NCBI GenBank assembly: GCA_964473025.1
Contig: CAYYMZ010000001.1
Coordinates: 24,163 to 88,162, forward strand
Length of the DNA stretch: 64,000 nt
From: an uncultured Candidatus Saccharibacteria bacterium
GTDB taxonomy: Bacteria > Patescibacteriota > UBA1384 > DTJR01
Reading direction: 5' to 3'
In this document: positions 1-64,000 of the stretch, one piece after another
Layout of the letters: each line of letters starts with the position of its first letter
Position numbering within the stretch: position 1 is the stretch's first letter
Translations under genes and position numbers: made by a program
The notes under the pieces: model-generated
Databases searched by the model: none
Seen by the model: the letters and a program-made list of their open reading frames with translations, nothing else
Told to the model about the DNA's origin: nothing

Positions 1-28
1 AAAATATCAAATATGACTTTTAACTGAT

Positions 29-1288
29 ATGGAACCAATAATCAAAATCGAGGGTTTAGGGAAAAAATATACGATAGGAACAAGAGAGCCCTATTACGCT
101 CTTCGTGATCACCTCGCTGGTTTTTTCAATTTTAGAAAACCAAAAAAGAAGAAAGAAGAGTTTTGGGCTCTTAAAAATATTAATCTTGAAATCAAGCGAG
201 GCGAAGCGATCGGCATTATCGGGCGAAATGGTGCGGGGAAAAGTACGTTGTTGAAGATTCTCTCGCAAATCACCCCTCCGACCGAAGGCAAGATCATCAT
301 GGAAGGAAGGGTAGCTTCTCTTTTAGAGGTCGGTACCGGTTTCAATCCGGAGCTGACAGGGCGGGAAAATATTTATTTAAACGGCGCGATTTTGGGTATG
401 TCGAGGTCCGAAATCCGGAAAAAATTTAATGAGATTGTCGCTTTCTCCGAAATTGAAAAATTTCTTGATACACCAGTCAAACGCTACTCGAGCGGAATGT
501 ATGTTCGGCTCGCCTTCGCGGTCGCGGCACACTTGGAGCCAGAAATTTTATTGGTTGATGAAGTTTTAGCTGTTGGTGACGCACAGTTTCAAAAAAAATG
601 CCTTGGCAAAATGAGCGAGGTAGGCAAACACGGCAGGACAGTGGTTTTTGTTTCTCACAATATGGCGGCCATATCTAATCTTTGTTCGCGTTGCATCTAT
701 TTGGAGTCGGGTCAGGTTAGATATATCGGCGAAACAAAAAAAGCAATCGAGAGATATATTAGTCAAGCAGATGATGCTTTGGGTATTAAAAAATGGAACT
801 TGAAAGATATGCCTAAATCAGAAAGCGTTCGCCTGGAATCAGTCAGAATCGTCTCCGGTGGCAAGATGACGAGAAGTGTTTATATCAACAAGGAAGTCCA
901 GGTAGAAATCTCATATAACTGTCTTAAACAAGACAGCATTCTACATCCTGTTATTCATCTACGCGATGAGCTTGGGTCTCTGGTTTTTGCTTCAGCAGAT
1001 TTCCCTTCGGCGAATTTGGGTGACAATTATTGGTATGGCAAAAAAAGGCCAGTTGGTGTTTACAAATCGACCTGCATCTTGCCAGCAAATTTTTTGAACG
1101 ACAACACATATCACTTGGATATCGGAATCGCTGATGAAAAACATGCATGGAAAATCAACGAGCTTGATGTTTTGAGCTTCACGGTCGAGGAAACGGGAGA
1201 AATGAAAAAAGAATATATGGGTGAATGGATAGGGGCGATCAGACCGAAGCTTCTCTGGGAAACAGAGCTTTTGAGAAAGGAAAAATAA
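29..1288 (+). CDS. wzt: ABC transporter ATP-binding protein for polysaccharide/O-antigen export (Wzt/TagH type) with extra C-terminal domain
   Basis: Walker A GRNGAGKST, ABC signature LSGGM, Walker B ILLVDE; 419 aa with ~170 aa C-terminal extension as in Wzt; first gene of glycan locus. Confidence 0.8.
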   Translation: MEPIIKIEGLGKKYTIGTREPYYALRDHLAGFFNFRKPKKKKEEFWALKNINLEIKRGEAIGIIGRNGAGKSTLLKILSQITPPTEGKIIMEGRVASLLEVGTGFNPELTGRENIYLNGAILGMSRSEIRKKFNEIVAFSEIEKFLDTPVKRYSSGMYVRLAFAVAAHLEPEILLVDEVLAVGDAQFQKKCLGKMSEVGKHGRTVVFVSHNMAAISNLCSRCIYLESGQVRYIGETKKAIERYISQADDALGIKKWNLKDMPKSESVRLESVRIVSGGKMTRSVYINKEVQVEISYNCLKQDSILHPVIHLRDELGSLVFASADFPSANLGDNYWYGKKRPVGVYKSTCILPANFLNDNTYHLDIGIADEKHAWKINELDVLSFTVEETGEMKKEYMGEWIGAIRPKLLWETELLRKEK

Positions 1289-2985
1289 TGGGTTATGTTC
1301 GGGAAAAATACACAAGAGAATACTTCTTAAGGCAAGATGCTAATGGCAATAAAACAAATATTGGCGTTGAGGGCCTAGAGGAGTTTTTATCTGGAGATAT
1401 AAGAAAGGTGGATAAGAACCTTCTTGGAAAGATCGATTTTAAGGACAAAATTGTAGTTGACTTCGGTTTCGGACGCGGCGAGGCAATTAAGTATATATGT
1501 GAACAAGGAGCGAAGAAGGTTTACGGTGTTGATTTCTCGAAAGCGAGCATTGAAATTGCCTCGAGTATGTTAGAGCACTACGGCCACCGGGCCGACCTGG
1601 AATGTAGTGATGCTCTTGAGTATATGCAAAAGTTTGTTAAAAGTGACAAAACGGTTAAGTTTGACGTTGTTATAATGTTCGATTTTGTTGAGCATATTTC
1701 ACGAAGCGAACTCGGTCAACTGCTCTCGTATCTTAGGAAAACTATGAGCGAGAAGGGGTTGGTTGTTATTAACACTCCTATCTATAAATCTGATAATGAT
1801 GTAATCAAAGAAGGGCTCAAGGAGGAGGCGAGAGACGCAAGCGATGAAATGCCGCAAACAGAAGGTATGCACTGCAATCGATATACCAAAAAATCCTTAA
1901 TTAAATTCATGAAAAGCAATGGTTTTAATGCGATATCCCCTAAATTTTTCTCCCCAAGTTTTAAAAGTGGTTTTGCACTGACAAATGCTCAAAAATGGTC
2001 TAATGCAAAAAGAAATCTTTTCCCCGTACAGGGCCGGTATCGAAAAGATTCGTTCGAAAAAGCCTTAACTAGCGCACAAATTAGAAAAATGGGTTGGAAA
2101 AAAGTCTTTTCCCCAGCTATATTACCCATTATTTTACCTCCAGCATTTTTTATTTTAAAAAACCGACTATTTCCCTCAAAAAAGGTCCCAATCTATAGCT
2201 ACAATCCAATTTGGCATAAAATAAAGGGCGGCGCCTTAAGGGGAAAATGGTTTTATATTGACACTCACGACAATAGTTGGCAGCAAGAAATTATCGAGGG
2301 GACTTATGATAAATTCTTCTTTGATTTTCTGAAAAAATATAACCTTGAGGGTAAAACTATTTTCGATGTGGGAGCTTTTGTTGGCTCCCACAGTTTGGCC
2401 TTTGCTCAGATGGTTGGTAAAAACGGTAAAGTTTTTTCTTTTGAACCAAATGAATTTAATATTAGCCGGATGAAGAAAATCTTTAACAGGAATAAAGACT
2501 TAGGGAAAAGAATCAAAATTGTTAAAGTTGCTCTTTCAGACAAAAACGGTTCCACGGTCTTTAGCTTTAGTAATCAAATAGACAATGGTTTTAGCTCTGG
2601 CGGATTTGTTGAGGGCTCGGATACGCCGAGGGAAGAGGCAGAATATGAAAAAAGTCATTTTAAAAAGTGCTCCGTTAAAAGTGTTAAGCTTGACGATCTT
2701 GAGGCAAGGATGAAAATCAAGGATTCGCCCCTCATCATCAAAATTGATACTGAGGGGGCGGAGGGGAATATTCTCGAATCTGGGCAAAAATATTTAAAAA
2801 AACACAAGCCGATTATCTTGGTCGAAATCCATTCCCCGGAGAATATGATTCACACCGTTCAAGTTTTAAGCAAGCTTGGTTATGAGATTTCAATTTTAAA
2901 AAAAGAGATCGATGGGCGGGTTTTTCTGTCTGCCAACCCAGATATTAAAAATAAATCTTATGCAGAAATTTACCCAAAAAATTAA
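1288..2985 (+). CDS. two-domain methyltransferase: N-terminal class I SAM-dependent MTase + C-terminal FkbM-family methyltransferase
   Basis: ATG at 1288 overlaps wzt stop (TAATG); N-terminal VVDFGFGRGEA SAM-binding motif; C-terminal FDVGAFVGSHSL..IKIDTEGAE typical of FkbM family. ORF-track start 1225 lies inside wzt. Confidence 0.7.
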   Translation: MGYVREKYTREYFLRQDANGNKTNIGVEGLEEFLSGDIRKVDKNLLGKIDFKDKIVVDFGFGRGEAIKYICEQGAKKVYGVDFSKASIEIASSMLEHYGHRADLECSDALEYMQKFVKSDKTVKFDVVIMFDFVEHISRSELGQLLSYLRKTMSEKGLVVINTPIYKSDNDVIKEGLKEEARDASDEMPQTEGMHCNRYTKKSLIKFMKSNGFNAISPKFFSPSFKSGFALTNAQKWSNAKRNLFPVQGRYRKDSFEKALTSAQIRKMGWKKVFSPAILPIILPPAFFILKNRLFPSKKVPIYSYNPIWHKIKGGALRGKWFYIDTHDNSWQQEIIEGTYDKFFFDFLKKYNLEGKTIFDVGAFVGSHSLAFAQMVGKNGKVFSFEPNEFNISRMKKIFNRNKDLGKRIKIVKVALSDKNGSTVFSFSNQIDNGFSSGGFVEGSDTPREEAEYEKSHFKKCSVKSVKLDDLEARMKIKDSPLIIKIDTEGAEGNILESGQKYLKKHKPIILVEIHSPENMIHTVQVLSKLGYEISILKKEIDGRVFLSANPDIKNKSYAEIYPKN

Positions 2986-3025
2986 ACAGACAGTTTTGCA
3001 AAAATTCTTTACGCTTTTTTGTCTG

Positions 3026-3973
3026 ATGCTTGAAAAGCCTTTGTTTTATGACTGGGCCTCAATTTTTTTCTCGAGAGTTGCCGTAAATGGAACGGGTAGC
3101 AATAAATGCTTAAAAAGAGGTTTTTTGCCAGTTCCGGTTCATTTTTATTCTCCGATTCCCGATCTTAAGGACTTAGAGAAACGGAAGGTTTGGGACCAAA
3201 AAAGCAATCTTTCTGGGTTAGAGTTTGACATCAAAGAGCATCTCGCCTTTCTTCAGAGATTGGGTGAAAAATACGGCAAAGAATGTTCTTGGAAATTTGA
3301 GAAAACAGCCAAGGAAAGTGAATTTTACCTTGACAATAAAAGCTTTCTTTTTGGTGACGCCGCTTCCCTACACTCAATAATCAGAGAGTTTAAGCCAAGC
3401 CGGGTAATTGAAATCGGTTCCGGCAACTCATCCAAAATTATTTCCCAAGCCCTGAAGCTAAATAAAGAGGAGGGCGGAAAGAGTGGCGAATACACGATTA
3501 TTGATCCTTATTCTCTTAGGCATATTAGAAAAGGAGTGATAAATTACACGCATTTGATTAAGGAAAGGGTTGAATTAGTCGACCCTAAGATTTTTGAGCA
3601 ACTTGGGAAAAATGACATACTTTTTATCGACTCCAGCCATTCTGTAAAGATAGGGTCGGACGTCAATTTCCTTTTCTTAGAAGTGTTGGGGCGACTCAAA
3701 AGTGGAGTCTTTATACATTGCCACGATATCGACTTGCCTTATGAGTATCCAAAGTGTTATGCCACCGAAGAAAAATTCCACCAATTTTGGACCGAGCGCT
3801 ATCTCCTACAGGCCTTTCTTGCTTTTAACAATCAATTCGAAATTGTTTTGCCAATGGCCTACCTAATGCGTAATTATATTTCACGTTTCAAAAAACTTTT
3901 TCCATCTTATGATCCAAAAAAGCCGGGAGGGCGGCTTAGTATTAGTGTGAGTTTTTGGATGAGAAGAAAATAA
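3026..3973 (+). CDS. SAM-dependent methyltransferase, TylF/Methyltransf_24-like (putative sugar O-methyltransferase)
   Basis: VIEIGSGNSS glycine loop and FIDSSHS motif (D..H.Y-like) typical of Methyltransf_24; start uncertain (alternatives 2960, 2912). Confidence 0.55.
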   Translation: MLEKPLFYDWASIFFSRVAVNGTGSNKCLKRGFLPVPVHFYSPIPDLKDLEKRKVWDQKSNLSGLEFDIKEHLAFLQRLGEKYGKECSWKFEKTAKESEFYLDNKSFLFGDAASLHSIIREFKPSRVIEIGSGNSSKIISQALKLNKEEGGKSGEYTIIDPYSLRHIRKGVINYTHLIKERVELVDPKIFEQLGKNDILFIDSSHSVKIGSDVNFLFLEVLGRLKSGVFIHCHDIDLPYEYPKCYATEEKFHQFWTERYLLQAFLAFNNQFEIVLPMAYLMRNYISRFKKLFPSYDPKKPGGRLSISVSFWMRRK

Positions 3974-3985
3974 AATCGGTGTTTA

Positions 3986-5167
3986 ATGAAAAATAAGATT
4001 GCGATCCTTTCTCACGTCCTGCCTCCCTCGAGCAATGGACAAGCGATCATGCTTTACCGCCTGCTTGAGAAAACCCCGAAACAAGACTACATCTTGATTT
4101 TAAGCAGGAAATATCTCGGCAGAGAAAAAGAGCCAAGAAGTTCAAAAAAACTTGCCGGGAAATATTATACTCTCGAGATACCAAAAGAAACCGAACTAAC
4201 GATCCGCGAGTATATGAAAAAATCATTATACCGGCGTGCGGTCAGCTTTATCAGCACGGTCAGAACTCAAACAAAGCAATTGAAATCAATCCTAATTTCC
4301 GAAAAATGTGAAACGTTAGTTGCCTGCACCGGCGGATTTTTTGATCTTTTCGCCGCCTATCTCGCGGTCAGAAAATTAAAAATCCGCTTTGTGATTTATT
4401 CTTTTGATGACTACGTTTATCAGTGGACGGGAATTTTAAGGGTAATGGTGCGAATGATTGCAAAAAGAGCTTTTAAAAGAGCAGATCAACTGATTGCACC
4501 GAATGAATTTTTGCAAAAAGCATATTTCTCGCGCTACGGTAAAAAAAGCGTTATCGTCCGTAACCCATATATTCCATTTCGCATATCGAAGCAAAAAAAG
4601 GTCTTTAACAAAAAAGAAATCAACATTGTCTACACCGGTTCGGTTTATTTCGCTCATTTTGATGCGTTTAGAAATTTGATCAAAGCAATAGAGCTTTTAG
4701 ATATGCCTGCTAAGCTCCATATTTTTACGGGTCAGCCCAAACAAAAGCTTGAGAAGGAAGGCATTTCCGGTCGGCAGGTTATTTTCCATAAAAACGTTGA
4801 TCAAAGCGAAACCTGCAATGTCCAAAAACAAGCAGATATTCTTTTTTTACCCCTTGCTTTTGATTCTCCGATCGGTGAAACAATTAAAACCTCGGCTCCG
4901 GGTAAGATGGGCGAATATCTATCTTCCGGCCGGCCCATTCTAGTTCATGCCCCCAAGAATTCATACATTAGTTGGTATTTTAAGAAGAATAAGTGCGGCG
5001 TGGTCGCTGATACACCCGATCCAAAGCAATTAGCCGAAGCAATTGCCGAAATGATTAAAAATAAAAGTAAATCAAAAGAATTTATTAGGAATGCAATAAG
5101 ACGAGCCAAGTCGGATTTCTCACTTGAAAAAGCGCGCAAAAACTTTAGCAGTGTAATTTCCGAATGA
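3986..5167 (+). CDS. glycosyltransferase, GT4-like
   Basis: 393 aa; C-terminal GT-B nucleotide-binding fold residues (EXXXG/KxGxxxxSxYxxE-like), stop overlaps next start (ATGATG). Confidence 0.65.
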   Translation: MKNKIAILSHVLPPSSNGQAIMLYRLLEKTPKQDYILILSRKYLGREKEPRSSKKLAGKYYTLEIPKETELTIREYMKKSLYRRAVSFISTVRTQTKQLKSILISEKCETLVACTGGFFDLFAAYLAVRKLKIRFVIYSFDDYVYQWTGILRVMVRMIAKRAFKRADQLIAPNEFLQKAYFSRYGKKSVIVRNPYIPFRISKQKKVFNKKEINIVYTGSVYFAHFDAFRNLIKAIELLDMPAKLHIFTGQPKQKLEKEGISGRQVIFHKNVDQSETCNVQKQADILFLPLAFDSPIGETIKTSAPGKMGEYLSSGRPILVHAPKNSYISWYFKKNKCGVVADTPDPKQLAEAIAEMIKNKSKSKEFIRNAIRRAKSDFSLEKARKNFSSVISE

Positions 5168-6390
5168 TGAAAACATTACTCCTTTCCCCTTCCTTGCCAA
5201 ACAAAAAATCCTCGGGCGGTATCATGATTTGTGATCTCTTGAGCTTGGTCAAAGAAGACGAGATTTTTGCTTTCGTAGCCAGAGACCCGCATTTAAAAAA
5301 CGTTTTAATTGAAAAATATCCTGCTCTTTCTGACATAGAAACAATCAAAAGACCAATAGAGTCGCCTTATAGTTTCCCGAGATGGTTTTTTGATAAAGCT
5401 CTCTCGCGGCAAATCGAAAAAATAAAAGATTTTTATATCAAATGGCGAGTAATTAGAAGAGCAGTTAGGTATGGCAAAAGAAACGGGGTTGAATGTGTTT
5501 GGGCGGTCCTTCAGGGTAAAACAATGATTATTAGTGCCCTTAAAGTTGCAAAAGCACTAGGCGTGCCCTTGATTTCTCAAATTTGGGATGAGCCCAAGTG
5601 GATTCTATCTGACACGGGAATTGACCAAAAAACCAAAGTAAAAATACTTAAGATTTTTGGGGAGACGGTTAAAGCAAGCAAGGTCTGTGCTACTGCGTCT
5701 GAGCCAATGGCTAAGAAATATCAAGACAAATACCGCACTAAAACAGTTGTCTTTATGGGAAGCTTGGATGCAAAAATGGCCCTCTCTGCGGCAAAGCGCA
5801 TAAATTATGGCAATAACTTAAAAATTGGTTTTGCCGGGCAGTTGTACGCAACCTCCGAGTGGAAAGCATTAATCTTGGCACTTGACGAAGTTGACTGGAA
5901 AATTCGCGGTAGGCGTGTTACTATTCACCTCTTGGGCGGGTTTGGTTCATCTGAAATGCAAAATCTGCCATCAAACCGGGTTGTAAATTTGGGCTACAAA
6001 TCACAACAGCAAACAATAAAAATTTTATCAAAAATGGATATCCTTTATTGCCCATATTGGTTCGACGAGGAGCACAGAGGTATTGCCAAAACAAGTTTTC
6101 CCAGCAAGCTAACAACCTATTTTGCAGCGGGTAGGCCGGTATTTTTCCATGGGCCGGAGTATTCCTCACCAGCGAAGTTTATCAGGGAAAACAAATGTGG
6201 TGTATTATGCCACTCGCTGAGAAGCAAAGATATTGTGAAACAATTTGAAGAGCTTTTGAGTGATCGCAAAAGATATAGTCAGATTACGCGAGCAGGGAGA
6301 GTGGCCTTTGATAAATATCTGACTTATGGTAATCTCTCAAATCAGCTAACAGTTTTTCTAAATATAGCGAAAGAGAGTATTTCAAGATGA
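5164..6390 (+). CDS. glycosyltransferase, GT4/GT1-like
   Basis: 408 aa; GT-B C-terminal domain similar to neighbour; translationally coupled (4-nt overlaps both sides). Confidence 0.6.
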   Translation: MMKTLLLSPSLPNKKSSGGIMICDLLSLVKEDEIFAFVARDPHLKNVLIEKYPALSDIETIKRPIESPYSFPRWFFDKALSRQIEKIKDFYIKWRVIRRAVRYGKRNGVECVWAVLQGKTMIISALKVAKALGVPLISQIWDEPKWILSDTGIDQKTKVKILKIFGETVKASKVCATASEPMAKKYQDKYRTKTVVFMGSLDAKMALSAAKRINYGNNLKIGFAGQLYATSEWKALILALDEVDWKIRGRRVTIHLLGGFGSSEMQNLPSNRVVNLGYKSQQQTIKILSKMDILYCPYWFDEEHRGIAKTSFPSKLTTYFAAGRPVFFHGPEYSSPAKFIRENKCGVLCHSLRSKDIVKQFEELLSDRKRYSQITRAGRVAFDKYLTYGNLSNQLTVFLNIAKESISR

Positions 6391-8675
6391 AAATATTAAT
6401 TGTAGCTTTCTCGGAGAGTATTCATGTTACCCGTTGGATTAATCAGCTGGAAGGCAGCAAAATCAAAGTTTATCTTTTTCCGAGTGTTGACAACGGAGTG
6501 ACTAATAAAGAGCTAAAAGACGCAACCGTTTTTCATTCATTCTACGGGAATCTGTCTTATCGAAATAAAAATGTAAAAACCAAAGGCATTCCAGTTTTAA
6601 GCCACTTGATTGGAATTGTGCTGAGGATGATTTTAAAAAAAATCAGACCTAATTATCACCAGGAGCGCCTGCGCCGGGTTATTAAAAAGATCAGGCCGGA
6701 TATTATTCATTCGATGGAGATTCAACATTCGTCTTATCTGGTTAGCGAGATTAAAAATAACTGGAAAGGAAATTTTCCGAAATGGATTGTAACTAACTGG
6801 GGAAGCGACATCTATCTTTACGGACAGCTTCCAGAACATCGAGAGAAAATAAAAAAGGTGCTAAGCTCTTGCGATTACTATTCATGTGAATGTCAAAGAG
6901 ATATTTTGCTCGGCAAAAAACACGGATTTTCAAAAGCCACTCTGCCAGTTTTTCCAAATTCTGGCGGGTTTAATTTGAAGAGATTAAAAAAAATTCGCGA
7001 AAAAATACCGCCCTCAAAGAGAAGGACGATTATCGTAAAGGGTTATCAAGGTTGGGCTGGAAGGGCCCAAGTGGCTCTACATGCGCTTGATTGTTGCGGA
7101 AAGCTGATAGATGGTTACCGCCTTGTAGTTTATTCTATCCAGCCTGATACGGGCGTTGGAATTGCCGCAGAACTTTTAGCTCAAAAATATAACTTGAGAC
7201 TAGTCCTTGTACCACTCCATACATCCCATGAGCAGATCCTAAAATATATGTCTCAAGCGCGGATCTCGATTGGTGTAAGTATTTCCGATGCAATTTCGAC
7301 AATGGTTTTAGAAGCGATGGTTATGGGATCCTTCCCGATCCAATCCAACACCTCCTGCGCTAATGAGTGGATCAAATCTGGCAAAACAGGTATGATTGTT
7401 CCGCCGGAGGATCCGGAGGTAATCGAGCGAGCAATAAGAAATGCTCTCACAAATGACAAGCTTGTCGACCGCGCCGCGCTCTTGAATTGGAAGGTGGCCG
7501 AGAAACAACTGGATCACAAATTAATAAAAAAGAAAATTATAAGGTTTTATAATGAGGTAACAAATATGAAAACAAATAAAACGTTTGTAACAGGAATTTT
7601 TGGTAGTGGCAAAACAACCTTTGTCAAGAAGTATGCCAAGGAGAACAAGATTAAACTTATTTCCTTTGATTGGAGCTTTAATTATCGCATAAAAGGAAAT
7701 CAATCACGCCGAATTTTACAAAATCTGCCGGAGCGTTTTGTGATGGACGCAATTCCAATCGACGAACAGGGTAGTTGGGATGATTTTATTGAGTATGAGA
7801 AAAAACGCGACGACGTTTCGGTCGTCTGTATTTATTGTCCCTCGATGAGCGTTTGGTTGAGAAGGGTTGGCAAGAGGCGGTCTATTATAAGGGTTGGCAA
7901 GAGAGCGGTCTATTATAAGGATTTTATGGGCGCCTTAAAATACTCGGCTAAAAAAACTCTGAGAAAGAGAATTATTCCTATTAACATTGAAGAGTTAAAT
8001 AAAGATTACCGCAGTTTTTTCACCGGCACTTTGACATCATTAAAAAAGTTCAAATCTGTCCGATATTATGACTCCTGCGCCAATGAATATACTACCCTTG
8101 GGGAGATGCTAAAGAGAATCAAAATTGACACCTTCCCATTCCAGGACTATCTCCAGAGTCGGCCCGAAGGTTATGACAAATACTATCAGGATATCGAAAT
8201 AATCAATTTCAAGGGATATTCAGAATCCTACAAAACATGGAATATTATCAAGGATTTAGTTAACTGGAAGGGAAAGGATGTAGTTGATTTAGGTTGCTTT
8301 CAAGGTTATTTTTCGTTTAAAGCCGAAGATGCCGGGGCTAACGTTATCGGCCTGGAAAAAAGCGAAACGGTTTTGAAAACAGCTAGATGGATAAATAAAT
8401 TAAGGGGTGGAAAGGTAAAATTAAGACAATGGGAGGGCGGAGAACTTATTCCGAAATGCGACATCGTTTTGTGTCTTAACGTCCTTCATCATTTTCCCGA
8501 CCCTGATAAGGTTATTGAGATGATGAATTGTAAAAAAATGATCTTCGAGATTAACAAAAAAGATCGGCCGATAGTTGAAAGACACTTGAAAGTTATAAAA
8601 ACCGTCCGGTCCCAAAGGGTAAAAAGGACGATTCTATTATGCGAGGCCAAGAAAGATCTTAAGAAATCTGCCTAA
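6387..8675 (+). CDS. three-domain fusion protein: N-terminal GT4-like glycosyltransferase, central P-loop NTPase/kinase-like domain, C-terminal class I SAM methyltransferase
   Basis: GT-B motif SISDAISTMVLEAMVMG; Walker A GIFGSGKTT at ~aa 405; MTase motif VVDLGCFQGYF..VLCLNVLHHF at C-terminus; 762 aa. Confidence 0.65.
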   Translation: MKILIVAFSESIHVTRWINQLEGSKIKVYLFPSVDNGVTNKELKDATVFHSFYGNLSYRNKNVKTKGIPVLSHLIGIVLRMILKKIRPNYHQERLRRVIKKIRPDIIHSMEIQHSSYLVSEIKNNWKGNFPKWIVTNWGSDIYLYGQLPEHREKIKKVLSSCDYYSCECQRDILLGKKHGFSKATLPVFPNSGGFNLKRLKKIREKIPPSKRRTIIVKGYQGWAGRAQVALHALDCCGKLIDGYRLVVYSIQPDTGVGIAAELLAQKYNLRLVLVPLHTSHEQILKYMSQARISIGVSISDAISTMVLEAMVMGSFPIQSNTSCANEWIKSGKTGMIVPPEDPEVIERAIRNALTNDKLVDRAALLNWKVAEKQLDHKLIKKKIIRFYNEVTNMKTNKTFVTGIFGSGKTTFVKKYAKENKIKLISFDWSFNYRIKGNQSRRILQNLPERFVMDAIPIDEQGSWDDFIEYEKKRDDVSVVCIYCPSMSVWLRRVGKRRSIIRVGKRAVYYKDFMGALKYSAKKTLRKRIIPINIEELNKDYRSFFTGTLTSLKKFKSVRYYDSCANEYTTLGEMLKRIKIDTFPFQDYLQSRPEGYDKYYQDIEIINFKGYSESYKTWNIIKDLVNWKGKDVVDLGCFQGYFSFKAEDAGANVIGLEKSETVLKTARWINKLRGGKVKLRQWEGGELIPKCDIVLCLNVLHHFPDPDKVIEMMNCKKMIFEINKKDRPIVERHLKVIKTVRSQRVKRTILLCEAKKDLKKSA
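7862..7916 (+). repeat. imperfect tandem duplication (27 nt + 28 nt) inside the fusion-protein CDS
   Basis: gttggcaagaggcggtctattataagg / gttggcaagagagcggtctattataagg; extra nt in copy 2 makes the two copies read in different frames (VGKRRSIIR vs VGKRAVYYK) yet ORF stays open. Confidence 0.85.
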
Positions 8676-8736
8676 TCAGCTGGGTTGACTCTAAAGTATT
8701 ATCTGATAGTTTATAAAAAAATAGCAGAGGTGAAAT

Positions 8737-9687
8737 ATGAAAGTATTAGTTGTTGGTGGAGCGGGATATTTGGGCGGTGCAGTCACGGACCTTTTGGCCC
8801 AAACCGATCATAAATTCAGGGTCTACGATGCCCTTTTGTACGAAGATGCATATTTAAAAAAAGTTGACTTTGTTTATGGTGATATCCGCGACAGAAAAAA
8901 ACTTTTAACTAATCTAAGATGGGCCGACGTGGTCGTGTTTTTAGCGGCACTAGTCGGAGATGGCGCCTGTGCCATCAATCCCGATATCTCGACAGAGTTA
9001 AACCACCTTGCCGTTGCTTGGTTGGCTGAAAATTTTGATGGCAGAATTATTTTTATGTCAACCTGCTCGGTTTATGGGGCGCAAGATGAGATTTTAAACG
9101 AAAAATCACCGATTAATCCATTGTCAGTTTATGCTGTGACTAAATTTGCCGCTGAAGTTCACCTTAAGAACAAAGATGCCATTATTTTCCGCCTCGGAAC
9201 ACTTTTTGGTGTCTCGGATGAATTTTCTAGGATTCGACTTGACTTAGTTGTAAATACGATGACCGCAAAAGCATATTCTGAAGGAGAGCTTAAAGTTTTT
9301 GGCGGTACGCAATACAGGCCGCTACTGCACGTCAAAGATGCGGCTCAGGCGATTGTGGATAATCTTGAAACCAAGCACAAAGGAATCTATAACTTACATA
9401 AAATAAATATCAAAATTTCTGATTTGGCCGAGGAGGTCAAAAAGCAATTCCCCAAAGTAAAAATTGAAAAGGTAAAAATGAAATTCGAAGATTCCAGAAA
9501 TTACCGGGTTTCATCTGATTTGGCCAAAAAAACCTTCGGGTTTAATCCACAATACTCGCCTTCTGATGGGATCAAAGAGCTTAAGAAAATTCTAGAAGAG
9601 GGACGGATTAGAGATCTTAATAGTCCGCGGTATACCAATCAAATGTTTTTAACACAATTTAATACCCATAAGTTGTGCAAGGAGTAA
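8737..9687 (+). CDS. NAD-dependent epimerase/dehydratase (SDR family, sugar-nucleotide modifying)
   Basis: N-terminal VVGGAGYLGG Rossmann motif; YxxxK-type SDR; good SD gaggtg upstream. Confidence 0.75.
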   Translation: MKVLVVGGAGYLGGAVTDLLAQTDHKFRVYDALLYEDAYLKKVDFVYGDIRDRKKLLTNLRWADVVVFLAALVGDGACAINPDISTELNHLAVAWLAENFDGRIIFMSTCSVYGAQDEILNEKSPINPLSVYAVTKFAAEVHLKNKDAIIFRLGTLFGVSDEFSRIRLDLVVNTMTAKAYSEGELKVFGGTQYRPLLHVKDAAQAIVDNLETKHKGIYNLHKINIKISDLAEEVKKQFPKVKIEKVKMKFEDSRNYRVSSDLAKKTFGFNPQYSPSDGIKELKKILEEGRIRDLNSPRYTNQMFLTQFNTHKLCKE

Positions 9688-9688
9688 A

Positions 9689-10153
9689 ATGCCAAAAGAA
9701 AAAGAATCAAATGAAGAAAAACCATATTTAATTGAGGGTGGAATTGCTATCGATGATCGAGGTCAGCTTGTATTTTCAAACGATTTTGATTTCAAGGGTA
9801 TCAAGAGATTTTATATGGTCGCAAACCATAAAGAAGGAATGGTGCGCGCTTGGCATGCCCACAAAAAAGAGGCGAAGTATGTTCTGGTCACAAATGGCGC
9901 GGCAGTTGCGGGAGCGGTCAAGGTAGACAATTGGGAAAATCCTTCTAAGTGGGTAGAAGTTAATCGCTTTGTCCTCTCGGCTAAAAAACCTTCTCTTTTG
10001 TATATTCCGGCGGGTTATGCTAATGGTTTTATGAACTTGACTGCTGATACTCAAATTATGTTTTTCTCGACCTTGACACTAGAGGAATCAAAGGGCGACG
10101 ACTTCCGTTTCGATGCCAGATATTGGGATATCTGGGAGGTTATTGAGCGTTAA
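9689..10153 (+). CDS. cupin-fold WxcM/FdtA-like sugar 3,4-ketoisomerase domain protein
   Basis: 154 aa; RAWHAHKKEAKYVLV..PAGYANGF resembles dTDP-4-keto-6-deoxyhexose isomerase/epimerase cupins. Confidence 0.5.
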   Translation: MPKEKESNEEKPYLIEGGIAIDDRGQLVFSNDFDFKGIKRFYMVANHKEGMVRAWHAHKKEAKYVLVTNGAAVAGAVKVDNWENPSKWVEVNRFVLSAKKPSLLYIPAGYANGFMNLTADTQIMFFSTLTLEESKGDDFRFDARYWDIWEVIER

Positions 10154-11987
10154 AAACGCCGTCAGAAGGACAGTCCGGATTGGCTGATCCGGTAAGCGCT
10201 TCATTAATATTTTTAAATTTAAAAATACTTCCGTCGAAAGAGTAACTGCATTTTGGTAAATAAGGGAGGTTGTAACCAAAATAGCTGTTTAAAACGAGCC
10301 GGAAAACATTGACCGAGCTCCCGCCCGAAGATAAATCATCACTAGTTGCTTTTGGTATATGGTAAGCGGCCAATATCCCGTATTTCATCTGGAGATTTTC
10401 ACTAGACAGCTGTTCCTTTTCAGCTAGGGTCATCTCCGCACTCGGTGCCTCGGCCCCAGCGGAGAGCATATTATCACGGGCAGGATAAGGGCCTTCATCT
10501 GATTGAATTATGATAATTGCCTGGCCGTCTGATTTCTGCAAGGCCGTGCTTACGATTTCTTTCATTTGGCTGTTGATAAATTCAACTTGACCGACATATT
10601 TTTCTTTAACTGGCTTGCCAATATTATTGATGCCCGTTGTTTTCGATAGTGAGCCATCAGCGTTAAAATAATACGGGTTGTGGGGCACTAGGATGTGGGA
10701 GAAAATAAATCTTGACCCCGGTGTTTGATCTGCAAGCTCTTTAAGTTTGCTTATGGAAGACAAAGATTGGTCTTTCTGGTTCATCCCTCCGTATGAAATA
10801 ATGGTAAAATTGCCGATTTTTATTCCGTGCACAATTGTTTTCCAGTAGATGCTGTTTGCCAATTCTTTCTTTTCAAATGTGTTAAGCGCGTAAATACGCC
10901 CAAAGATATTAAGGTGGGCGCCTGATTTATAGTCATTATCTGCCAGTGGCGCCTTGCTCGACACGTCGTAATATGAACCAAGATTATAATATTGATAACC
11001 GAGCTTTTTAAGCTCTTTGGCAACCGGAGAATAGAGGGCAGAATTAAAATAAGGCGCGTATGTCTGAAGTGAACTTTTGGCGAACAGTTGAGTCAAATCG
11101 CCGTGGTAGTTGGCCCGTAAAGTGGACGAGACAGAAGAAGCGGTGTTGGGATAATTAGCGTGCGCATTCGGATCGATTGAAAACCCGTTGTCTCTAAGAA
11201 AGTTAGCGAAATCCGAATTATCAAAGCCGAACCTATCTCTTAAAATATTTTCGTTTGTATATCGATCTAAGACAATATAGTAAATATCCGGTTTATCGTC
11301 GGGGTTCATATTGGCACCCTGTTCGAAAAGCGCCGCAGGCCGGTAGAAAAACTGCGGCCATTCTAAAACTGCGATGCGCAAAACAGAATAAAGCTGGATT
11401 GAAAATGTAACCAAGATTGCGATGACAGCTCCTCTGAAGAAAACATCTAGGTTTAATTTTCGTGACTTCATTAAACCGTCAACCTTGATAAACAGATAAT
11501 AAACAATCGCGACAAAGAGAACCACGAAGATAATTAAATTATAGCCTCCGAGAAAATCGATGATTTTAGATATAAAACCGACAGAACGAAATAAGTTCCA
11601 AACTGGTTGCAATATCATGTCGACTCTCCCTCTGATCGCGAAATAAAATCCAACTGCCAAGAGGAGAGCGACAAACCTGTTCTTTGTAAAAGGCCAAAAA
11701 GCCGTTAATGCCAGAAGCGCGCTGGAGACAGCGATTAAAATAAGAGGCAAAGCCAGGTCAAACAGGGAAATTTGCATTCTGTCTCTGATAAAGTCCGTCA
11801 ACGGCTGCAGGCTCAGCAGAAGAAAGATCGGGATCCACAACGCAAGAAAATTCTGCAGCCATTTCGGAGTAATATTCCCTAAAAAACGTGAAACTACTAA
11901 ATATGATTTTGCAAATCTTTTTGCCCACGATATTGCAACGGACTTATTTTCTCCAGTCTTTTTTACTCTTGATTTGACTTTTTTCAC
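10140..11987 (-). CDS. membrane-anchored sulfatase-like (alkaline phosphatase superfamily; LtaS/phosphoglycerol-transferase-like) enzyme
   Basis: N-terminal ~5 TM helices then extracytoplasmic domain; SHILVPHNPYYF resembles sulfatase/LtaS metal-site region. Confidence 0.55.
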   Translation of the reverse strand: MKKVKSRVKKTGENKSVAISWAKRFAKSYLVVSRFLGNITPKWLQNFLALWIPIFLLLSLQPLTDFIRDRMQISLFDLALPLILIAVSSALLALTAFWPFTKNRFVALLLAVGFYFAIRGRVDMILQPVWNLFRSVGFISKIIDFLGGYNLIIFVVLFVAIVYYLFIKVDGLMKSRKLNLDVFFRGAVIAILVTFSIQLYSVLRIAVLEWPQFFYRPAALFEQGANMNPDDKPDIYYIVLDRYTNENILRDRFGFDNSDFANFLRDNGFSIDPNAHANYPNTASSVSSTLRANYHGDLTQLFAKSSLQTYAPYFNSALYSPVAKELKKLGYQYYNLGSYYDVSSKAPLADNDYKSGAHLNIFGRIYALNTFEKKELANSIYWKTIVHGIKIGNFTIISYGGMNQKDQSLSSISKLKELADQTPGSRFIFSHILVPHNPYYFNADGSLSKTTGINNIGKPVKEKYVGQVEFINSQMKEIVSTALQKSDGQAIIIIQSDEGPYPARDNMLSAGAEAPSAEMTLAEKEQLSSENLQMKYGILAAYHIPKATSDDLSSGGSSVNVFRLVLNSYFGYNLPYLPKCSYSFDGSIFKFKNINEALTGSANPDCPSDGVFNAQ

Positions 11988-13372
11988 TTTAGACCCTTAA
12001 CCTTCATTAAGTGAATAATGCGGTGACTTCCCGGAATTTTTTCTTTTTTAAGAATTTTGAATTTTTCGGAAAAACTTGCTTCAAATCCCTCGATTGTGTA
12101 TCCGGGGAAAATATCCTCGCGCGAGGCCAAAAGCCGCTTAGTGTTTGAGTCCTGTTTTGGCACAAATTCGATAATTAAATATTTTGAAGTTTTGGCAAAT
12201 AGTTGTGCGATGTAAGACAGCGGAAGGTTATTGGCGATCGCCAAGTGGTGGATAAAAGCCAAGCACATCGAAAGGTCAAAATTGCATCTTTCAACAAAGG
12301 CGGTTCGCTCCTCGTTATTCCAACCAATCGAAGGGCTTGGATTAGTCAAATCGACGATCATTGGAAATAAACTCTTATCATTATTTTTCTTGATCGTCAA
12401 ATAAGATCTTTCGATCGCAAGTTCGTCGATATCAGAAGCTACGGTGAAAATCCCTTTCTCCGAAGCAAGACGGCTAAACGTCCCGTCATTTGCACCCGCA
12501 TCCCAGACCGATTTCGGCTTGATTTTATCTATCCAACCAGATACGATCTTCTTCTTTGCCTGGAATGCCCCTTTGGAATAATTTGTGTCGTTGTAATATT
12601 CGCCCCAGACTGTTTTCTGCTGTGGCAAATTCAATGCGGTGGCGGTTGACTGCAGGCTAGAAATAATCCCCAACAGTTGATTCTTGGTAATTCCTCGCCT
12701 CCGTTTTTTTATAACGCTTGGGTCGGTATATTTTTGCTGGCCTTTTGCGTGAAAGTGTAAATGGATTCCGAGCCCTAAGGATAATTTGGTTTTCCCAGGC
12801 AGAAGGCGCGATGCTAAATCGAGCGGAATGCCGTCAAGGTAGATTTCAAGTAATTTATTTAACCGTAAATCGGTTTTAGACATCAGTGCCAAGGGAGCCA
12901 GGAAGTGCTGACAAAATTGTTTATATGCTACCCAGGGCTCTCCCGTTTCGTAAATGCCGAAGGATAAAGTGTCGATTAAAACCGGTTTTCCGCGCAAAAA
13001 CTGAATATTATATGCGGATGCGTCCTTAAGGGTCATGCCGTAGGATAGAGCGATTTTCTGAATTTCTATTGTTAGAAGTGCGGCATCCTTTAACTGGCTA
13101 AAACTCCATTCGTACGGATAAGATAAAAAAGGGATTTGCTCCAGAAGCAAAATTTTATAAGTGTCTTGGAAGCTCTTGTTTCGGACTTCTTTGTGATTTA
13201 CAATCAGGCCTTTATCCAACAATTCGGCAAATAAACCAGTGCTCATGAGCATTTCATATTCTCTTGCGTATGATTTATTTACTTGTCTGTAAACTAAGGA
13301 CCCAGAACGGAAAACAAAACCGCTTGGGTCCCTGAAAGAGGAGGGGACCTTATTTGGATTTTTTGAGTTCAT
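11984..13372 (-). CDS. hypothetical protein with C-terminal class I SAM-dependent methyltransferase domain
   Basis: VWDAGANDGTFS glycine-loop motif and downstream acidic residue; N-terminal ~250 aa of unknown function; start chosen at internal Met (MNSKNP), ORF-track start 13444 also possible. Confidence 0.5.
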   Translation of the reverse strand: MNSKNPNKVPSSFRDPSGFVFRSGSLVYRQVNKSYAREYEMLMSTGLFAELLDKGLIVNHKEVRNKSFQDTYKILLLEQIPFLSYPYEWSFSQLKDAALLTIEIQKIALSYGMTLKDASAYNIQFLRGKPVLIDTLSFGIYETGEPWVAYKQFCQHFLAPLALMSKTDLRLNKLLEIYLDGIPLDLASRLLPGKTKLSLGLGIHLHFHAKGQQKYTDPSVIKKRRRGITKNQLLGIISSLQSTATALNLPQQKTVWGEYYNDTNYSKGAFQAKKKIVSGWIDKIKPKSVWDAGANDGTFSRLASEKGIFTVASDIDELAIERSYLTIKKNNDKSLFPMIVDLTNPSPSIGWNNEERTAFVERCNFDLSMCLAFIHHLAIANNLPLSYIAQLFAKTSKYLIIEFVPKQDSNTKRLLASREDIFPGYTIEGFEASFSEKFKILKKEKIPGSHRIIHLMKVKGLK

Positions 13373-13637
13373 TTCCTTTGCTCTTTTCCTGGTTTTCTTT
13401 CTTCTTACGCAAACCGGAGAAAAATCTGATGATCCGGCTTCCATAGACCTTTAAAACATACCCAGCGCCAAGCCCGGCGCCGATTAAAATCTGGATAATA
13501 TAACTTCCCGTACCAGGGTCAAGATAAGCGTGGGCGTTTTTAATTGGCACAAGACATAACAGCAACAAAAGCAGAAACGGCGATTTCACACGCAAGGTGT
13601 TTATTTTTAATTTTGAACGAAATTTAATATCCGACAT
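13350..13637 (-). CDS. small hypothetical membrane/secreted protein
   Basis: 95 aa, hydrophobic stretch LLLLLLCLVPI and GAGLGAGYV; SD-like gaggg 10 nt upstream; overlaps 5' end of upstream ORF, so uncertain. Confidence 0.3.
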   Translation of the reverse strand: MSDIKFRSKLKINTLRVKSPFLLLLLLCLVPIKNAHAYLDPGTGSYIIQILIGAGLGAGYVLKVYGSRIIRFFSGLRKKKENQEKSKGNELKKSK

Positions 13638-13719
13638 CTTTTTGCCCTCATTTATTAGATAGAATCCAAACTAGCTGTTTTTAAAGGTAACACAAATTTG
13701 AGTATTTTCAACACCGCGG

Positions 13720-14634
13720 GTGCGGTTAGTTTTACCCGTTGAACGTGACGGAAGTATCATACTTGACGTGACCAAAATCGAGCCGGGGGAGGGACATCGG
13801 CCTTTGGAGGCCAAGTATGCGGGCGCAGATCCCGCAGCTCTGCATCGGCTCACCAAACGAATCCGGGGGCCAATCTCGACCTACTGTTGGCCGGGTGAAG
13901 CAACCGCGCTTTTGGCACCGTTTGACAAGCTCCAAACCCTGCCCGAGCACCTGATCACAAAACTCAAGGCGAAGTACGGGGTGTGGGAGATTGGGGTGCT
14001 TCTAAACGAAGTGAGAAATACCGGCGCCCCCTACATCTGGAACGTCGCCGAGCCAAGCGGCGGTATGGCAGAAAGTGCCAACCTTGAGCTTGAGGCGATG
14101 CTCGAAATTGTCGAGATGGGGTTCTACAGGGAAGATGGCTGGGCGTCCTTTGATGTCTCGCGCCTTGCGAGTGCTGACCACTCGCAGGAAGTACTCGCCG
14201 AGCAGGAACGCTTGTGGCGTTCCATTAACCCCACCCTCGAGCGCAGGTGCGCGGTAGAGCTCTTGCCGATTGATCGTTTCGGCACAGATACCTTCAACGG
14301 GCGCCGTGGGATTATCTCGGTGCGCAAGGACGGCGGCCTCGGTTTTTTGAGAGCCGCTTACCTCCCTCTCAAAGAGGACGGATGGCGTCTGCGCGATCTG
14401 GAGGAGCATTTCGATCCGCAAAGCCAAACGAGCCAGATGCTCGACCGTAAGATCGTGGGGATTGTCGAGCGCATTGGCGGCAGATCGTCGCTGATGCTCG
14501 AGTTCGCCCCTAATGGCAGGCTTGATGAGTGCGGCCTGCACGTGGCCTTATCGGGCGAAGCGCTCAAGTACAACATCGGGCATCTAACCCGCTACGCGCT
14601 CGGTCCACGCGGTCTCGGCTGGATTAAGGACTAG
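13720..14634 (+). CDS. hypothetical protein (304 aa) in GC-rich islet
   Basis: 915-nt ORF in ~60% GC DNA (long ORFs unlikely by chance at this GC); GTG start, no clear SD; no recognisable motif. Confidence 0.5.
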   Translation: MRLVLPVERDGSIILDVTKIEPGEGHRPLEAKYAGADPAALHRLTKRIRGPISTYCWPGEATALLAPFDKLQTLPEHLITKLKAKYGVWEIGVLLNEVRNTGAPYIWNVAEPSGGMAESANLELEAMLEIVEMGFYREDGWASFDVSRLASADHSQEVLAEQERLWRSINPTLERRCAVELLPIDRFGTDTFNGRRGIISVRKDGGLGFLRAAYLPLKEDGWRLRDLEEHFDPQSQTSQMLDRKIVGIVERIGGRSSLMLEFAPNGRLDECGLHVALSGEALKYNIGHLTRYALGPRGLGWIKD

Positions 14635-14657
14635 CAGTACTACACAAGGAGGCAAAT

Positions 14658-15294
14658 ATGAATATCAGGTTTGTGCTGTTTGACATCGGTAACGTACTGG
14701 CGCTGGCGGATCGCCGGCGGACGGTGGAAGCGCTCATATTGCGCCACGGCGTCCCACGGGAGTTGGCCGAGGGTTACTTCGACCGCGCCGACTATGCCAC
14801 CCTAGGCCGGGGGGCAAATCAAGTGGGAAGAGTACTGTCAGCGTCTTCGTGAGCAGTGGCTTGTCGAGATCCCCGATGAAGATATTCACAGGGCACACGC
14901 TGGTCACATCTACGCTCTCGATGAGGAAGTAGCCGAATTGATTGCGAGAATTGAGGCCAAGCCTAATGCGCTAAAGGTGGCTGGTGTAACTAACACCAGT
15001 GGGGTCGAATTTGTGCGCTACTGTAATCTCAACGTAACCCTTGTTCTCGATCCGGTCTGGTGCTCATACCAACAAGGAGCGCTCAAAGGCGGTGAGGGGA
15101 TTTTCGGGCGGATTGTTGGCGCATGGATTCCGGATAACCTCGGCGTCGGGGTGGGGCCAGATCAGGTTCTACTCATCGACGATAGTCCCGAGAACTGTGT
15201 CGCGGCAGCCGCGGCAGGGCTGACAACGTTCCAGTACACTCCCTACCAACCCTGGCTTCTGGAGGCCTATCTCCGGGAGCAGGAAATTATATAG
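14658..15294 (+). pseudogene. HAD-superfamily hydrolase interrupted by a frameshift in a G6 homopolymer
   Basis: HAD motif I FVLFDIGNVL at N-terminus (ORF 14658-14852) and motif VLLIDDSPEN..AAAGL in ORF 14938-15294; deleting one G at 14809-14814 fuses the frames (..DYATLGRGQIKWEEYCQRL..). Confidence 0.7.
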
Positions 15295-15323
15295 TGAGTG
15301 TCAGCGTAAAGGAGATGATCACT

Positions 15324-15352
15324 GGGGGCCCCGACAGGCCCCCTTTCCTATC
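15324..15352 (+). terminator. rho-independent terminator
   Basis: GGGGGCC-ccgaca-GGCCCCC perfect 7-bp GC stem followed by TTTCCTATCTT; marks 3' edge of GC-rich islet. Confidence 0.7.
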
Positions 15353-15409
15353 TTGATATCTTTGCGTAAATCTTGTACCTTAGCCCTAGACAAATTAAAT
15401 AATTTTATT

Positions 15410-16324
15410 ATGAAACAGAAAATTGCAATCTTAGGGGTAGGGGGAATGTTAGGTTCGATGGTTTTGGATGTCATAGCTCAAGACACAGATTTTTCAATAA
15501 TCGCCACAGTCCGCGATTTGAAAGAAACGAAAAAATTGAAAAAATATAAAAACGTTGTTTTTCGTAAGCTTGACGTCGAGTATGCCGCCACAGACATGCT
15601 TCAGAAGGCGCTCAAAGGCGCCAAATGGGTCGTAAACTGCATCGGCATTATCAAGCCCTATATTCATGATGATAACGCGGTAGAAGTCGAAAGAGCGATC
15701 CGCGTTAACTCGCTCTTTCCCCATAATTTAGCTACGGCGGCCAAAAAGAATAAAGCCAAGGTCATCCAAATCGAAACCGACTGTGTTTATTCGGGCAAAA
15801 AAGGCAAATATACAGAAAGCGATCTACATGATGCACTGGACGTTTATGGCAAAACCAAATCAATCGGTGAAGTTTATTTTGATAATATGTACCACCTCCG
15901 CTGCTCGATTATTGGTCCAGAGTTAGCCGGACATCTTTCCCTGTTAGACTGGTTCTTGACCCAACCGGAAAATGCCAAACTGAATGGTTATCAAAATCAT
16001 CTCTGGAATGGTGTTACGACTTTGCAATTTGCCAAACTTTGCATCGGGATTATCAAGAAGGATATAAAGATTAATCATCTCCAACATATTATTCCGACGG
16101 GCAAGATTGCCAAAAGCGAAATGCTCAAGAGTTTCGCCAAAGAATTCAATCGTTCTGATATCGAGATTACGCCTGTTAATGCACCGAAAGTGGTTGACCG
16201 AACTCTCACAACCGAAAACATAAAAATAAATGAAAGAATCTGGAAAACAGCCGGTTACAAGAAAACCCCAACAGTCAAGGAAATGATAAAAGAGTTAGCG
16301 CAATATAAAATGGTGGTTGAATGA
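15410..16324 (+). CDS. NAD(P)-dependent sugar-nucleotide reductase/epimerase (RmlD substrate-binding-domain family)
   Basis: KIAILGVGGMLGS Rossmann motif; ~305 aa; start at internal Met (MKQKIAIL) preferred over track start 15353. Confidence 0.6.
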   Translation: MKQKIAILGVGGMLGSMVLDVIAQDTDFSIIATVRDLKETKKLKKYKNVVFRKLDVEYAATDMLQKALKGAKWVVNCIGIIKPYIHDDNAVEVERAIRVNSLFPHNLATAAKKNKAKVIQIETDCVYSGKKGKYTESDLHDALDVYGKTKSIGEVYFDNMYHLRCSIIGPELAGHLSLLDWFLTQPENAKLNGYQNHLWNGVTTLQFAKLCIGIIKKDIKINHLQHIIPTGKIAKSEMLKSFAKEFNRSDIEITPVNAPKVVDRTLTTENIKINERIWKTAGYKKTPTVKEMIKELAQYKMVVE

Positions 16325-17412
16325 AAGTCTTGACAATACTTGGAACCCGTCCCGAAATAATCCGACTTTGTTTAATTATTAAAAAATTAGATTCTCTTTG
16401 CGACCAGGTTTTGGTTCATACCGGACAGAACTACGACGTCAATTTAAATGAAATATTTTTGCGTCAGCTCGGCGTTCGCAAAATGGATTATCACTTTAAC
16501 GCAACTGGAACCCCCGCCGAGCAGATAGGCAAAATTTTAGTTGAGCTTGAAAAAATCATTAAGAAAGAAAAACCAGACCGGTTCCTGGTCTTAGGCGACA
16601 CTAACAGTTCGATTGGCGCTATTATGGCCAAACGGCTTCATATTCCCGTCTATCACATGGAGGCGGGCAATCGATGTTTCGATGACCGCGTTCCCGAGGA
16701 GGTTAATCGCCGGATCATTGACCATTCAAGTGATATTTTAATGCCTTATACCGAGCGTAGCCGCCAGAATCTTTTGCGCGAAGGCATTGCGGGGCAAAGA
16801 ATTTATGTAACAGGCAACCCGATTAAGGAAGTGCTTGATTATTTTGCTGAAGATATCGATGCAAGCCGAGCGATGGAAAAATTCAAAGTCGAAAAAGGTA
16901 AATTCTTTTTAGCAACGCTACATCGCGAGGAAAATGTCGATGTTGAAGAACGGCTTGCAAGATTTGTGCAGGCCTTCAACAAATTGACCGAAAAATACAA
17001 AATGCCACTTATCTGGAGTGTCCACCCGCGCACCAAAAAAAGAATTAAAGCAAATAAAAAACTTAAATTAAATAAGGCCGTTTGCGCAATCGAACCGTTG
17101 GGACTCTTTGACTTCGTGCATCTTGAGAAAAATGCCTTCTGTTTACTCTCCGATAGTGGCACCGTACAGGAAGAGGGAGCGATTTTTAACGTTCCAAACG
17201 TTACGCTTCGAGATGTGACGGAAAGGCCCGAAACCATCGAAGCAGGAAGTAATTTCTTAAGCGGTTGTGAGATAGAATCGATCCTGCTTGGTGTAAAAGT
17301 AGCGGTTCAGAAGGCGGACAGTTGGGACCCGCCCAAAGAGTATCTAGTTTCTGATGTTTCCTCTAAAATTGCCAAAATAGTTCTAAGCTATAAAAAAACA
17401 GAGCAATCTTAA
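16321..17412 (+). CDS. wecB: UDP-N-acetylglucosamine 2-epimerase (non-hydrolysing)
   Basis: MKVLTILGTRPEIIRL..HMEAGNRCFDDRVPEEVNRRIIDHSSD..LHREEN characteristic WecB/MnaA motifs. Confidence 0.85.
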   Translation: MKVLTILGTRPEIIRLCLIIKKLDSLCDQVLVHTGQNYDVNLNEIFLRQLGVRKMDYHFNATGTPAEQIGKILVELEKIIKKEKPDRFLVLGDTNSSIGAIMAKRLHIPVYHMEAGNRCFDDRVPEEVNRRIIDHSSDILMPYTERSRQNLLREGIAGQRIYVTGNPIKEVLDYFAEDIDASRAMEKFKVEKGKFFLATLHREENVDVEERLARFVQAFNKLTEKYKMPLIWSVHPRTKKRIKANKKLKLNKAVCAIEPLGLFDFVHLEKNAFCLLSDSGTVQEEGAIFNVPNVTLRDVTERPETIEAGSNFLSGCEIESILLGVKVAVQKADSWDPPKEYLVSDVSSKIAKIVLSYKKTEQS

Positions 17413-17454
17413 TAGGCTCTTTACCCTTTTCACTTTTAACTTTACCCTGTTTGG

Positions 17455-19428
17455 TTATTGAACGTAAGGGACTGCTTTCGGTTCGCCATTAGTATCGTTT
17501 ACTATTTTAAATAGTCGATAGCTTTTAGCTTTACTGATGTCCTCGAATAATCCTCCGTATGTATTCCAAAAATCTTCGCCTACCCTGTCTACAAGAAAAT
17601 AATCGTATTGGCCTGTCGCAAAAAGTTTTCTTAGCTGATCTGAGCTTGATCCAGACACCCAATAATCTTCTTTGCCTGGTTCTTCGATTCTTTTTAATTG
17701 CTCAGAACTGAATTTTCTCGGGAATATTTCGTAAGCTAAAATTGGCGACTCGACATCTTTGAACTTAGTATAGATAAATGTTCTTGACTTTTCCTCGGTG
17801 CGGCCATTTAAAAGATTAATCCAAGGCGTCAAACCATTTTTTAGTTGATTCGTCAGTTCTATATTTACGCTGGGGTAAGTATAGAAAACATTAATTGGAG
17901 GTGTTTCAAAAATAAAAAGCAATAGCAAAGCGCTACCCAAGATTGATAACGGCTTGGCATTTTCCTTTCTAAATAATCTGTCGCCGATCATAATCACAAA
18001 CCCGATGAGGGCGACGAAATATCCTATCGTGTAGGTGTTGATATATCTTACTATCGAAGTTAGCTCAAGAGCTTCCCTTAGGGGGTAAAAATAAGTGTAT
18101 GCGGCCATCAGAAGAACAAGGTAAGAGGCAAAGCCGGCCGTTAAGCTGATAAACAGAAGCAGGAAAATGCCCTTGTCTTTCTTCGTAAGGCATTTATAGA
18201 TTAAAAATGAAAAAATGAATAAAATTAATAACCACACAACCAAGGGAAATCTTTTCGTATTAGTCAGTTTTAATATCAGTTTCATTACGGGATTATTGTC
18301 TGTCAATGACTCAATCTTGGCTGAATCTTTTTGGAATGCCGAATTGATTCTTTGGGTTGCAAGGGCTTTTACAAATTTGGTTGCAATCAGTTTTTTATCC
18401 CGCCCAATTGGCTGGGTTTGTGGCTGGGTGCCTTGCGGCTCGGAAATGTTTTCAATCCTAAACTTCGAAGCAACATTAAATTGATTCAAGTAAACATACC
18501 AACTTTTATAAGCTAAAAAAGGCGTTGCAATAATTGCCAAAATGATCAGTACGTTAAAGACCGAAATTTTCAGGTTTTTTCTAGAATAAATACACAAATC
18601 AATCAAGTTTACTGCCGCAAGAATGTAGGCAAAAATCATTCCATTCTCTTTGATGGTGGAGAGCAAAAAGAGAATTGGCAAGATTAGCAATTTTTGTTTT
18701 ATCGATCTTAGAGTAAAAAGAGAGACCAAAATTGAAATCCCAAAGATAATTGCGATTACGTGGTCAACCAAAATGGACAAGAAACCAAACTGGCTGAATA
18801 AAAAGTAGCTTAAAAAGGAGAAAAGAACCAAGATGAGCAAAAGGTTTCCTTTGTAGTTAATTTTTTTCAAGGCCATAACATATGACAGGGCGGAAAAACC
18901 CAAAATACCTTGGGCGAAATAAAGCGCCTGCTCGCTAAATTTACCGAATTGGAGATAGAAATACTGGTTCAGCGAGGCAATTGGTGAATAATAAACACCA
19001 TAGTCAATAACTCCGCCGTATATACCGGACAGGCCGTGGTTATAAAAAATTAGCTTGGCATATTTTGCCCAGTAGAACTCATCGCTGTTATGCAGGGTTG
19101 CCCCTTGAACATAGGCAAACCAAACAATGCCAAGAGCAAGAAAAAACCAAAATTGGCTTGGTATCGATTTTAGGAAAATAAATATTTTTGCTGGCGAAAA
19201 CCGGTTTTTTATCAGGACGTATAGGGTGCAATAAATAAGTGAGGCAAGGCCGGCAAAAAAGATTAATTTATTTACCCAAAAGAGAAGACCGATGAAAGCG
19301 GATAAATATAATAATAAAATAATACTGGTACAAACAAAGAGAGGGAAAACCGAAATCAGCTTGGGATATTTTTTAGATAATACCCCAACAAACCCGATAA
19401 TTGACAAAAAACTCAAGAAATAGATCAA
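17455..19428 (-). CDS. large polytopic membrane protein (>=12 TM) with C-terminal extracytoplasmic domain; possible polysaccharide polymerase/glycosyltransferase
   Basis: 657 aa, long hydrophobic N-terminal two-thirds; located inside glycan locus; no diagnostic motif. Confidence 0.45.
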   Translation of the reverse strand: MIYFLSFLSIIGFVGVLSKKYPKLISVFPLFVCTSIILLLYLSAFIGLLFWVNKLIFFAGLASLIYCTLYVLIKNRFSPAKIFIFLKSIPSQFWFFLALGIVWFAYVQGATLHNSDEFYWAKYAKLIFYNHGLSGIYGGVIDYGVYYSPIASLNQYFYLQFGKFSEQALYFAQGILGFSALSYVMALKKINYKGNLLLILVLFSFLSYFLFSQFGFLSILVDHVIAIIFGISILVSLFTLRSIKQKLLILPILFLLSTIKENGMIFAYILAAVNLIDLCIYSRKNLKISVFNVLIILAIIATPFLAYKSWYVYLNQFNVASKFRIENISEPQGTQPQTQPIGRDKKLIATKFVKALATQRINSAFQKDSAKIESLTDNNPVMKLILKLTNTKRFPLVVWLLILFIFSFLIYKCLTKKDKGIFLLLFISLTAGFASYLVLLMAAYTYFYPLREALELTSIVRYINTYTIGYFVALIGFVIMIGDRLFRKENAKPLSILGSALLLLFIFETPPINVFYTYPSVNIELTNQLKNGLTPWINLLNGRTEEKSRTFIYTKFKDVESPILAYEIFPRKFSSEQLKRIEEPGKEDYWVSGSSSDQLRKLFATGQYDYFLVDRVGEDFWNTYGGLFEDISKAKSYRLFKIVNDTNGEPKAVPYVQ

Positions 19429-20606
19429 TTTGCGGACCTAGTTTTTATACATTTTTGATAAATAATTACTATTTTGTCTGCAACCTTCCCGATATCAAAC
19501 TGTTTTAAGGCCACAGCGCAATTTTTTGATAAATTTGCTCTTTCATTATAAACCCATTTTATTTTTTGGGCAGTTTCTGCCGGGTTTTGCGGATCGCTGA
19601 CTACAGCTGCGCATTGGTATTTCATCAGCTCTTCTGAAATGCCAACATCTTTAGATAAACATACTGGCACATTGTGGCTTAATGCTTCAAGGGCGGCCAA
19701 AGAGAAGGATTCGTAGTATGAAAAAAGGACAAAAACGTCACTACTTGCGAAAAGTTCCTCCTTTGTCTTCCCCTCGACAAATCCAGTAAAAATAACATTA
19801 TCGCCTAATTGCAGGTCAGCAATTTTTCGGTCAAGTTTCGCTTTTTCTCCCTCATCCGGTCCCGCGATAATTAATTTATAAGAAGGATCGTTCCTGACGA
19901 GAAGGGCGAAAGCGTCTATTAGTCGGTCCAACCCTTTTATGAAACCCAATCGGCCAAGAAACAACAAAACCTTATCGGTTTCTTTAAGGCCAAATTTTTG
20001 GCGATTACTCCTTTCCCTTTTTTGCGTGGTGCTCGAAATAGGATTTAAAACAACCTCGACTTTATCTTTTAAATCTGGCATAAAGCTTAATAGCCGCTTT
20101 TTTTCCTGCGACGAGACAACCAGAATCTTTGACGCGTCTCGAAGCAACCGCTTGCCGTACAAAATATTGAAGATTTTTTTGATCAAGGTCTTCTTAAAAA
20201 GCGGAATTGGCGCAGGCATTTCATGCAGATGCAGAATATAGGGAATTTTGTATTTTCGGCAGTATTTGGCGCAAACAATATTTTGATAAGTAAAAAAAGA
20301 ATGTAAATGTACTAAATCGTAATCTTTGACGTGCGACCTAAAATATTTTTTGAAGCCCCTGGGTAAAAATAAATTGGCTTTTTTTGCCAAAACATTGCTG
20401 ACATTCCTAAACCTTAAAACTCTGACCAAGTCAATCACTTCACAAAGCTTACCTATTCGTTTAGTATGGTCGTATGCATCGGTGGTCAGAACCGTTACCT
20501 CGTGTCCACGTTTGGCTAATTCTCGAGATATGTCAAAGCACACCCGAACCGGACCACCGTAACCCCAGGCCGGCGCGAAAAATGGAATGATTTGCGCGAT
20601 TTTCAT
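19425..20606 (-). CDS. glycosyltransferase family 4
   Basis: MKIAQIIPFFAPAWGYGGPVRV N-terminal GT4 motif and C-terminal E..FSLAALEAL..VPV motif. Confidence 0.8.
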   Translation of the reverse strand: MKIAQIIPFFAPAWGYGGPVRVCFDISRELAKRGHEVTVLTTDAYDHTKRIGKLCEVIDLVRVLRFRNVSNVLAKKANLFLPRGFKKYFRSHVKDYDLVHLHSFFTYQNIVCAKYCRKYKIPYILHLHEMPAPIPLFKKTLIKKIFNILYGKRLLRDASKILVVSSQEKKRLLSFMPDLKDKVEVVLNPISSTTQKRERSNRQKFGLKETDKVLLFLGRLGFIKGLDRLIDAFALLVRNDPSYKLIIAGPDEGEKAKLDRKIADLQLGDNVIFTGFVEGKTKEELFASSDVFVLFSYYESFSLAALEALSHNVPVCLSKDVGISEELMKYQCAAVVSDPQNPAETAQKIKWVYNERANLSKNCAVALKQFDIGKVADKIVIIYQKCIKTRSAN

Positions 20607-20645
20607 ATAGTCAATATATCATAAAGCATAAGGTTTAAAAGCAAA

Positions 20646-21842
20646 ATGGACATCCTGGTTATTCACGAAACGGAATACATCGAAAAAGTGGTTTTTGAAT
20701 ACCAGATTATTCCCGAACTTTGGGCGAGTTGGGGGCATAATGTCTATGCGATTGATTTTCCAACGAAGTTGGATAGAAAGAGCATATTTGATCTCGGAAC
20801 TTTCAAAACTAAAATTATCAAAAATGTCAAAAAAGCGGATAAACAAAGGGGAATCACGCTGATTAGACCGGGCTTTATTAAATTGCCGGTTCTAAGCCGG
20901 ATGACGGCATTTATTACTCATTTCTTTGCCATCAGACGGGCGATTATCGACTATAAAATCGATGTTATCTTTTTATATTCCGTCCCGACTAACGGCTTAC
21001 AGACGGTCTTTTGGGCTAAAAAGTTCAAAATTCCGGTTCACTTCCGCCTTTTAGATGTGCTGCACCGTCTTGTGCCATTTAAAATCCTGACTTGGCCAAC
21101 TTATTGCATGGAAAAGATGGTTTATAAGAGGGTTAATGGGCTAACGGCAATCACGCCGCGTCTTAGAGATTATGCCGTTGAAATGGGCGCACGAAGAGAT
21201 ACTGCAACATATCTTCCTTCGGGTTCAGATCGGGACTTGTTTTATCCTCAAACTAAAGATGTTAAATTGCTCAAAAAATATGGTTTAAAAAAAGACGACC
21301 TCGTGATTTTATTTGCCGGTACTCTTTATAATTTTTCGGGTCTTAATAAGGTTATCGAATATTTGGGGGATCATAAAAATAAATATCCTGCTTTAAAGTT
21401 TTTGATTTTAGGCCACGGCGAACAAGAAAAGAAATTAAGGAAATTAATTGCCACGAAAAATCTGCAAAAAGAAGTGATCCTAGCCGGTTTTATTGATTAT
21501 AAGATTTTGGCAAGATACATCAATCTGGCGGATATCTGCATTAACCCGTTTGAAATAAACGAAATCACTAACATCATCTTCCCGGGAAAGATATACCAGT
21601 ATCTTGCTTGCGGCAAACCGGTTATTGCCTCCCGCCTTGCGGGTTTGGTCGATCTTTTTCCCGAGAGAAAACAGAAGAATATTTTTTATTATAATGCGGA
21701 TAAAATAGGCGAATTTTTTAAACTGATTGGCACCGTCAAGAAAGTGAAAATTAAAGATCCAAATCCATCATTGCAGGAGATTGCTAAGATTTTAGAGCGG
21801 CATCTAGAGGCATTGGTTTCGGCAAAAAATACAAAGGATTAG
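20646..21842 (+). CDS. glycosyltransferase family 4
   Basis: GT-B C-terminal motif FPGKIYQYLACGKPVIAS; divergent from preceding GT4 with 39-bp spacer. Confidence 0.75.
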   Translation: MDILVIHETEYIEKVVFEYQIIPELWASWGHNVYAIDFPTKLDRKSIFDLGTFKTKIIKNVKKADKQRGITLIRPGFIKLPVLSRMTAFITHFFAIRRAIIDYKIDVIFLYSVPTNGLQTVFWAKKFKIPVHFRLLDVLHRLVPFKILTWPTYCMEKMVYKRVNGLTAITPRLRDYAVEMGARRDTATYLPSGSDRDLFYPQTKDVKLLKKYGLKKDDLVILFAGTLYNFSGLNKVIEYLGDHKNKYPALKFLILGHGEQEKKLRKLIATKNLQKEVILAGFIDYKILARYINLADICINPFEINEITNIIFPGKIYQYLACGKPVIASRLAGLVDLFPERKQKNIFYYNADKIGEFFKLIGTVKKVKIKDPNPSLQEIAKILERHLEALVSAKNTKD

Positions 21843-22204
21843 CGTTTTTTTGGATTACTTTTTTTTTTCTTCCGTTGGAGCTCGTGCAAGGTGAAATTTC
21901 TTGAAAGCAGATCAAGATTTTTCTCGATTCGATTGGCCTTGATATAAATTCTGTAGCAGATAAAAAGAACAAAGACCAAGCCCATGCCGAAAATCGTGCC
22001 GAGACCTGTGCGGCTGCCCCCAACCACTGCAATCAGTTTGTCGATTAAATTAGGATAATAAGCAAAAACAATAATTGCCGTCCAAATAATCAGCCAAAAG
22101 GCCGTCATTTCAATCGACTCTTTTTTGTTTCTGTAATCCGTAATCGATCTGGCAATGACCAGAACTGACAGTAGGATAGCGAAAATTTTTGCAAATATTA
22201 ACAT
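21839..22204 (-). CDS. DUF2304-like small membrane protein (usual partner of GtrB-like GT2)
   Basis: 121 aa, 3-4 TM segments, basic C-terminus; immediately downstream of GT2 with 2-nt spacer, the conserved GT2+DUF2304 arrangement. Confidence 0.5.
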   Translation of the reverse strand: MLIFAKIFAILLSVLVIARSITDYRNKKESIEMTAFWLIIWTAIIVFAYYPNLIDKLIAVVGGSRTGLGTIFGMGLVFVLFICYRIYIKANRIEKNLDLLSRNFTLHELQRKKKKSNPKKR

Positions 22205-22206
22205 TT

Positions 22207-22890
22207 TTAACCGGCTATTCTTTTGAAAATTAATTTGATGACGATATTCACCCCATTGAAAACAGATTGGCCTTTCCGCCGTGAATAGCGGGTATATCTG
22301 ACTTTAATCGGAATTTCACCTATTTTCAACCTTTTGCGAGTTGCCTCCAGAATTATTTCCGAGCAAAATTCATATCCGGCGGTGTCCAAATCCATTTTTT
22401 TTAAAGCACGAGCAGAAAATGCCTTAAAGCCCGATTGCGAATCGCTTGTCCACTTGCCTGATAATAGATAGGTTATGATGTTTAGTCCCCAGTTGCCGAC
22501 TTTTTTGTGTTGCGGCATTCCCTCGGGGTTGACCAATCTGGTACCAATCACCAGATCTAACCGCTTTCCCAAAACCGGTTTTGTGATTTTGGCAATGTCC
22601 GAAGGATCGTGCTGACCGTCACCGTCAAAAGTAACGGCGATGTCAGCATCTATTCTTCTGGCGGCTTCAAGCCCCGTGGCAGTAGCACATCCAACACCGA
22701 GATTGGTGTGGTGGCTGACTAAAATTGCCTGAGTATGTTCTATTTGCCCGGCCGAGTTATCCGTCGAACCATCATCAACGGCCAGAATAGTAATTTTACT
22801 TATCCCGGATAGCTTTGAGGGCAAGGATTTAATGACACTTTTAATAACTGGTCCCTCATTGTAAACAGGAATGACAATCGCTAAATGCAT
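22207..22890 (-). CDS. glycosyltransferase family 2, polyprenyl-phosphate sugar transferase (GtrB/DPM1-like)
   Basis: IVIPVYNE..AVDDGSTDNS..DxD-type GT-A motifs; 227 aa. Confidence 0.8.
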   Translation of the reverse strand: MHLAIVIPVYNEGPVIKSVIKSLPSKLSGISKITILAVDDGSTDNSAGQIEHTQAILVSHHTNLGVGCATATGLEAARRIDADIAVTFDGDGQHDPSDIAKITKPVLGKRLDLVIGTRLVNPEGMPQHKKVGNWGLNIITYLLSGKWTSDSQSGFKAFSARALKKMDLDTAGYEFCSEIILEATRKRLKIGEIPIKVRYTRYSRRKGQSVFNGVNIVIKLIFKRIAG

Positions 22891-22892
22891 TT

Positions 22893-23810
22893 TTATTTTT
22901 CTTTAAACCACTCGATCGTTTTTTGCAACCCATCCTTAAGCGTAACCTTTGGCTCCCAGCCCAAACTTTCTTTGATTTTGCTCGCGTCAAGGGAGCTGTG
23001 CTCTTGCTCCTTGGCCTTGTAATCAATGTGCACAATTTCGCTTTTCGAACCCGATAATTCTTGGAGTATTTTTACGATTTCATTGACCGATGTCTCGCAT
23101 CCGGTCCCAATGTTAAATGTATCGCAGACATCAGAATCCATTGCCATTAAATTTGCGGCCACAACGTCGGTGACGTAAACGAAATCTCTTGTGTGGGTGC
23201 CATCCCCGAAAACATCGAGTCGTTCGTCTCGTATCATACAGTCGGTAAAAATGGCGACGATTCCAGCTTCTCCTTTGGGGTTCTGGCGTGGGCCAAAGAC
23301 GTTTGCATAGCGCAAGATAACACTTTGGAGACCCTCTCCTGAAAAATACTTAATAAATTTTTCGGCAAACATTTTGTCGATTCCATACGGGGAAACAGGA
23401 TCGGCTTCGGCCATCTCCGTTGTCGGCCGCTCTGCTTTATCTCCATAAATTGCCCCTCCCGTTGAGGAGAAGATAAACTTTTTGACTTTGTATTTTTTTG
23501 CTGCCATCAAAAGGTTTACCGTCCCGATAACATTAGTTTCGATGTCAAACGCGGGGTCTTTTGCTGAAACAATCACGCTTGCCTGCGCCGCAAGGTGAAA
23601 AATAACTTCCGGTTTGGTTTCACTAAATATTTTACCTAACTTGTTCGCGTTGGTAATATCCTCCTCAAAAAACTTTGCTTGTTCGTTAACATTGTCGCGG
23701 TTTCCGGTTGACAGATTATCAACAACGCTAACCTCATGATTTTTTTCAATCAAAGCATCAACCAAATTTGAACCAATAAAGCCCGCACCACCAGAAACTA
23801 AAATTTTCAT
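22893..23810 (-). CDS. NAD-dependent epimerase/dehydratase (UDP-glucose 4-epimerase-like)
   Basis: MKILVSGGAGFIGSNLV Rossmann motif; SD aaaggga upstream of ATG at 23810 (track start 23837 less likely). Confidence 0.75.
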   Translation of the reverse strand: MKILVSGGAGFIGSNLVDALIEKNHEVSVVDNLSTGNRDNVNEQAKFFEEDITNANKLGKIFSETKPEVIFHLAAQASVIVSAKDPAFDIETNVIGTVNLLMAAKKYKVKKFIFSSTGGAIYGDKAERPTTEMAEADPVSPYGIDKMFAEKFIKYFSGEGLQSVILRYANVFGPRQNPKGEAGIVAIFTDCMIRDERLDVFGDGTHTRDFVYVTDVVAANLMAMDSDVCDTFNIGTGCETSVNEIVKILQELSGSKSEIVHIDYKAKEQEHSSLDASKIKESLGWEPKVTLKDGLQKTIEWFKEK

Positions 23811-23843
23811 AAACATCCCTTTCTTTTGCAACCTCATTTAAAC

Positions 23844-23868
23844 AAAAAAAGGGCTCACTTGAAAGCCC
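23844..23868 (-). terminator. rho-independent terminator (minus strand) after lysine-rich protein gene
   Basis: GGGCT-cacttgaa-AGCCC hairpin with 7-A run on plus strand = T-tract on minus strand. Confidence 0.5.
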
Positions 23869-23895
23869 ATCTGCGCCGGGTGCTATAAATCTTTC

Positions 23896-24507
23896 TTATA
23901 GTCTAAACAAACGCATCAATTTATCGGACAAAAGTTCTCCCACCTCGGTTTTCTCGGGTAAATGATGCAAAAGTAATATGCGAACTTCGTTGGTGACTTG
24001 CCTCGAGAGGGGAATAACTACAGGCGCTTTAAACGGACTTAACGGCTCGATATATAAAATCGGCTTTGTTTCATGCTTGGTTATCCAAAATGACCTAAGT
24101 TCCAGATATGAAATATATTGATTGCGCTCCAAAATTCCGCCTTCATCAACAGCAAACTCCTGGGGTTTTGGTTTGTCATGAGCAAGCTGGAAGGTAACGA
24201 TAACCGCCAAAATAATGATTATGACGGGGAAGTAATTGTTCGTGTAAATTAAAATAAGTGAAAAAACGATTGCTAGAACGCCAACCGCCAGTGACCAGTA
24301 GGGACTTCTTTCGAAAGTATAATAATCCGGCGCACTCCAGCGCAAAATAACCGAGTCAAGAACTTCCTTAGCTTTCGTTTTGGAAGATGCGACTTTAAGC
24401 GGTTGTGCCTTAACGGGCTTTTTCTTCTCTTCCTTTTTCGCCTTTAAAACCGGTTTAGCTTTCTTCGGCACCGCTTTTTTTACCTTTTTTTTCGCTTTCT
24501 CTGCCAT
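23896..24507 (-). CDS. hypothetical membrane protein with lysine-rich histone-H1-like N-terminal tail
   Basis: N-terminal 50 aa AEKAKKKVKKAVPKKAKPVLKAKKEEKKKPVKA; two TM helices (SLAVGVLAIVFSLILIY / VIIIILAVIVTF) then ~90-aa soluble domain. Confidence 0.5.
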   Translation of the reverse strand: MAEKAKKKVKKAVPKKAKPVLKAKKEEKKKPVKAQPLKVASSKTKAKEVLDSVILRWSAPDYYTFERSPYWSLAVGVLAIVFSLILIYTNNYFPVIIIILAVIVTFQLAHDKPKPQEFAVDEGGILERNQYISYLELRSFWITKHETKPILYIEPLSPFKAPVVIPLSRQVTNEVRILLLHHLPEKTEVGELLSDKLMRLFRL

Positions 24508-24699
24508 AAATTAATTATAGCAGAATTTGAATTATGAATTTAGAACTATGAATAAAGGATAAATCAGAAAAATTTGAGTTTCATGAATTTAAACCATAAT
24601 TCATGCTTCGTTATCCATGATTCAGGCTTAAGGGCGAAGCCTCTTGACATCTCTCGGCGCCGAAAGAGTGGAGCTTTCGGCTATACCTTGTGCAATTCG

Positions 24700-25983
24700 T
24701 CAAGGGCGCAAGCGCTTGACGTCCCTTGGAAACAAAACCGCTTCTTTAACACTATCTAAATTAAGTAAATGTTGAATTAATCTTTCCGATCCTATTGCCC
24801 AACCGCCGTGCGGCGGCATCGCGTATTTAAAGACGTCAAGATAAAACTCCATTCCTTCCGGCTTGACGCCCTTTTTCTTCATATTCTCAAGCAATTTTTT
24901 ATAATCGTGAATTCTCTGCGAACCGGTGACAAGTTCGACACCCCTGAATAAAAGATCAAAACCATAAGTTGCGTCCGCATCATCCGGGTCTGGCATCGTG
25001 TAAAAAGGTCGCTCCTTCCAAGGATAATGGGTTGTAAAAATAAAGTCGGAACCAAATTCTTCCTTGGCATATCTGCAAATTAACCTTTCGCCTTCAGGGT
25101 CAATGTCCGTTCCGGCGGGCACTTCATAACCGTATTTTTCTTTGATGATTTTTTTGGCATCAGCAAGTTTAACGTGAGGAATTTCAGCGGGTACTTCCGG
25201 AACTTTTGCCTCCCACATTTCAAGATAGGGTTTGCCCTTTTCGCCGATCATTTTAAATACTTTAACCAAAACCTTATTTAACATCGCCGTGACCGAGCGG
25301 TAATCTTCGATAAAGCCCATTTCTGCGTCAAGCGAAATATATTCATTAACATGGCGGGTGGTGAAGTGGGGCTCGGCGCGGAAAACAGGGCCAATCTCAA
25401 AAACCCGTTCAAAAACGCCAACCATGATTTGCTTATAAAACTGGGGTGATTGAGCTAGGAAGGCCTCTTTTTCAAAATAATCAATCTTAAAAAAGTTTGC
25501 TCCGCCTTCCGATGCCGCTTCGAGAATTTTCGGAGTTTTAATCTCGGTAAATCCTTCATCGCGCATCACTGTTTCGTAGGACTCAAGCAAAATGTCGTAG
25601 AGTTTAAAAATTGCCTGAACCTTCGAGTGACGAAGCGAGATTGTACGCAGATCTAAAAGTGTTGCAAGCTGGAGTTTCAGTTGCGGATTGGCGATATCAA
25701 ACGGCAGATCTTCGAGGTTTGCGGAGACAACCTTCAAGCTTTTTCCCTGAATCTCAAATCCGCCCTTGGCACGCTTTTCTTCTTTAACCAATCCTTCGAC
25801 TTCAACCGCATCACCTGTTTTAGCGCCTGGATCCTTCTCAAAAACACATTGGATTGTGCCAGAATAATCCTGCAAGACGATGAATGTTACGTTGCCTAAA
25901 GCACGGACGTTTTGTACACGGCCTTGTAGCGTTACTTCTTTGCCAGAGCTTTCCTTCAGATCCTTAACTAATGTTCTTTCCAT
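24700..25983 (-). CDS. aspS: aspartate--tRNA ligase, archaeal/eukaryal-type class IIb (Asp/Asn-tRNA synthetase family)
   Basis: 427 aa; class II motif 3 GGWAIGSERLIQHLLNLDSVKEAVLFPRDVKRLRP; N-terminal OB anticodon-binding domain. Confidence 0.8.
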   Translation of the reverse strand: MERTLVKDLKESSGKEVTLQGRVQNVRALGNVTFIVLQDYSGTIQCVFEKDPGAKTGDAVEVEGLVKEEKRAKGGFEIQGKSLKVVSANLEDLPFDIANPQLKLQLATLLDLRTISLRHSKVQAIFKLYDILLESYETVMRDEGFTEIKTPKILEAASEGGANFFKIDYFEKEAFLAQSPQFYKQIMVGVFERVFEIGPVFRAEPHFTTRHVNEYISLDAEMGFIEDYRSVTAMLNKVLVKVFKMIGEKGKPYLEMWEAKVPEVPAEIPHVKLADAKKIIKEKYGYEVPAGTDIDPEGERLICRYAKEEFGSDFIFTTHYPWKERPFYTMPDPDDADATYGFDLLFRGVELVTGSQRIHDYKKLLENMKKKGVKPEGMEFYLDVFKYAMPPHGGWAIGSERLIQHLLNLDSVKEAVLFPRDVKRLRP

Positions 25984-26049
25984 AATTTTAAAATTATTTG
26001 ACTTAAGTCAAATTGTATCTCATTTAGAGTAAATCGCAAGGTAAATTTA

Positions 26050-26700
26050 CTACTTAATCAGAAAACTTAGACCTTTGACGGCGAAGTAAATCCCGAAAAC
26101 CATAAATAGAACGAAAATTATGAAATCGCCATAATTAGCCAGGAAGCGGTTAATTTTTGCCAAGATGCGGTCCGCTAATTTTGGAATAATTGTCACGATA
26201 AAAATGGGCAAAGTAACCGGCAGGGTAAAGAAAAAAACGTTGATGATCAGAAAAATAAGTTTGCCCCAACTTCCAAACCCCGATGCGCCCACTTCTTTAG
26301 CGGAAGCGAAAATCAGGAAAAACGAATCGTTGGCAATGCTTATCAGCACTCCGGCAAAAAACCATTTCAGCAAGCTTCCGCCACGGTTCTTGTGCTCTGT
26401 CTTTGCGGGTTTACTGACAAGCAATTTTTTAAATCCGTAAATTATAAATAAAACACCCAGTACCAAATCGACAACCGAGGTAATAAGAGCGTGTTTGGGG
26501 GTCGTGGCGGGAATGTTGCCAATATAAAATCCGGCGATTGTGATCCCTGTCCCAACCAATAATGCTCCAAGCAGAACAGCCAGGGCGCTTGCTTTCGACC
26601 GATCTTTTTTGCTCAACAGATAAATTACTAGACCAAATAGAACTGGGCTAATCGTCGCTGTCAAATCAAGCGGTATGACCTTAGCTAACGTTGCAAACAT
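26050..26700 (-). CDS. hypothetical 6-TM membrane protein
   Basis: 216 aa, six hydrophobic segments, no diagnostic motif. Confidence 0.45.
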   Translation of the reverse strand: MFATLAKVIPLDLTATISPVLFGLVIYLLSKKDRSKASALAVLLGALLVGTGITIAGFYIGNIPATTPKHALITSVVDLVLGVLFIIYGFKKLLVSKPAKTEHKNRGGSLLKWFFAGVLISIANDSFFLIFASAKEVGASGFGSWGKLIFLIINVFFFTLPVTLPIFIVTIIPKLADRILAKINRFLANYGDFIIFVLFMVFGIYFAVKGLSFLIK

Positions 26701-26766
26701 GAATTCCCCTCTAGTTTAGTTTACCAAAAAAACTGCTAGATGGACTTGAAACTCTTTATTTTTCGA

Positions 26767-27372
26767 TTATTTTATAATTTCAAAATTTTTTCTATCTGCA
26801 ATGACGAATTGCTCGTCAGTTAAAGTTATAACAGGATATCGGGTTGTTTTTCTGCCTTCCTCGACAGTCTCTTTGAACTCATCCGTATAATGGCAGACGA
26901 CGATAAAATTAACCAAATTCAATGCTGATAAATCTTTAAGGTGGACGGAGTTTCTATCGGCATGCTTCCAGCCAGCCGCTTCGATGGTGGGGCAGGCGAG
27001 ATAGCTTCCCGCACTTGAACCGATATAGGCCGTTCCGGCTTTGACCATTTCTCTAGCAACTTTGTCGAATCCGCTCTTTTTCGCTTCGTTTAACAGGTGA
27101 AAAGTATTTCCCCCAGCTACAAACAAAACATCAAAATCCGCGAGTGATTCTCTGGTTCGCTCTTCGGTTTTGTTTTTTAGGTCAAAATCCTCAACTTTGA
27201 ATCCCAAATCAACCAGCATTTTCCGGTCCGCGTCCATCCACGGCTTATTATCGCCATACGGATCGCCCGCCGTTGGAATAAATGCAAGTTTCAACTCTTT
27301 CGGCGGTTTCGGCAACATCTTCGCGATTTTGCCCATAACTCTTGATGCTTGTGATGTCAAAAATACCTTCAT
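26767..27372 (-). CDS. pepE: peptidase S51 family (dipeptidase E-like)
   Basis: VLFVAGGNTFHLL and YIGSSAGS motifs characteristic of S51/PepE. Confidence 0.65.
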   Translation of the reverse strand: MKVFLTSQASRVMGKIAKMLPKPPKELKLAFIPTAGDPYGDNKPWMDADRKMLVDLGFKVEDFDLKNKTEERTRESLADFDVLFVAGGNTFHLLNEAKKSGFDKVAREMVKAGTAYIGSSAGSYLACPTIEAAGWKHADRNSVHLKDLSALNLVNFIVVCHYTDEFKETVEEGRKTTRYPVITLTDEQFVIADRKNFEIIK

Positions 27373-28079
27373 TTTTTCCCCGTTGTTATTTTTCGCGTAG
27401 TTTCTCTGTAGGCAATTTTCGGCAATGAATCCTGATTTTTTTCAAGAAACGCTAGCGTTTCTTTTCCATTTTTGACAGCCAGCGATCGCAAAATCCAGGA
27501 AATCGCTTTGGTGATCAAAACATCTTTCTCGCCTTTGAGCTTCTCGATCGTTTCGTAAGCTAATTTTCGAAGTTTCGGGTCGCCCGAACCTCTTACCGAT
27601 TTGCACTGCAAAACTAAACTGGCACGTCTAATCTGGATATTCTTATCTTTGGCAAATTTATTGATTGTTTTTTCCCATTCCTTCCATCGGAAGAGAACTT
27701 CTTTTTCACTAAATAACGACTGGCAAATGCAGTCGCACTCCGCCCAGCCGTTGGTCGTCCTTAACCATTTTTTTAAATGCCCAAAATCGAGCGATCGGCG
27801 CACCTCGGGAAGCTTGGTCAGCATTTTCCCCGCAAAATTAAAATCTTCAAACGTGTCACTAGAAAAAAGATCATCCAAAACTCCTACCTGCTGCTCTGGT
27901 GAAAGTACTTTCATTTGCCCCAAATACTCACGGATAACTTTATCGCGCTGAGCGGAATAGATATTCAGCAATTTTCTTTTTGTGCCCAAATACCTCCCAA
28001 CAAAATCAAGTTCTTTCTGCGAACATTTTTTTCTCGCAGATTTCAATGATTTTCTAATTTTCTCGGCAATATTGTTCAC
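27369..28079 (-). CDS. HEAT-repeat DNA alkylation repair-like protein (AlkC/AlkD family)
   Basis: 236 aa all-helical, weak similarity pattern to DNA_alkylation family; low certainty. Confidence 0.4.
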   Translation of the reverse strand: MNNIAEKIRKSLKSARKKCSQKELDFVGRYLGTKRKLLNIYSAQRDKVIREYLGQMKVLSPEQQVGVLDDLFSSDTFEDFNFAGKMLTKLPEVRRSLDFGHLKKWLRTTNGWAECDCICQSLFSEKEVLFRWKEWEKTINKFAKDKNIQIRRASLVLQCKSVRGSGDPKLRKLAYETIEKLKGEKDVLITKAISWILRSLAVKNGKETLAFLEKNQDSLPKIAYRETTRKITTGKK

Positions 28080-28507
28080 TTGCTAGATATTTTTTTGGCA
28101 TATTTTTGAAGGAAATCCACCAATCCGGCAATAACAGCATCTCGCAGGTCAGGATCGCTTGACGCTACCCAAACAGCCAGATTGTAGAGCTTCTGCGGGG
28201 GAATATCCATCCAGTGTCCGTTTAACATCAGAAACACCAGCAATGTTGTAACGGCTATCCGTTTGTTTCCGTTTTGGAATGGATGGTTTTTGATTAACAG
28301 ATAAAATAATATTGCTGACTTATTGGCGAGTGTCGGATAGAGATCTTTTCTGCCGTAGGTCTGAAAAGGAGTGGCAAGGCAGCTTTCCAAAACGCGCGGA
28401 AACCTCGTCCTAAAAGCCGGAATCGGTTCGTCCCAGCTCATCGTTGCAACAGCGAGTTGATGGGCGATTTTTTCAATATGGTTTAATCCGATTCTTTTGG
28501 TGTGCAT
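28076..28507 (-). CDS. doc: Doc/Fic-family toxin (death-on-curing type II TA toxin)
   Basis: Fic motif HPFQNGNKRIA (HxFx[DN]GNKR); 143 aa; overlaps upstream antitoxin gene by 1 nt. Confidence 0.8.
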   Translation of the reverse strand: MHTKRIGLNHIEKIAHQLAVATMSWDEPIPAFRTRFPRVLESCLATPFQTYGRKDLYPTLANKSAILFYLLIKNHPFQNGNKRIAVTTLLVFLMLNGHWMDIPPQKLYNLAVWVASSDPDLRDAVIAGLVDFLQKYAKKISSK

Positions 28508-28761
28508 TATTCCGCTCCGAGTTTTTTAATCACATCACCGTATTGGCGGACAATTTTTTTAACCGCTTTTTCTATTTCTTTTTGGTCCTTAGCAGTCATT
28601 TCCCCCATGATTGAGTCAACATATTCCTTGGGAATCAAATATTCATGCCCAACTCTTTGATGGGGAATCAGGTTCGCCTTGACCTGGCGAAACACTTGCA
28701 TTCTACTTAGACCGATTTTTTTTGCCAGTTCTGGAATTGTGACAAATTCTTTTTGTATCAT
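28507..28761 (-). CDS. HTH (excisionase/MerR-like) antitoxin partner of Doc
   Basis: 84 aa; N-terminal HTH TIPELAKKIGLSRMQVFRQV; operon with doc; palindromes upstream. Confidence 0.65.
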   Translation of the reverse strand: MIQKEFVTIPELAKKIGLSRMQVFRQVKANLIPHQRVGHEYLIPKEYVDSIMGEMTAKDQKEIEKAVKKIVRQYGDVIKKLGAE

Positions 28762-28774
28762 GATGCTAATACTA

Positions 28775-28813
28775 TGCTACATATGTAACATAATGTCAAT
28801 GGTATGTTACATC
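28775..28813 (-). promoter_or_regulatory. palindromic operator/promoter region of the doc TA operon
   Basis: perfect palindrome TACATATGTA plus inverted half-sites ATGTAACAT / ATGTTACAT within AT-rich region just upstream of antitoxin start. Confidence 0.45.
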
Positions 28814-28912
28814 TATTTTAAAATATACTCCCAGACCGGCTTGCTAATAGATATTTTGAACAAAATAAGCGATCTTAACTGACATAAAAACCCGATATTT
28901 CTGTTTTAAATC

Positions 28913-29188
28913 CTAGCTAACCTTCAGAACTTTGCCATCAAACGCCACTTCCACAGCTTGGCCATTCTCGAGCTCCAAGGCATCTCGCAGGGCTTTCGTC
29001 ATACCGATAAACTTATCGCTTCTACCCTTGATTAAATTGGCAGCGCTTTTGTTAACCTTGATTTTGCCTCCGCTTACTTTTAGTGCCTTCTGATTTTTCG
29101 GGCTGATCGCACACAGCGGATTTTCCTTTACATCCTCATATTTTTTGAGAGTTTCTTTCCTGAACCCTCGAACCTTTAGCTTAATCAT
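28913..29188 (-). CDS. small hypothetical protein with C-terminal AbrB/MazE-like segment
   Basis: 91 aa from internal Met (MIKLKVRG); C-terminus ALELENGQAVEVAFDGKVLKV resembles swapped-hairpin AbrB/MazE domains; track ORF extends over tRNA region and is trimmed. Confidence 0.35.
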   Translation of the reverse strand: MIKLKVRGFRKETLKKYEDVKENPLCAISPKNQKALKVSGGKIKVNKSAANLIKGRSDKFIGMTKALRDALELENGQAVEVAFDGKVLKVS

Positions 29189-29357
29189 ATTGTCTCCTCG
29201 CCATATTATTATTAAAAAATCTGTGGTTGGGATTCGGTCACCTGTTCTTGCCTGCTGGCAAGCCAGTCGACCCCATCTCGCCCAGCCAAGCTGGGCTGCG
29301 GCCTTCGAATCCGTCCACGCCAGTGCCCAGGCATCAAGGCAAGCTTGATGCATGCGC

Positions 29358-29449
<92 letters not shown>

Positions 29450-29555
29450 ACGATTTACAAAAACAACCTGATTTTAAACCTTCTGCGGACCTCCACTTCT
29501 GTAAACTATATCAAAATATGCGGCAACTTCAATAAATAAAACCTTCTAGTACAAT

Positions 29556-30707
29556 ATGGTTATGTCACGAAATCAAATCGCCCTTATTATTTTCTTCTTT
29601 TCACTTTTGGTTTTTATTTTATTTGCCCAGAAAACTTATCAGTATATGAGCTATTTCGTGCCTTTGGCTGATGCGATTTTGCACGGACGCATCGATGTTA
29701 GCCAAACAGGAGCGATGAATGAACTTGTGCCTTACGCCGGTAAATGGTTTGTGGTTTATCCGCCGATGCCGGCCATCGCCGTTTTACCGTTCGTTTTAAT
29801 CTGGGGGATAGGGTTTAACCAAGTAATTGCCTCGGTTGTATTTGCCGCTGCCGCCGTTGCCCTATTTTTTATCCTCACCACTAAATTCACCAAAAAATTA
29901 TGGGTTAGCTTGGCACTAACGGCGCTTTTGGCGTTTGGCACGAACTTTTTTTACACTTCGCTGATCGGCTCCTCTTGGTATATTGCCCATATTTTAGCGG
30001 TTTTCTTTTTAATTTGCGCCCTCCTTATGTCAATTAACAAAAAGCCGTTTTTGGGGGGTTTATTTTTATCTTTTGCTTTCCTGTCGCGCCTGCCAACAGC
30101 TCTGGCTTTCCCGATTCTGCTCTATTTTTTGCTTTCGAAGAGCAAAACCCGCTTCAAAATACTCTTTTGGTTCGCTCTGCCGATCGTCTCTGCTATAATT
30201 ATATTTGCACTATATAACGCACTGCGCTTCGGATCGATAACCCAGACCGGCTATTCGCTAATACTAGGGGTTTTACAAGAGCCGTGGTATCAAGAGGGGA
30301 TTTTTAATCTAAACTACATTCCGCGCCAACTGAATGCTCTGTTTTTGGTTTTACCTAAAATCACCAATAGCTTCCCTTACTTCCTACCATCTAGTGTTGG
30401 TATGGCATTATGGATAACAACGCCCGCTTTGTTGTTGCTGTTTTTGATTAAATTTAAAGATAAGGCCGTCGGGTGGTTCTTGCTGACCGCATTGCTCGTG
30501 GCAATTCCCAGTTTGATTCACGGCACGGTCGGATTTACCCAGTTCGGCTATCGTTTTTCTCTTGATTACATCCTGTTTTTACTGATTCCGCTCATTTTTG
30601 TGTTTGAGCGGATAGGCAAGTGGTGGACTTGGATTTTTGTCTCTTTAAGCATCGCTATCAATCTCTGGGTTGTAATTTTATTTTACTTGCACATTTTTTC
30701 AACGTAA
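29556..30707 (+). CDS. polytopic membrane protein (~11 TM), putative GT-C-type glycosyltransferase
   Basis: 383 aa almost entirely hydrophobic helices; no diagnostic motif. Confidence 0.4.
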   Translation: MVMSRNQIALIIFFFSLLVFILFAQKTYQYMSYFVPLADAILHGRIDVSQTGAMNELVPYAGKWFVVYPPMPAIAVLPFVLIWGIGFNQVIASVVFAAAAVALFFILTTKFTKKLWVSLALTALLAFGTNFFYTSLIGSSWYIAHILAVFFLICALLMSINKKPFLGGLFLSFAFLSRLPTALAFPILLYFLLSKSKTRFKILFWFALPIVSAIIIFALYNALRFGSITQTGYSLILGVLQEPWYQEGIFNLNYIPRQLNALFLVLPKITNSFPYFLPSSVGMALWITTPALLLLFLIKFKDKAVGWFLLTALLVAIPSLIHGTVGFTQFGYRFSLDYILFLLIPLIFVFERIGKWWTWIFVSLSIAINLWVVILFYLHIFST

Positions 30708-30747
30708 GATTGAATTTAGGGTGGTTTTAGAGTAGGATTATGGTCTT

Positions 30748-30822
30748 GCTCCCGTAGTTCAACGGATAGAATGTGGGCTTCCGGAGCCTATGATGTGGGT
30801 TCGATTCCCGCCGGGAGTACCA
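30748..30822 (+). tRNA. tRNA-Arg (anticodon CCG)
   Basis: 75 nt cloverleaf: acceptor GCTCCCG/CGGGAGT, anticodon stem TGGGC/GCCTA with loop TTCCGGA, T-arm GTGGG-TTCGATT-CCCGC, CCA encoded. Confidence 0.85.
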
Positions 30823-31023
30823 CTTCGCTAGGCTCAGTGTAAACTTAGAAAAGTGAAGGAAAGAAAGCTTGCTCTGAGGAGCAAAGCGACGATGAGCGCC
30901 CGTAGCTCCCTCCTTCAGACTCACCGTCAAATCTATTTCATAGTATTATGACGGTGTGTCTTACGGCGGGCAGGCAGCTGGATATTGGTCTGCTGACTAA
31001 TTGCCTGGGAGAATTTACAGTAT

Positions 31024-31099
31024 GTGCCTGTAGCTCAGTGGATAGAGCGCTGGTTTGCGGAACCAGAGGTCGGAGGTTCAAATCCTCCCAGGCATACCA
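31024..31099 (+). tRNA. tRNA-Arg (anticodon GCG as read from gene)
   Basis: 76 nt, GTAGCTCAGTGGATAGAGC D-arm, anticodon stem CTGGT/ACCAG loop TTGCGGA, T-arm GGAGG-TTCAAAT-CCTCC, CCA encoded. Confidence 0.85.
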
Positions 31100-31235
31100 T
31101 AAAAGATGTCGGCTGAAGTTTATCCGTCTCTGGCGGAGAGCCGAATCAAACCCTGCCTGCCCCTCGTAGCCAAAGGCGAAGTGGGGTCGGGCGTACCATT
31201 CGACTTGAACCGGCAACTTGTTTTTGTAAAAGAAA

Positions 31236-31268
31236 GGGCCTTACCACGCGTGCGGTAAGGCCCTTTTG
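31236..31268. terminator. bidirectional rho-independent terminator
   Basis: GGGCCTTACC-acgcgtgc-GGTAAGGCCC 10-bp stem followed by TTTTG on plus strand and TTTCTTTT on minus strand. Confidence 0.7.
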
Positions 31269-31289
31269 CTGTCCTGTCACGGTCTGCAC

Positions 31290-31532
31290 CTAGCAGACCG
31301 TCTCGGGGATATTGTCCGTGCCCTCCATGCACGGATCGCCGTCAGCCCTATGGTGCTTGAGCAGTCGCCAACTGAGAGCTTCATCTCCAGTGCAAGTGAG
31401 ATGATCCCCCACCGAGTCGAAGCCGCCGTGGTTTGCGGCTTGCTCGAGCTCCCGATCTTCCGCTCTTCGCAGCGGAAGGTCTGACTGATTGCAGAATCCA
31501 CAGGTTCCCTTCTTGCTTTCCGCTCCGGCCAT
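31290..31532 (-). CDS. small Cys-containing hypothetical protein (80 aa) in GC-rich islet
   Basis: strong SD AAGGAGGG 7 nt upstream of ATG; ends just before bidirectional terminator; GC-rich unlike neighbours. Confidence 0.5.
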   Translation of the reverse strand: MAGAESKKGTCGFCNQSDLPLRRAEDRELEQAANHGGFDSVGDHLTCTGDEALSWRLLKHHRADGDPCMEGTDNIPETVC

Positions 31533-31572
31533 ATTATCACCCTCCTTGGTATTTGGACAAGCGAAACATCAA

Positions 31573-31601
31573 AGCATATCAAAAAATTTTACAATAGTCA
31601 A
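31573..31601 (-). promoter_or_regulatory. sigma70-like promoter for small Cys protein gene
   Basis: minus strand TTGACT-17 nt-TATGCT. Confidence 0.4.
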
Positions 31602-31890
31602 TCGATATTCAGTTCTGCTATAATTAAATCGTACTTTTTTATTTGGTCGCAGATTCAGCAGATCCCGCGCCTATGTCTTTGACCCCTGTTGTAATGGGGA
31701 GGAGGCAAGCCAAGGCAGAGTGGGGCATACCCGGCCGGCTAGTTTCAAAACAAGGAGGGCTTTGCGAAAAGTTCAGTGTTGTTGTTTGTAAAAAAATCGT
31801 AAAAGCAAGAAGACACAATAAAAAAACAAAAAAACAAGACAAGAATCGACCCTTAATTCTTTATTCGATATTCGTTATTCTAAATTCTGC

Positions 31891-32490
31891 CTACTGTGCG
31901 TTCTCTATTTTAACCGAGGTCATTTTGTCGCCGACGGTGAGCTGTTTAGCAATATCCATGCCGGAGGTGACTTGGCCAAATAGGTTATAGGCCTTGGTCA
32001 GTTTGGTGGAATTATCAACGAGGTTAATAAAAAATTGTGAGCCGTTGGTATCGGGACCGGAGTTTGCCATCGCCACGGTGCCCTCGATGTATTCGCCTCG
32101 GACAGTTTCGTCTTTAAAACTATATCCAGGACCGCCGGTACCGTTTCCCTTCGGATCGCCGCCCTGAACAACGAATCCTTCTTCAACGCGGTGGAAAGTT
32201 AAACCGTCATAAAATCCTTTGTTTGCCAGATAAACGAAATTGCTAATTGTCAAAGGTGCCTTGTCGGCGGACAGGGCAATCTCGATTGTTCCTTTTGAGG
32301 TTTGAATAACCGCTTTTTTGTTTTGAATCTGCTCGTCGGCTAATTTACCCGGAAAACTATATTTGCCGGGCGTTGTACTCTCAATCACGTTTCCTCCTCC
32401 ATTAGTGTTTGTATTTTGCTCCGTTGTGCAACCGGTTAAACCGATTAAGGCAACAATAGCGGTTATGAATAAATAATGTGATTTTTTCAC
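31891..32490 (-). CDS. peptidyl-prolyl cis-trans isomerase, cyclophilin type, lipoprotein
   Basis: lipobox LIGLTGC after signal peptide; cyclophilin motifs FHRVEEGFVVQGGDP and GSQFFI; GTG start. Confidence 0.85.
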   Translation of the reverse strand: MKKSHYLFITAIVALIGLTGCTTEQNTNTNGGGNVIESTTPGKYSFPGKLADEQIQNKKAVIQTSKGTIEIALSADKAPLTISNFVYLANKGFYDGLTFHRVEEGFVVQGGDPKGNGTGGPGYSFKDETVRGEYIEGTVAMANSGPDTNGSQFFINLVDNSTKLTKAYNLFGQVTSGMDIAKQLTVGDKMTSVKIENAQ

Positions 32491-32695
32491 GACTCTTTAT
32501 TATAAATATTTATTTTGTCGTGCCCTTCCGAAGGAGGGCAATGTATTGACCTCGCAATTTGTAATTCTCAACAGACAATACAAATACGTGGATAAATTGA
32601 TTTAACCATAAATATGATTTTTCGCAACATCTAATTTGTAGTAGAATAGAAAGTATAAAAATAATCAAGGCCCATAACACCGAACCTTACTGTCA

Positions 32696-32727
32696 CCCCA
32701 ACACCCTTTGGTAAAAGGGTGTTGGGG
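32696..32727. repeat. perfect palindromic element CCCCAACACCCTT-tggtaa-AAGGGTGTTGGGG
   Basis: 13-bp perfect stem; same arms recur at 32766-32788 and split at 63288/63376. Confidence 0.8.
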
Positions 32728-32765
32728 ATGACAAGTAGCGGCTGGTGTCAGGGCTTCCGGTCCAT

Positions 32766-32788
32766 AACACCCTTTGTTAAAGGGTGTT
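32766..32788. repeat. second copy of AACACCCTTT/AAAGGGTGTT palindrome, 20 nt upstream of a start codon
   Basis: 10-bp stem with 3-nt loop; followed by SD GGAGG and ATG at 32810. Confidence 0.75.
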
Positions 32789-32809
32789 GGGACACGGAGC
32801 GGAGGAAAT

Positions 32810-33361
32810 ATGGAAATAGACGAGAAAACAAAAACACAAAGGAGAAATACGGTTATTTGGATCGTGGTTTTGTCGGTGGTTGTGTTGGCTCTGGCAGGAC
32901 TCTTGTATTGGCAGATACGCAATCTTAACGCATCAAAAAAACTGGCCAATGCCACCCCGACAGCAACGGCAACCGTCACCCAAACCGCGACTAAGACCGC
33001 AACTAAAACATCGACTGCAACGGTAACGAGCACCGCCGAAGATCGAACTCCCCAAGTCAGAACCGCGTCCGATGGTTTTCTTGGCGCCTATGTGGGAAGA
33101 AATTTGGCTGATGCCAAACCGTTTATGACCGATGGATTTTTCGCTTCTTGGACCCAAGAAGGTTTTGCCGGTGTTTCAAGTCCGGGGAGATTAAATTTCG
33201 AAGTTGTTGATATTTCAACCGGCGCTGGTCCCTGGCAGGTATTGGCCAAGGTCAATCTTCAGCTAAACGGTGAAGACGCCGGATATGAATCGTGGCGCCT
33301 CGATGTCGATTTGGTAGACGGTAAGTACCTCGTCAGTGCGATGAACGCTGCCTCGCTTTAA
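32810..33361 (+). CDS. hypothetical membrane-anchored protein with Thr/Ala-rich linker
   Basis: SD ggagg before ATG 32810; N-terminal TM VIWIVVLSVVVLALAGLL, linker TPTATATVTQTATKTATKTSTATVTSTA, C-terminal ~110-aa domain. Confidence 0.55.
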   Translation: MEIDEKTKTQRRNTVIWIVVLSVVVLALAGLLYWQIRNLNASKKLANATPTATATVTQTATKTATKTSTATVTSTAEDRTPQVRTASDGFLGAYVGRNLADAKPFMTDGFFASWTQEGFAGVSSPGRLNFEVVDISTGAGPWQVLAKVNLQLNGEDAGYESWRLDVDLVDGKYLVSAMNAASL

Positions 33362-34049
33362 CCTTGTTCTCTTCGGCTAGAATTTCTTTTAGAGTTTTTG
33401 AAACCTCTTGATACATTTTGATGCGGTTGCGGATGACATCTACCGGATCGGGGGTTTTATTTTCTTTAATAACTTGCGACAGGCCCTCGAGGACGACAAT
33501 AGCGCGGCGCGTTTTTGGCACGCTGCGGGTAATCAGCAAATCGACGCCAAAACGGCTCTTTTTGATCTTATCCATTGGGGGTAAGAATTTCTTATAAATT
33601 GCTCTCTGTCCCGAAATTCCCGGCCAGACGCGGTTGGCAATTTTTGTAGAAGTATATTTGTGCCATTTTTTTAAACTAAAAACGCCAAGCGACAAATCGG
33701 CTTCGCGGCTAAAGATGACAGGGGAGAGAATCTTCAAAATATGTTCTTTTTTTAGCCCGACCAAATCAGAATCAAGAAAAAGCAGAAGATTGTTTTGCGC
33801 CGCGCGAATTCCACTACCCATCGCCGAACCCTTGCCTTGATTTTCCTTGTGACGGATTAAGCGGATGCGCTTGTCGTGAAAACTTAAAATAATCTCGGGC
33901 GTTTTGTCAGTTGACCCATCGTCAACGACAATAATCTCATCAACAAAGTCACAGTCGCCAAGAACTTTCAAAACCCGCCCAATGTTCCTTGACTCGTTGT
34001 AGGCGGGGACAATGGCCGATACTTTTTCTTCAATTTTAATCATATCCAA
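33333..34049 (-). CDS. glycosyltransferase family 2
   Basis: AIVPAYNES..VVDDGSTDKT..LDSD GT-A motifs; 3' end overlaps convergent ORF by 29 nt. Confidence 0.75.
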   Translation of the reverse strand: MDMIKIEEKVSAIVPAYNESRNIGRVLKVLGDCDFVDEIIVVDDGSTDKTPEIILSFHDKRIRLIRHKENQGKGSAMGSGIRAAQNNLLLFLDSDLVGLKKEHILKILSPVIFSREADLSLGVFSLKKWHKYTSTKIANRVWPGISGQRAIYKKFLPPMDKIKKSRFGVDLLITRSVPKTRRAIVVLEGLSQVIKENKTPDPVDVIRNRIKMYQEVSKTLKEILAEENKVKARQRSSH

Positions 34050-34099
34050 ACACTCCGCTTTGTTTATAGCAGATTTTAAATCAATTTACAGCTGGAGGT

Positions 34100-34444
34100 T
34101 TAGATATTGAAGCTAGAGCCAAACTTGCCGATGACAGGAAGCTCGACTTCCTTGCCGCCTGCGGCGTTGACTATGCCCATGATAAAGAGAATCAAGAGCA
34201 ATATCCAAGCGATTCCCCCGATCATCCAACCAATAACAGGGATAGCGGTGATAACACCGACGATCAGATAGGTAATCAAGAGGACTAATCCTTGCTTGAT
34301 GTGAAACTTAACGAAAGGATCATTCTTTGCATCCGTTAAAAACGGAATCAAAACTAAAATGCCGAAATAACATAAAATTGCCATTCCGGTATTTTTTTGT
34401 CCCCCCGACGATGGCGCTGGTGATGGTTTTTCTTCTTCAGCCAT
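34100..34444 (-). CDS. DUF4870-family small membrane protein
   Basis: AILCYFGILVLIPFL..FVKFHIKQGLVLLI conserved DUF4870 core, two TM. Confidence 0.6.
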   Translation of the reverse strand: MAEEEKPSPAPSSGGQKNTGMAILCYFGILVLIPFLTDAKNDPFVKFHIKQGLVLLITYLIVGVITAIPVIGWMIGGIAWILLLILFIMGIVNAAGGKEVELPVIGKFGSSFNI

Positions 34445-34705
34445 TTAGCCTCCAAACTTAATTATTTTTATTTTCGACCAAACTCTCTTATTTAATGATA
34501 GCGGATTTGCACTCTAATTCAACCCGGTAGTAGAAAATCGACAGCCTTCCGGCTAGACGTAAACACCTCCTTGAGTTGGAAATGTAAACAAGCGATTATT
34601 TCACGATTTCATTTTACAAAAATTAAGTCGATTTTTCACTATCCGGGTCAATAAGTGGCGTCGATCCGCTCCTCTTAATTTAAGAGAAAGCCCCAACGTC
34701 CCTGA

Positions 34706-35233
34706 TTAGGGGACATCGGGGCGGAGAGGCCGCATCTTGCGGATATCGAGACAGTCGGGTGTCTCTACCTCTGGGTCGAGGGCCCTGGCGTATTCCTTCG
34801 CATCGGCGTGCCTGACGAAGAAATAGTGGTTACCATCTTCGTTTACCGGTGTGGCAACCCTCTCGTTCATGTAGACGCCAAACGAGCCATCTAGGGAACG
34901 GGTCAGGACTTGTGCATTGAGCAGAGCCCGGTTTACATTACGCAGATCTTCTTTAGTACCACACTTGAGCAACTGCACGTAGTTTTCCCAGTCAACCCAG
35001 ACAGCGCCCGAGTGGATTAGGTAGATCTTCTTCTTGGTACGTTTGCAGTAGCTGTGGTTTCGGAATCTGGCGATGCCTCTGCTTTCAGTGCAACGCGGAC
35101 ATTTCTCTCCGGACGCTACTCGGAATTCAACATCTCTGAGGTAGAAGATAATGATTTCCTCAAACGGTCCTGTTGCCCCGCAGATGGGGCACGAGAGTGA
35201 AGACGGAGCGTTTTTGATTTCTCCGATTGTCAT
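34706..35233 (-). CDS. zinc-ribbon-containing hypothetical protein
   Basis: CPICG..(20 aa)..CPRC four-Cys ribbon; elevated GC; start at internal Met with weak SD. Confidence 0.45.
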   Translation of the reverse strand: MTIGEIKNAPSSLSCPICGATGPFEEIIIFYLRDVEFRVASGEKCPRCTESRGIARFRNHSYCKRTKKKIYLIHSGAVWVDWENYVQLLKCGTKEDLRNVNRALLNAQVLTRSLDGSFGVYMNERVATPVNEDGNHYFFVRHADAKEYARALDPEVETPDCLDIRKMRPLRPDVP

Positions 35234-35320
35234 CCTGTACCCATCCTTTCGAGTTTCGAGCGTTAGGTGACACCGAACTAAAATTATCAAAGCGAACTTA
35301 CAAACGCAATAAAAAACTTC

Positions 35321-35965
35321 TTAATAGCGGTTAGGGGGGGTACCTTCGAAGTCGGGCTTACTCTGATCTTCTGGCGGTTCGGGAGTTTTTTCTTCCCTTT
35401 TTGGCTTCAATGTTTCAAAATCATCAACGAGTTCGCCAAATTCCTGAGGTAAATCAACAGTGCACTCGCGGACCGTCATTTGCGGTGCTTTGAATCCCTC
35501 GGGGCCGGTTTCGGACAGCCCAACTCTCCGTTTCGGGTCAATTTTTCCATCCTTGTATCTATAGTGGTAAAACGTTTCGGTCAGTCCGGCATCAGAGAGA
35601 TGCTGTTCAAGCTTAATATGTCCGGCTGTGTCGTAATTAGTAACGTGAGTGTCGCCGTTTGCACCGACGACAACGGTTCTAAATAATCTTGCCCGATCCG
35701 GGTAGTCAAGAACGAGAAAGCGGGAAACGTGCCCACCGTCTTCCAAATCGTGGCGCACACCGATGAGATGTCTCAGTTTGTCGTATTTTTTATATCCCTC
35801 CCACTGATAACGGTCGTCAAGCTCAAAATCATGTCTGATGTGGACTTTTGGCTTTCCCTCTTCGATAATTGGTTTGCCCTCTTTATCTACAAATCGAACC
35901 GTCTCAAAGGCGTTTTCAGGGAGGGGTCCTTTGCAAACTTTAAATTCCTCTTTCTTTTCTTCCAT
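35321..35965 (-). CDS. hypothetical protein (214 aa), acidic C-terminus
   Basis: long ORF in moderately GC-elevated segment; no motif. Confidence 0.45.
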   Translation of the reverse strand: MEEKKEEFKVCKGPLPENAFETVRFVDKEGKPIIEEGKPKVHIRHDFELDDRYQWEGYKKYDKLRHLIGVRHDLEDGGHVSRFLVLDYPDRARLFRTVVVGANGDTHVTNYDTAGHIKLEQHLSDAGLTETFYHYRYKDGKIDPKRRVGLSETGPEGFKAPQMTVRECTVDLPQEFGELVDDFETLKPKREEKTPEPPEDQSKPDFEGTPPNRY

Positions 35966-36003
35966 GTTTTAATCTTAGCGAAAATTTAAAATGTGGCAAA
36001 TTA

Positions 36004-36025
36004 AAATTGCCCAAAAGGGCAATTT
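36004..36025 (-). terminator. hairpin, possible terminator for UPF0182 gene
   Basis: AAATTGCCC-aaaa-GGGCAATTT perfect 9-bp stem ~90 nt downstream of stop on minus strand, T-rich flank. Confidence 0.4.
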
Positions 36026-36119
36026 CATGGCGGAGCTTCGAGATGCGGCACCCGAGAATATTTTCTGGCATATTATTTTGCGCTCGTCTTTAAAGAATTA
36101 CGCATATTGTTCAAGCCAA

Positions 36120-38849
36120 TTATTGCTTTAAAATCTCTCCCAAACGCCTGATGACCTCACCGTAGCGCGTCCAATCGCCGTCCTTTTGCGCTTGGAGGGC
36201 CTCTTCATACGCCGCCAGTGCTTTTTGTATACGCTCTTGAATATTTTGAGACGGGATCACTTGCGGTTTTGCCACCACGCCTTCTTGCGGTTCTGCTCCC
36301 GTTCTTTCATCACCAAAAATTTTAGACAGCCCCTGTTCCAGCGTCTCTTCCATGGCAATTTTATTTCCATACGCCACAATTACCCGTTTGAGCTCCGGAA
36401 TTTTACCGGCTTCGGCCTTAAGATAAAGCGGGCGCACATACAAAAGCGACTCTTCAATCGGAATAACCAACAGCGGGCCCTGAATTACCTGCGACCCGCC
36501 CTGACTCCAGAGCGTGATTTGCTGACTAATTTCGGGGTCTTGATTAATTCTGCCAATAACTTGCTTGGGTCCAAATACCAGCTTGTCTTTAGGAAAACGA
36601 TAGGCTAATAACTTGCCGTAGTTTTCTCCATCGTTGCGAGCAACCATCCAGGCGGACAAGTTGTCTTTTGCCCGGGGAGTAAATGGCAGCATCAAAATAT
36701 ATTCTTCTTGTTTCTCTTCCGGCAACTTCATAATGATGTGGCGCGGTTGCATTGATGAAACCCCGCCCGCGCGAGCTTCCCCCTCTCCTTCTGCAGCAAT
36801 AGCCGGAATTTCCCACTGGTCTTCTTTATTATAAAAAATCTGTGGATCATCCATGTGGTAGACCAAATACGCGGCGGTCTGCAGGGTAAAGATATCCTCC
36901 GGATAACGCAAATGAGAAACCAGGCTCTTGGGAATCTCTGACATCGGCCGGAATGTCCCGGGAAAAATTTTGCTATATGTTTTTATAATCGGATCCTCTG
37001 CATCCGCCTGATAAAAAACGACACTGCCATCATAAGCATCAACCACCACTTTTACCGAGTTTCTAATATAGTTTATATTACTGCCGTTTAACCGCGTAGG
37101 TTGCGAGTAAGGATAACGATCGCTGGTGGTATAGGCGTCGGCGATCCAATACACTTTGCCGTCGGCAATGACACTGTAGGGGTCTTTGTCAAAAGTCAAA
37201 AACGGCGCAATCTTGGCAATTCTTTCAGCAATATTACGCTGGTACATAATACGGCTCTCGTTCGTTATGTCGTTGGACAAAAGTATTTTAAGCGATTTAA
37301 ATTTCAAGGCGTAAAAGACGCGCCGCGCAAGTGAGTTTATTTCCACTCCGCCCTTGCCCTCATATGTTGCGTAGACATTTTCTTCGCCCTTGGGGTAGTC
37401 AAACTCGCGGGATTTTGTTTTAGTGATGACATAATCGTTAGTCAGCTCGCCGAAGTAGATTTCCGGGCGCGAAATTTCAAGCTCTTTGACATCCGATTTG
37501 GGCGGCAAGTCCTTCACAAACAAGACCGGCAATCCTTCCGGGGTAACTTGATTGACGGGCCCGGCCGCCATGCCGTATCCATGCGTAAATGTCAGCCGTT
37601 CATTAATCCAATTCCTATTTGGCAAACTGGCCGAAGCCAGTTCGCGCGGAGAGAGCATGATCTGGCGAATTTCTCCGTCTATGATATAGCGGTCATTGTC
37701 AACTTCGGCAAACTCGTAATATGTTCTGATTTCTTGTACCTGGGAAAAAGTCGACAAGAGTGGTTTCCTGTCCCAAAGCCGCACATTTTTAACCGTCAGA
37801 TTATTGTTTGCAATATCAGCCGCGGTAATTGGCTTGTCTCCCGAGATTTCTCGCTCTTCAATTTTGTCAAGCGCAAACGCCTGACGAGTAGCGGCAATAT
37901 TATGCTTAATGAACGGAGTCTCTTTTACCAGTTCATTAGGGGCAACCGCCAGTTTTTGGACAAAGAACGGAATCATCGCTCCGGCGAGTCCCACAATAAT
38001 GTAAAGAGAAATTGCTCCGATAAGCGGCGATAATTTTCCTTTCCAGGCCCAAAAGATGGCCGAAACTGCCGCAAGCGCAGCGGCGGCCATTGAGATCCAA
38101 AGCATGAATATTCTGACGGTTGCATCAGTGTATGTTGCGCCAAACACTAAACCGCCCTGGCTCGTCAGCAGCGTAAAGCGGGAGATGTAGATTCCGACGA
38201 CAATGATGGCCAGAAAAATGGCGAGCAGGATACCAAGATGGATTCGCGCTGCGCGGTCTATTCGCATTTGTTTAAATGATCGCAAGCTTGCGATATGAAA
38301 GCTACCGCGTAAAAAATATATGATCGCGCAGCCGGCAAGTGATAACAGAACGAGAAACTTTACCAGCCCTAATCCTGTTTGGAAGACCGGAAGAGAAAAA
38401 ATATAAAATCCGATATCCTTATTAAAGATGGGATCTGCCGCGCCAAAAGCCGTCCCTGAAATAAATTTCAATACCTCCTGCCAATTAGCCGCCGCTATAA
38501 GTCCGAAAAAAAGCGCGACTACCAAACTCAGCATAACGGCAAATTTCTTAACGACGCGACTGTCCACATTTACCAACTGACCGACTAAAGCTTGCGGTAA
38601 AACTGCTGTCCAGGAGATTTTTGAGCGGATCGCCAAAGAGAAGTTGACGAGCAAAAAACCGCCGACGGAAACTCCTGCCGCTGAAAACAAGATTATTCTA
38701 GTAACCAGGGACTTAATAAAGATTTGAGTGTGGCCAACCTCGGAAAACCACCACCAGTCAGTAACAAAAGCGACAATGCTTGAAAGAAAAACAAAAATAA
38801 CGAAAAACGTGATAATAACGGAAAGTTTTGTTGTTTTAAATCTATTCAT
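36120..38849 (-). CDS. UPF0182-family large membrane protein
   Basis: ~910 aa; 7 N-terminal TM helices then large soluble region with YWIADAYTTSDRYPYSQP motif recalled from UPF0182/COG1615; start set at internal Met MNRFKTT. Confidence 0.55.
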   Translation of the reverse strand: MNRFKTTKLSVIITFFVIFVFLSSIVAFVTDWWWFSEVGHTQIFIKSLVTRIILFSAAGVSVGGFLLVNFSLAIRSKISWTAVLPQALVGQLVNVDSRVVKKFAVMLSLVVALFFGLIAAANWQEVLKFISGTAFGAADPIFNKDIGFYIFSLPVFQTGLGLVKFLVLLSLAGCAIIYFLRGSFHIASLRSFKQMRIDRAARIHLGILLAIFLAIIVVGIYISRFTLLTSQGGLVFGATYTDATVRIFMLWISMAAAALAAVSAIFWAWKGKLSPLIGAISLYIIVGLAGAMIPFFVQKLAVAPNELVKETPFIKHNIAATRQAFALDKIEEREISGDKPITAADIANNNLTVKNVRLWDRKPLLSTFSQVQEIRTYYEFAEVDNDRYIIDGEIRQIMLSPRELASASLPNRNWINERLTFTHGYGMAAGPVNQVTPEGLPVLFVKDLPPKSDVKELEISRPEIYFGELTNDYVITKTKSREFDYPKGEENVYATYEGKGGVEINSLARRVFYALKFKSLKILLSNDITNESRIMYQRNIAERIAKIAPFLTFDKDPYSVIADGKVYWIADAYTTSDRYPYSQPTRLNGSNINYIRNSVKVVVDAYDGSVVFYQADAEDPIIKTYSKIFPGTFRPMSEIPKSLVSHLRYPEDIFTLQTAAYLVYHMDDPQIFYNKEDQWEIPAIAAEGEGEARAGGVSSMQPRHIIMKLPEEKQEEYILMLPFTPRAKDNLSAWMVARNDGENYGKLLAYRFPKDKLVFGPKQVIGRINQDPEISQQITLWSQGGSQVIQGPLLVIPIEESLLYVRPLYLKAEAGKIPELKRVIVAYGNKIAMEETLEQGLSKIFGDERTGAEPQEGVVAKPQVIPSQNIQERIQKALAAYEEALQAQKDGDWTRYGEVIRRLGEILKQ

Positions 38850-38904
38850 TATAACATCAACTTGAATGTAACAGCTTTTTTTTAAGTTGCAAACTTCAAA
38901 ATTC

Positions 38905-39219
38905 TTAAAAGTCCAGAGCAAAAGAGAACCGTCCCCATTTTTCAAATGCCGGACGCCCGCCGAAATAGCAAATACAGTATGGAACAAGCGAACCGAGGGT
39001 CAAGCCCAGCGCCACGGGAAGCGCGACTTGTAAAATGGCCCGATTCGCTGCTTCCGCTAGTTCTACTTGAGGGGAGAGTAAGAAAAACCCGGCCGCCATT
39101 GGCACAATCGGAGACGGTATAAAGAATACGATCTCTTCAAGGGGCGCGGCGGCAAAAACACCCGCCGGTCCGCCGCCGGAAATTATTGATTGTGTAACTT
39201 GTATAAGTTTTTCTAACAT
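38905..39219 (-). pseudogene. truncated DedA-family protein (N-terminal ~half only)
   Basis: LEEIVFFIPSPIVPMAAGFFL and GRPAFEKWGRF match DedA core but ORF stops after 104 aa; a full-length DedA is at 58608-59228. Confidence 0.4.
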
Positions 39220-39686
39220 AAAGTGTGGTTTTTATTTTTTCTTTTCTTTGCTTCCAGCGCGCGGATTTCTTTTTCATCAAAACCCAGATGGTGGCCGACT
39301 TCATGCCATACTACCTCATATATCAATTTTTTCAACTTCTTTTCATCACCACCGGCTAATTCTTCTATCGGTTGCTGAAAGATAGTGATTTTGTCTGGCA
39401 GGACGCCGAAATAATTTGAACCTCGTTCTGTTTTCGGGATGCCTTCATAAAGACCGAGCAGTACTTCATTCATTTTAATCATATTAATATTAACTTCCTT
39501 GGCTTTCTTGCCTGCCCGCCGAAGCCTTAGCGAAGGAGGGCGGCGCACTTCTCTCTCCACAACAAACGCAACATTATCCATTGCTTGCCTTCCGTGCACT
39601 GGTAGTGCCGAAATGGCTCCGCGGATTAATTGTTCAAAGTCGTTTTTCTTCACCCCGTTAGAAATTTTCTGTTTTTGTAATTTCAT
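39213..39686 (-). CDS. zincin-like metallopeptidase (DUF1025/Zn-dependent protease family)
   Basis: HEXXH motif in YEVVWHEVGHHLG; 157 aa. Confidence 0.55.
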   Translation of the reverse strand: MKLQKQKISNGVKKNDFEQLIRGAISALPVHGRQAMDNVAFVVEREVRRPPSLRLRRAGKKAKEVNINMIKMNEVLLGLYEGIPKTERGSNYFGVLPDKITIFQQPIEELAGGDEKKLKKLIYEVVWHEVGHHLGFDEKEIRALEAKKRKNKNHTLC

Positions 39687-39752
39687 AGATATTTCTTTAG
39701 TAAAATGTTTTTTATTCTCCCGCGAAATTAATAATAAGATTTCTAACGGGGT

Positions 39753-42437
39753 TCATGCTGGTATTGACGCTTTCTTTCGATAAAAGAATTTTCTTATCTC
39801 TTCTACCAAGACGATTGACAACCCGACAATAATAATTAGAATCCAATCCGGAAGGGACAAAGCAGTTGTATGTAAAATCCTCTGCATTAACGGATTATAA
39901 ACAGCCAAAAGCTGTAATGCTATCACAATAATTGTTGCCCCGACTAAAAACTTGTTAGAAAAAAATCCCATCTGGAAAATGGATTTATTTTCCGAGCGGC
40001 AGTTCCAGGCATTAAACCATTGAAAAGCTGCTAAAGTTGTCAGCGATATTGTCCATGCTTTGGCAAGATCTATCTGATAAAATCTCTGGAAAAGCAATAA
40101 TGCACCGATTGCCATCGGCATCGCCATTAGAACCATTCTCTTTGCCATTAACGAATCAACAAGGTATTTAGAAGATTTTTCAAATTTACCCTTCAGCAAC
40201 CCGTCTTCTTTGGGTTCCATTGCTAACGCCACGTCCAAAATGCCATCAGTTACTAAATTGAGCCAAATAATTTGCGCCGGCAAAATTGGCAAGGGCCATC
40301 CTAAAAACAAGGCTCCGCTAATAGTTAGGACTTCACCCACGCTGGTAGAAAAAAGATAAAGAATAACTTTTTTTATTGTTTTGTAGATTGCTCGACCCTC
40401 TTCAACGGCCGAGACAATGCTGCCAAAGTTATCATCCAGAAGCACAATGTCCGCAGCTTCTTTTGCCACCTCGGTACCGATTTTTCCCATTGCTACGCCG
40501 AGATCAGCGGCAACGAGTGAGGGAGCGTCATTAACGCCGTCTCCGGTCATCGCCACTGTTTCCCCGCGCGCTCTATACGCTTCGATAATCCTCAGTTTGT
40601 GTTCCGGCGTCACTCGCGCGAATACCGATGTTTTGGCCAATTTTTCGGAAAGTGCGGCATCAGAAAAAGTGTCAATATCTTGTCCCTCAAGAACAATATC
40701 GTCATCTTGATAAATACCGGCTTCCTTAGCAATCGCTTGCGCCGTAATTTTGTGGTCTCCTGTGACCATCACCACTTTAATGCCGGCGAAAGCCGCTTTT
40801 TGTATAGCACCCCTTGCCTCTGGCCGAAGAGCATCTTTCATGCCGAAAAATCCCGCAAAAGTAAGATCGCCAATCGTTTCTGGTTTTAGAGTTTCCTGCC
40901 CGCTCGCAAGCTTGCGTTGCAGGCGGGTTGGGTCATCATGGCTTTCCGCAAACGCGATGACCCGCAACCCTTCCCGCGACATGGAGAGAAAAACGGATTC
41001 TAATTCCTGTTTTTCTTCTTTCGATATTTGAGAGAGATTCAAAATCACTTCCGGCGCGCCGACAACTGCTAGAAATTCTTGGCCATCAAGTCGGTGAACC
41101 GTTGCGTGATATTTGAGCTTGTAATCAAACGGAATTTCAGAAACTTGTGGTGATTCTCGCTCTAAATCATCTTTATTAAGCCCCAACTTCTCGGCAAGCA
41201 TGAGCATCGCCGCTTCAGTCGGGTCGCCGGCAACGCGCCAAACTTTCTCTTCTTCCGAAAACATCACGCGGGCATTGGAGGAAAAAGCGGCAATCTTCCC
41301 CGCAAGACGAAGTTCCGGGTGATTAACTGAATCAATTACACTCCCGTCTAATCGAATTTCTCCCTTCGGCTCATAACCAATTCCGCCAACCTCAAAGAAT
41401 TTGCCGGCGGTGTATACTTTCTTAATTACCATCTCATTTTTAGTAATCGTGCCGGTTTTATCAACGGCAATAACCTTTGTTTGTCCCAACGCTTCTACTG
41501 CTTGGAGTTTCTTAACTAAAGCATGGCGCTTGCTCATTCGCCAAACGCCTGTGGCTAAAATTAAAGTCATCACAATTGGGAGACCTTCAGGGATAATTGA
41601 GACCGCCAAGGAAACTACCGTTCTAAACATCTCGGAGAGCGTGCTTCCGCGAGCAAGACCAAGAAAAAAAAGAAGCGTGCCGATACCCAAGACGGCGCAA
41701 ACAATCAAGCGCGAAAGATAACGAATATTTGTTTTAAGGGGTATCTCTGTATCAATGGTAGCGATTTCTTTAGAAATTTTTCCAATAAAAGTCTCTAAGC
41801 CCGTGGCGACAACAATCGCTTTCCCGTTTCCAGCAACAATATGAGTTCCCTTAAAAACCATATTATTTTGTTCGAAGATCGGTAAGTCAGTCGCTTCTGA
41901 TACATCGGAAATTTTGTTGACCGGTACTGACTCTCCAGTCAAAGCTGATTCATCAAGGAGTAGTTGGTTGGAAACTGAAAGACGGGCATCGGCGGGAATT
42001 TTCTCGCCTTCTTGCAGGAGGATGATATCGCCAGGGACAAGTTCGCTGTCTAGGATAATCGATTCATTGCCCTCGCGTAAAACAGTCGCCTTGGTTGTTA
42101 CAAAGTTTTTAAGGGCTAAAAGTGTGTTTTGGGCTTTTCCCTCTTGAAAAGTGCCGACAACCGCGTTAAAGAAAAGAACAAAAAGTATCAAACCTCCGTC
42201 AGTAAACTCTCTTAAGAAGAAGGTGACGATAGAGGCGGCAAAAAGGATGTAAATTAAAGGACTTTGAAATTGACGAAGAAAAATCACCAATAAACTATCT
42301 GATTTTGTTTCAGGCAGTTTATTTCGGCCGTATTTTAACAAACGATTCTTGCTTTCCGTTTCTGTTAAACCCTGAAGACTAGAGCCGAGATCAACCAAGA
42401 CGGTCGCGGCTGATTTAGTGGACCATAAATTATTCAC
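39753..42437 (-). CDS. cation-transporting P-type ATPase (type II, Ca2+/Mg2+-like)
   Basis: phosphorylation motif DKTGTIT, hinge MTGDGVNDAPSL, TGES-like actuator; 894 aa with 10 TM. Confidence 0.85.
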   Translation of the reverse strand: MNNLWSTKSAATVLVDLGSSLQGLTETESKNRLLKYGRNKLPETKSDSLLVIFLRQFQSPLIYILFAASIVTFFLREFTDGGLILFVLFFNAVVGTFQEGKAQNTLLALKNFVTTKATVLREGNESIILDSELVPGDIILLQEGEKIPADARLSVSNQLLLDESALTGESVPVNKISDVSEATDLPIFEQNNMVFKGTHIVAGNGKAIVVATGLETFIGKISKEIATIDTEIPLKTNIRYLSRLIVCAVLGIGTLLFFLGLARGSTLSEMFRTVVSLAVSIIPEGLPIVMTLILATGVWRMSKRHALVKKLQAVEALGQTKVIAVDKTGTITKNEMVIKKVYTAGKFFEVGGIGYEPKGEIRLDGSVIDSVNHPELRLAGKIAAFSSNARVMFSEEEKVWRVAGDPTEAAMLMLAEKLGLNKDDLERESPQVSEIPFDYKLKYHATVHRLDGQEFLAVVGAPEVILNLSQISKEEKQELESVFLSMSREGLRVIAFAESHDDPTRLQRKLASGQETLKPETIGDLTFAGFFGMKDALRPEARGAIQKAAFAGIKVVMVTGDHKITAQAIAKEAGIYQDDDIVLEGQDIDTFSDAALSEKLAKTSVFARVTPEHKLRIIEAYRARGETVAMTGDGVNDAPSLVAADLGVAMGKIGTEVAKEAADIVLLDDNFGSIVSAVEEGRAIYKTIKKVILYLFSTSVGEVLTISGALFLGWPLPILPAQIIWLNLVTDGILDVALAMEPKEDGLLKGKFEKSSKYLVDSLMAKRMVLMAMPMAIGALLLFQRFYQIDLAKAWTISLTTLAAFQWFNAWNCRSENKSIFQMGFFSNKFLVGATIIVIALQLLAVYNPLMQRILHTTALSLPDWILIIIVGLSIVLVEEIRKFFYRKKASIPA

Positions 42438-42622
42438 TTAACTACTCCTTGATTTAATTCTACCATAAGAAGACTGGATTAAGATAAAAGAAAAAGATTT
42501 TAAATGATTAGCTGATTTTAGGGCAAAAGTCCCAAAGCAGGAGGATTTATAAGGTTTGTCAAAAAGTTCGAAACTCAGGTACGGGCAGTGAAGGAAACAC
42601 CAGAATGGACCTATTTGCAACC

Positions 42623-42648
42623 AAAAAAGACCTTAAACGGTCTTTTTC
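42623..42648. terminator. bidirectional hairpin terminator downstream of tRNA-Ser(UGA)
   Basis: AGACC-ttaaac-GGTCT flanked by A6 and T5. Confidence 0.55.
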
Positions 42649-42704
42649 ACTTCCTGCTCCCTTTCTACTCCTTTTTTAACTTGTAAAAAGTCCCAAACTT
42701 TGGT

Positions 42705-42794
42705 TGGCGGAGAGGGTGAGATTCGAACTCACGGTGGACTTGCATCCACAACAGTTTTCAAGACTGTCCCGATAAACCGCTCCGGCACCTCTCC
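42705..42794 (-). tRNA. tRNA-Ser (anticodon UGA)
   Basis: 90 nt class II tRNA, anticodon stem ACAGT/ACTGT loop CTTGAAA, T-loop GAGTTCGAATCTC, CCA encoded. Confidence 0.9.
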
Positions 42795-42916
42795 CCGAGC
42801 CAAATTTTACCTTAAGTTACCTATAATTTCAATCATTTTGATTGCATATTTGGCTCAAAATGATATATTTATCTGTTCGTCGCATCGTTGACAATCCGAC
42901 AGGGAGGGGATTCAGG

Positions 42917-43732
42917 ATGACAATTGGCGTTGGTATTCTGGCAGGAGGTCAGGGGAAGCGTCTCAAGCAGAATGTGCCGAAAGCGGAGGCACCACTCTAC
43001 GGCAGGCCGATGTGAGCTTACACGTGCGAAGCGGCACTGGAGATTACCAGGGAGCAGATCCAAATGGTCGTGCCGGCAGGAAGGCAGATTCACCACCATC
43101 AGGTAGAGTGCCTTGATACCCGCCATTCGTACATGGGCGATCTGTTTCAGCTTGTTGAACGGGCAAGGGAAAGAGAGTACGACCGTTTTCTGGTCATCAA
43201 TGCCGACTCCGTGCTGGTGACGGCCAAATCCCTACAGAGTTTCCTGGAATTGACCGAAGGGAGCGAAGCCGGCATTATCTGGCCGGCGATCCGACGCCAC
43301 TCCATCCCAGAGATGCTCCGGCAGACGGTCTTGAACGACCTGCCGGGGAGACCGGATCTCATCCGCAGCGGGGTTATGATGTTCAGGCCAGCGTCACTTC
43401 ACCCCAAAAAGAACATTCTTCGTAAACTAGCCCGCGATCCGAACAAGATAGTGCTCAGATCGCCTCTTGGCTTACCGTTCTGGGCCTTCAGGAGAGTTCA
43501 AGCGGAGTTTTACCGCCGCTATGCCGAGCTTCCTCTTCTTGGTCTGCGCAACTGCATCATGTGGGGCATGAAACTGCTCAACACAGAGGAGATCAAGAGC
43601 TGCATGAAAAGTTGTTTGGGTTGCGAGAGGGTAGAAATGCCGGAACTGGACATCGGGGTATTCGGCTTCGACGTCGATACGCCCAAAGAGCTGAAGCTGG
43701 CAGAGGACTATCTGCGCAGGTGGGGAAGATAA
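42917..43732 (+). pseudogene. MobA-like NTP-transferase (nucleotidyltransferase) gene with in-frame TGA at 43013-43015
   Basis: N-terminus GILAGGQGKRL..LYGRPM-[TGA]-AYTCEAAL continues in same frame as 222-aa ORF; strong SD GGGAGGGG; GC-rich; stop falls where MobA homologues have Trp. Confidence 0.55.
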
Positions 43733-43741
43733 GATTAATCA

Positions 43742-43783
43742 GGGTCGAAACAAAAAGGGGTGTTTCGACCCTTTTTGTTTTTA
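43742..43783 (+). terminator. rho-independent terminator
   Basis: GGGTCGAAACA-aaaagggg-TGTTTCGACCC 11-bp stem followed by TTTTTGTTTTT. Confidence 0.75.
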
Positions 43784-43854
43784 TCCCCCTTCGCAGAAGA
43801 CCTCGGATTATATCCGAGCACGAATAGGTCTTCTGCTTCGAAAGGATTGCATAA

Positions 43855-43877
43855 CAAAAAAACGCCCTTTCGGGCTC
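43855..43877 (-). terminator. rho-independent terminator for TPR gene (minus strand)
   Basis: GCCC-gaaa-GGGC tetraloop hairpin followed by T7 on minus strand. Confidence 0.45.
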
Positions 43878-43917
43878 AAATATTTTTTACTTTTTAGCTT
43901 TTACTTTTTAGTTATTA

Positions 43918-44553
43918 CTATCCTCCTATCTCGTTTTCGAAACCGAATTGTTTGGCTTTGGCAAACTCGTCTTTCGACTTGCTTTCATCGTTTAATTCTT
44001 GATAGACGAGCGAGAGCAAATAATGCGTCTGCCCATAAACAGGATCTTTTTTCAAAGCATTCTCCAGCGCTCCTTTGGCTTGGTCGAATTTATTGGTGGC
44101 GAGATAAACTTGTGCCAAATTGACATAAGCATCGCGCCAGACGGGATCTTTTTGAATGGCAAGCTGCGCTGCGGCCTCGGCGCGCTCGCCATCACCCGAC
44201 TTAACATAATTTTGGCTTAACGCCACGAATGAATAGGCATCGGTCCCTAACTTCGCAACTTCAGCTTCAACCGCTTTAAAATGATTCTGATATTCCTGCT
44301 CTCGCGCTAGATTTGCTTGATAATTTTTCTGCGCTACATAGTCATAACCTTTTTTGATGCCTAAATATCCCGAAATAACCACGGCAAAAACAAAAACCGT
44401 AAGAAAAATCGCCTTCCAAGGCAATTTACCAAAATTTAGCTGTTTTTTTACGAGCCCAAAATCAAAAGAGTGATGGTTGCGACGTGACGTGAAATGCAAC
44501 TCAGTTCGAAGCTGAGGGGATAGTTTGTAAGAACTTATTTTGTCGTTGGCCAT
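43918..44553 (-). CDS. TPR-repeat protein with N-terminal membrane anchor
   Basis: TM helices near aa 55-75; >=4 TPR units (AYVNLAQVYLATNKFDQAKGALENALKKDP etc.). Confidence 0.7.
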   Translation of the reverse strand: MANDKISSYKLSPQLRTELHFTSRRNHHSFDFGLVKKQLNFGKLPWKAIFLTVFVFAVVISGYLGIKKGYDYVAQKNYQANLAREQEYQNHFKAVEAEVAKLGTDAYSFVALSQNYVKSGDGERAEAAAQLAIQKDPVWRDAYVNLAQVYLATNKFDQAKGALENALKKDPVYGQTHYLLSLVYQELNDESKSKDEFAKAKQFGFENEIGG

Positions 44554-44647
44554 TGGTAGTGAAAAGTTTTTAAAGTCTATAAAGTTTGTAATGTCGTAAA
44601 GCCGAAACGTCTAGTTTTCAGACTCTTGACTCAATGGACTTTTGACT

Positions 44648-47233
44648 TTATGAACTGATTTCCGGCCATTTAGCCGAAATCAGATTTTCGCTATCTTTAA
44701 ATTCTTTTGGAATTTTCTGCCATATGGTTTCGGTCACATAGGGAACGAAGGGGTGGAGCATTTTGAGAGAATCAATCAGAATCAAAACAAGCTTCGCCCT
44801 GGCCGCAGTGCAATCTTCTGCCAGGTCGCTTTGCAGCCGGGGTTTAGCTTCTTCAATCATTATATCAGCAAACTCGTGCCAAATAAAGTCGTACAATAAT
44901 TCTCCAGCGCGCGAGAAGTGTAACTGGTCTAAATGCTTGGTTGTTTCTATAATTACTTCATTGAATCTGACCAAATCTTTTTCGTCTTGTTTTGACCATT
45001 TGGCATTTGAGCTTAGAGCTTCATTTGTTATTTGGGTTTTGTCATTTGGGTTTTCCAGGTTCATCAAAACGAACCTTGAGATATTCCAGATCTTGTTTGA
45101 AAAATTGCGATAGCCCTTGATTTTTGACTCTCCGACGGCAATATCGTTGCCGGCGGTTGTGCCGACGATTAGCGACATTCGAACGGCATCGGTGCCATAT
45201 TTTTGGGCAACATCGAGCGGGTCCAAAACGTTGCCGAGCGATTTGGACATTTTGCGGTTCTGTTCATCGCGGACCAGGCCATGCAAATAAACCGTTTCAA
45301 ACGGCGCCTTGCCGGTTAATTCCAGTCCCATCATAATCATCCGCGCAACCCAGAAAAACAGGATATCATAGCCCGTTTCCATGACGGTTGTTGGGTAAAA
45401 ATATTTATAATCTTCGGTTTCCTTGGGCCAGCCCAAAGTCGAGAACGGCCATAATCCGGACGAAAACCAAGTGTCTAACACGTCCTCCTCCTGCGTCCAG
45501 TTCTCGATGTCTTTTGGTGGCTCGGCACCGACGTAAATGTCATCCTTGGAAATTTTCAATTTTAAATTTGAAATTTTTAATGAATTTTCAATGTCAGAAT
45601 TTTGGAACTTGTCACGCACAGTGAAATCATAGGCATAGATATAAGCATCTGTATCGGGATTAACTTCTTTTTCCGGATTATGAAATTTGAAGGCCTCGAT
45701 CAGTTGCCCGACATTGTCATAAACTGCTCCGTGAGCTTTGTCCTGAAGGGGCAGATCTTTTACTTTTGTCTTTGTTGATTCGGTTATGATTCCAAAGCCA
45801 AAAATTTCACTGGTGGCGCTATTCTCAAAATAAACCTTATCTCCAACTTTAAGTTCGTGATTGCGGATGCGATACGTTTTAGTTTTACCAGCTAAAATTT
45901 GCGGAACTACTCTTTCCGCAATCCCCATCACCTTCAATTTTAAATTTGAAATTTTAAATTTTAAATTCGCATCCTGTTTACGGTAGTAAACAGGCATGCG
46001 ATGTCCCCACCAAAGTTGTCTCGAAATACACCAGTCACGGATATTATCCATCCAGTGAAAATAAACTTTTTCAAATCTTTTGGGCGTAATTTTGATTTTG
46101 CCTGATTTTACGGCCTTTTTAGCTTTTTCAGCGAGTGGTTTCATCTTCACAAACCACTGTTTCGAGGGGATCGGCTCAATTTGTCCGTTGCACCTGTAGC
46201 ATAAGGCGATGTTGTGTTCGTAGTTTTCCTCGATATGGTCGATCAAGCCCATCTTCTGCATATCGTCGACGATTGTCTCGCGCGCATCACGGGTTTTCAT
46301 GCCAGCGTATTTGCCTGTATTTGCCATCATGCGGCCGTTCTCGTCGATAACTTGCTTCATTGCAACGTTGTGCCGTTGGGCAATTTCAAAGTCAACTAAA
46401 GAATGTGCGGGTGTCACTTTGATAGCACCGGTGCCAAATTCCGGATCAACGGCATTGTCTTCAACAACGATAACTTCGAATTCTCCCAAAACGCCTGGAA
46501 TCATATATTTTTTGCCGACCATATCTTTGTAGCGCTTATCTCCCGGATGAACGGCAACGGCGGTATCACCGAGTTTGGTCTCAGGTCGGGAGGTTGCTAA
46601 GACAAACGGGCCGTATTTTATCCAATACAATTTCCCTATCTCTTTTTTGTATTCCACTTCATCGTCGGCGATGGCGGTGTGACAGCGCGGGCACCAGTTG
46701 ACAGTACGAAGTCCCCGATAGATTAATTTTTTTTCATAAAATCGGACGAATGCTTCATTGACGGCATCGGACATGCCTTCATCTAATGTAAATCTCTCGC
46801 GGCTCCAGTCGCAACTTGCCCCCATGGCGCGAAGCTGATGGGTAATCTCCCCGCCAAATTCGTTTTTCCATTCCCAAATGCGCTTGACGAATTCCTCACG
46901 GCCGAGATCTTTTTTAGTTTTGCCTTCTTTGCGGATCTGCTTTTCCACTACTGCTTGAGTGGCGATGCCAGCGTGATCGGTGCCGGGGAGCCAGAGAGTC
47001 GGTTCGCCCTTCATTCTGTGATAACGGGCCAAAATATCTTCCAAAGTAATAAACATGGCGTGGCCAATGTGCAATTTACCCGTTACGTTTGGCGGCGGCA
47101 TCATGATGGTGAAGGGCTTTGCCTTAGGATCTATTGTTGGTGTAAAGGCACCCGATTTTTTCCACAGAGAATAAATATCTTGCTCGGATTCCTTCGGGTT
47201 GTAGGTTTTGTCTAGATCCATGGTTAAATCCAA
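44648..47233 (-). CDS. valS: valine--tRNA ligase with an inserted ASCH-like domain
   Basis: HIGH motif PPPNVTGKLHIGHA, WCISRQLWWGHRMP, DVLDTWFSSGLWPFSTLGWP, KMSKS; 861 aa. Confidence 0.9.
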   Translation of the reverse strand: MDLTMDLDKTYNPKESEQDIYSLWKKSGAFTPTIDPKAKPFTIMMPPPNVTGKLHIGHAMFITLEDILARYHRMKGEPTLWLPGTDHAGIATQAVVEKQIRKEGKTKKDLGREEFVKRIWEWKNEFGGEITHQLRAMGASCDWSRERFTLDEGMSDAVNEAFVRFYEKKLIYRGLRTVNWCPRCHTAIADDEVEYKKEIGKLYWIKYGPFVLATSRPETKLGDTAVAVHPGDKRYKDMVGKKYMIPGVLGEFEVIVVEDNAVDPEFGTGAIKVTPAHSLVDFEIAQRHNVAMKQVIDENGRMMANTGKYAGMKTRDARETIVDDMQKMGLIDHIEENYEHNIALCYRCNGQIEPIPSKQWFVKMKPLAEKAKKAVKSGKIKITPKRFEKVYFHWMDNIRDWCISRQLWWGHRMPVYYRKQDANLKFKISNLKLKVMGIAERVVPQILAGKTKTYRIRNHELKVGDKVYFENSATSEIFGFGIITESTKTKVKDLPLQDKAHGAVYDNVGQLIEAFKFHNPEKEVNPDTDAYIYAYDFTVRDKFQNSDIENSLKISNLKLKISKDDIYVGAEPPKDIENWTQEEDVLDTWFSSGLWPFSTLGWPKETEDYKYFYPTTVMETGYDILFFWVARMIMMGLELTGKAPFETVYLHGLVRDEQNRKMSKSLGNVLDPLDVAQKYGTDAVRMSLIVGTTAGNDIAVGESKIKGYRNFSNKIWNISRFVLMNLENPNDKTQITNEALSSNAKWSKQDEKDLVRFNEVIIETTKHLDQLHFSRAGELLYDFIWHEFADIMIEEAKPRLQSDLAEDCTAARAKLVLILIDSLKMLHPFVPYVTETIWQKIPKEFKDSENLISAKWPEISS
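45556..45579. repeat. 24-nt direct repeat copy A flanking valS insertion (encodes KISNLKLK)
   Basis: caattttaaatttgaaatttttaa; second copy 378 nt (in frame) away at 45934. Confidence 0.8.
45934..45957. repeat. 24-nt direct repeat copy B flanking valS insertion
   Basis: caattttaaatttgaaattttaaa, 23/24 identical to copy A. Confidence 0.8.
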
Positions 47234-47337
47234 AATCTAAATGACAAATGACAAATAAAGTCCAAATGACTTAATATCAAATATTTTGAACTTTGAACTT
47301 TGAGCTTCATTTGGCATTTTGGCTTTGACATTTGAGC
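47234..47337. repeat. trpS-valS intergenic spacer made of degenerate TCATTTG-type repeat units in inverted arrangement
   Basis: left half aaatgacaaatgacaaataaagtccaaatgac, right half catttggcattttggctttgacatttgagc; related words at 45001-45060 and 56361-56400. Confidence 0.6.
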
Positions 47338-48375
47338 TTAACCTAAGCCAATCCTGTCTTTTACCTGGCTTAGGGTTTCCATTGCGATAGGTTCTATTTT
47401 TTTGGCCCCTTCGGCTAAAATCTGGCGCAATTTCTCTGGTTCGGCCATCAAGGATTTATATTTTTCCTGAATTGGGGCCAAGAATTTGACTAGTTCCTCG
47501 GCGAGGGCGTCTTTAAACTCGCCATACTGCTTGCCTTCAAATTCTTTTTCTAGCTCAGCGATGGTTTTGCCCGAGATTTCGGAATAAATAGTCAAAAGGT
47601 TGGTCAGTGCTGGTTTGTCCGCGCCTGATTTAATTTCCGACCCGGAATCAGTGACCGCCTTTTTGATTTTATTGCGGATTGTCTCGGCATCATCAGTTAG
47701 AGCGATGTAATTCAAGGCAGATTCGGCCGATTTAGACATCTTTGCTCTTGGATCGTCTAGGCCCATAATACGGGCACCCGATTTTTTGATGATTGGGTTT
47801 GGCACGACAAAAAGATCACCCCGCCCGCATCCGCTGGCGCCAGCTTTTGACGGGCAAGCATATTTATTATTTAATCGCTCGGCGATATTTCTGGTTATTT
47901 CGAGGTGCTGTTTTTGGTCATCGCCAATCGGCACGTTGGTGGTTTGATAGAGCAGGATATCTGCGGCCATAAGGACCGGATAATCGAAAAGACCAGCGGA
48001 AACATTGGGTTTGTTTTCGGCTTTTTCCTTAAATTGTGTCATTCTTTGTAATTCGCCTAAGGTTGTAAAACAATTCAAAATCACCGCTAATTCCGAGTGT
48101 TCCGGGCGGTCGGATTGGACGAAGATAGCTGATTTAGCAGGGTCGATGCCGCAGGCGACATACATAGCGGCAACCGAGAGAATGTTCTTTTTCAGCTCTT
48201 CAGGATCTTGGGGAACGGTGATGGCGTGAAGATCAACGACACAGAAAATACACTCACCATCATTTTGCATTTCAACAAACTGCTTGATGGCGCCGATGTA
48301 ATTTCCAATATGTAACACTCCCGACGGTTGAATGCCGGAAAAAACCCGACTGCCGGTAGGTACGTCTCTTTTCAT
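47338..48375 (-). CDS. trpS: tryptophan--tRNA ligase
   Basis: GIQPSGVLHIGNYIGA (HIGH region) and KMSKS; 345 aa. Confidence 0.85.
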   Translation of the reverse strand: MKRDVPTGSRVFSGIQPSGVLHIGNYIGAIKQFVEMQNDGECIFCVVDLHAITVPQDPEELKKNILSVAAMYVACGIDPAKSAIFVQSDRPEHSELAVILNCFTTLGELQRMTQFKEKAENKPNVSAGLFDYPVLMAADILLYQTTNVPIGDDQKQHLEITRNIAERLNNKYACPSKAGASGCGRGDLFVVPNPIIKKSGARIMGLDDPRAKMSKSAESALNYIALTDDAETIRNKIKKAVTDSGSEIKSGADKPALTNLLTIYSEISGKTIAELEKEFEGKQYGEFKDALAEELVKFLAPIQEKYKSLMAEPEKLRQILAEGAKKIEPIAMETLSQVKDRIGLG

Positions 48376-48516
48376 ACTCTAAATTTAACAAAATCAGGTT
48401 GAATTATCAACTTCATTTTCTTGGGCCTCTTTTAAAGAGGCCATCTTCCGAAGCAAATAGAATTTGCATCTGACTTCTCGCACATATTTATGCGATAAAT
48501 CGGTGCGAATTAATTT

Positions 48517-48546
48517 AAAAAAAGCGGCCCCCTGTGAGGGGGGCCG
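48517..48546 (-). terminator. rho-independent terminator (minus strand) ending GC-rich operon 50078-48582
   Basis: CGGCCCCC-tgtga-GGGGGCCG 8-bp GC stem with A7 on plus strand (T7 on minus). Confidence 0.7.
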
Positions 48547-48581
48547 TAGAGTCCGATCGTGCCCCTAGGGGGCGGTCGGAC

Positions 48582-49427
48582 CTATGAGATGCGGTCGAGG
48601 AAGTGGGGATCGTGGTCAAGGTGGTGCCTGATGGCGGCCGCGTCTGACTTGGAATGTGACGACACCGGAAGTGTCGGCCGCGCGAGCAGGTAGAGGACCC
48701 AGTAGGTGGCCGCGACGACGATGAGCTCGGCGGCAAGCCTGCCAATCATCATGGTGTCAGAACCAACGACCATGACTGACAGGGCTCCAAAAATCGGTGC
48801 CGCGGCTACTACTACTAACCCAAGGCCATATCGCGAGATCTTGTATGGCCTGTGTGCGATTGCGGCGCCTGTCATACCCCAGAACAGACAGCCGAACAGA
48901 GCAAGTGCAGGCCAGAGCAGGTAAACCAACGCGAAGATCTCCCCATTCAGATTCGCAAGATGGGGGAAGATTCTTTGTGCAAGGTAGTGAACCGCGAAGG
49001 AGCTGACAAACAGCGTCACCCATCCCACCGCAGTCAGGACCTTGATCAGCTTGAAACTGACCCGCTCGAGGTCGCCCTCGACGATGCGGATTGGGTCTGC
49101 CGTAGTGTGTAGGACCCAGGCACCAATCGCCGCGGCGCAGAACAGCCACCCGCTGATGGCATCCCAATAGACGCCTATGCAAACAGCCGCTATTGCCAGT
49201 ACTGCCAGCGTACTGATGCAAATCCCGTTGCCCGCCAGTTCGTGCTTCCCTGACTTGATCTCGAGTCCATTGAGGATGTAGGTAACGACGCGAAGGGGGA
49301 TCAGGCCAACCAGAATTCCGGTGGCCATGGCCCAAAGCGGCGGATGAGGCAGGCGAAACGCGGCGATTGAGACGTAGGCGATGGCCGCGTAAATCATCGC
49401 GTAAATCAGAAAACGCCTGAAACGCAT
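48582..49427 (-). CDS. hypothetical polytopic membrane protein (GC-rich islet)
   Basis: 281 aa, ~8 hydrophobic helices; ~58% GC. Confidence 0.5.
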   Translation of the reverse strand: MRFRRFLIYAMIYAAIAYVSIAAFRLPHPPLWAMATGILVGLIPLRVVTYILNGLEIKSGKHELAGNGICISTLAVLAIAAVCIGVYWDAISGWLFCAAAIGAWVLHTTADPIRIVEGDLERVSFKLIKVLTAVGWVTLFVSSFAVHYLAQRIFPHLANLNGEIFALVYLLWPALALFGCLFWGMTGAAIAHRPYKISRYGLGLVVVAAAPIFGALSVMVVGSDTMMIGRLAAELIVVAATYWVLYLLARPTLPVSSHSKSDAAAIRHHLDHDPHFLDRIS

Positions 49428-49445
49428 TGGTATTCCTCCTTTCGG

Positions 49446-49901
49446 TTACGGTCCTTGCCGATCAAGGACTTCGACGTCTTCAGGGCTGTAGACATCTTGC
49501 TCGGGAGAAACCGCAGGTTCTTCGGTGGTGGGTTTTGCCGCTTCGTCCCAGACGAGGCAACCGAGGATGGTTGCGACGATGGAGATGGATGGAATCAATG
49601 TCCAAGCAAGCCATGTTCTTCCCCCAGCAAGGCCGGCGACAAGCGTCTCAACGCCCAAGACCGCCACAATTGTTGCCACGGCAGCGACCCGGGCAGCATA
49701 CTCGTCGAATGTGCTAGAAGGATTGCTGGTCATCCAGAACCAGAGCCAAACGCAACCAGCCCCAATCAGCACCCCGACGGCGATTTTGCCTTCGATGGCA
49801 CCCGCTGCTCCACCGGCAATCCAGCAGAGGAGTCCTACTAAGTATGCGGCTAGTAGGCTTAGTATTGCTCCCTTTACGAACGGTTGAATCTTGTACCACA
49901 T
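49446..49901 (-). CDS. hypothetical membrane protein (GC-rich islet)
   Basis: 151 aa, 4 TM, acidic C-terminus. Confidence 0.45.
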   Translation of the reverse strand: MWYKIQPFVKGAILSLLAAYLVGLLCWIAGGAAGAIEGKIAVGVLIGAGCVWLWFWMTSNPSSTFDEYAARVAAVATIVAVLGVETLVAGLAGGRTWLAWTLIPSISIVATILGCLVWDEAAKPTTEEPAVSPEQDVYSPEDVEVLDRQGP

Positions 49902-49904
49902 GTC

Positions 49905-50078
49905 TTATTCCTCCCTTCGTTTGTTGAGCCAATAGCTATATGCCTTCTCTGCGCCCATAGCGAGAGCAACGATAGCTGCCAAAAGCAGCATGCTGCCTAT
50001 GATTGGCAGCCGGAAAAAGAAACCAACGACTCCCAAAACCTTCTCTAGTTTGGAGCCATCTTGCTCGTGGGCTGCCAT
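49905..50078 (-). CDS. small membrane protein
   Basis: SD AAGGAGG 5 nt upstream of ATG at 50078; one TM helix. Confidence 0.45.
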   Translation of the reverse strand: MAAHEQDGSKLEKVLGVVGFFFRLPIIGSMLLLAAIVALAMGAEKAYSYWLNKRREE

Positions 50079-50168
50079 CTCGTCCTCCTTTCGACTAAAC
50101 AAAATGTCAATGCACGACTAAGCCGCTTATCATACCAAGATTGTATGGAAAATCAATAGCTTAAGCAA

Positions 50169-50828
50169 ATGTGCTATATTCGGCTTATGCGTTATCGGCA
50201 AAAATATTTAAATCGGGCAAAAATTGCGGCGCGCGCTTTGAGCTTTGTGCCGTTTTTGCGCATGGCGGGATTAAACGGTTCGATGGTCAGAGGAGATGAT
50301 ACAAGAAAAAGCGATATTGATTTTTTATGCATTGCCAAAGCGGGGCGGTTATACACAGCAAGATTTTTTGCGACTTTGTATGTTGCCATAACGGGTTGGC
50401 GGCGGCATGGCAAACGGGTAGCGGGGCGTATTTGTTTAAACTGCTTTTTGTCTGACCGAAAGCCAGATATTACACCCAAAAATCCCAAGTCAAAAAAGAA
50501 AGTGGCTTGGGCGTATAAATACACGATTACATTAGTTCAAGATGGCAGGATTACCGAGAAGTTTTTTGAGACGAACGAATGGTTTGCAAATTATAAAGTC
50601 CCCGGTCAAAAATATAGCCACAAATTGCAGGAAGAGATTTTTAAGTTTTTCCCGATCAGGCGACGCAAGTTTAGCGAAAGATTGATAGAAGGAAAATTCG
50701 GCGATTGGATTGAGAGAAAATTGATGAAATATCAGGTTAAACGAATTCTACGCGGTAAAAATACGAATGATGAAACAGTAGCGACAAAATCAGAAATAAG
50801 ATTGCACCCGAGAAAAGTTTATAAATGA
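50169..50828 (+). CDS. nucleotidyltransferase-domain protein (Pol-beta superfamily)
   Basis: GSMVRGDDTRKSDIDFL motif (GS..D.D); 219 aa. Confidence 0.6.
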   Translation: MCYIRLMRYRQKYLNRAKIAARALSFVPFLRMAGLNGSMVRGDDTRKSDIDFLCIAKAGRLYTARFFATLYVAITGWRRHGKRVAGRICLNCFLSDRKPDITPKNPKSKKKVAWAYKYTITLVQDGRITEKFFETNEWFANYKVPGQKYSHKLQEEIFKFFPIRRRKFSERLIEGKFGDWIERKLMKYQVKRILRGKNTNDETVATKSEIRLHPRKVYK

Positions 50829-50856
50829 AAAGGGAGCCCCTGCGGGGGCTCCCTGA

Positions 50857-51087
50857 CTAACTTCGGCAGTCGGGGGCGGATCGCGCCTCGACAGAGTCGG
50901 AGACGACGACCACACTCACCTTGTTCGCCTTCGGGTCAAAGGGGAGGGGATGGGATTGCACAATCCTCCGGTCAGGGTTATGGGCCTTCCACAAAGCGAG
51001 GATCTTTTCCACTGCTCCCTGTATGTTCAAGGCGTGATGAGAGGCTGGGTCAACATCAGTGCTTACGGTTTCGATTTGCTGATCCAT
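50857..51087 (-). CDS. hypothetical protein (76 aa, GC-rich)
   Basis: ORF in GC-rich stretch, no motif. Confidence 0.35.
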   Translation of the reverse strand: MDQQIETVSTDVDPASHHALNIQGAVEKILALWKAHNPDRRIVQSHPLPFDPKANKVSVVVVSDSVEARSAPDCRS

Positions 51088-51143
51088 CTCGCACCTCCTG
51101 TGTGCTACCGAATGAATGTCTGACTACTGATCGGACACGATGC

Positions 51144-51683
51144 TTACATCATCGCGTCGTTCGGATCGCCTGCGAGCTGGGAAAGGTCGGCCACTAGCCC
51201 TTCTCTCCGCGGGTTCTTCGGCTCGAATAGCCCGACCGCATCGGAGCCGGCGACCAGTTCGCCGACTTTAGCAACATCGCCGTTGAGGGGGAACCCCCAC
51301 GGCGGTGGGAGAAAGTCCCCACCCCCGCAGATTTTGTTGCCCTTCTCGTCGTAGAGGAAGGTCTCTGCCGGGTGTGATGGTGTCGAGATGCGCCGGGCAA
51401 AGGAGGCGATTTCCTTGAGCTGCTCCACGGATCTCATCCGATCCACTTGCAGTAAGATTGCCATGGTGGCGATGAGGCCGGTTGCGACGAAGCACGCTCC
51501 TTGGACGACCCAGTAGAGATCGGCTAGCCCCGCGAAGAACAGTGTGAAGATTCCGACTGGCAAGAGAATCCAAAACAGCCGGCTTGCCAACCTTCCCATG
51601 CGAGCGTAATGGTTCCACCACGCCCGATAGTGGGTCTTACTGTAGTGCACGCCCCGATCTACTTCCTGCATTTCAGCAGCCAT
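51144..51683 (-). CDS. hypothetical membrane protein (179 aa, GC-rich)
   Basis: two TM helices then soluble domain. Confidence 0.45.
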   Translation of the reverse strand: MAAEMQEVDRGVHYSKTHYRAWWNHYARMGRLASRLFWILLPVGIFTLFFAGLADLYWVVQGACFVATGLIATMAILLQVDRMRSVEQLKEIASFARRISTPSHPAETFLYDEKGNKICGGGDFLPPPWGFPLNGDVAKVGELVAGSDAVGLFEPKNPRREGLVADLSQLAGDPNDAMM

Positions 51684-51801
51684 CCCGATCCCTCCCTATG
51701 TCAAGATTGCACGACTCTCAATTTCTTGAGTCCATAATGATATGTAATTTGAGGTAAGATGTCAACTGGAAAAGAGAAAAAATGCTTTGAGTAAAGTCAA
51801 C

Positions 51802-51830
51802 TTGACATTTTCTCTACTGTTGTGATAAAT
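51802..51830 (+). promoter_or_regulatory. sigma70-like promoter of groES-groEL
   Basis: TTGACA-17 nt-ATAAAT (extended TGtG upstream of -10); no CIRCE-like inverted repeat seen. Confidence 0.5.
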
Positions 51831-51904
51831 TTATTCTCCGGCGTCGAAAGGAACCCCCTTCCAATCAACGCCGGATTTAGAAAAAAATAATTGGAAGGTA
51901 GCTT

Positions 51905-53840
<1,936 letters not shown>

Positions 53841-53903
53841 TCGCAAGCGATTACAAAGTCAAAAGTCAGAACTAGAAAGTCAAAAATAAGGAGACGCAAA
53901 AAA

Positions 53904-53926
53904 GCGCCCGTCTGGGTGCTTTTTTG
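53904..53926 (+). terminator. rho-independent terminator after groEL
   Basis: GCGCCC-gtct-GGGTGC followed by TTTTTTG. Confidence 0.7.
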
Positions 53927-53939
53927 CTTGAGTTTAACT

Positions 53940-54750
53940 TCTAGTTTCTAAAATGGTCTGGACACCGGACGTGACGGGGATGTCGCGTCCGGTGTCCTTG
54001 GGGAGGAGGCCGTTCCTGCAGTCTGCAGTCAGGTTTGGCCTGGAACCGATGAACCCGAGCCAACAGGATTCATCGTCGCTGCCTCTTGGGAAGGCAGCAA
54101 AAATGGGCGAGCAGCAAGTTCCCCCCGGAAGCAAGCTGCTCGCACCGAGTCGGTTTTGGGGCAGCCAGGAGGGGTCGGGGCCCCTAACCGACATCTCAGA
54201 TGATGGCAGCCGGTGGCAAAACCGGATGATCAGATGATGGGATGATCGGAGATGGTTTGCCACCGGAGCGATACGGAGTTAGGAGGAAGATGGCCGGACC
54301 GGACAGGTAGGGATTTGGAAGCTCGGAGCCAAGAACTATCCTTTTACCCTTTTCGCCGCGGTGCGGCACCCTTGTCCGGTCCGGTGCGGTTGCCAGGGTT
54401 TCCCCCAGCGCCCTCGAGGAGGTTCAGGATTAGAAAGAAGTGCGACCGGATAAACCCCTGGTCTGGGTAGTCAATTTGTGAAACCCAGGGCGGTGTCCGC
54501 TCCCGTCAACCTCCAAGCTGCCATAGTCGTGAGGTGCCTAGAGATTGAGCGAACGCCGTTAACACAGGCCCTATCCGGAGGACCTCCGGTCCCCATAAAA
54601 CCGGAGATTTTGGGGCAGCCGGAGCTCTGGCCTTGATTCGCCTTGGCCCCGGAAATTTCAGTCGTTTCAGTGATCGTTCGCAAAGATGCGGATTAAGCGT
54701 AATTTATCATTTTCAACCCGATTTGTCAAGACAAAACAGGTCGGATTGGC
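53940..54750. other. GC-rich ORF-poor highly structured region (candidate ncRNA or decayed island DNA)
   Basis: no convincing ORF on either strand over ~800 nt; perfect 12-bp hairpin GGACACCGGACG/CGTCCGGTGTCC (53960-53996), 9-bp GCGAGCAGC/GCTGCTCGC (54106-54145), CCGGAGG/CCTCCGG. Confidence 0.3.
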
Positions 54751-54798
54751 AAAAAAAGAGCGCCCGGCCCCAGTTCTTGTAAACTGGGGCTGGGCGCT
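54751..54798 (-). terminator. rho-independent terminator (minus strand)
   Basis: 17-bp stem AGCGCCCGGCCCCAGTT/AACTGGGGCTGGGCGCT (one G-U) with T7 on minus strand. Confidence 0.7.
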
Positions 54799-54819
54799 GG
54801 GTATGACCGGTTGTAGCGG

Positions 54820-55113
54820 TCAGTGGCCGCTGGAGGTGGCCAGAAGCACGGAGCAGTTGGCGATGCAGTGACCGTTGATGATAACGGCACTGCAGCTGCA
54901 GCGACCTTCGCCGGCATTGTAGAGGCTGTCGTGGAGCGCAGTATCACCGCTGCGATAACGCTCACCGACGGTGGCCATCGAGACCAACTCGACATTGTGG
55001 CCATCGTCCTGCAGGCAGATGCCGAGGGCCGGTACGGTGGCGCCCTCCTCGTTGTAGCTATAGGCAGTCTGGTTGACGATGGCTGCTGTCGTTGTCGAAA
55101 GTCCGTTTTGCAC
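54820..55113 (-). CDS. small Cys/Ser-rich protein (97 aa)
   Basis: GTG start with SD AGGAGAG 8 nt upstream; terminator immediately downstream; C-terminal GRCSCSAVIINGHCIANCSVLLATSSGH. Confidence 0.55.
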   Translation of the reverse strand: MQNGLSTTTAAIVNQTAYSYNEEGATVPALGICLQDDGHNVELVSMATVGERYRSGDTALHDSLYNAGEGRCSCSAVIINGHCIANCSVLLATSSGH

Positions 55114-55137
55114 GAATAAATCTCTCCTGGTGTTAGA

Positions 55138-55608
55138 TTAACTGTCACAACCGCCGAGGCACTCGCCAGCGATGATCGGCAGACCGCACGTGGAGCAGAA
55201 CTTGACACCGAAACGCCTGAAGGCGCGGCGCATCACGTCGGTTCCATCGCGGATCAGCTCTCTCGCCCGTTCAGGCGAGATCAGCTCCACTTGCCCTTCC
55301 TCCAGTATCCGATCGTGCGTGCACGGCACTTCACTATCGTGCTTAGTGCAGACCATTCCGAAGACCGAGCAGAAGACGAGCTCCGGATCGGGCGGTGGTG
55401 GCTCTTCGGTCTTGACGTAGAGTTCCTCAACCTCGGCGGGCAGGGGACCGAACACGACGCTACAGTTCGGACATTGCTTCGTGTCTGGTGTGAGTGTGAA
55501 CAGGCAATTCTGGCAGATCCAGCTCCCATCGTCGAGATGACGCGGTGGTTGGATCTCAACGGGCGGTTTCACCTTAAGGGCGGTTGGTTTTCTCAGACGC
55601 CAAAGCAT
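55138..55608 (-). CDS. double zinc-ribbon hypothetical protein
   Basis: SD GGAGGG upstream of ATG 55608; CQNC..CPNC and CSTC..C..C motifs. Confidence 0.6.
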   Translation of the reverse strand: MLWRLRKPTALKVKPPVEIQPPRHLDDGSWICQNCLFTLTPDTKQCPNCSVVFGPLPAEVEELYVKTEEPPPPDPELVFCSVFGMVCTKHDSEVPCTHDRILEEGQVELISPERARELIRDGTDVMRRAFRRFGVKFCSTCGLPIIAGECLGGCDS

Positions 55609-55666
55609 GGCGATCCCTCCAAACAAATGTAGTGAACGTCTGAACTAGGATAATTCAGATCATACG

Positions 55667-55695
55667 ATTATAAACCTAATATAAAAAGAGGTCAA
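55667..55695 (-). promoter_or_regulatory. sigma70-type promoter of zinc-ribbon/Cys-peptide operon
   Basis: minus strand TTGACC-17 nt-TATAAT, ~55 nt upstream of start. Confidence 0.55.
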
Positions 55696-55726
55696 TATCA
55701 ATAATGGTTTTAAAAGTGAATCGAAA

Positions 55727-55957
55727 TTATTTCGGGATTTTTTGAATAAGGTCCCAGAGAGAAATACCCACTTGTTTGACGGCCGGATAGGCGGCGGGTA
55801 ATAATAGCAAAAATATTACAATCCAAATCAGATTTTTTCGTAAAAATTTAATCAGGGCAAAAACGAGAATAACGATAACAATAATCGAAAGAGGCAACCG
55901 GTAGGCCTCGGGGATAAGTTGCAACGCCTGATTATAATAATTAATTACTGTCTGCAT
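55727..55957 (-). CDS. small membrane protein (76 aa)
   Basis: two hydrophobic helices; no motif. Confidence 0.4.
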   Translation of the reverse strand: MQTVINYYNQALQLIPEAYRLPLSIIVIVILVFALIKFLRKNLIWIVIFLLLLPAAYPAVKQVGISLWDLIQKIPK

Positions 55958-56024
55958 AAGCTAATTATAAACCAAAAATCAAAATTACAAATGTCAATTG
56001 AAATCCAAAGCTCAAATCATCAAA

Positions 56025-56387
56025 TCATTTTTTTAGAATTGAAGAGAAGATGAGAAGCAATTCCTGCGATTCTCTCCATAACTTTCGGCATTCTTCTTTC
56101 TGCTTAGGATTTGCATCAGCCATGATTCTTAGCCAATATCTTGTTTCTTTTGCCTCCTTCTTACAGATTGATATTTTATGCTTAAAATCTTTCTTAGAAT
56201 TGCAAGCATCCGCTTCACAGTAGTTTGCTCCTATACTTGAAGAAGCTCTAACGAGCTGCGTGACAAGAGGTTTGTTGATCGAGTTAGCTGGTGTCTTCTT
56301 CAAAAGCCTAATAACATCGAGAGTAAAAGCAGTCGTTCTTTCTTCTAAATCATATTTTGGTTTATGATTTTGAGCTTTATTTGTCAT
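56025..56387 (-). CDS. four-helix-bundle protein (23S rRNA intervening-sequence protein family)
   Basis: LVTQLVRASSSIGANYCEA..KISICKKEAKETRYWL matches family consensus; start at internal Met MTNKAQ. Confidence 0.65.
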   Translation of the reverse strand: MTNKAQNHKPKYDLEERTTAFTLDVIRLLKKTPANSINKPLVTQLVRASSSIGANYCEADACNSKKDFKHKISICKKEAKETRYWLRIMADANPKQKEECRKLWRESQELLLIFSSILKK

Positions 56388-57321
56388 TTGGGCTTTCGGC
56401 TTTATCGTTTGCGGTTCTATTATGGAACCGCTTATGTATCTCGTGCAAATGCTTGTCGGTAACATGGGTATAAACTTGGGTGGTGGTGATCGAAGAGTGG
56501 CCTAATAAACTCTGCACAGAGCGTAAATCCGCTCCGGCGCGCAAAATATCAGTGGCAAATGAATGGCGCAAAACGTGCGGCGTAACTTGTTTGACGATAC
56601 CGGCGCGCCTGGCCGCTTCGGCTACAATGCGCTCGACCTGCCTTGAGGTTAACCGCCCGCCGGATTCAGAGAGTTCATTCGAACCCAAATCCTCGCCGTT
56701 GGGCTTTGAATCTTTAATAAATAACGCCTTGTCTTTGTCGTGGCGCGCTTTGAGATATTTTTCGACCCACTCCTTGGCTTCGTCAGAGAGAAAAACGACA
56801 CGGCGTTTGCCGCCTTTGCCGTCAACCGAAAATTCCTCGTGTCCCAGATTAACCTGATCGCGGTTTAGGCCGGTTAATTCCGAAACGCGTACGCCGGTGG
56901 AAAATAAAATTTCTAAAATCGCGCGGTTTCTAAGTTCCAAAATATTTTTTTCACCATATACATTGCGGATTCGCTCTAACTCTTGCGGTTCCAAAAAAGC
57001 AATTGCGCGCTCGGGAGTATCGGAGAGTTCAATTTTCTCGGGCGCAAGCGATTCAACATCTGTTTTTGATAAATATTTCAAAAAGCTCCGAATCGCAATC
57101 ATATAATAGTTCATCGTTTTGTTTGCAAGGCCTCGCCGGTGCAAGACGAGCCGCCACTTTTTGATGAGTTCAAGGTCTATTTTTTTCACCGAAACTATAC
57201 CCTGACTTTCGGCAAATTCGGCAAATTTACTAAGATATGAATCGTAGTTGCGGATTGTCAGCTGGGAGTGCCCGCGCTCGAGTTCAATATATTCTAAAAA
57301 TTCTCTAATTTGTTTTTCCAC
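56377..57321 (-). CDS. xerC: tyrosine recombinase XerC/XerD
   Basis: C-terminal catalytic HVLRHSFATD..LLGHSSITTTQVYTHV with Tyr; 314 aa. Confidence 0.85.
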   Translation of the reverse strand: MEKQIREFLEYIELERGHSQLTIRNYDSYLSKFAEFAESQGIVSVKKIDLELIKKWRLVLHRRGLANKTMNYYMIAIRSFLKYLSKTDVESLAPEKIELSDTPERAIAFLEPQELERIRNVYGEKNILELRNRAILEILFSTGVRVSELTGLNRDQVNLGHEEFSVDGKGGKRRVVFLSDEAKEWVEKYLKARHDKDKALFIKDSKPNGEDLGSNELSESGGRLTSRQVERIVAEAARRAGIVKQVTPHVLRHSFATDILRAGADLRSVQSLLGHSSITTTQVYTHVTDKHLHEIHKRFHNRTANDKAESPNDK

Positions 57322-57397
57322 AATTTTATTTTACGACATCGCCCGGAGATTGCAAAGTTATATTGCCATATCCTTCGAAATTGTTATACTTTTGACG

Positions 57398-57979
57398 ATG
57401 AATATTCTTAATTTCGACAATAATCTTTTGGTTTCGATAAATCACGCCTTGATCGGCCATTATTCTATCTTAGATTCAATCCTTGAGGCCATTGCCTCTT
57501 ATACCGTTTACGTTCTACCGGTTTTACTTTTGGCCCTCTGGTTTATTGCGCCAAAAAAAAGAGAAGCATTATTTTTGGCTTTTTTTGCCGCGTTTTTGGC
57601 TTGGCTTATAATCACCAAATTAATCGTGCCGAGCATCTGGCTTCGAGCCCGCCCTGACTTGGCGCTTTTGGGGGTAAAGGAAGTGATTTTTCACCGCCCG
57701 AGCTACTCATTTCCGTCCGATCATGCGACCCTTTTATTCGGCTTATCTTTCGGCCTTTTTGCTTTTGACTGGAAAAAGGCGGGTTGGTGGTTTCTGGCTT
57801 TCGCCATTGTAGTTTCTCTCGCCCGCGTTGCGGTCGGTGTTCATTTTCCGCTTGATATCTTGGGAGGTATCGCCTCCGCCGCGATCGGTGTTTGGATTGT
57901 TAATCTATTAAAAAAGCCGATTTTGGCGTATATTTATAAGCCAATCGTTTGGGTTTTGAAAAAAATAAAATTGGCATGA
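57398..57979 (+). CDS. PAP2-family phosphatase (undecaprenyl-diphosphatase/PgpB-like)
   Basis: PAP2 motifs SFPSDHAT and VAVGVHFPLDILGG; start at internal Met MNILNF. Confidence 0.7.
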   Translation: MNILNFDNNLLVSINHALIGHYSILDSILEAIASYTVYVLPVLLLALWFIAPKKREALFLAFFAAFLAWLIITKLIVPSIWLRARPDLALLGVKEVIFHRPSYSFPSDHATLLFGLSFGLFAFDWKKAGWWFLAFAIVVSLARVAVGVHFPLDILGGIASAAIGVWIVNLLKKPILAYIYKPIVWVLKKIKLA

Positions 57980-58611
57980 AAAGAATATTTAAAGTTGAAC
58001 ATACGGGTTGGCTGGGGGCTTCCTCGGAGATTATTTCCTGGCTGTTTTCTCCACCTTTGGTCGGCACAGTTTTCTTTATTTTTCTGGTTTTTTGGTATTC
58101 GGCCGATTTTTCACAGGGCTTGCGCTGGATAGTGGCTATCTCTCCGTTTTTGATTTTTATTCCCCTTATATATTTTGCCGTTTCGGTTAAATTTGGCTGG
58201 ATTTCCGACATCGATCTAACCAAAAGAGAGGAACGCCCTGCCTTTCTGCTTGTATTTTCTCTCTCCCTAGCCATAGCTGCCTTAGTTTTGTATTTGCTTG
58301 ATGTCCCGAATAAATTTTTAGTTTATGTTTTGTCCGGCTTGGTAACGACAGTTTTGGCCTCAATCATCACTTTATATTGGAAAATCAGCTTCCACACCGC
58401 TATCACATCGGGCGTTGTAACAGCCATAAATATCTTGGGTGGTCCGCAGTTCTGGCCGCTGTTTCTTCTTTTAATACCGATTGGAATCGCCCGCGTCGTG
58501 CTCAAGCGCCACACCGTTTGGCAGGTAATCGGCGGAGCAATCATTGCCTTTTTGGCAACTTGGATTGTCTTTAATCTTTTTGGCTACCCGTTCTGGGGGA
58601 ACACCCTATGA
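57976..58611 (+). CDS. polytopic membrane protein, distant PAP2-like
   Basis: ATGA overlap with previous gene; 6 TM; degenerate FHTA and KRHTVWQVIGG motifs. Confidence 0.4.
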   Translation: MKRIFKVEHTGWLGASSEIISWLFSPPLVGTVFFIFLVFWYSADFSQGLRWIVAISPFLIFIPLIYFAVSVKFGWISDIDLTKREERPAFLLVFSLSLAIAALVLYLLDVPNKFLVYVLSGLVTTVLASIITLYWKISFHTAITSGVVTAINILGGPQFWPLFLLLIPIGIARVVLKRHTVWQVIGGAIIAFLATWIVFNLFGYPFWGNTL

Positions 58612-59228
58612 TCGGCGATATCCTATCGGTTCTCAGTAATTTTATTATCAACACCATCAGCTCGATGGGGTATTGGGGGGTGGTGGCATTAATGGCGATT
58701 GAATCGGCTAATATTCCACTTCCTTCCGAAGTGATCATGCCGTTTTCGGGCTATCTCGTGTCGGTAGGACGCTTTTCACTCTGGGGAATTGCCTTGGCGG
58801 GCGGTTTCGGCTGTTTGGTCGGATCGCTTTTTTCCTATTGGATCGGCGCCATCGGCGGCCGGCCGTTAATTGAAAAATATGGCAAATATATCCTGATCTC
58901 GCATCACGATTTAAATTTGACGGACAAATGGTTTAAAAGATGGGGAGATGCCACGGTTTTTGTCGGACGGCTTTTGCCAGTGGTTCGAACTTTTATCTCC
59001 TTTCCCGCCGGAATTGCACGCACCAATCTTTTGACCTTTTCTATATATACATTCGTCGGCTCCGTCATTTGGTCATATTTTCTAGGTTGGGTCGGATTCA
59101 AACTCGGCCAAAATTGGAATACCTTAAAAGGTTATTTTCACGGCGCCGACATTATTATCGGAATTTTAATTTTATTAGGTTTGGCTTGGTGGATCTATCG
59201 CCATATCAAGCACTCTCGGACTCCATAG
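58608..59228 (+). CDS. dedA: DedA-family membrane protein
   Basis: GYWGVVALMAIESANIPLPSEVIMPFSGYL and GRLLPVVRTFISFPAG conserved DedA motifs. Confidence 0.8.
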   Translation: MIGDILSVLSNFIINTISSMGYWGVVALMAIESANIPLPSEVIMPFSGYLVSVGRFSLWGIALAGGFGCLVGSLFSYWIGAIGGRPLIEKYGKYILISHHDLNLTDKWFKRWGDATVFVGRLLPVVRTFISFPAGIARTNLLTFSIYTFVGSVIWSYFLGWVGFKLGQNWNTLKGYFHGADIIIGILILLGLAWWIYRHIKHSRTP

Positions 59229-59250
59229 GCCTTCGTGCTATAATCAAAGT

Positions 59251-59772
59251 GTGCTAATCGAATTGTCGAAATTTGTAGGTATGCCCGTGGGAGCATTAGA
59301 CGTTGGTGCTTTAATTGGGCGTGTCCGGCGGGTTTTAGTTGATCCTGATCAAGGTAAAATCGCCGGATTTTTAATTAAAGAAAAAGGTTTTTCGAGTAGG
59401 CCGAAAGTTGTTTCGATGATAGATGTAATCGATGTGGAACGTGCCGCCATGGTTATCAATTCCCGTGAGAGTTTGGTCACACGAGGTGAGATTGTCCGGA
59501 TAGCCAAAATTTTAGAATATAAATTTAACATAATCGGACTGCCCGCCAGAACCAGAGAAGGGCAGATGCTCGGCAAAATCACGGATGTGGTTGTTGACTC
59601 CGCAACGGGTGAAATCGTGCGCCTTTACACCAAATTTTTGCTCCAACATCGCGTCTTTGAACGCTCCCAAATTGACGAGATAACGTGGCAGGAGATATTT
59701 TTCAAAATAGATAATCGCAAAAAGGTTAAAGAAAAAATTCCTGTTGCAAAAGAAGCCGAGGCAACAGGTTAA
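59251..59772 (+). CDS. PRC-barrel domain protein (two tandem PRC barrels)
   Basis: FVGMPVGALDVGALIGRVRRVLVD and IIGLPARTREGQMLGKITDVVVD repeated PRC-like units. Confidence 0.55.
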   Translation: MLIELSKFVGMPVGALDVGALIGRVRRVLVDPDQGKIAGFLIKEKGFSSRPKVVSMIDVIDVERAAMVINSRESLVTRGEIVRIAKILEYKFNIIGLPARTREGQMLGKITDVVVDSATGEIVRLYTKFLLQHRVFERSQIDEITWQEIFFKIDNRKKVKEKIPVAKEAEATG

Positions 59773-60485
59773 CCGGCTAGGCGAATGACTGTGTAGAGAA
59801 CGGCCATCCCGAGGATGGTCATTATTGTTGTCCAAATAGTTGGGTGGCGGTGGTGGCTTTCGGGAATCAAATCGCTTGCCCCAAGGTATAAAAACAACCC
59901 CGTAAAGACAGCCATAATTAGTCCCAAAACCGCTTCGGAAACGCTGATAAAGATTGTGGATATTATACCGAGCGCAGGTGCTAAGGAAACAATAGTGAGA
60001 TAGCGAATTGCGCCGGCGCGGTTATCGCGGTTTTTTAAAACTATTCCTACGGTGTTTATGCCGTCAGAAAATCTGTGAACTAGGATAGCGGAAGCGACTG
60101 TCCAGCCGATCGCTGGTGATATTTTAAATGCCAGTCCGATTCCGAATCCGTCAAAAAAGCTGTGCAAAATTAAAGCCAGCGCCCCAAAACTTCCTTGATG
60201 CGCCTCTTTGCAACACTCGTCTTCGTCGTGCTTGTGGATTGAAAATATCCGGTCAAGGATGAGATAAGCAGCGAATCCACCCATAATCAACAATGCCACG
60301 GTTTGCAAACTGAAAGTATCCGATGCTAGCTCGATTGATTCGGGCAAAAGGTCAAATAATGCGACCGCCAGAACTGCACCGGCGGAAAACCCCAAAATTA
60401 GGTGTAATTTATCGCGAAAACGGATTGCAAAAAGACCCCCTAGAAGGGTAAATACAATTGCTAGTGCGGCGACGAGATAAACCAT
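59769..60485 (-). CDS. zupT: ZIP-family metal transporter (ZupT-like)
   Basis: HSFFDGFGIGLAF and HRFSDGINTVGI and C-terminal HH motif; 8 TM. Confidence 0.75.
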   Translation of the reverse strand: MVYLVAALAIVFTLLGGLFAIRFRDKLHLILGFSAGAVLAVALFDLLPESIELASDTFSLQTVALLIMGGFAAYLILDRIFSIHKHDEDECCKEAHQGSFGALALILHSFFDGFGIGLAFKISPAIGWTVASAILVHRFSDGINTVGIVLKNRDNRAGAIRYLTIVSLAPALGIISTIFISVSEAVLGLIMAVFTGLFLYLGASDLIPESHHRHPTIWTTIMTILGMAVLYTVIRLAG

Positions 60486-60613
60486 GTTAATAATTTAAAA
60501 TTAAAAATGCAAAATTAAAAATTAAGATTTTGGACAAACCCTATCTCCTTTTGTCCTTCTTGTCCAGTTAATATCTGATTGTCAAACAAATCTAAACCTG
60601 TTATCATCGGCTT

Positions 60614-61711
60614 ATGTCATTATCAATCGGAATTGTGGGGCTGCCAAACGTCGGGAAATCGACGATTTTTAATGCACTCGTCAAATCGGAGCTCGCCGAA
60701 GCGGCAAATTATGCCTTTACAACGATTGATCCGAATGTTGGGGTGGTTGAGGTACCGGACGAACGGTTAAAAAAACTAGCAGAAGTTGAAAAATCAGACC
60801 GCATTGTGCCCGCAACGGTAAAATTTGTCGATATCGCGGGATTAATTGCAGGTGCGCATAAGGGGGAGGGGTTAGGAAATAAATTTTTATCGCATATCCG
60901 CGAGGTTGACGCAATTGCGATGGTGGTGCGGCTCTTTTCAAACAAAGACGTGATGCACGTTGCGGACAAAATGGATCCGAAAGATGATATTGTAACAATT
61001 ATGCTGGAACTTGTTTTGTCTGACTCGGAAACGCTGGGCAAAAAGCTATTTGCGGCCGAAAAAGACGCCAAAACAGGTTCAAAGGTTGCTACGGCACAAT
61101 TGGAAATTTATAAAAAAATCGAAAAATGTTTCGAGCAAAACAGACCGGCGATAGAGGCAAATTTGAACGATGTGGAAAAGGATTTAGTTGATGAAGCGAA
61201 TTTTTTAACCTTAAAACCGTTTCTATACGTTTTTAACGTCGATGAGGATGTGGCAACAGAATTACCGGAAGATTTAGTTGAAGAATTTGGACTAAAAAAT
61301 TTGGTCCAACCGGAGGGAGCAGTTGTTATCTCAGCCAAAATTGAGTCAGAACTGCCCAAATTAAACGAAACCGAACAAGAGATATTTTTGCAGGATTTAG
61401 GGCTGGATGAACCCGGATTAAACCGTCTTGCCAAAGCGGCCTATAAAACCTTAAATCTCATCCCGTTTTTTACCGCCGGGCCGATGGAAGCGCGGGCTTG
61501 GACGGTTAAAAAGGGAGATAGGGCACCACAGGCGGCGGGAAAAATCCACACAGATTTTGAAAATAAATTTATCAAGGCCGAAGTGGTCAATTTTAACGAT
61601 TTTGTTGCACTCGGGGGCTGGACTAAAACAAAGGAAGCGGGGAAGGCGAGGTTAGAGGGCAAGACCTATGAGATCAAAGACGGGGATGTGGTATTTATTC
61701 ACCACGGATAG
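60614..61711 (+). CDS. ychF: ribosome-binding ATPase YchF
   Basis: G1 GIVGLPNVGKST, TGS C-terminal domain; 365 aa. Confidence 0.9.
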   Translation: MSLSIGIVGLPNVGKSTIFNALVKSELAEAANYAFTTIDPNVGVVEVPDERLKKLAEVEKSDRIVPATVKFVDIAGLIAGAHKGEGLGNKFLSHIREVDAIAMVVRLFSNKDVMHVADKMDPKDDIVTIMLELVLSDSETLGKKLFAAEKDAKTGSKVATAQLEIYKKIEKCFEQNRPAIEANLNDVEKDLVDEANFLTLKPFLYVFNVDEDVATELPEDLVEEFGLKNLVQPEGAVVISAKIESELPKLNETEQEIFLQDLGLDEPGLNRLAKAAYKTLNLIPFFTAGPMEARAWTVKKGDRAPQAAGKIHTDFENKFIKAEVVNFNDFVALGGWTKTKEAGKARLEGKTYEIKDGDVVFIHHG

Positions 61712-61917
61712 CGCTCGGGTATCTTGCTCTCTCGGCACGCGTCATCTCATCCAGCGATGAGATGCGCTCAAACCTCGGCTTCACGGCCCCCCTATGGGGG
61801 AACCATGCCCGCTCGCCTGCGGACGGCGTCGAGAGCAACCACCCTCGCTCGGATATTCGAATTAAATTTTGTCTTGTAAAATTTTCTTGCTATAATTAAA
61901 CTAAATCAAGGAGGAGT

Positions 61918-62685
61918 ATGGTTGATAGTGCAAAGCCTTTAGGACAAGAACCAGGGGGCGGGTTACCGCCGGCAGAAGCAGCACCAGTTGAAGTGCCAGT
62001 TGATGGTGCGCCACAAGAAGCAGCACCAGCCGCTGTACCAGTAGAGCCAGCGCCAGCGGAAATAGCGCCAGATGATCTAGGTCCTGCCCAACAAGCGGTT
62101 GGAGAAGCGGCTGCGGCTGAGGAAGTTGTGCCTGCCACCAAACCTGCGCCAATAGAAGCCTCTGCAAAAAGTCCGGAAGATCTTTCAAGAATGGTAGCTG
62201 GGGATGAACACGAAAATCTGGAGAATTCGTTGGTCGGTGATCAAGGGCCAAATCCTGAAGAAGTTTTGCCAGGGCAAGAAGAAGCGATAACGGGTGGGAT
62301 AGAACCTGACATATACAGTCCCGATCCGCTCGTTCCAGAGCAAAAACCCGCAGCGGCAGCGGTACCCGCGGAACCGGTTACTGCTCAGCCACCTGCCGCG
62401 GAACCAGTTGCGCCTCAGTCGCCTGCCACAAAAGACGTCACACCTCTGAACCCATCATACAGGGTTGAATCTGAAGAGACAGAGGGGGATCGTCTAAGGA
62501 GAGAAATTAGTGAATTAACAGAACAAATGGCTGAAATTGAAAGAAAAAGGGATGTGATTAAGCCTCAAGCTGATGAATACGATAGATTGACCGAAGAGTT
62601 GAAAACCGTATATGCGAAATTTGATGGAAAGTGGAAGGAATTCGAAGCTTCGCCTGAATCAAAGAAAAATAGTCAGGTGGGATAA
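61918..62685 (+). CDS. hypothetical Pro/Ala/Glu-rich protein with C-terminal coiled coil
   Basis: SD AAGGAGG; promoter-like TATAAT at 61893; low-complexity N-terminal 180 aa. Confidence 0.5.
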   Translation: MVDSAKPLGQEPGGGLPPAEAAPVEVPVDGAPQEAAPAAVPVEPAPAEIAPDDLGPAQQAVGEAAAAEEVVPATKPAPIEASAKSPEDLSRMVAGDEHENLENSLVGDQGPNPEEVLPGQEEAITGGIEPDIYSPDPLVPEQKPAAAAVPAEPVTAQPPAAEPVAPQSPATKDVTPLNPSYRVESEETEGDRLRREISELTEQMAEIERKRDVIKPQADEYDRLTEELKTVYAKFDGKWKEFEASPESKKNSQVG

Positions 62686-63284
62686 TGCCAACAATTGAAA
62701 TTTTATACATAACCTTAATCGTCGCGATCGTGGTCATAACCGTCACGGTTGTTTGGCTGTCAAACGACCTGCGCGGATTAATCAGGTCATTGCGCCACTC
62801 CGCCGAAGATACCGGAAAAGTAACACATGAAATAAGAGAGAAGGTGTTGATGGTTTCTGAGGCACTGGATCGTGCCGGTGCGGCCGCATCGTCGATTATC
62901 GGTATGATCGAAAACGCAATCGAAGAGATTAAAGGAAAAAGAGACGCCATCGTTTCGAGCATCGGCCTATTATCCGGTGCCGGCAGGGCGATTAAAGAAC
63001 GTCGCGCGGCCAAGGTTGAAGAAGATCCGGACGAAGATGAGGATGAGGAAGAGGAAGAAGTTGAAATGCCGGTAAAGAAAGAAACAAAATTGGCCAAAGA
63101 ATCGAAAAAAGATGATTCAAAGCCATCGGTTGACTCTGTTGCCAAGCCAAAGCAGGCTGAGCCAAAAAAAGAATTAAAAAAAGAAGATCAGCCCAAGGCC
63201 GACCAGCCGCAGGCTGGAAAATCTGAAACCCCAAAAAAAGAAGAGGAAGAACCCGAAGGTAAAGAAGAAGAGACCGACCTGTAG
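62685..63284 (+). CDS. hypothetical membrane-anchored protein (DUF948-like) with acidic/lysine-rich tail
   Basis: ATGA overlap; N-terminal TM ILYITLIVAIVVITVTVVWL; Asp/Glu run then KKE repeats. Confidence 0.5.
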   Translation: MPTIEILYITLIVAIVVITVTVVWLSNDLRGLIRSLRHSAEDTGKVTHEIREKVLMVSEALDRAGAAASSIIGMIENAIEEIKGKRDAIVSSIGLLSGAGRAIKERRAAKVEEDPDEDEDEEEEEVEMPVKKETKLAKESKKDDSKPSVDSVAKPKQAEPKKELKKEDQPKADQPQAGKSETPKKEEEEPEGKEEETDL

Positions 63285-63287
63285 TCC

Positions 63288-63390
63288 CAACACCCTTTGC
63301 GGTGCCGAGCTATTTAAGTTTTTTAAATTAGTGTTAGTTTTAAACTGTTATGAACTTGCGAAAATCCTCAGCTAAAAGGGTGTTAGGGGT
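63288..63390. repeat. split copy of CCCAACACCCTTT/AAAGGGTGTTAGGGG inverted repeat with ~75-nt interior
   Basis: arms at 63288-63300 and 63376-63390; right arm lies inside start of next CDS. Confidence 0.6.
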
Positions 63391-64000
63391 GTCTTTTTTT
63401 ATTATCGCTGTTTTGGTGACCGGCGCTTTTTTGATTACCAAATATTTTTTATCTAAAGAAGCAGTAACCGACAGGGAGAAAGACGCCTTGCCGAGTGCCG
63501 TCGCGTTGACTCAAATAAAAACGACGTCGCCCCAAGTAACCAAGACGACGATTCCGGATGAAATAAACTTTGATGTTCCTTTTACATCACAGGCGCCCAA
63601 TGCTAATTGGGACCGCACCCATGAGGAGGCCTGTGAGGAAGCGGCCATTTTGATGGCTGAGAGATATTTTGCGAGACGGCAAATTACCTCGCCGATCGAT
63701 GCCGAAGCTGGTTTGCAGGAAATTATTGCGTGGGAAAATCAGAATTTGGGATTTTTTGAGTCAACCACGGCCGAGGAAACGGTGCGAATTATCCGCGAGA
63801 TGTTTGACCTACAGGCACAAATTGTCACAAACCCGTCCGTCGACGAGATAAAAGCGGCTTTAGCGGATAATAAATTAGTTTTAGTCCCTTCCGCCGGACG
63901 CGAAATCGGCAATCCGTTTTATACTGCCCCGGGACCGCTCTACCATATGTTACTGCTCAAGGGTTATACTAAAACTCAATTTATTACCAACGATGCTGGG
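63350..64000 (+). CDS. membrane-anchored C39-like (papain-fold) peptidase domain protein, partial (3' end beyond window)
   Basis: N-terminal signal-anchor; FTSQAPNANWDRTHEEACEEAAILM resembles Peptidase_C39_2 Gln/Cys region. Confidence 0.45.
   Translation, partial: MNLRKSSAKRVLGVSFFIIAVLVTGAFLITKYFLSKEAVTDREKDALPSAVALTQIKTTSPQVTKTTIPDEINFDVPFTSQAPNANWDRTHEEACEEAAILMAERYFARRQITSPIDAEAGLQEIIAWENQNLGFFESTTAEETVRIIREMFDLQAQIVTNPSVDEIKAALADNKLVLVPSAGREIGNPFYTAPGPLYHMLLLKGYTKTQFITNDAG

Follow-up and report, generated by a model that had tools for sequence, protein, structure and literature searches.

The window analyzed here, a stretch of 64,000 nucleotides, begins with 22 called genes (positions 1-23837) that agree with those called independently on an ENA contig of 100% identity. 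An earlier note had described these 22 genes as a surface-glycan locus. The count stands, and the surface-glycan nature of the region is supported by HMM family assignments (Pfam and NCBIfam, judged against model cut-offs), operon coupling, and synteny; overall, the observation is confirmed in part. The locus runs past the window edge, with at least 10 kb more upstream of position 1, and the first housekeeping genes appear only beyond 23.9 kb. On the best reading, it makes up most of a Wzm/Wzt-dependent cluster for a cell-surface glycan, with a total length of at least 34 kb. GroEL finds its best named matches in Ca. Berkelbacteria (70-81% identity), which confirms the CPR lineage suspected earlier; it places the host as a Berkelbacteria-like CPR bacterium. 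A monoderm envelope is generally assumed for CPR bacteria.

The first gene encodes Wzt (29..1288, plus strand), an ABC ATPase, as earlier claimed (Pfam ABC_tran, 84.9 bits), with a C-terminal Wzt_C-like, carbohydrate-binding domain at residues ~264-389. Among solved structures it comes closest, by its NBD, to Aquifex Wzt, an O-antigen transporter (PDB 6amx, E 4.8e-68). The Wzt_C match scores 23.7 bits in the window protein, under the 30.4 cut-off; it falls at the same place in 5/5 full-length Wzt orthologues, and in L014 it exceeds the cut-off (31.4 bits). The search upstream of position 1 that the earlier note proposed reveals the Wzm permease (ABC2_membrane, 272 aa) directly upstream of Wzt, in L001. 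A MetK-PfkB-AdoHcyase operon adjoins Wzm in divergent orientation; the same layout recurs in a diverged relative, L036, whose dual methyltransferase (MTase) is 55-58% identical. By gene coordinates, overlapping start and stop codons link the genes from Wzt through that of a 762-aa protein.

Methyltransferases are unusually numerous in the locus. HMMs recognize six MTase domains in five proteins, drawn from four different families; the four independent domains claimed earlier were real but undercounted. MTase genes account for 5/22, against an assumed background rate of 2-3% (binomial P about 6e-5 to 4e-4). First in order is a 565-aa dual MTase (1288..2985, plus strand), whose start overlaps the Wzt stop codon (TGATG). 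It joins a class I SAM-dependent domain (residues 66-237) to an FkbM domain (residues 381-554; TIGR01444, 98.3 bits against a cut-off of 37.7), and has a weak RfbT match. Beside Wzm/Wzt, this fusion turns up in 13 of 16 loci spanning at least eight phyla, the taxa being Patescibacteria, Chloroflexota, Elusimicrobia, Acidobacteria, Aminicenantes, Desulfuromonadota, and the Alpha-, Beta-, and Gammaproteobacteria, often with the same GT4 glycosyltransferase, RmlD-like SDR, and WecB-like gene. Proteobacterial homologues (P0046 and P0037) have an extra C-terminal long coiled coil and basic amphipathic tail, a combination that is a hallmark of chain terminators (PMC11231755; PMC3482155); the CPR dual MTase, unlike these homologues, lacks the coiled-coil ruler. 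Its position and family relations fit those of a non-reducing-end terminator, which would be read by the Wzt C-terminal domain.

The next gene (2960..3973, plus strand) encodes a 337-aa Methyltransf_24-family MTase (Pfam 45.5 bits, cut-off 26.3). It had been labeled TylF-like, a name that no longer fits: the protein does not match the TylF model even at E<=1. Homologues adjoin the dual MTase in L025, L026, L031, and L032, and in P0068 a class I MTase is fused to Methyltransf_24. The 762-aa protein (6387..8675, plus strand) is trifunctional, with a GT4 domain (residues 1-390), a Walker-A P-loop segment (residues ~397-460), and a C-terminal class I MTase domain (residues ~628-718; 37.9 bits). 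Weak AAA and shikimate-kinase matches (E 3.6e-4 to 0.07) suggest that the P-loop segment may be kinase-like. The GT4 part is kept in L015, L016, L020-L022, L024, and L031, and the P-loop and MTase extension occurs only in the close relative L032. On the minus strand, a 462-aa protein (11984..13372) pairs a conserved N-domain (residues 1-255), for which our searches detected no relative, with a class I MTase domain (residues ~270-462) for which three methods place WbdD among the nearest solved structures. Upstream of this gene lies a 95-aa small membrane or secreted ORF (13350..13637, minus strand), called in L006 and L013, with a 96-aa counterpart in L032.

The HMM-supported glycosyltransferase domains number six (five GT4 and one GT2), rather than the seven or more claimed earlier. 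Besides that of the 762-aa protein, the GT4 domains belong to GT4a (3986..5167, plus strand; Glycos_transf_1, 42.4 bits), GT4b (5164..6390, plus strand; Glyco_trans_1_4, 35.3 bits), which has ATGA overlaps with both flanking genes, GT4c (19425..20606, minus strand; Glycos_transf_1, 126.5 bits), and GT4d (20646..21842, plus strand; Glycos_transf_1, 62.2 bits). GT4a is 56% identical to its L032 counterpart; the sugar-nucleotide genes are 95-100% identical. Three sugar-nucleotide SDRs, as the earlier note had it, emerge from the HMMs. SDR1 (8737..9687, plus strand; Pfam Epimerase, 108.9 bits) is an NAD-dependent epimerase/reductase whose sequence lacks the TDE dehydratase motif, with 99% identity in L032 and 89% in L031. 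SDR2 (15446..16324, plus strand; RmlD_sub_bind, 64.6 bits) is an RmlD-like 4-ketoreductase with a TDCVYSG motif. SDR3 (22893..23810, minus strand; Epimerase, 212.2 bits) is a GalE/WbpP-like UDP-hexose(NAc) 4-epimerase that scores 213.1 bits on galE TIGR01179, under its 262.3 cut-off. The earlier WxcM-like ketoisomerase is a small cupin of the RmlC/FdtA (WxcM-C) type (9689..10153, plus strand), an epimerase or ketoisomerase that passes both the FdtA/WxcM (30.6 bits) and RmlC-type dTDP_sugar_isom (45.7 bits) models. WecB also holds up: a non-hydrolysing UDP-HexNAc 2-epimerase of this type (16321..17412, plus strand) scores 304.7 bits on Epimerase_2 and 290.8 on TIGR00236 (cut-off 210), and occurs together with SDR2 in 11 related loci (L016-L019, L021, L023, L024, L028, L031, L032, and L034). 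Among the genes scanned, we found no WecA/WbaP-type phosphoglycosyl transferase that could act as initiator; nor did we find a ligase, an LCP transferase, or a 4,6-dehydratase bearing the TDE motif.

Between these genes lies a GC-rich stretch (~13720-15300; 57.5% GC against 40%) that takes up 3/22 gene calls and was missed by the earlier note. Its first gene (13720..14634, plus strand) has a GC3 of 0.68, against 0.43-0.47 in neighboring genes; the 276-304-aa product has no functional candidate, and Pfam, NCBIfam, Rfam, and plasmid searches returned no match. Orthologues (34-85% identity) are kept at this position in L031, L033, L034, and L035, and all of them exceed their flanks in GC content. 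The second gene (14659..15294, plus strand), recognized by three-frame translation, encodes a HAD-like hydrolase with a frameshift at a G-run near 14805-14815, reflecting either a pseudogene or a sequencing error. Intact orthologues occur in L033 and L034, and the L033 copy passes Pfam Hydrolase (29.6 bits against 26.4). As a pair, the two genes are conserved within the locus.

Several products are membrane proteins with possible roles on the outer face. By fold, the 615-aa protein (10140..11987, minus strand) is a membrane-anchored alkaline-phosphatase/sulfatase-fold transferase of the EptA/MCR-1/LtaS class. The earlier description, an LtaS-like sulfatase-fold enzyme, is upheld for the fold by Foldseek; the Pfam Sulfatase score (19.2 bits) stays under the cut-off of 25, and PDB sequences give no match. 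With an AF2 model of pLDDT 90, Foldseek aligned MCR-1 (9nww, E 1.5e-7) over 569 columns and EptA (5fgn) over 593; MCR-1, EptC, and EptA hold ranks 1, 2, and 9, and LtaS (4uoo) rank 17. The fold is thus at least as close to the first three as to LtaS, which leaves the proposed phosphoglycerol as one possibility; the donor cannot be read from sequence. In this family, T282, H436, D497, and E498 are invariant and the CxPxR sulfatase motif is absent. Nearly every named homologue belongs to the Patescibacteria or Saccharimonadia, and PF00884 is present in ~40% of the homologues listed. The 657-aa polytopic protein (17455..19428, minus strand), with ~12 hydrophobic helices by hydropathy, is a candidate outer-face (GT-C-like) transferase; it has no Pfam or NCBIfam match at E<=1, and its gene is kept beside GT4c in L031 (42% identity). 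Further along the minus strand are a DUF2304 small membrane protein (21839..22204; PF10066, 60.4 bits, cut-off 25.5), a family to which we take mycobacterial Rv3632 to belong, and its partner, a PpgS/AglJ-like GT2 polyprenyl-phosphate sugar synthase (22207..22890; Glycos_transf_2, 69.6 bits). The best NCBIfam match of this GT2 is PpgS, at 149.3 bits, under the equivalog cut-off of 370.

The families and folds assigned above, together with the coupled operon, the synteny, and the lineage, lead us to infer an ABC-transporter-dependent glycan in which a methyl, or methyl-phosphate, cap gates export and outer-face decoration follows; on balance, we consider this account probable. The SDRs, the cupin, and the WecB-type 2-epimerase would supply modified nucleotide sugars of 6-deoxyhexose and 2-epimerised HexNAc types, and the five cytoplasmic GT4 enzymes would build the polymer on a polyprenol carrier. 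SAM-dependent methyltransferases would modify it, and at least the Wzt-coupled dual MTase would cap the non-reducing end and stop elongation. Since both the 762-aa and the 462-aa protein may pair a kinase-like part with an MTase, the cap could be methyl-phosphate. The capped end would be recognized by the Wzt C-terminal domain and the finished chain exported by Wzm/Wzt, with SAM regenerated by the neighboring MetK-kinase-AdoHcy hydrolase operon. Two outer-face routes are proposed: a polyprenyl-phosphate-sugar pathway (GalE-like epimerase, PpgS-like GT2, DUF2304 protein, and possibly the 657-aa protein) and an EptA/MCR-1/LtaS-class phospho-transferase, which would decorate the chain or its acceptor. 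An export-gating cap is the best reading because the transport-elongation-termination (TET) layout, the terminator-like homologues of the dual MTase, and the Wzt_C-type domain converge on it.

Instead, several independent systems could be juxtaposed here: the Wzm/Wzt polymer operon (29-10153), a lipid-linked-sugar pathway that decorates proteins or some other polymer (17455-23837), and, acting on a lipid or other envelope component and not on this glycan, an EptA-like enzyme. We regard this as possible, if unlikely. The strand switches at 10.1, 13.7, 17.4, 20.6, and 21.8 kb and the mosaic identity to L032 (55-100% across the locus) are consistent with it, as are a PpgS module and a 615-aa family that are each widespread without the rest of the locus and a cross-phylum core comprising only Wzm, Wzt, the dual MTase, a GT4, the RmlD-like SDR, and WecB. 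Yet two relatives (L031/L036 and L032) retain the order 615-aa, 462-aa, SDR2, WecB, 657-aa, GT4c, GT4d alongside the Wzt operon, and housekeeping genes begin only past 23.9 kb. The region has two divergently oriented halves, and each might have its own acceptor.

The earlier note envisaged a heavily O-methylated polysaccharide. On such a reading, comparable to methylated deoxy-sugar glycans, all MTases would act on internal sugars or nucleotide-sugar precursors and methylation would have no part in termination or export gating. This seems doubtful: translational coupling ties the dual MTase to Wzt, in the position of the terminator of TET operons, and this enzyme has homologues bearing terminator-type coiled coils and accompanies a CBM-type Wzt domain that in characterised systems reads a terminal modification; Wzt carries a CBM in all characterised terminated systems (PMC11231755). 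As an end cap, it would need few methyl groups per chain, so heavy O-methylation becomes a possibility only. The missing coiled coil in the CPR protein, the true TylF-type sugar O-MTase gene in L031, and a SAM-cycle operon that adjoins the locus in two relatives, suggesting high methyl demand, all favor internal methylation. The two readings are compatible. Six MTase domains from four families in one locus exceed any known cap's need, and internal methylation is likely as well.

We give little credence to a teichoic-acid-like phosphoglycerol polymer made by an LtaS-type synthase and exported in TagGH fashion. The supposed monoderm envelope of CPR bacteria would suit it, and the best NCBIfam matches of the ATPase are TagH-type models (212 and 185 bits); however, these scores lie far under the cut-offs of 538 and 320, the ATPase carries a Wzt_C-type domain, LtaS is outranked among the fold matches, and the locus has no TagD/TagF/TagB or CDP-glycerol genes. 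That the MTase-like ORFs serve RNA or protein methylation and lie here by chance is scarcely credible: their weak matches to FtsJ, PrmA, CmoB, and TlyA models, all far under cut-offs, reflect a shared Rossmann fold, and the reading is contradicted by GT fusions (the 762-aa protein and homologues P0055 and P0073), by conserved Wzm/Wzt synteny, and by an MTase gene density far over background.

The probable capped-export system adds one more case to a well-known pathway and brings no new mechanism. The locus had been called unusual and uncharacterised if CPR; with the Wzm-Wzt-dual MTase core in many phyla, the kind of system is ordinary, and only its presence in a CPR genome, in this elaborate form, is uncharacterised.

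In Escherichia coli O9a and Klebsiella pneumoniae O3, the WbdA polymerase, the WbdD kinase-methyltransferase terminator, and a Wzm/Wzt with CBM act together (PMC3482155, PMC11231755). The window shares ABC-transporter-dependent assembly, a C-terminal Wzt_C-type domain, MTases encoded with the transporter, a 462-aa MTase domain near that of WbdD, and proteobacterial dual MTase homologues with a WbdD-like coiled coil and membrane-binding tail. It differs in its CPR host without LPS, its candidate terminator (a class I and FkbM double MTase without coiled coil), the lack of a detected eukaryotic-type kinase domain, GT4s that are not WbdA orthologues, and several extra MTases. The ORF6 methyltransferase-kinase terminator of K. 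pneumoniae O7 shows that MTase/kinase pairs can be unrelated and still install a methyl-phosphate cap (PMC11231755); by domain pairing, the 762-aa (P-loop and MTase) and 462-aa (N-domain and MTase) proteins are candidates, with kinase activity a conjecture. The TET operon for Pseudomonas syringae CPA, wzm-wzt-O-methyltransferase-GT (PMC7820976), has transporter, methyltransferase, and GT in the same order, as well as fusions of GT to MTase in some members and mosaic, recombination-driven variation; here, by contrast, the MTase is dual-domain, the cluster is much larger, and outer-face modules and a linked SAM-cycle operon are present.

A monoderm precedent for a Wzm/Wzt-exported glycan with an O-methyl end cap is the slg cluster of Geobacillus stearothermophilus NRS 2004/3a, where WsaE (MTase-GT-GT) accompanies a 2-O-methyl cap (PMC2943079). 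It likewise places MTase and GT in a single polypeptide (compare the 762-aa protein) and overlaps the codons of wzm, wzt, and the next gene; here, we detected neither an rmlABCD set nor a WsaB-type oligosaccharyl transferase nor a WsaP initiator, and the acceptor may be S-layer protein, peptidoglycan, or lipid. In GalN decoration of mycobacterial and corynebacterial arabinogalactan, the Rv3634c epimerase, PpgS (Rv3631), Rv3632, and GT-C Rv3779 participate (PMC9671496). The adjacent GalE-like epimerase, PpgS-like GT2, and DUF2304 genes mirror Rv3634c/PpgS/Rv3632, with a large polytopic protein nearby; the differences are the PpgS score (149 against 370) and a 657-aa protein without detectable GT-C signature. 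Finally, the 615-aa protein resembles EptA, MCR-1, EptC, and LtaS in its N-terminal helical membrane domain and extracytoplasmic alkaline-phosphatase-fold domain, aligns with MCR-1 and EptA over its full length, and has an invariant Thr at a helix start with His and Asp/Glu instead of CxPxR; its second metal motif is D-E-G rather than D-H, and its family is largely confined to Patescibacteria.

Positions 1-23837 hold 22 called genes, and an ENA metagenome contig with 100% identity to the window yields identical calls. Family assignments from Pfam and NCBIfam bear out the general reading of the region, proposed in an earlier note, as a surface-glycan locus, along with most of the gene list offered there. 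The sugar-modifying enzymes stand as first described: WecB (16321-17412), three SDRs (8737-9687, 15446-16324, and 22893-23810), and a WxcM-like cupin (9689-10153) whose scores exceed the cut-offs of the RmlC-type and FdtA/WxcM models alike. A classical RmlABCD set does not account for the SDR and cupin genes: no equivalog cut-off is reached, and a TDE-motif dehydratase is absent. Glycosyltransferases had been counted as at least seven, and HMMs support six domains. The set includes four GT4 enzymes (3986-5167, 5164-6390, 19425-20606, and 20646-21842), a PpgS-like GT2 enzyme (22207-22890), and a 762-aa protein (6387-8675) in which a GT4 domain, a Walker-A P-loop segment, and a class I methyltransferase are fused.

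The locus encodes the machinery of ABC transporter-dependent assembly. The permease Wzm, which the earlier note had proposed to seek upstream of position 1, is present there on the identical contig. In L001-L004, about 100 bp separate Wzt from the end of this 272-aa gene, which matches ABC2_membrane at 85.6 bits. [quoted passage not shown] Five GT4 domains in the cluster provide the cytoplasmic glycosyltransferases of this assembly mode, and among the 31 proteins scanned there is no family match to a Wzx flippase or a Wzy/Wzy_C polymerase. An initiating WecA/WbaP-type transferase was not found among the genes of window positions 1-24.5 kb and the 10 kb upstream; as is common, such a gene may lie in another part of the genome.

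The C-terminal part of Wzt may bear on termination. In every characterised terminated system, a Wzt_C-type domain reads the terminal modification (PMC11231755). The window Wzt aligns to model positions 7-132 of 143 in Wzt_C at 23.7 bits, which is below the cut-off of 30.4. In five full-length orthologues the model aligns at that same place, with scores of 31.4, 27.2, 25.2, 20.2, and 15.2 bits, of which only the highest passes the cut-off.

Methyltransferases are abundant. FkbM and class I domains are as originally reported, while the count of four domains must be raised to six, distributed over five proteins. The protein once described as TylF-like (2960-3973) matches Methyltransf_24 and nothing else, with no match to TylF (PF05711) at E<=1; a separate TylF gene (60.8 bits) is found in the related locus L031. 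In the run of genes leading from Wzt to the 762-aa gene, each stop codon overlaps or almost meets the next start codon; the methyltransferases thus share a transcript, and probably their translation, with the transporter and glycosyltransferases.

Directly after Wzt lies a 565-aa dual methyltransferase (1288-2985) that joins a class I domain to an FkbM domain (TIGR01444, 98.3 bits against a cut-off of 37.7; PF05050, 63.6 against 22.7). The fusion is widespread. Of 16 genome loci retrieved with it, 13 have Wzm and/or Wzt no more than a few kb away, and these loci span Patescibacteria, Chloroflexota, Elusimicrobia, Acidobacteria, Aminicenantes, Geobacter, and Alpha-, Beta-, and Gammaproteobacteria. 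Subsets of these loci repeat the same GT4, RmlD-like SDR, WecB-like epimerase, Methyltransf_24, and 462-aa families. Two longer proteobacterial homologues (P0046 and P0037) carry, as read by eye, a long C-terminal coiled coil followed by a basic, amphipathic tail, as do the known terminators WbdD and WbbB/ORF6 (PMC3482155, PMC11231755). Coiled-coil tails are confined to these longer homologues and are missing from the dual methyltransferases of CPR bacteria (Patescibacteria): the window protein has no coiled-coil ruler and ends about 15 residues after its FkbM domain.

A supply of methyl donor is linked to the exporter. Beside Wzm and divergent from it is a MetK-PfkB-family kinase-AdoHcy hydrolase operon (L001 3925-7271), a SAM-regeneration set. 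The linkage of this operon to Wzm is kept in the relative L036 (1875-5107), where the dual methyltransferase is only 55-58% identical and a further small methyltransferase and a PRTase gene accompany it. L036 also has two genes that the window version lacks: upstream of Wzm, a LAGLIDADG-like ORF (5266-6114; a faint match), and, separating Wzm from Wzt, an inserted gene for a 23S_rRNA_IVP four-helix bundle (8353-8715). On the identical contig, the region upstream of position 1 further encodes a small methyltransferase, two proteins with an N-terminal hydrophobic segment, a sugar-phosphate nucleotidyltransferase, and a 522-aa polytopic protein.

The 462-aa protein (11984-13372 (-)) is one member of a very large family, which comprises 1824 clusters (50% identity) at E<1e-30 and 6243 representatives at E<=0.001. 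The protein has no Pfam match, and no Pfam or NCBIfam model describes the family. Its structural model (pLDDT 95.5) has a C-terminal class I methyltransferase domain and no long terminal helix, and Methyltransf_23 is weakly matched by 46 of 77 family members. Specific kinship of this methyltransferase to WbdD weakened with a deeper profile, and WbdD is therefore kept only as among the closest. The N-terminal domain (residues 1-255) contains the conserved motifs SFRDPxG, YPYEW, KDASxxN, and IDTLSF. K116-D117 is near-invariant (invariant in a 17-sequence subset of N-domains), N122 and D134 are invariant, and the order of strands and helices is kinase-like. When aligned to WaaY with hhalign, the conserved residues fall on its GDPHRGN...IDL motifs, yet the probability is 0.6%; WaaP and PDB sequence searches gave no match, and the domain has no significant relative.

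These features prompt a bolder proposal, which we consider rather unlikely as a whole. The 462-aa protein, with its D..N..D N-domain and WbdD-like methyltransferase, and/or the GT4-P-loop-methyltransferase fusion would be terminators of a new, ruler-free type, supplied by the linked SAM operon and placing a methyl-phosphate cap that the Wzt C-domain would read; the GC-rich gene pair of the locus would have been repeatedly imported from GC-rich, perhaps host, genomes. If true, import of the pair could offer a handle on CPR host range.

The GC-rich pair occupies positions 13720-15300, where GC content is 57.5% against 40% in the rest of the locus. This stretch, overlooked in the earlier note, includes three of the called genes. 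The pair consists of a gene for a 276-304-aa protein without family match and a gene for a HAD-like hydrolase. Four further low-GC loci (L031 7100-8200, L033 5900-7560, L034 5940-7590, and L035 5840-6950) have orthologues in the equivalent place, with 34-85% protein identity. The pair is 55-65% GC within CPR glycan loci of about 40% GC, every orthologue is richer in GC than its flanks, and GC3 is 0.68-0.73 compared with 0.37-0.47 in neighbouring genes. In the window, a frameshift at a G-run (14805-14815) splits the HAD-like gene, as either a pseudogene or a homopolymer sequencing error; L033 and L034 have unbroken copies of the gene, and that of L033 passes Pfam Hydrolase.

Two candidates for the source of this composition are repeated import from a GC-rich pool and selection on composition itself. 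A recent random insertion is partly rejected: both junctions recur in contigs from a second sample (L013 on the left, L007 on the right) and the four other loci agree, yet the closest relative, L032, lacks the pair. The same junctions and loci reject an assembly chimera. A structured RNA is discarded given no Rfam match at E<=1, ordinary synonymous divergence, and clear conservation at the protein level, and a plasmid origin found no tblastn match. Further patches of 0.55-0.60 GC occur in the window, which is 44% GC overall (43000-43600, 48400-50000, 50800-51600, 53800-55600, and 61400-62400); most of their ORFs have no Pfam match, and they are not paralogues of the gene in the GC-rich stretch. 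Near these patches is an XerC/D-type tyrosine recombinase (56377-57321 (-); Phage_integrase, 148.6 bits), which may be the chromosomal Xer or a mobile-element gene.

Decoration at the outer face of the membrane is suggested by 2 groups of genes. The first is a 615-aa enzyme (10140-11987 (-)) that had been called LtaS-like: its Sulfatase match is below threshold, and its fold is of the EptA/LtaS class. Its homologues come almost entirely from Patescibacteria or Saccharimonadia, and about 40% of them have PF00884. The AlphaFold (AF2) model, built from 68 sequences (pLDDT 90), predicts the architecture of the class, with a helical membrane domain (helices at 16-213) followed by an alkaline-phosphatase-fold alpha/beta domain (235-600). 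In Foldseek, it aligns over nearly its full length with MCR-1 (569 columns) and EptA (593 columns); EptC, many sulfatases, and LtaS also match. A PDB search with the single sequence found no match, and the profile retrieved only an arylsulfatase fragment (E 0.13). All 68 sequences share T282 (where helix 282-291 begins), H436, D497, and E498; D241 is conserved in at least 90%, and the C/S-x-P-x-R motif of sulfatases is absent. These conserved residues, together with the missing motif, would fit a phospho-form transferase with a Thr nucleophile better than a sulfatase. The group transferred may be phosphoethanolamine, phosphoglycerol, or another, and the phosphoglycerol decoration once proposed is not established by this fold.

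The second group is a trio: the GT2 enzyme, whose best NCBIfam match is PpgS (149 bits, below the equivalog cut-off of 370), is adjoined by DUF2304 (21839-22204; 60.4 bits) and a GalE-like SDR. Candidates for GT-C transferases are a 657-aa protein with 12 hydrophobic helices, which has no family at E<=1, and the upstream 522-aa protein, with its weak DUF6541 match; neither matches a GT-C family.

The locus varies as a mosaic among relatives. Against L032, protein identity is 94-100% for SDR1, the cupin, SDR2, WecB, and Wzt, whereas it is only 55-60% for the first two GT4 enzymes (3986-5167 and 5164-6390) and the 615-aa enzyme. L031 instead carries two GT2 genes, its TylF methyltransferase, and a second sulfatase-fold paralogue. 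Judged from these comparisons, the pattern resembles serotype variation of O-antigens and capsules and suggests serotype-like replacement of glycosyltransferases. Such variation between close relatives is as expected under phage or host selection.

Housekeeping genes, from AspRS onward, start after 23.9 kb. The downstream context is ordinary: a UPF0182 membrane protein (36120-38987 (-); 992 bits), a P-type cation ATPase (39753-42437 (-)), LeuRS, Trp/TyrRS, GroEL, YchF, and four tRNA genes. The suspicion of a CPR lineage is supported by GroEL, since its best named matches are to Candidatus Berkelbacteria (81, 81, 74, and 70% identity) and other Patescibacteria.

CPR bacteria are mostly uncultured episymbionts, and host attachment must run via the cell surface. 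A 2026 review of the phylum nowhere mentions envelope glycans. The locus provides a concrete and largely interpretable blueprint for such a glycan, which covers export, a probable methyl cap, SAM supply from linked genes, and decoration at the outer face. Furthermore, it flags 2 targets for biochemistry, the very large two-domain methyltransferase family of the 462-aa protein and the Patescibacteria-centred EptA/LtaS-like family of the 615-aa enzyme.

In the proposed mechanism, the SDRs, cupin, and 2-epimerase would tailor nucleotide sugars, and the GT4 enzymes would polymerise them on a polyprenol carrier at the inner face. SAM-dependent methylation would follow, including a terminal cap placed by the Wzt-coupled dual methyltransferase; a methyl-phosphate cap is possible, given two kinase-like/methyltransferase pairings. 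The Wzt C-domain would recognise the cap, export would follow, and the chain may then be decorated at the outer face via the epimerase/PpgS-like GT2/DUF2304 route and by the EptA/LtaS-class enzyme. Family and fold assignments, operon structure, and synteny are direct results; we infer the cap and its recognition, which sugars are used, what the 657-aa protein does, and which acceptor finally receives the chain. Several observations weigh against this mechanism: the surplus of methyltransferases, the lack of an initiator, ligase, or TDE-motif dehydratase near the cluster, and a CPR terminator candidate without a ruler. Since the methyltransferases exceed the needs of a cap, internal methylation is likely as well; the specific claim of a heavily O-methylated polysaccharide is not established.

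The pathway itself is conventional. The “transport, elongation, termination” operon of the Pseudomonas syringae common polysaccharide antigen has the same wzm-wzt-methyltransferase-glycosyltransferase layout (PMC7820976). The coiled-coil architecture of WbdD and WbbB/ORF6 is matched by the proteobacterial dual-methyltransferase homologues and not by the CPR versions (PMC3482155, PMC11231755). A monoderm precedent for a terminal methyl cap is Geobacillus WsaE, a methyltransferase fused to glycosyltransferases that caps an S-layer glycan, exported by Wzm/Wzt, with a 2-O-methyl group (PMC2943079). The epimerase/PpgS-like GT2/DUF2304 route mirrors the GalN system of mycobacterial and corynebacterial arabinogalactan, where polyprenyl-phosphate-sugar decoration of the PpgS/Rv3632/Rv3779 type has been described (PMC9671496). 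The locus is a new member of the well-known ABC transporter-dependent glycan pathway with a probable terminal modification, now in a CPR lineage.

What the first reader, a model, noticed from the sequence alone, without database searches (positions are those of the whole stretch)
6387..8675. Glycosyltransferase + P-loop NTPase + methyltransferase fused in one 762-aa protein, with a frame-switching internal tandem duplication
A single ORF combines a GT-B glycosyltransferase (aa 1-380), a Walker-A domain (GIFGSGKTT, kinase-like) and a class I SAM methyltransferase (VVDLGCFQGYF). This could be a one-polypeptide module that adds, phosphorylates or activates, and methylates a sugar. Inside it (7862-7916) is a 27+28-nt tandem duplication whose second copy carries one extra nucleotide, so the two copies translate differently (VGKRRSIIR / VGKRAVYYK) yet the frame is restored. 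This suggests a recent slippage event or a contingency-type locus.
Basis: seen in the sequence. Interest (0 to 1): 0.55.

Follow-up and report, generated by a model that had tools for sequence, protein, structure and literature searches.

The report
Glycosyltransferase fused to kinase–methyltransferase capping module
A candidate-phyla (Patescibacteria) bacterium encodes one real 762-residue enzyme that joins a sugar-adding domain to a kinase-plus-methyltransferase pair, which probably caps a surface polysaccharide before export; the small internal DNA duplication is a harmless recent insertion in a floppy loop.

Summary
ORF 6387-8675 (762 aa) contains a GT4 glycosyltransferase, a P-loop domain and a class I SAM methyltransferase. 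It also carries a 27+28-nt tandem repeat at 7863-7917.

The fusion is genuine. Six full-length relatives (41-80% identity) keep the frame open. Elsewhere the same GT and a two-domain P-loop–MTase protein are separate adjacent genes. Fusions arose several times, once in the opposite order with a different GT.

The P-loop domain folds like small-molecule and polynucleotide P-loop kinases. The gene sits in a Wzm/Wzt ABC-transporter glycan operon whose Wzt carries a C-terminal carbohydrate-binding-type domain.

Best reading (inferred, about 0.45): the kinase–MTase pair installs a methyl-phosphate-type terminal cap, like WbdD or K. pneumoniae O7 ORF6, but with a non-homologous kinase fold.

The repeat is a recent 28-nt microhomology duplication made in-frame by a 1-nt loss, which adds 9 residues. 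It lies in a loop that varies from 15 to 103 residues across the family. It is absent from all relatives and identical in five assemblies. Nothing supports a contingency locus.

The parts
6387..8675 (+). Whole fused ORF, 762 aa (GT4 + P-loop kinase-like + class I MTase). Its start overlaps the stop of the upstream GT gene (ATGA).
   Evidence: The identical protein is on other contigs.
6387..7562 (+). GT4 (GT-B) glycosyltransferase domain, aa 1-392.
   Evidence: PF13477 and PF00534 are above cut-off. More than 100 standalone homologues of about 420-430 aa exist.
7554..7568 (+). Domain junction: SD-like GAGG (7554-7557) followed by in-frame ATG 7566 (Met394). This is the likely relic of the start of a once-separate kinase–MTase gene and a possible internal initiation site.
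   Evidence: GAGG/GGAG plus ATG is conserved in the window, L003, L023 and L024 despite 60-75% local nt identity. Contigs L001 and L002 start at 7516/7517. The recombination breakpoint is here.
7566..8156 (+). P-loop kinase-like domain (aa 394-590). Walker A is at 7593-7619. Candidate catalytic Asp428, Asp454 (MDAIP) and the W490-x-x-R493 motif lie within it.
7863..7889 (+). Repeat copy 1 (27 nt). This is the inserted copy and encodes RVGKRRSII. It is unique to this lineage.
7890..7917 (+). Repeat copy 2 (28 nt). This is the ancestral copy and encodes RVGKRAVYY(K), as in all relatives.
8166..8672 (+). Class I SAM methyltransferase domain (aa 594-762). Motif I is at 8280-8312. Invariant residues are Tyr600, His701-His702 and Arg747; Arg744 is conserved in at least 90% of sequences.
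29..1288 (+). Wzt-type ABC ATPase with a ~170-aa C-terminal extension matching Wzt_C (sub-threshold). It is the first visible gene of the operon; Wzm would lie off the left end of the window.
   Evidence: Relatives have Wzm plus Wzt(Wzt_C) in the same clusters.
1225..3973 (+). Two further methyltransferase genes: a 586-aa protein with Methyltransf_23 plus FkbM domains, and a 353-aa Methyltransf_24 protein.
3986..6390 (+). Two GT4 genes (GT_a 3986-5167, GT_b 5164-6390). A GT_a homologue is fused to the kinase–MTase in P0222.
8737..10153 (+). NAD-dependent sugar epimerase/dehydratase (316 aa) and a cupin dTDP-sugar isomerase-like protein (154 aa). These are sugar-nucleotide precursor genes.

Best explanation
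The ORF is a real three-module enzyme of a Wzm/Wzt ABC-transporter-dependent cell-surface glycan pathway in a Patescibacteria (Berkelbacteria-like) genome.

Shown:
- The N-terminal GT4 glycosyltransferase is fused to a pre-existing, rigid two-domain unit made of a P-loop kinase-fold domain and a class I SAM methyltransferase.
- In most genomes this unit is a separate ~360-aa protein. In three loci where both genes are visible (L025-L027) it lies directly downstream of the same GT.
- The unit has been fused to GTs several times independently.

Inferred mechanism:
- The GT extends the lipid-linked glycan.
- The kinase domain phosphorylates a hydroxyl of the non-reducing terminal sugar with NTP. 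Lys409/Thr410 would bind the NTP, Asp428 would act as base, and an Arg at W+3 would act as a LID-type arginine.
- The MTase then methylates that phosphate. The conserved Tyr600, His701-His702 and Arg744/Arg747 would form a cationic pocket.
- The resulting cap stops elongation and is read by the C-terminal domain of Wzt for export. This is functionally like WbdD (E. coli O9a) and ORF6 (K. pneumoniae O7), but with a non-homologous kinase fold and no coiled-coil ruler.

The 27-nt copy is a recent AAGG-microhomology 28-nt tandem duplication followed by (or accompanied by) loss of one A. An uncompensated duplication would truncate the protein at aa 511. The net 9-residue insertion lies in the length-variable, low-confidence LID-like loop, is fixed in the sampled population, and is probably near-neutral.
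For: Architecture.

The fusion is real:
- Full-length relatives P0001-P0006 share 41-80% identity.
- Four DNA loci from different samples keep the frame open through the junction.
- The identical 762-aa protein is on contigs from other assemblies.

The kinase–MTase is a separate unit elsewhere:
- About 100 standalone P-loop–MTase proteins were found, and 66 representative clusters score E<1e-30.
- Adjacent separate genes in the order [PF13477 GT] then [P-loop–MTase] occur in L025, L026 and L027.
- P0222 is an opposite-order fusion with a GT_a homologue.
- Fusions are polyphyletic in a neighbour-joining tree.

Kinase fold:
- The AF2 models have pLDDT 90-91 and pTM 0.87.
- The profile matches RNA 5'-OH kinases 9drz and 9d8a (E about 1e-5) and CthPnkp kinase (identity of 9drz/9d8a from PMC11571804).
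- G403, G408, K409 and D454 are invariant and D428 is at least 90% conserved.

Context:
- Wzt with a Wzt_C-like extension heads the operon.
- Wzm and a long Wzt are in the same cluster in L004, L006, L008, L025 and L026. A Wzt_C match is on record for the first four. L009 shows only the Wzt_C end of Wzt, because its contig stops there.
- In the L008 operon the P-loop–MTase is the only MTase.
- Wzt (94% aa) and kinase–MTase (94% aa, dN/dS 0.16) stay conserved between the window and L003, while all three GT modules are swapped (55-68% aa, dS saturated). This is the pattern expected if the cap and the cap reader are kept together.

Precedent:
- WbdD phosphorylates and then methylates the terminal mannose, and Wzt's CBM needs that cap (PMC3482155).
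- O7 ORF6 combines MTase, kinase and GTs in one polypeptide (PMC11231755).

Repeat.
Against: - No biochemical data exist, and the cap chemistry is inferred by analogy.
- The window operon has three other MTase domains, and a Methyltransf_24 gene next to wzt recurs in many relatives. Any of these could be the capping enzyme instead.
- Wzt_C scores are below Pfam's cut-off (23.7-26.7 against 30.4 bits).
- No coiled-coil ruler is present.
- Distant family members L010, L013 and L014 show no ABC-transporter (Wzt-like) gene within the available flanks.
- Equivalence of Tyr600, His701/702 and Arg744 to WbdD Tyr16, His132/133 and Arg203 was not tested.
- The host is a CPR bacterium that presumably lacks LPS, so the glycan class is unknown.
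Confidence: 0.45

Rival explanations
1. The kinase and methyltransferase domains decorate the glycan independently. For example, one O-methylates a sugar hydroxyl and the other phosphorylates a different position or internal residues. They would not build a methyl-phosphate terminal cap. Termination, if any, would be done by one of the other methyltransferases in the operon.
For: - The operon contains a Methyltransf_23+FkbM protein and a Methyltransf_24/TylF-like protein. The latter recurs next to wzt in relatives.
- The MTase fold matches generic small-molecule O-/N-MTases as well as it matches WbdD.
- The E. coli O8 terminator methylates a hydroxyl directly (PMC3482155).
Against: - The two domains form one conserved, confidently packed unit (pTM 0.87). 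They are nearly always encoded together, which suggests coupled chemistry.
- In L008 and L009 no other MTase is in the operon.
- The invariant His-His and Arg residues fit a phosphate-binding pocket, although this is an untested inference.
Confidence: 0.3
2. The P-loop domain does not act on the glycan. It would be a nucleotide/NMP-type kinase, an NTPase that regulates the enzyme, or a purely structural domain. In that case the protein is effectively a GT plus a methyltransferase.
For: - All Pfam P-loop models are sub-threshold.
- The nearest structures include adenylate/uridylate kinases and Fap7/AK6.
Against: - Walker A Gly/Lys and Asp454 are invariant, and Asp428 after beta-2 is at least 90% conserved, across 82 sequences at 30-60% identity. 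The Asp after beta-2 is at the position of the catalytic base in hydroxyl-phosphorylating P-loop kinases; that assignment rests on general knowledge of T4 PNK, shikimate kinase and CPT.
- dN/dS is 0.16.
- There is no NMP-binding Arg in the D-A-I-P motif.
- The domain is obligatorily coupled to the MTase and GT genes.
Confidence: 0.12
3. The fusion is an artefact. Two separate genes (a GT and a P-loop–MTase) would have been mis-joined by a sequencing or assembly error at the junction or at the repeat.
For: - An in-frame ATG with an SD-like motif sits exactly at the junction.
- Two assemblies break at 7516/7517.
- Gene callers on those truncated contigs report a 369-aa product.
Against: - Identical full-length ORFs occur in contigs from ERZ27248920 and ERZ27248885.
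- Relatives at 60-80% nt identity from other samples (L003, L023, L024) and distant fusions (P0004-P0006, which have no Met at the junction) all keep an open frame.
- The repeat is identical in five assemblies.
Confidence: 0.02
4. The 27+28-nt repeat is a contingency (phase-variable) switch. It would toggle between the full-length protein and a product truncated after about 510 residues that lacks the methyltransferase.
For: A perfect 28+28 arrangement, or loss of copy 2, would truncate the protein at aa 511 or 508. Tandem copies can in principle expand or contract by recombination.
Against: - There are only two copies of a long unit, with no simple-sequence tract.
- The sequence is identical in the window and four other assemblies.
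- No relative carries any repeat here.
- Loss of one copy by recombination would either restore the ancestral in-frame state or truncate the protein, which is not a reversible on/off design.
Confidence: 0.03

Closest known systems
WbdD of E. coli O9a / K. pneumoniae O3 (bifunctional kinase–methyltransferase chain terminator; PDB 4AZS, 4AX8; PMC3482155)
   Same: - Kinase and class I SAM MTase are in one polypeptide.
- It is encoded in a Wzm/Wzt cluster whose Wzt has a C-terminal glycan-binding domain.
- A conserved His-His pair and Arg residues are present, as in WbdD's phosphate pocket.
   Different: - The kinase here has a P-loop NMP-kinase-like fold, not a eukaryotic protein-kinase-like fold.
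- Domain order is kinase then MTase, whereas WbdD is MTase then kinase.
- There is no coiled-coil ruler and no membrane-binding C-terminus.
- It is fused to a GT.
- Foldseek does not single out WbdD (rank 21).
- Activity is untested.
ORF6 of K. pneumoniae O7 (MTase–kinase terminator + coiled coil + two GT2 polymerase modules in one protein; PMC11231755)
   Same: Glycosyltransferase and methylphosphate-terminating MTase–kinase modules are combined in a single polypeptide of an ABC-transporter-dependent pathway. This shows that kinase types in such terminators are interchangeable.
   Different: - The ORF6 kinase resembles aminoglycoside/amicoumacin kinase AmiN.
- ORF6 has GT2 rather than GT4 modules.
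- ORF6 has a coiled coil and a CBM.
- No sequence relationship to ORF6 was detected here.
P-loop hydroxyl kinases: polynucleotide 5'-OH kinases (Mucorales RNA kinase 9DRZ/9D8A, PMC11571804; CthPnkp 4GP7), shikimate kinase, gluconokinase
   Different: - Sequence identity is only 14-24%.
- The domain is below the threshold of every curated family.
- It carries a 15-103-residue variable insert.
- It is permanently joined to an MTase.
- The substrate is unknown.
WsaE of Geobacillus stearothermophilus S-layer glycan pathway (methyltransferase + rhamnosyltransferase domains in one protein; recalled from memory, not checked here)
   Same: A GT–MTase fusion that terminates an ABC-transporter-dependent glycan in a bacterium without LPS.
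   Different: It has no kinase domain, it makes an O-methyl rather than a methyl-phosphate cap, and its domain families differ.

Membership tests
GT4 (GT-B) glycosyltransferases | Two Rossmann-like lobes matching Glyco_trans_4-type N-lobe and Glycos_transf_1 C-lobe models above curated cut-offs | tested here: met
   PF13477 scores 47.8 bits (cut-off 23.4) and PF00534 scores 51.1 bits (cut-off 26.4).
Class I SAM-dependent methyltransferases | Rossmann-like fold with motif I (D/E-x-G-x-G-like) and a curated Pfam match | tested here: met
P-loop kinases (NMP-kinase-like fold) | Walker A GxxxxGK[ST] | tested here: met
   GIFGSGKTT is at aa 403-411. G403, G408 and K409 are invariant in 82 sequences.
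P-loop kinases (NMP-kinase-like fold) | Five-stranded parallel sheet kinase fold, nearest structures being kinases rather than GTPases, AAA+ or ABC ATPases | tested here: met
P-loop kinases (NMP-kinase-like fold) | Membership of a curated kinase family (Pfam/NCBIfam score above cut-off) | tested here: not met
   All AAA_17/33/24/18 and kinase models are sub-threshold (at most 21 bits against 27).
P-loop kinases (NMP-kinase-like fold) | Phosphotransfer activity to a defined acceptor | not testable with these tools
   This requires an enzyme assay.
WbdD-type kinase–methyltransferase chain terminators | Kinase and MTase activities in one protein encoded with Wzm/Wzt whose Wzt has a C-terminal carbohydrate-binding domain | tested here: met
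   The Wzt_C matches are sub-threshold but consistent (E 5e-5 to 6e-6).
WbdD-type kinase–methyltransferase chain terminators | Eukaryotic-protein-kinase-like (or APH-like) kinase domain homologous to WbdD/ORF6 | tested here: not met
   The kinase domain has a P-loop fold. There is no ePK/APH Pfam or PDB hit.
WbdD-type kinase–methyltransferase chain terminators | C-terminal coiled-coil molecular ruler | tested here: not met
   The protein ends with the MTase domain. The longest helix in the model is 19 residues.
WbdD-type kinase–methyltransferase chain terminators | Phosphate-methylating active site (WbdD Tyr16, His132, His133, Arg203) | tested here: inconclusive
   The family has invariant Tyr600, His701-His702 and Arg747, and Arg744 in at least 90% of sequences. 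Residue-level superposition on WbdD could not be obtained, and His-His at this position also occurs in other MTases (PMC3482155).
WbdD-type kinase–methyltransferase chain terminators | Formation of a terminal methyl phosphate that stops polymerisation | not testable with these tools
   This requires in vitro reconstitution or glycan structure determination.
Contingency (phase-variable) repeat loci | Repeat tract with copy-number polymorphism that switches the reading frame | tested here: not met
   There are two copies only, the sequence is identical in five assemblies, and the repeat is absent in relatives. Read-level heterogeneity was not testable.

The most novel reading that the evidence does not exclude
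The P-loop-kinase–methyltransferase unit would be a third, evolutionarily independent class of methyl-phosphate chain terminators for ABC-transporter-dependent glycans. It is widespread in uncultured lineages (named MAGs: Patescibacteria, Nitrospiria, Gemmatimonadota, Anaerolineae, Thermotogae) and is repeatedly fused to its partner glycosyltransferases. Its 15-103-residue variable LID-like insert, where the window's 9-residue duplication landed, would tune acceptor recognition or chain length in place of a coiled-coil ruler.
Probability: 0.3. Interest if true: 0.65.

Novelty: new variant of a known kind. Interest (0 to 1): 0.45.

Why it matters
Chain termination by a terminal cap is how ABC-transporter-dependent pathways set polysaccharide length and license export. 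Only a few terminator chemistries and enzymes are known, all from Enterobacteriaceae. This family is uncurated and is annotated only as 'class I SAM-dependent methyltransferase' or 'hypothetical' in the few database records that carry any name.

If this P-loop kinase–MTase family is a terminator, three things follow:
- The methyl-phosphate strategy would extend to many uncultured phyla, including CPR bacteria that have no LPS.
- It would add a third non-homologous kinase recruited to the same job.
- It would give a compact, soluble, confidently modelled target for biochemical testing.

The locus also shows a clean example of cassette-type recombination. All three GT modules are swapped, while the transporter and the kinase–MTase are retained, with a breakpoint exactly at a domain boundary inside a fused gene.

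Tried and rejected
- I tried to obtain a residue-level alignment of the family MTase to WbdD by building an MTase-only profile (A4). WbdD ranked 10th, so its alignment was not printed. The equivalence of the His-His/Arg residues stays untested.
- Foldseek against the PDB did not single out WbdD (rank 21). I therefore do not use fold similarity as evidence for phosphate methylation.
- The afdb50 fold library was unavailable.
- The genome-contig scan returned only 13 loci, several of them partial or distant. The co-occurrence statistics are therefore anecdotal (about 9 informative loci), not quantitative.
- Literature searches found no report of a P-loop kinase–MTase terminator.
- I considered that the repeat marks a recombination joint. 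A short patch at 7838-7856 matches L023 rather than L003, but only about 5 sites support this, so it is left as a note.
- Misassembly was considered and rejected.
- The neighbour-joining tree has no support values. 'At least 3-4 fusion events' is indicative only.


Full report
**Observation**

The ORF 6387-8675 (+) encodes 762 residues. Pfam places a GT4 N-lobe (PF13477, aa 2-155) and C-lobe (PF00534, aa 261-362) above their cut-offs. Several class I SAM-methyltransferase models also score above cut-off at aa 628-718.

Between these domains lies a canonical Walker A, GIFGSGKTT (aa 403-411). Every P-loop Pfam or NCBIfam model is sub-threshold for this region.

TRF reports a period-28, 2.1-copy repeat at 7862-7920 with score 111. 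It is the strongest tandem repeat in the 64-kb window. Copy 1 (7863-7889, 27 nt) reads RVGKRRSII. Copy 2 (7890-7917, 28 nt) reads RVGKRAVYY. The ORF's frame does not switch, however: the first copy is simply a 27-nt, 9-codon in-frame insertion.

**Is the fusion real?**

Yes, on four lines of evidence.
- Six full-length relatives of 740-806 aa share 41-80% identity over 98-99% of the protein.
- Their loci from other samples (L003, L023, L024) keep an open frame across the junction, even though local nucleotide identity there is only 60-75%.
- The exact 762-aa protein occurs on contigs from other ENA assemblies (ERZ27248920 at 39.7 kb, and ERZ27248885). The C-terminal part occurs in ERZ27248939 and Logan SRR8437243. 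All are 100% identical to the window, including the repeat.
- dN/dS for the P-loop–MTase half against L003 is 0.16.

**Are the domains separate elsewhere?**

Yes.
- The GT half has more than 100 standalone homologues of about 420-430 aa.
- The C-terminal half (aa 394-762) belongs to a family that is mostly standalone, at 340-430 aa. It gives 102 hits in the word-indexed search, and 66 representative clusters score E<1e-30. The few records in that search that carry any name are labelled 'class I SAM-dependent methyltransferase', 'methyltransferase domain-containing protein', 'hypothetical protein' or, in JGI, a UbiG-type methylase.
- In L025 (a Nitrospiria MAG), L026 and L027 the PF13477-type GT gene lies immediately upstream of the P-loop–MTase gene. 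That is the pre-fusion arrangement.
- P0222 carries the P-loop–MTase at its N-terminus, followed by a homologue (40% identity) of the window's other GT at 3986-5167.
- A rough neighbour-joining tree places the fused forms in at least three or four separate positions next to standalone sisters.
- In the window's clade, an in-frame ATG (7566) preceded by GAGG/GGAG is conserved at the junction. This looks like the relic of the former start site and may still allow internal initiation. Distant fusions (P0004-P0006) have no Met there.

**What is the middle domain?**

- AlphaFold2 with an 82-sequence alignment gives pLDDT 91.4 and pTM 0.87 for aa 394-762, and pLDDT 89.9 for aa 394-591.
- A family profile aligns over about 100 residues with Mucorales RNA 5'-OH kinases (9drz and 9d8a, E about 1e-5; PMC11571804) and with CthPnkp kinase.
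- G403, G408, K409 and D454 (in MDAIP) are invariant, and D428 is at least 90% conserved. W490-x-x-R is present in most sequences.
- From general knowledge of T4 PNK, shikimate kinase and CPT, the Asp directly after beta-2 is the position of the base that activates the acceptor hydroxyl. 'Kinase-like' is therefore supported at fold and motif level, although the domain belongs to no curated family.

**Context**

- The gene is the sixth in a co-directional operon with overlapping stop and start codons. The order is: Wzt ABC ATPase with a ~170-aa Wzt_C-like extension; a Methyltransf_23+FkbM protein; a Methyltransf_24 protein; two GT4s; the fusion; a sugar epimerase/dehydratase; and a cupin isomerase. 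RmlD-like and UDP-GlcNAc 2-epimerase genes lie further on. Wzm would lie off the window's left end.
- The aspartyl-tRNA synthetase in the window is closest to Patescibacteria and Ca. Berkelbacteria sequences at about 70% identity. The product is therefore a non-LPS surface glycan.
- In relatives from a Thermotogae-labelled MAG, a Nitrospiria MAG and unclassified bacteria, Wzm and a long Wzt sit in the same cluster as the P-loop–MTase, a homologue of the fusion's GT and, in several of these loci, a GT_a homologue. A Wzt_C match is on record for all but L026. The Gemmatimonadota contig L009 begins inside Wzt, so only its Wzt_C end is visible.
- In the L008 operon the P-loop–MTase is the only methyltransferase.

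**Mechanistic inference**

- Wzt proteins with a C-terminal carbohydrate-binding module export only glycans that carry a non-reducing terminal cap. In E. coli O9a, WbdD phosphorylates and then methylates the terminal mannose (PMC3482155). In K. pneumoniae O7, one polypeptide combines the MTase–kinase terminator with GT modules, and its kinase is unrelated to WbdD's (PMC11231755).
- The protein here has the same logic: a kinase and an MTase as one rigid unit, physically or genetically coupled to GTs, inside a Wzm/Wzt cluster. Its kinase has a third, P-loop fold.
- The family's conserved Tyr600, His701-His702 and Arg744/747 parallel the Tyr16, His132, His133 and Arg203 that WbdD needs to methylate phosphate. 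I could not test their structural equivalence.
- I put the methyl-phosphate-cap reading at about 0.45. The broader statement, that the unit modifies the glycan made by this pathway, is much more likely.
- The main rival is independent O-methylation and phosphorylation, with another MTase of the operon acting as the terminator.

**Mosaic evolution**

- Between the window and the syntenic L003, several products are highly conserved: Wzt (94% aa), P-loop–MTase (94% aa, dS 0.17), the epimerase (99%) and the cupin (95%). GT_a, GT_b and the fusion's GT domain share only 55-68% aa, with saturated synonymous sites.
- The right-hand breakpoint lies at about 7530-7560, exactly at the GT/kinase junction. 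Two independent assemblies also break there, at 7516/7517.
- L003 and L023 share only the GT's N-lobe (6387-6950, 88-100% nt), which gives a second breakpoint between the two Rossmann lobes.
- This is cassette-type replacement of glycosyltransferase specificity with retention of the transporter and the kinase–MTase. That pattern is what co-adapted cap and cap-reader components would predict.

**The repeat**

- All seven aligned relatives lack the 9 residues. L003 is 100% identical for about 90 nt downstream of the insert but lacks the 27 nt.
- The 28-nt unit is bounded by AAGG microhomology, which is typical of slipped-strand duplication.
- A perfect 28-nt duplication would stop translation at aa 511. 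Retaining only copy 1 would stop it at aa 508. Deleting copy 1 restores a 753-aa ancestral-type protein. The missing A in copy 1 is therefore a compensating change, or part of one imprecise event, that preserves the downstream kinase elements and the MTase.
- The duplication regenerates the conserved W-x-x-R motif at its proper spacing. It adds RSIIRVGKR at the start of a segment that is the only low-confidence part of the model (pLDDT below 50 at construct residues 108-119).
- The length of that segment ranges from 15 to 103 residues in the family (median 48; the window has 50 with the insert). The insertion is thus well tolerated.
- With two copies only, and identical sequence in five assemblies, nothing indicates a contingency locus. 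Read-level data were not available.

**Verdict**

The three-domain fusion is real and is a recurrent evolutionary solution. The most likely role is glycan extension plus terminal capping, by a previously undescribed kinase–MTase family: a new variant of the WbdD/ORF6-type terminator principle. This role is inferred and not demonstrated. The tandem duplication is a recent, compensated, probably near-neutral insertion.

Noticed in passing
window 13720-15000: A GC-rich island (GC 0.58 against about 0.40 background) contains a 304-aa ORF (13720-14634) with no Pfam hit. Contig L001 from another assembly ends inside it at 14315. It may be foreign DNA or an assembly-problem region.
   Followed up: partly
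window 3285-7560 vs L003: All three GT modules (GT_a, GT_b and the fusion's GT domain) are 55-68% identical in protein, with saturated dS. The flanking Wzt, kinase–MTase, epimerase and cupin are 94-99% identical. This is a cassette swap whose right breakpoint is the GT/kinase domain junction inside the fused ORF.
   Followed up: yes
window 7516-7517 (starts of L001 and L002): Two assemblies (ENA ERZ27248939 and Logan SRR8437243) both break about 50 nt upstream of Met394. This coincides with the recombination breakpoint and suggests co-existing strains that differ upstream.
   Followed up: partly
window 6387-6950 vs L003/L023: L003 and L023 share 88-100% nt identity only over the GT N-lobe and about 65-75% afterwards. 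This is a second breakpoint, between the two Rossmann lobes of the GT.
   Followed up: partly
window 7554-7568: SD-like GAGG plus an in-frame ATG is conserved at the domain junction in four fused relatives. Internal translation initiation could yield a separate 369-aa kinase–MTase.
   Followed up: partly
window 7838-7856: A short patch just upstream of the repeat matches L023 rather than L003 at about 5 synonymous sites. This hints that the duplication sits at the edge of a small gene-conversion tract.
   Followed up: partly
L024 4190-5770 (minus strand): The gene next to the fusion encodes a 526-aa product with all three SAM-synthetase domains plus a weak sulfatase-family hit. This is an unusual combination beside a SAM-consuming enzyme.
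   Followed up: no
proteins P0225, P0232, P0258, P0217: The family's MTase, or the whole kinase–MTase unit, is fused to radical SAM/SPASM domains and TPR repeats in other metagenomic proteins.
   Followed up: no
window 11984-13444 and 10140-11987 (minus strand): A 486-aa protein has a class I MTase-like motif (VWDAGANDGTF) but no Pfam hit. Next to it is a 615-aa multi-pass membrane protein with a weak sulfatase/LtaS-like domain. Both are conserved next to the operon in L003.
   Followed up: no
window 62366-62427: A second in-window tandem repeat has period 30, 2.1 copies and 81% match (TRF score 82).
   Followed up: no
L025 5095-6968: In the Nitrospiria relative, two sulfotransferase genes follow wzt in the same cluster as the GT and kinase–MTase pair. 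This suggests alternative or additional terminal modifications.
   Followed up: no

Follow-up and report, generated by a model that had tools for sequence, protein, structure and literature searches.

The window, which is the whole stretch of 64,000 nt that was analysed, contains a GC-rich islet with two genes, X and a predicted HAD phosphatase gene, that lies among genes for nucleotide-sugar biosynthesis (Table 1). Between 13,700 and 15,350 the GC content is 57.5% compared with approximately 40% in the flanks; in 300-bp windows it rises from 0.40-0.41 (13,350-13,799) to 0.52-0.59 (13,650-15,299) and has returned to 0.40 by 15,300-15,599. Over the 64 kb, sliding windows of 1,650 bp average 0.441 GC (sd 0.042), and just 0.24% of these windows are as GC-rich as the islet, which also ranks second among the divergent stretches of the window in tetranucleotide content. 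A sequence-only reading of the same DNA had described this jump in GC and the strong hairpin at which the segment ends, and both were borne out, the islet being an outlier in the GC scan as well as in the tetranucleotide analysis. The islet also displays the atypical base composition and codon usage that are a hallmark of genomic islands: its two genes have a GC3 of 0.68 and 0.63, whereas the host averages 0.43 (sd 0.03), and the encoded proteins are enriched in G, A, R and P residues and depleted of K, N, I and F. The same genome harbours several further GC-rich islets. An antisense ORF at 14,002-14,541 was taken as a by-product of the high GC content.

Table 1. Features in and around the GC-rich islet; positions refer to the window
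Feature	Position	Strand	Evidence or remark
SDR epimerase/dehydratase gene (8,737-9,687) and RmlC/FdtA-like cupin gene (9,689-10,153)	8,737-10,153	+	Pfam; usual upstream neighbours of X
Lineage-specific block between cupin gene and X, 3.5 kb	10,140-13,637	-	Three genes, Pfam
Left junction, AT-rich replacement sequence	13,638-13,735		Upstream of 13,736 unalignable with L002
Gene X, divergent Nudix-fold protein, 304 aa, 5' end not native	13,720-14,634	+	Start GTG at 13,720
Cassette segment common to the window genome and its closest relative, L002	13,736-15,350	+	~57-58% GC; alignment with L002 begins sharply at 13,736
Predicted HAD phosphatase gene, first 52 codons, with motif I (FDIGNV)	14,658-14,813	+	ORF and family alignment
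G6 run with 1-nt insertion (frameshift)	14,809-14,814	+	One base fewer in four homologues
Predicted HAD phosphatase gene, remaining 159 codons, +1 frame	14,815-15,294	+	Motifs II (TNT), III (K) and IV (DDS) intact
Intrinsic-terminator-like hairpin closing the cassette	15,324-15,343	+	GGGGGCC-CCGACA-GGCCCCC, 7 G:C pairs; T-rich tail weak
RmlD-like reductase gene (15,413-16,324) and WecB-type 2-epimerase gene (16,321-17,412)	15,413-17,412	+	Usual downstream neighbours, host-like GC

X is read as a 304 aa protein from its GTG codon, and the NCBI and ENA gene callers place the start at TTG 13,803, which yields a 276 aa product. The ORF had previously been regarded as an orphan; it does exist, but it is not an orphan, since one homology search recovered 16 relatives and the family was then found to comprise 71 clusters. 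This family is previously undescribed. X is a divergent protein with the alpha/beta/alpha arrangement of the Nudix fold, but nothing in its sequence connects it to Nudix proteins. X matches neither Pfam families, PF00293 (NUDIX) included, nor NCBIfam families at E ≤ 0.1, a profile of X has no match among PDB sequences at E ≤ 1, hhalign of this profile against MutT gives a probability of 0.2% and thus no relationship, and a Foldseek search of the PDB returned nothing significant (best E 0.066). In place of the canonical Nudix box, GX5EX7REUXEEXGU, X contains a shortened variant, G115-x13-E129-(I)-x-E132-x-G134-(F), that is one residue shorter and in which E6 is displaced and the EE pair is missing its second E. 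Of the 63 family members, 55-60 retain G115, E129, E132 and G134, and in many relatives the residue before E129 is K or R. Substitution rates between the window and L002 (dS 0.61, dN/dS 0.17) show that X has evolved under purifying selection.

The second gene is predicted to encode a YihX-like phosphatase of HAD subfamily IA. A profile of the family matches YihX over its full length (E 4.9e-15; 8pno and 2b0c both at about 5e-15) as well as 4dcc (E 3.9e-17), and the single window sequence reaches an E value of only 0.0022 with Pfam Hydrolase, below the cut-off. All four HAD catalytic motifs are present, and their residues D9/G11, T111/T113, K143 and D174/D175/S176 are invariant in nine partner proteins including the repaired window protein. 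The DxG variant of motif I and motifs II-IV are common to this family and YihX, an alpha-D-glucose-1-phosphate phosphatase whose motif I is presumably FDLGNV. Unlike YihX, the partner proteins have a cap region that is highly variable between lineages, and the window gene is frameshifted. Furthermore, the protein scores 25.2 bits with the glucose-1-phosphatase equivalog NF006991 (NCBIfam), for which the cut-off is 295, and is therefore not an orthologue of that enzyme.

In the window genome the HAD reading frame is interrupted. The frame 0 ORF spans 14,658-14,852 and ends with a stop codon at 14,850-14,852; alignment with four homologues shows that the window carries a single additional base, which falls in the only G6 run of the islet. 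Once repaired, the protein is 211 aa long and aligns over its full length with intact partners. The sequence-only reading had attributed the break to a -1 frameshift in this run; the frameshift and its site are correct but its direction is not, as the lesion is a 1-nt insertion and a +1 shift would restore the frame.

X seldom occurs without a HAD phosphatase as its partner. In at least six other lineages the pair is flanked, on one side or both, by the same SDR/cupin and RmlD-like/WecB genes, which contradicts the proposal that the islet splits an otherwise contiguous sugar-biosynthesis operon. The SDR and cupin genes are immediately upstream of X in six related loci, and their counterparts in the window are 59-73% identical to the genes found directly upstream of X elsewhere. 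The order SDR and cupin, X-HAD-RmlD-like-(methyltransferase)-WecB occurs in loci L005, L006, L017, L019 and L023, with a DUF218-like gene occupying the HAD slot in L019. L002 has a CapE-like gene upstream of X instead of SDR and cupin, L011 has X-HAD followed by CapF-, CapE- and CapG-like genes, and L020, from Candidatus Uhrbacteria, is arranged HIT-X-HAD-SDR-cupin. A genomic island is expected to be absent from the same site in relatives, but the cassette lies directly upstream of the RmlD-like gene in L002, L005, L006, L017, L019 and L023. In the window this gene most likely starts at ATG 15,413 and not at TTG 15,353, judging from homology. The relatives that carry names are CPR bacteria, and the GroEL of the window genome has its best named matches in Candidatus Berkelbacteria (81% identity), which gives the window a Berkelbacteria-like appearance.

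A GC-rich hairpin of differing sequence closes the cassette in every one of the related loci, and upstream of X the relatives have a TTGAC(A/C/T)-17-TATAnT promoter and a GGAGG site, both read by eye. X-HAD thus appears to be a self-contained transcription unit of two genes, one that has a terminator of its own and in relatives a promoter as well. It is probably a recurrent accessory of a 6-deoxy-hexosamine-type nucleotide-sugar module in CPR bacteria.

At the left junction of the islet, AT-rich sequence stands in place of the promoter, Shine-Dalgarno site and start codon native to X and of some 14 of its codons. There is no Shine-Dalgarno site before the GTG at 13,720 and no promoter-like site in 13,638-13,719. 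Further upstream, the minus-strand block encodes a 615 aa sulfatase-like membrane protein, a 486 aa protein with a weakly methyltransferase-like C-terminus and a 95 aa membrane protein, and no homologues of 10,140-13,637 were found in any of the related loci. The methyltransferase gene that had been counted as the part of the operon preceding the islet belongs to this block and lies on the opposite strand. On the comparison of these loci it is the minus-strand block, not the islet, that interrupts the conserved gene order. Insertion of this 3.5-kb block upstream of X would have removed the promoter, the ribosome-binding site and the first ~14 codons of X, and the HAD gene would have gained one G in a G5 run. 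Since the 5' end of X is replaced and the HAD gene is frameshifted, the X-HAD unit of this genome may be at an early stage of loss.

The high GC content is a property of the pair across lineages. Of the 13 lineages with available DNA, 11 have an X whose GC is 0.11-0.25 above that of its flanks, the exceptions being L020, in which the host has a GC of 0.62 and X of 0.67, and L022, a distant X with a GC of 0.40. On the L020 contig the pair sits in uniformly GC-rich DNA and is near-native in composition. In approximately 100 kb of flanking DNA from related loci, nothing but the cassette and, in L005, one gene next to it stands out strongly in GC. Amino-acid composition and codon choice each account for about half of the excess. 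Codon choice in the cassette differs from that of host housekeeping genes (GroEL, ValRS), and translational selection was rejected for this reason. No Rfam family was found in the islet, so a structured RNA was discarded as the source of its GC content. GC3 of X-HAD remains at 0.42-0.85, and at or above 0.55 in nine of the 11 X genes from AT-rich hosts, although the pair has apparently remained beside flanking genes that have themselves diverged to 54-70% amino-acid identity, and the intergenic DNA immediately around the cassettes is host-like at 0.29-0.50 GC except for one downstream spacer of 0.57. Therefore, simple neutral adjustment after transfer is not an easy explanation of this pattern.

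The comparison of the window with L002 bears on the relative age of the cassette. In steps of 60 nt the two sequences are 80-93% identical along X, at the start and end of the HAD gene and in the terminator, falling to ~65-75% in the RmlD-like gene, where dS is 1.8 compared with 0.61 in X. The HAD gene itself is a mosaic, with a dS of 0.5 in codons 1-60, saturation in codons 61-175 and a dS of 0.22 from codon 176 to the end. Pseudogene decay was rejected as the cause of the diverged middle segment, because the copy of L002 is the outlier and that of the window is as close to other lineages as expected. The much lower divergence of the cassette relative to the RmlD-like gene next to it, together with the mosaic HAD gene, indicates that the cassette has probably been exchanged by recombination. 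In deeper comparisons the distances of X and of its flanks rank similarly. Polarised substitutions, counted as a measure of ongoing GC loss, number 56 S>W against 23 W>S with GC-rich outgroups; other outgroups give 36 against 26, and the bias is reversed in an AT-rich control gene, so that outgroup composition biases these counts.

Several explanations of the islet have to be weighed. A chimeric assembly joined at ~13,736 and/or 15,350, together with a homopolymer error that created the frameshift, would agree with the abrupt left boundary that coincides with the GC jump and with the position of the lesion in a homopolymer. However, an independent MEGAHIT contig of 1,944 bp (ENA) is 100% identical to the window across the two junctions and the G6 run, and L002 and other loci share the gene order at the right junction. 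Assemblies from NCBI, JGI, Logan and ENA also contain the junction genes and the split HAD gene, whose C-terminal fragment (118/105 aa) is called as a separate gene in all four sources (in NCBI on a 101-kb contig). One of the contigs with the split fragment has a WecB that differs by one residue. An artefact is consequently judged highly improbable. The HAD protein could still be expressed if the G run caused programmed +1 frameshifting or transcriptional slippage, as the retention of all catalytic motifs in the downstream frame would suggest, but the extra base is present in no homologue, a G6 run is short for slippage and we know of no +1 shift site (prfB- and antizyme-type) to which it corresponds, which makes this an extremely remote prospect. 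The earlier reading of the islet as a foreign insertion now decaying draws on its composition, the HAD frameshift and the truncated 5' end of X, and the foreign appearance and the damage to both genes are indeed real. A one-off insertion into a contiguous sugar operon that decays as junk is nevertheless very unlikely, as many relatives carry the pair at the corresponding site with the HAD gene intact, X has a dN/dS of 0.17 and the supposed upstream methyltransferase gene belongs to the other strand and to a lineage-specific inserted block. Recognised vehicles of transfer are lacking as well. No integrase or transposase gene was found at the islet, no tRNA target lies by it (the nearest tRNA is at 29,360) and the repeats around 13,700-15,350 and the minus-strand block are short direct or inverted chance repeats, so an integron, IS or att-type cassette was rejected, and a phage or plasmid origin was dismissed because no relatives of X were found in IMG/VR, phage and plasmid collections.

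A more serious alternative is that the high GC content of X-HAD is no remnant of transfer and is instead actively maintained, either by selection on coding sequence or mRNA or by recombination-linked GC-biased repair. It would account for the excess in all 11 AT-rich-host lineages examined, for the contrast between host-like intergenic DNA and a coding GC3 of mostly 0.55-0.85, for the signs of recombination inside the cassette and for the synteny with flanks of 54-70% identity, which implies long co-residence. On the other hand, the distant family member in L022 is encoded at 0.40 GC and the protein therefore needs no GC-rich DNA, GC3 of X in AT-rich hosts ranges from 0.42 to 0.75 as expected for unequal residence times, a GC-rich CPR host carries the pair natively, the cassette appears younger than its flank between the window and L002, and its codon choice is generically G/C-ending with no recognisable selected set. 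Active maintenance is thus considered rather unlikely. The best explanation, and a reasonably probable one, is that X-HAD is a mobile, GC-rich, CPR-derived accessory of two genes to a sugar module that is in early loss in this genome. The pair would stem from a GC-rich, Uhrbacteria-like CPR gene pool and move between lineages, and its composition would be only partly adjusted to AT-rich hosts. Like acquired islands undergoing amelioration, X-HAD is atypical in GC, GC3, amino acids and tetranucleotides and is carried natively by a GC-rich relative; unlike them it has no integrase, tRNA or flanking repeat, occupies the same position in many lineages and is GC-rich in nearly all of these. Reported transfers that involve Patescibacteria are mostly between Patescibacteria (PMC12455944).

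The neighbours of X-HAD comprise an SDR, a cupin or an SDR-cupin fusion, an RmlD-like reductase and a WecB-type 2-epimerase, and CapE-like Polysacc_synt_2 and CapF-like Polysacc_synt_C genes are found in L002, L011, L019 and L024. We take this setting to be that of the UDP-2-acetamido-2,6-dideoxy-L-hexose pathways (CapE/CapF/CapG, FnlA/B/C, WbvB/R/D). To our knowledge the described pathways of this type include neither a Nudix-like protein nor a HAD phosphatase. A Nudix hydrolase is a component of another polysaccharide gene cluster, that of E. coli colanic acid, which encodes the GDP-mannose mannosyl hydrolase WcaH/Gmm (NudD). X has no detectable sequence similarity to enzymes of this type and differs from them in its motif, one residue shorter and missing the second E of the EE pair, in its length of ~304 aa with extra N- and C-terminal parts and in its near-constant pairing with a HAD protein, its activity being a prediction. 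It is proposed that X most likely binds or cleaves a nucleotide-sugar diphosphate and that the HAD enzyme may remove the phosphate from the released sugar-1-phosphate, two steps that together could serve the turnover, proof-reading or release of a pathway sugar. A bolder version, in which X-HAD constitutes an undescribed two-enzyme step on NDP-6-deoxy-hexosamines (Nudix-like cleavage followed by removal of the sugar-1-phosphate) and its coding GC is moreover actively held 10-25 points above that of the host, is doubtful; if true, it would represent a rare protein-coding unit with a heritable, host-independent base composition.

What had the appearance of decaying foreign DNA is hence a defined, recurrent gene pair, of which X has no sequence match in Pfam, NCBIfam or PDB. 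For annotation, the lesson is that the locus is interrupted by the neighbouring AT-rich block and not by the GC-rich patch. Being GC-rich in some dozen AT-rich backgrounds, the unit may serve as a natural test case for the persistence of foreign composition. The association also furnishes a concrete hypothesis for the bench, namely that a UDP-6-deoxy-HexNAc-type sugar undergoes Nudix-like cleavage and then the action of the phosphatase. Overall, the X-HAD pair is linked to one particular class of cell-surface sugar pathways in CPR bacteria, organisms in which surface glycans, though biochemically unexplored, are considered central to the attached lifestyle.

A probable remote Nudix-fold family and a HAD-IA phosphatase make up a recurrent, compositionally deviant accessory cassette. 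In the window this cassette occupies a GC-rich islet at about 13,700-15,350 and consists of the gene for protein X and its downstream phosphatase partner, HAD. The jump in GC that the sequence-only reading had noted is borne out, as the GC content of 300-bp windows is 0.40-0.41 before 13,800, 0.52-0.59 for 13,650-15,300 and 0.40 by 15,300-15,600. The segment has an overall GC of 0.575, a value reached by 0.24% of the 1,650-bp sliding windows over the 64 kb (mean 0.441, sd 0.042), which are located at about 53,950, and in tetranucleotide content the islet ranks as the second most deviant stretch of the window. The GC hairpin said to end the segment is likewise present.

Features of the islet, of its sugar-gene surroundings and of the further GC-rich islets (window coordinates)
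Feature	Position	Remark
SDR gene	8,737-9,687	
RmlC/FdtA-like cupin gene	9,689-10,153	
X ORF, 304 aa	13,720-14,634	ORF confirmed in window
G6 run in HAD gene	14,809-14,814	confirmed in window
Hairpin closing islet, GGGGGCC-CCGACA-GGCCCCC	15,324-15,343	7 G:C pairs, weak T tail
RmlD-like reductase gene	15,413-16,324	
WecB gene	16,321-17,412	
ORF of further islet	43,064-43,732	
ORF of further islet	48,582-49,427	
ORF of further islet	49,446-49,901	
ORF of further islet	51,144-51,683	
ORF of further islet	55,138-55,626	

X has no match among Pfam and NCBIfam models or, profile search included, among PDB sequences. It is not the orphan it had been taken for, since 16 relatives were found among 5.8 billion proteins and an exhaustive profile search recovered a family of 71 clusters at 50% identity. 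Among 63 full-length members the most conserved positions include G115 (60/63), E129 (58/63), E132 (60/63) and G134 (55/63), which fall on a predicted loop-helix-loop, and many relatives contain the motif (K/R)-E-U-x-E-x-G-U. This is similar to the Nudix box REUxEExGU but is one residue shorter and lacks the second E. Because of its resemblance to a shortened Nudix box X is probably a remote Nudix-fold protein, although it fails the canonical box.

The HAD gene is split at its G6 run as previously described, but the direction of the shift has to be revised. Alignment with four homologues reveals exactly one extra base at this run; a single nucleotide has thus been inserted, and it takes a +1 rather than a -1 shift to return to the original frame. 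Removal of one G yields a repaired protein of 211 aa that ends at 15,294 and matches Pfam Hydrolase weakly (E 0.0022). A profile of nine partner proteins matches the glucose-1-phosphate phosphatase YihX over its full length (E 4.9e-15) and other HAD-IA structures with values up to E 3.9e-17, and the residues of HAD motifs I (D9, G11), II (T111, T113), III (K143) and IV (D174, D175, S176) are invariant. The HAD protein is no YihX orthologue, since its score of 25 bits falls far below the cut-off of 295.

The surrounding glycan locus encodes a Wzt-type ABC ATPase and many glycosyltransferases and methyltransferases. Five related loci (L005, L006, L017, L019 and L023) share an order in which SDR and cupin genes, separate or fused, are followed by a spacer of ~80-190 bp, X, a partner gene of ~210 aa, a spacer of ~75-195 bp, an RmlD-like gene, an optional methyltransferase gene, WecB and usually a glycosyltransferase gene. 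SDR and cupin genes also lie upstream of X-HAD in L024, a CapE-like gene precedes X-HAD-RmlD-like in the closest relative, L002, and X-HAD is followed by CapF-like, CapE-like and WecB/CapG-like genes in L011; the order in the Candidatus Uhrbacteria locus L020 is HIT-X-HAD-SDR-cupin. The membership of the cassette is variable, since the HAD slot of L019 (8,943-9,551) is taken by an unrelated, weakly DUF218-like gene of near-host GC (0.41) and a similar but GC-rich gene (0.62) immediately precedes X in L005 (7,167-7,811). The HAD partner is missing next to X in L004 (1,180-2,103), where a CapF-like gene is directly downstream, and in L025 (1,459-2,406), where X is located outside any glycan locus, with a phosphoribosyltransferase gene on one side and an NMN-transporter-like gene on the other, and has a GC of 0.63 against 0.39-0.54 for the flanking genes.

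Intact spacers upstream of X contain sigma-70-like TTGAC(A/C/T)-17-TATAnT and GGAGG motifs, as read by eye, and a G+C-rich hairpin that differs in sequence between loci comes after the HAD gene at every locus. On account of these promoter-like motifs and the hairpin, X-HAD behaves as a separate transcription unit embedded in the sugar module. A second promoter-like motif is found downstream of the hairpin, ahead of the RmlD-like gene, at each of these loci.

The link between a Nudix-like and YihX-like pair and SDR/cupin/RmlD-like/WecB or CapE/F/G-like enzymes, together with the HIT-family neighbour in L020, suggests a role for X-HAD in the turnover of a nucleotide-activated 6-deoxy-hexosamine. 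X would bind the diphosphate linkage or cleave it, after which HAD would dephosphorylate the sugar-1-phosphate, the outcome of which may be the clearing of a dead-end intermediate, pool regulation or the release of free sugar. Pool regulation has been proposed as the function of Gmm/WcaH when colanic acid is made. The canonical Nudix box is absent from X.

The interrupter of the conserved gene order in this genome is an AT-rich block of three minus-strand genes (10,140-13,637) rather than the GC-rich islet, since SDR and cupin genes with 59-73% identity to those of the window stand directly upstream of X elsewhere and none of the related loci has a homologue of the block genes. The methyltransferase gene once counted as the upstream part of a split operon is on the opposite strand and belongs to this block. 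The alignment between the window and L002 starts abruptly at 13,736, within X, and an unrelated AT-rich sequence stands where X would natively have its promoter, Shine-Dalgarno site, ATG start and ~14 codons (MPEKPLWMRAKVEG...). The X ORF now begins at a GTG without a Shine-Dalgarno site, and the NCBI and ENA gene callers place its start at TTG 13,803 (276 aa). The suggested decay thus holds locally, both cassette genes being damaged, X by replacement of its 5' end and HAD by the frameshift. This damage looks recent, because X has a dN/dS of 0.17 against L002, the HAD motifs past the frameshift are all intact, and the middle segment of the window HAD diverges from other lineages no more than expected, the outlier being the middle of L002.

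Assembly chimerism or random error is an unlikely source of these features. L001, a 1,944-bp MEGAHIT contig from ENA, is 100% identical to 13,583-15,526 and spans both junctions and the G6 run, and relatives show conserved gene order across the right junction. The junction genes, along with a HAD C-terminal fragment called as a gene of its own (118 or 105 aa), are present in assemblies from NCBI (on a 101-kb contig), JGI, Logan and ENA, with a one-residue difference in WecB in one of these contigs.

GC-rich patches are recurrent in this genome, as four further islets (42,900-43,800; 48,600-50,000; 50,900-51,600; 54,000-55,500) with a GC of 0.51-0.60 against a background of 0.37-0.47 are found between the housekeeping genes valS, trpS and groES/EL. 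Their products are small, in several cases hydrophobic, and have either no Pfam match or one below threshold. Within the window, deviation in tetranucleotide content peaks over ~1.2 kb directly after groEL (53,950-55,130; GC 0.55-0.60), where neither strand holds a long clean ORF and Rfam gives no match. The minus-strand valS (44,648-47,233) is enlarged in frame by about 126 aa, and this insert is flanked by a 27-nt direct repeat (45,555-45,581 and 45,933-45,959, 96% identical) that reads '..KISNLKLK..' at both ends. At 56,025-57,321 a 314-aa ORF that, judged from sequence alone, encodes a putative tyrosine recombinase (XerC/D-like) is overlapped at its end by a gene of the 23S rRNA intervening-sequence protein family (PF05635).

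The GC of X exceeds that of its flanks by 0.11-0.25 in 11 of the 13 lineages with DNA examined, including the window (0.586 vs 0.403), L011 (0.620 vs 0.389), L004 (0.619 vs 0.367), L006 (0.544 vs 0.358) and L017 (0.491 vs 0.372), and the HAD partners show the same pattern. Across eight loci (~100 kb) the cassette is the sole strong GC outlier, except for one adjacent gene in L005. The two exceptional lineages are L020, whose contig (MBI4143014.1) has a GC of 0.62 throughout and 0.67 in X, and L022, where a distant X at 0.40 lies within AT-rich DNA; the X protein is therefore not dependent on GC-rich DNA. Recoding the window's X and HAD proteins with host codon usage gives a GC of about 0.49-0.50, so that about half of the excess stems from amino-acid composition (G, A, R and P raised; K, N, I and F lowered) and the other half from the codons used. 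The two islet genes have GC3 values of 0.68 and 0.63 against a host mean of 0.43 (sd 0.03), and their preferred codons are generic G/C-ending ones (AAG, GAG, GTG, CTC, GGG), unlike those of GroEL and ValRS. The idea of a foreign insertion is hence upheld as regards composition (GC3, residues, tetranucleotides) but not as a one-off event that split an operon, since X-HAD recurs beside these sugar genes in relatives.

Between the window and L002, dS is 0.61 for X and 0.22 for the HAD 3' end but 1.8 for the adjoining RmlD-like gene, the terminator region is ~85-90% identical, and HAD codons 61-175 are saturated. This saturated cap region (14,832-15,188; 11,140-11,500 in L002) usually sets substrate specificity and is bordered by ends of 86-93% identity; with the L002 middle an outlier to all other lineages, the HAD gene is a recombination mosaic. 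From these dS values and the saturated HAD middle, the cassette as a whole appears to be a mosaic exchanged by recombination more recently than the flank diverged. Active maintenance of the high GC is a less likely alternative, for which speak the host-like composition of the intergenic DNA around the cassette and its conserved position beside flanks that have diverged to 54-70% identity, which suggests long co-residence. Polarised strong-to-weak versus weak-to-strong changes (56:23 with GC-rich outgroups, 36:26 with others, and thus outgroup-biased) were discarded as evidence, since an AT-rich control gene had the opposite skew (44:87). The preferred reading is that the cassette originates in GC-rich CPR and circulates among lineages, where its copies would represent different stages of adjustment to their hosts. 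Gene exchange among Patescibacteria is reported to be frequent (PMC12455944). Named hosts of X relatives are Candidatus Uhrbacteria and Candidatus Nealsonbacteria, and the best named relatives of the window's GroEL are Candidatus Berkelbacteria (81% identity), then Patescibacteria. What is most unusual about the cassette is that its GC stays high in many AT-rich hosts.
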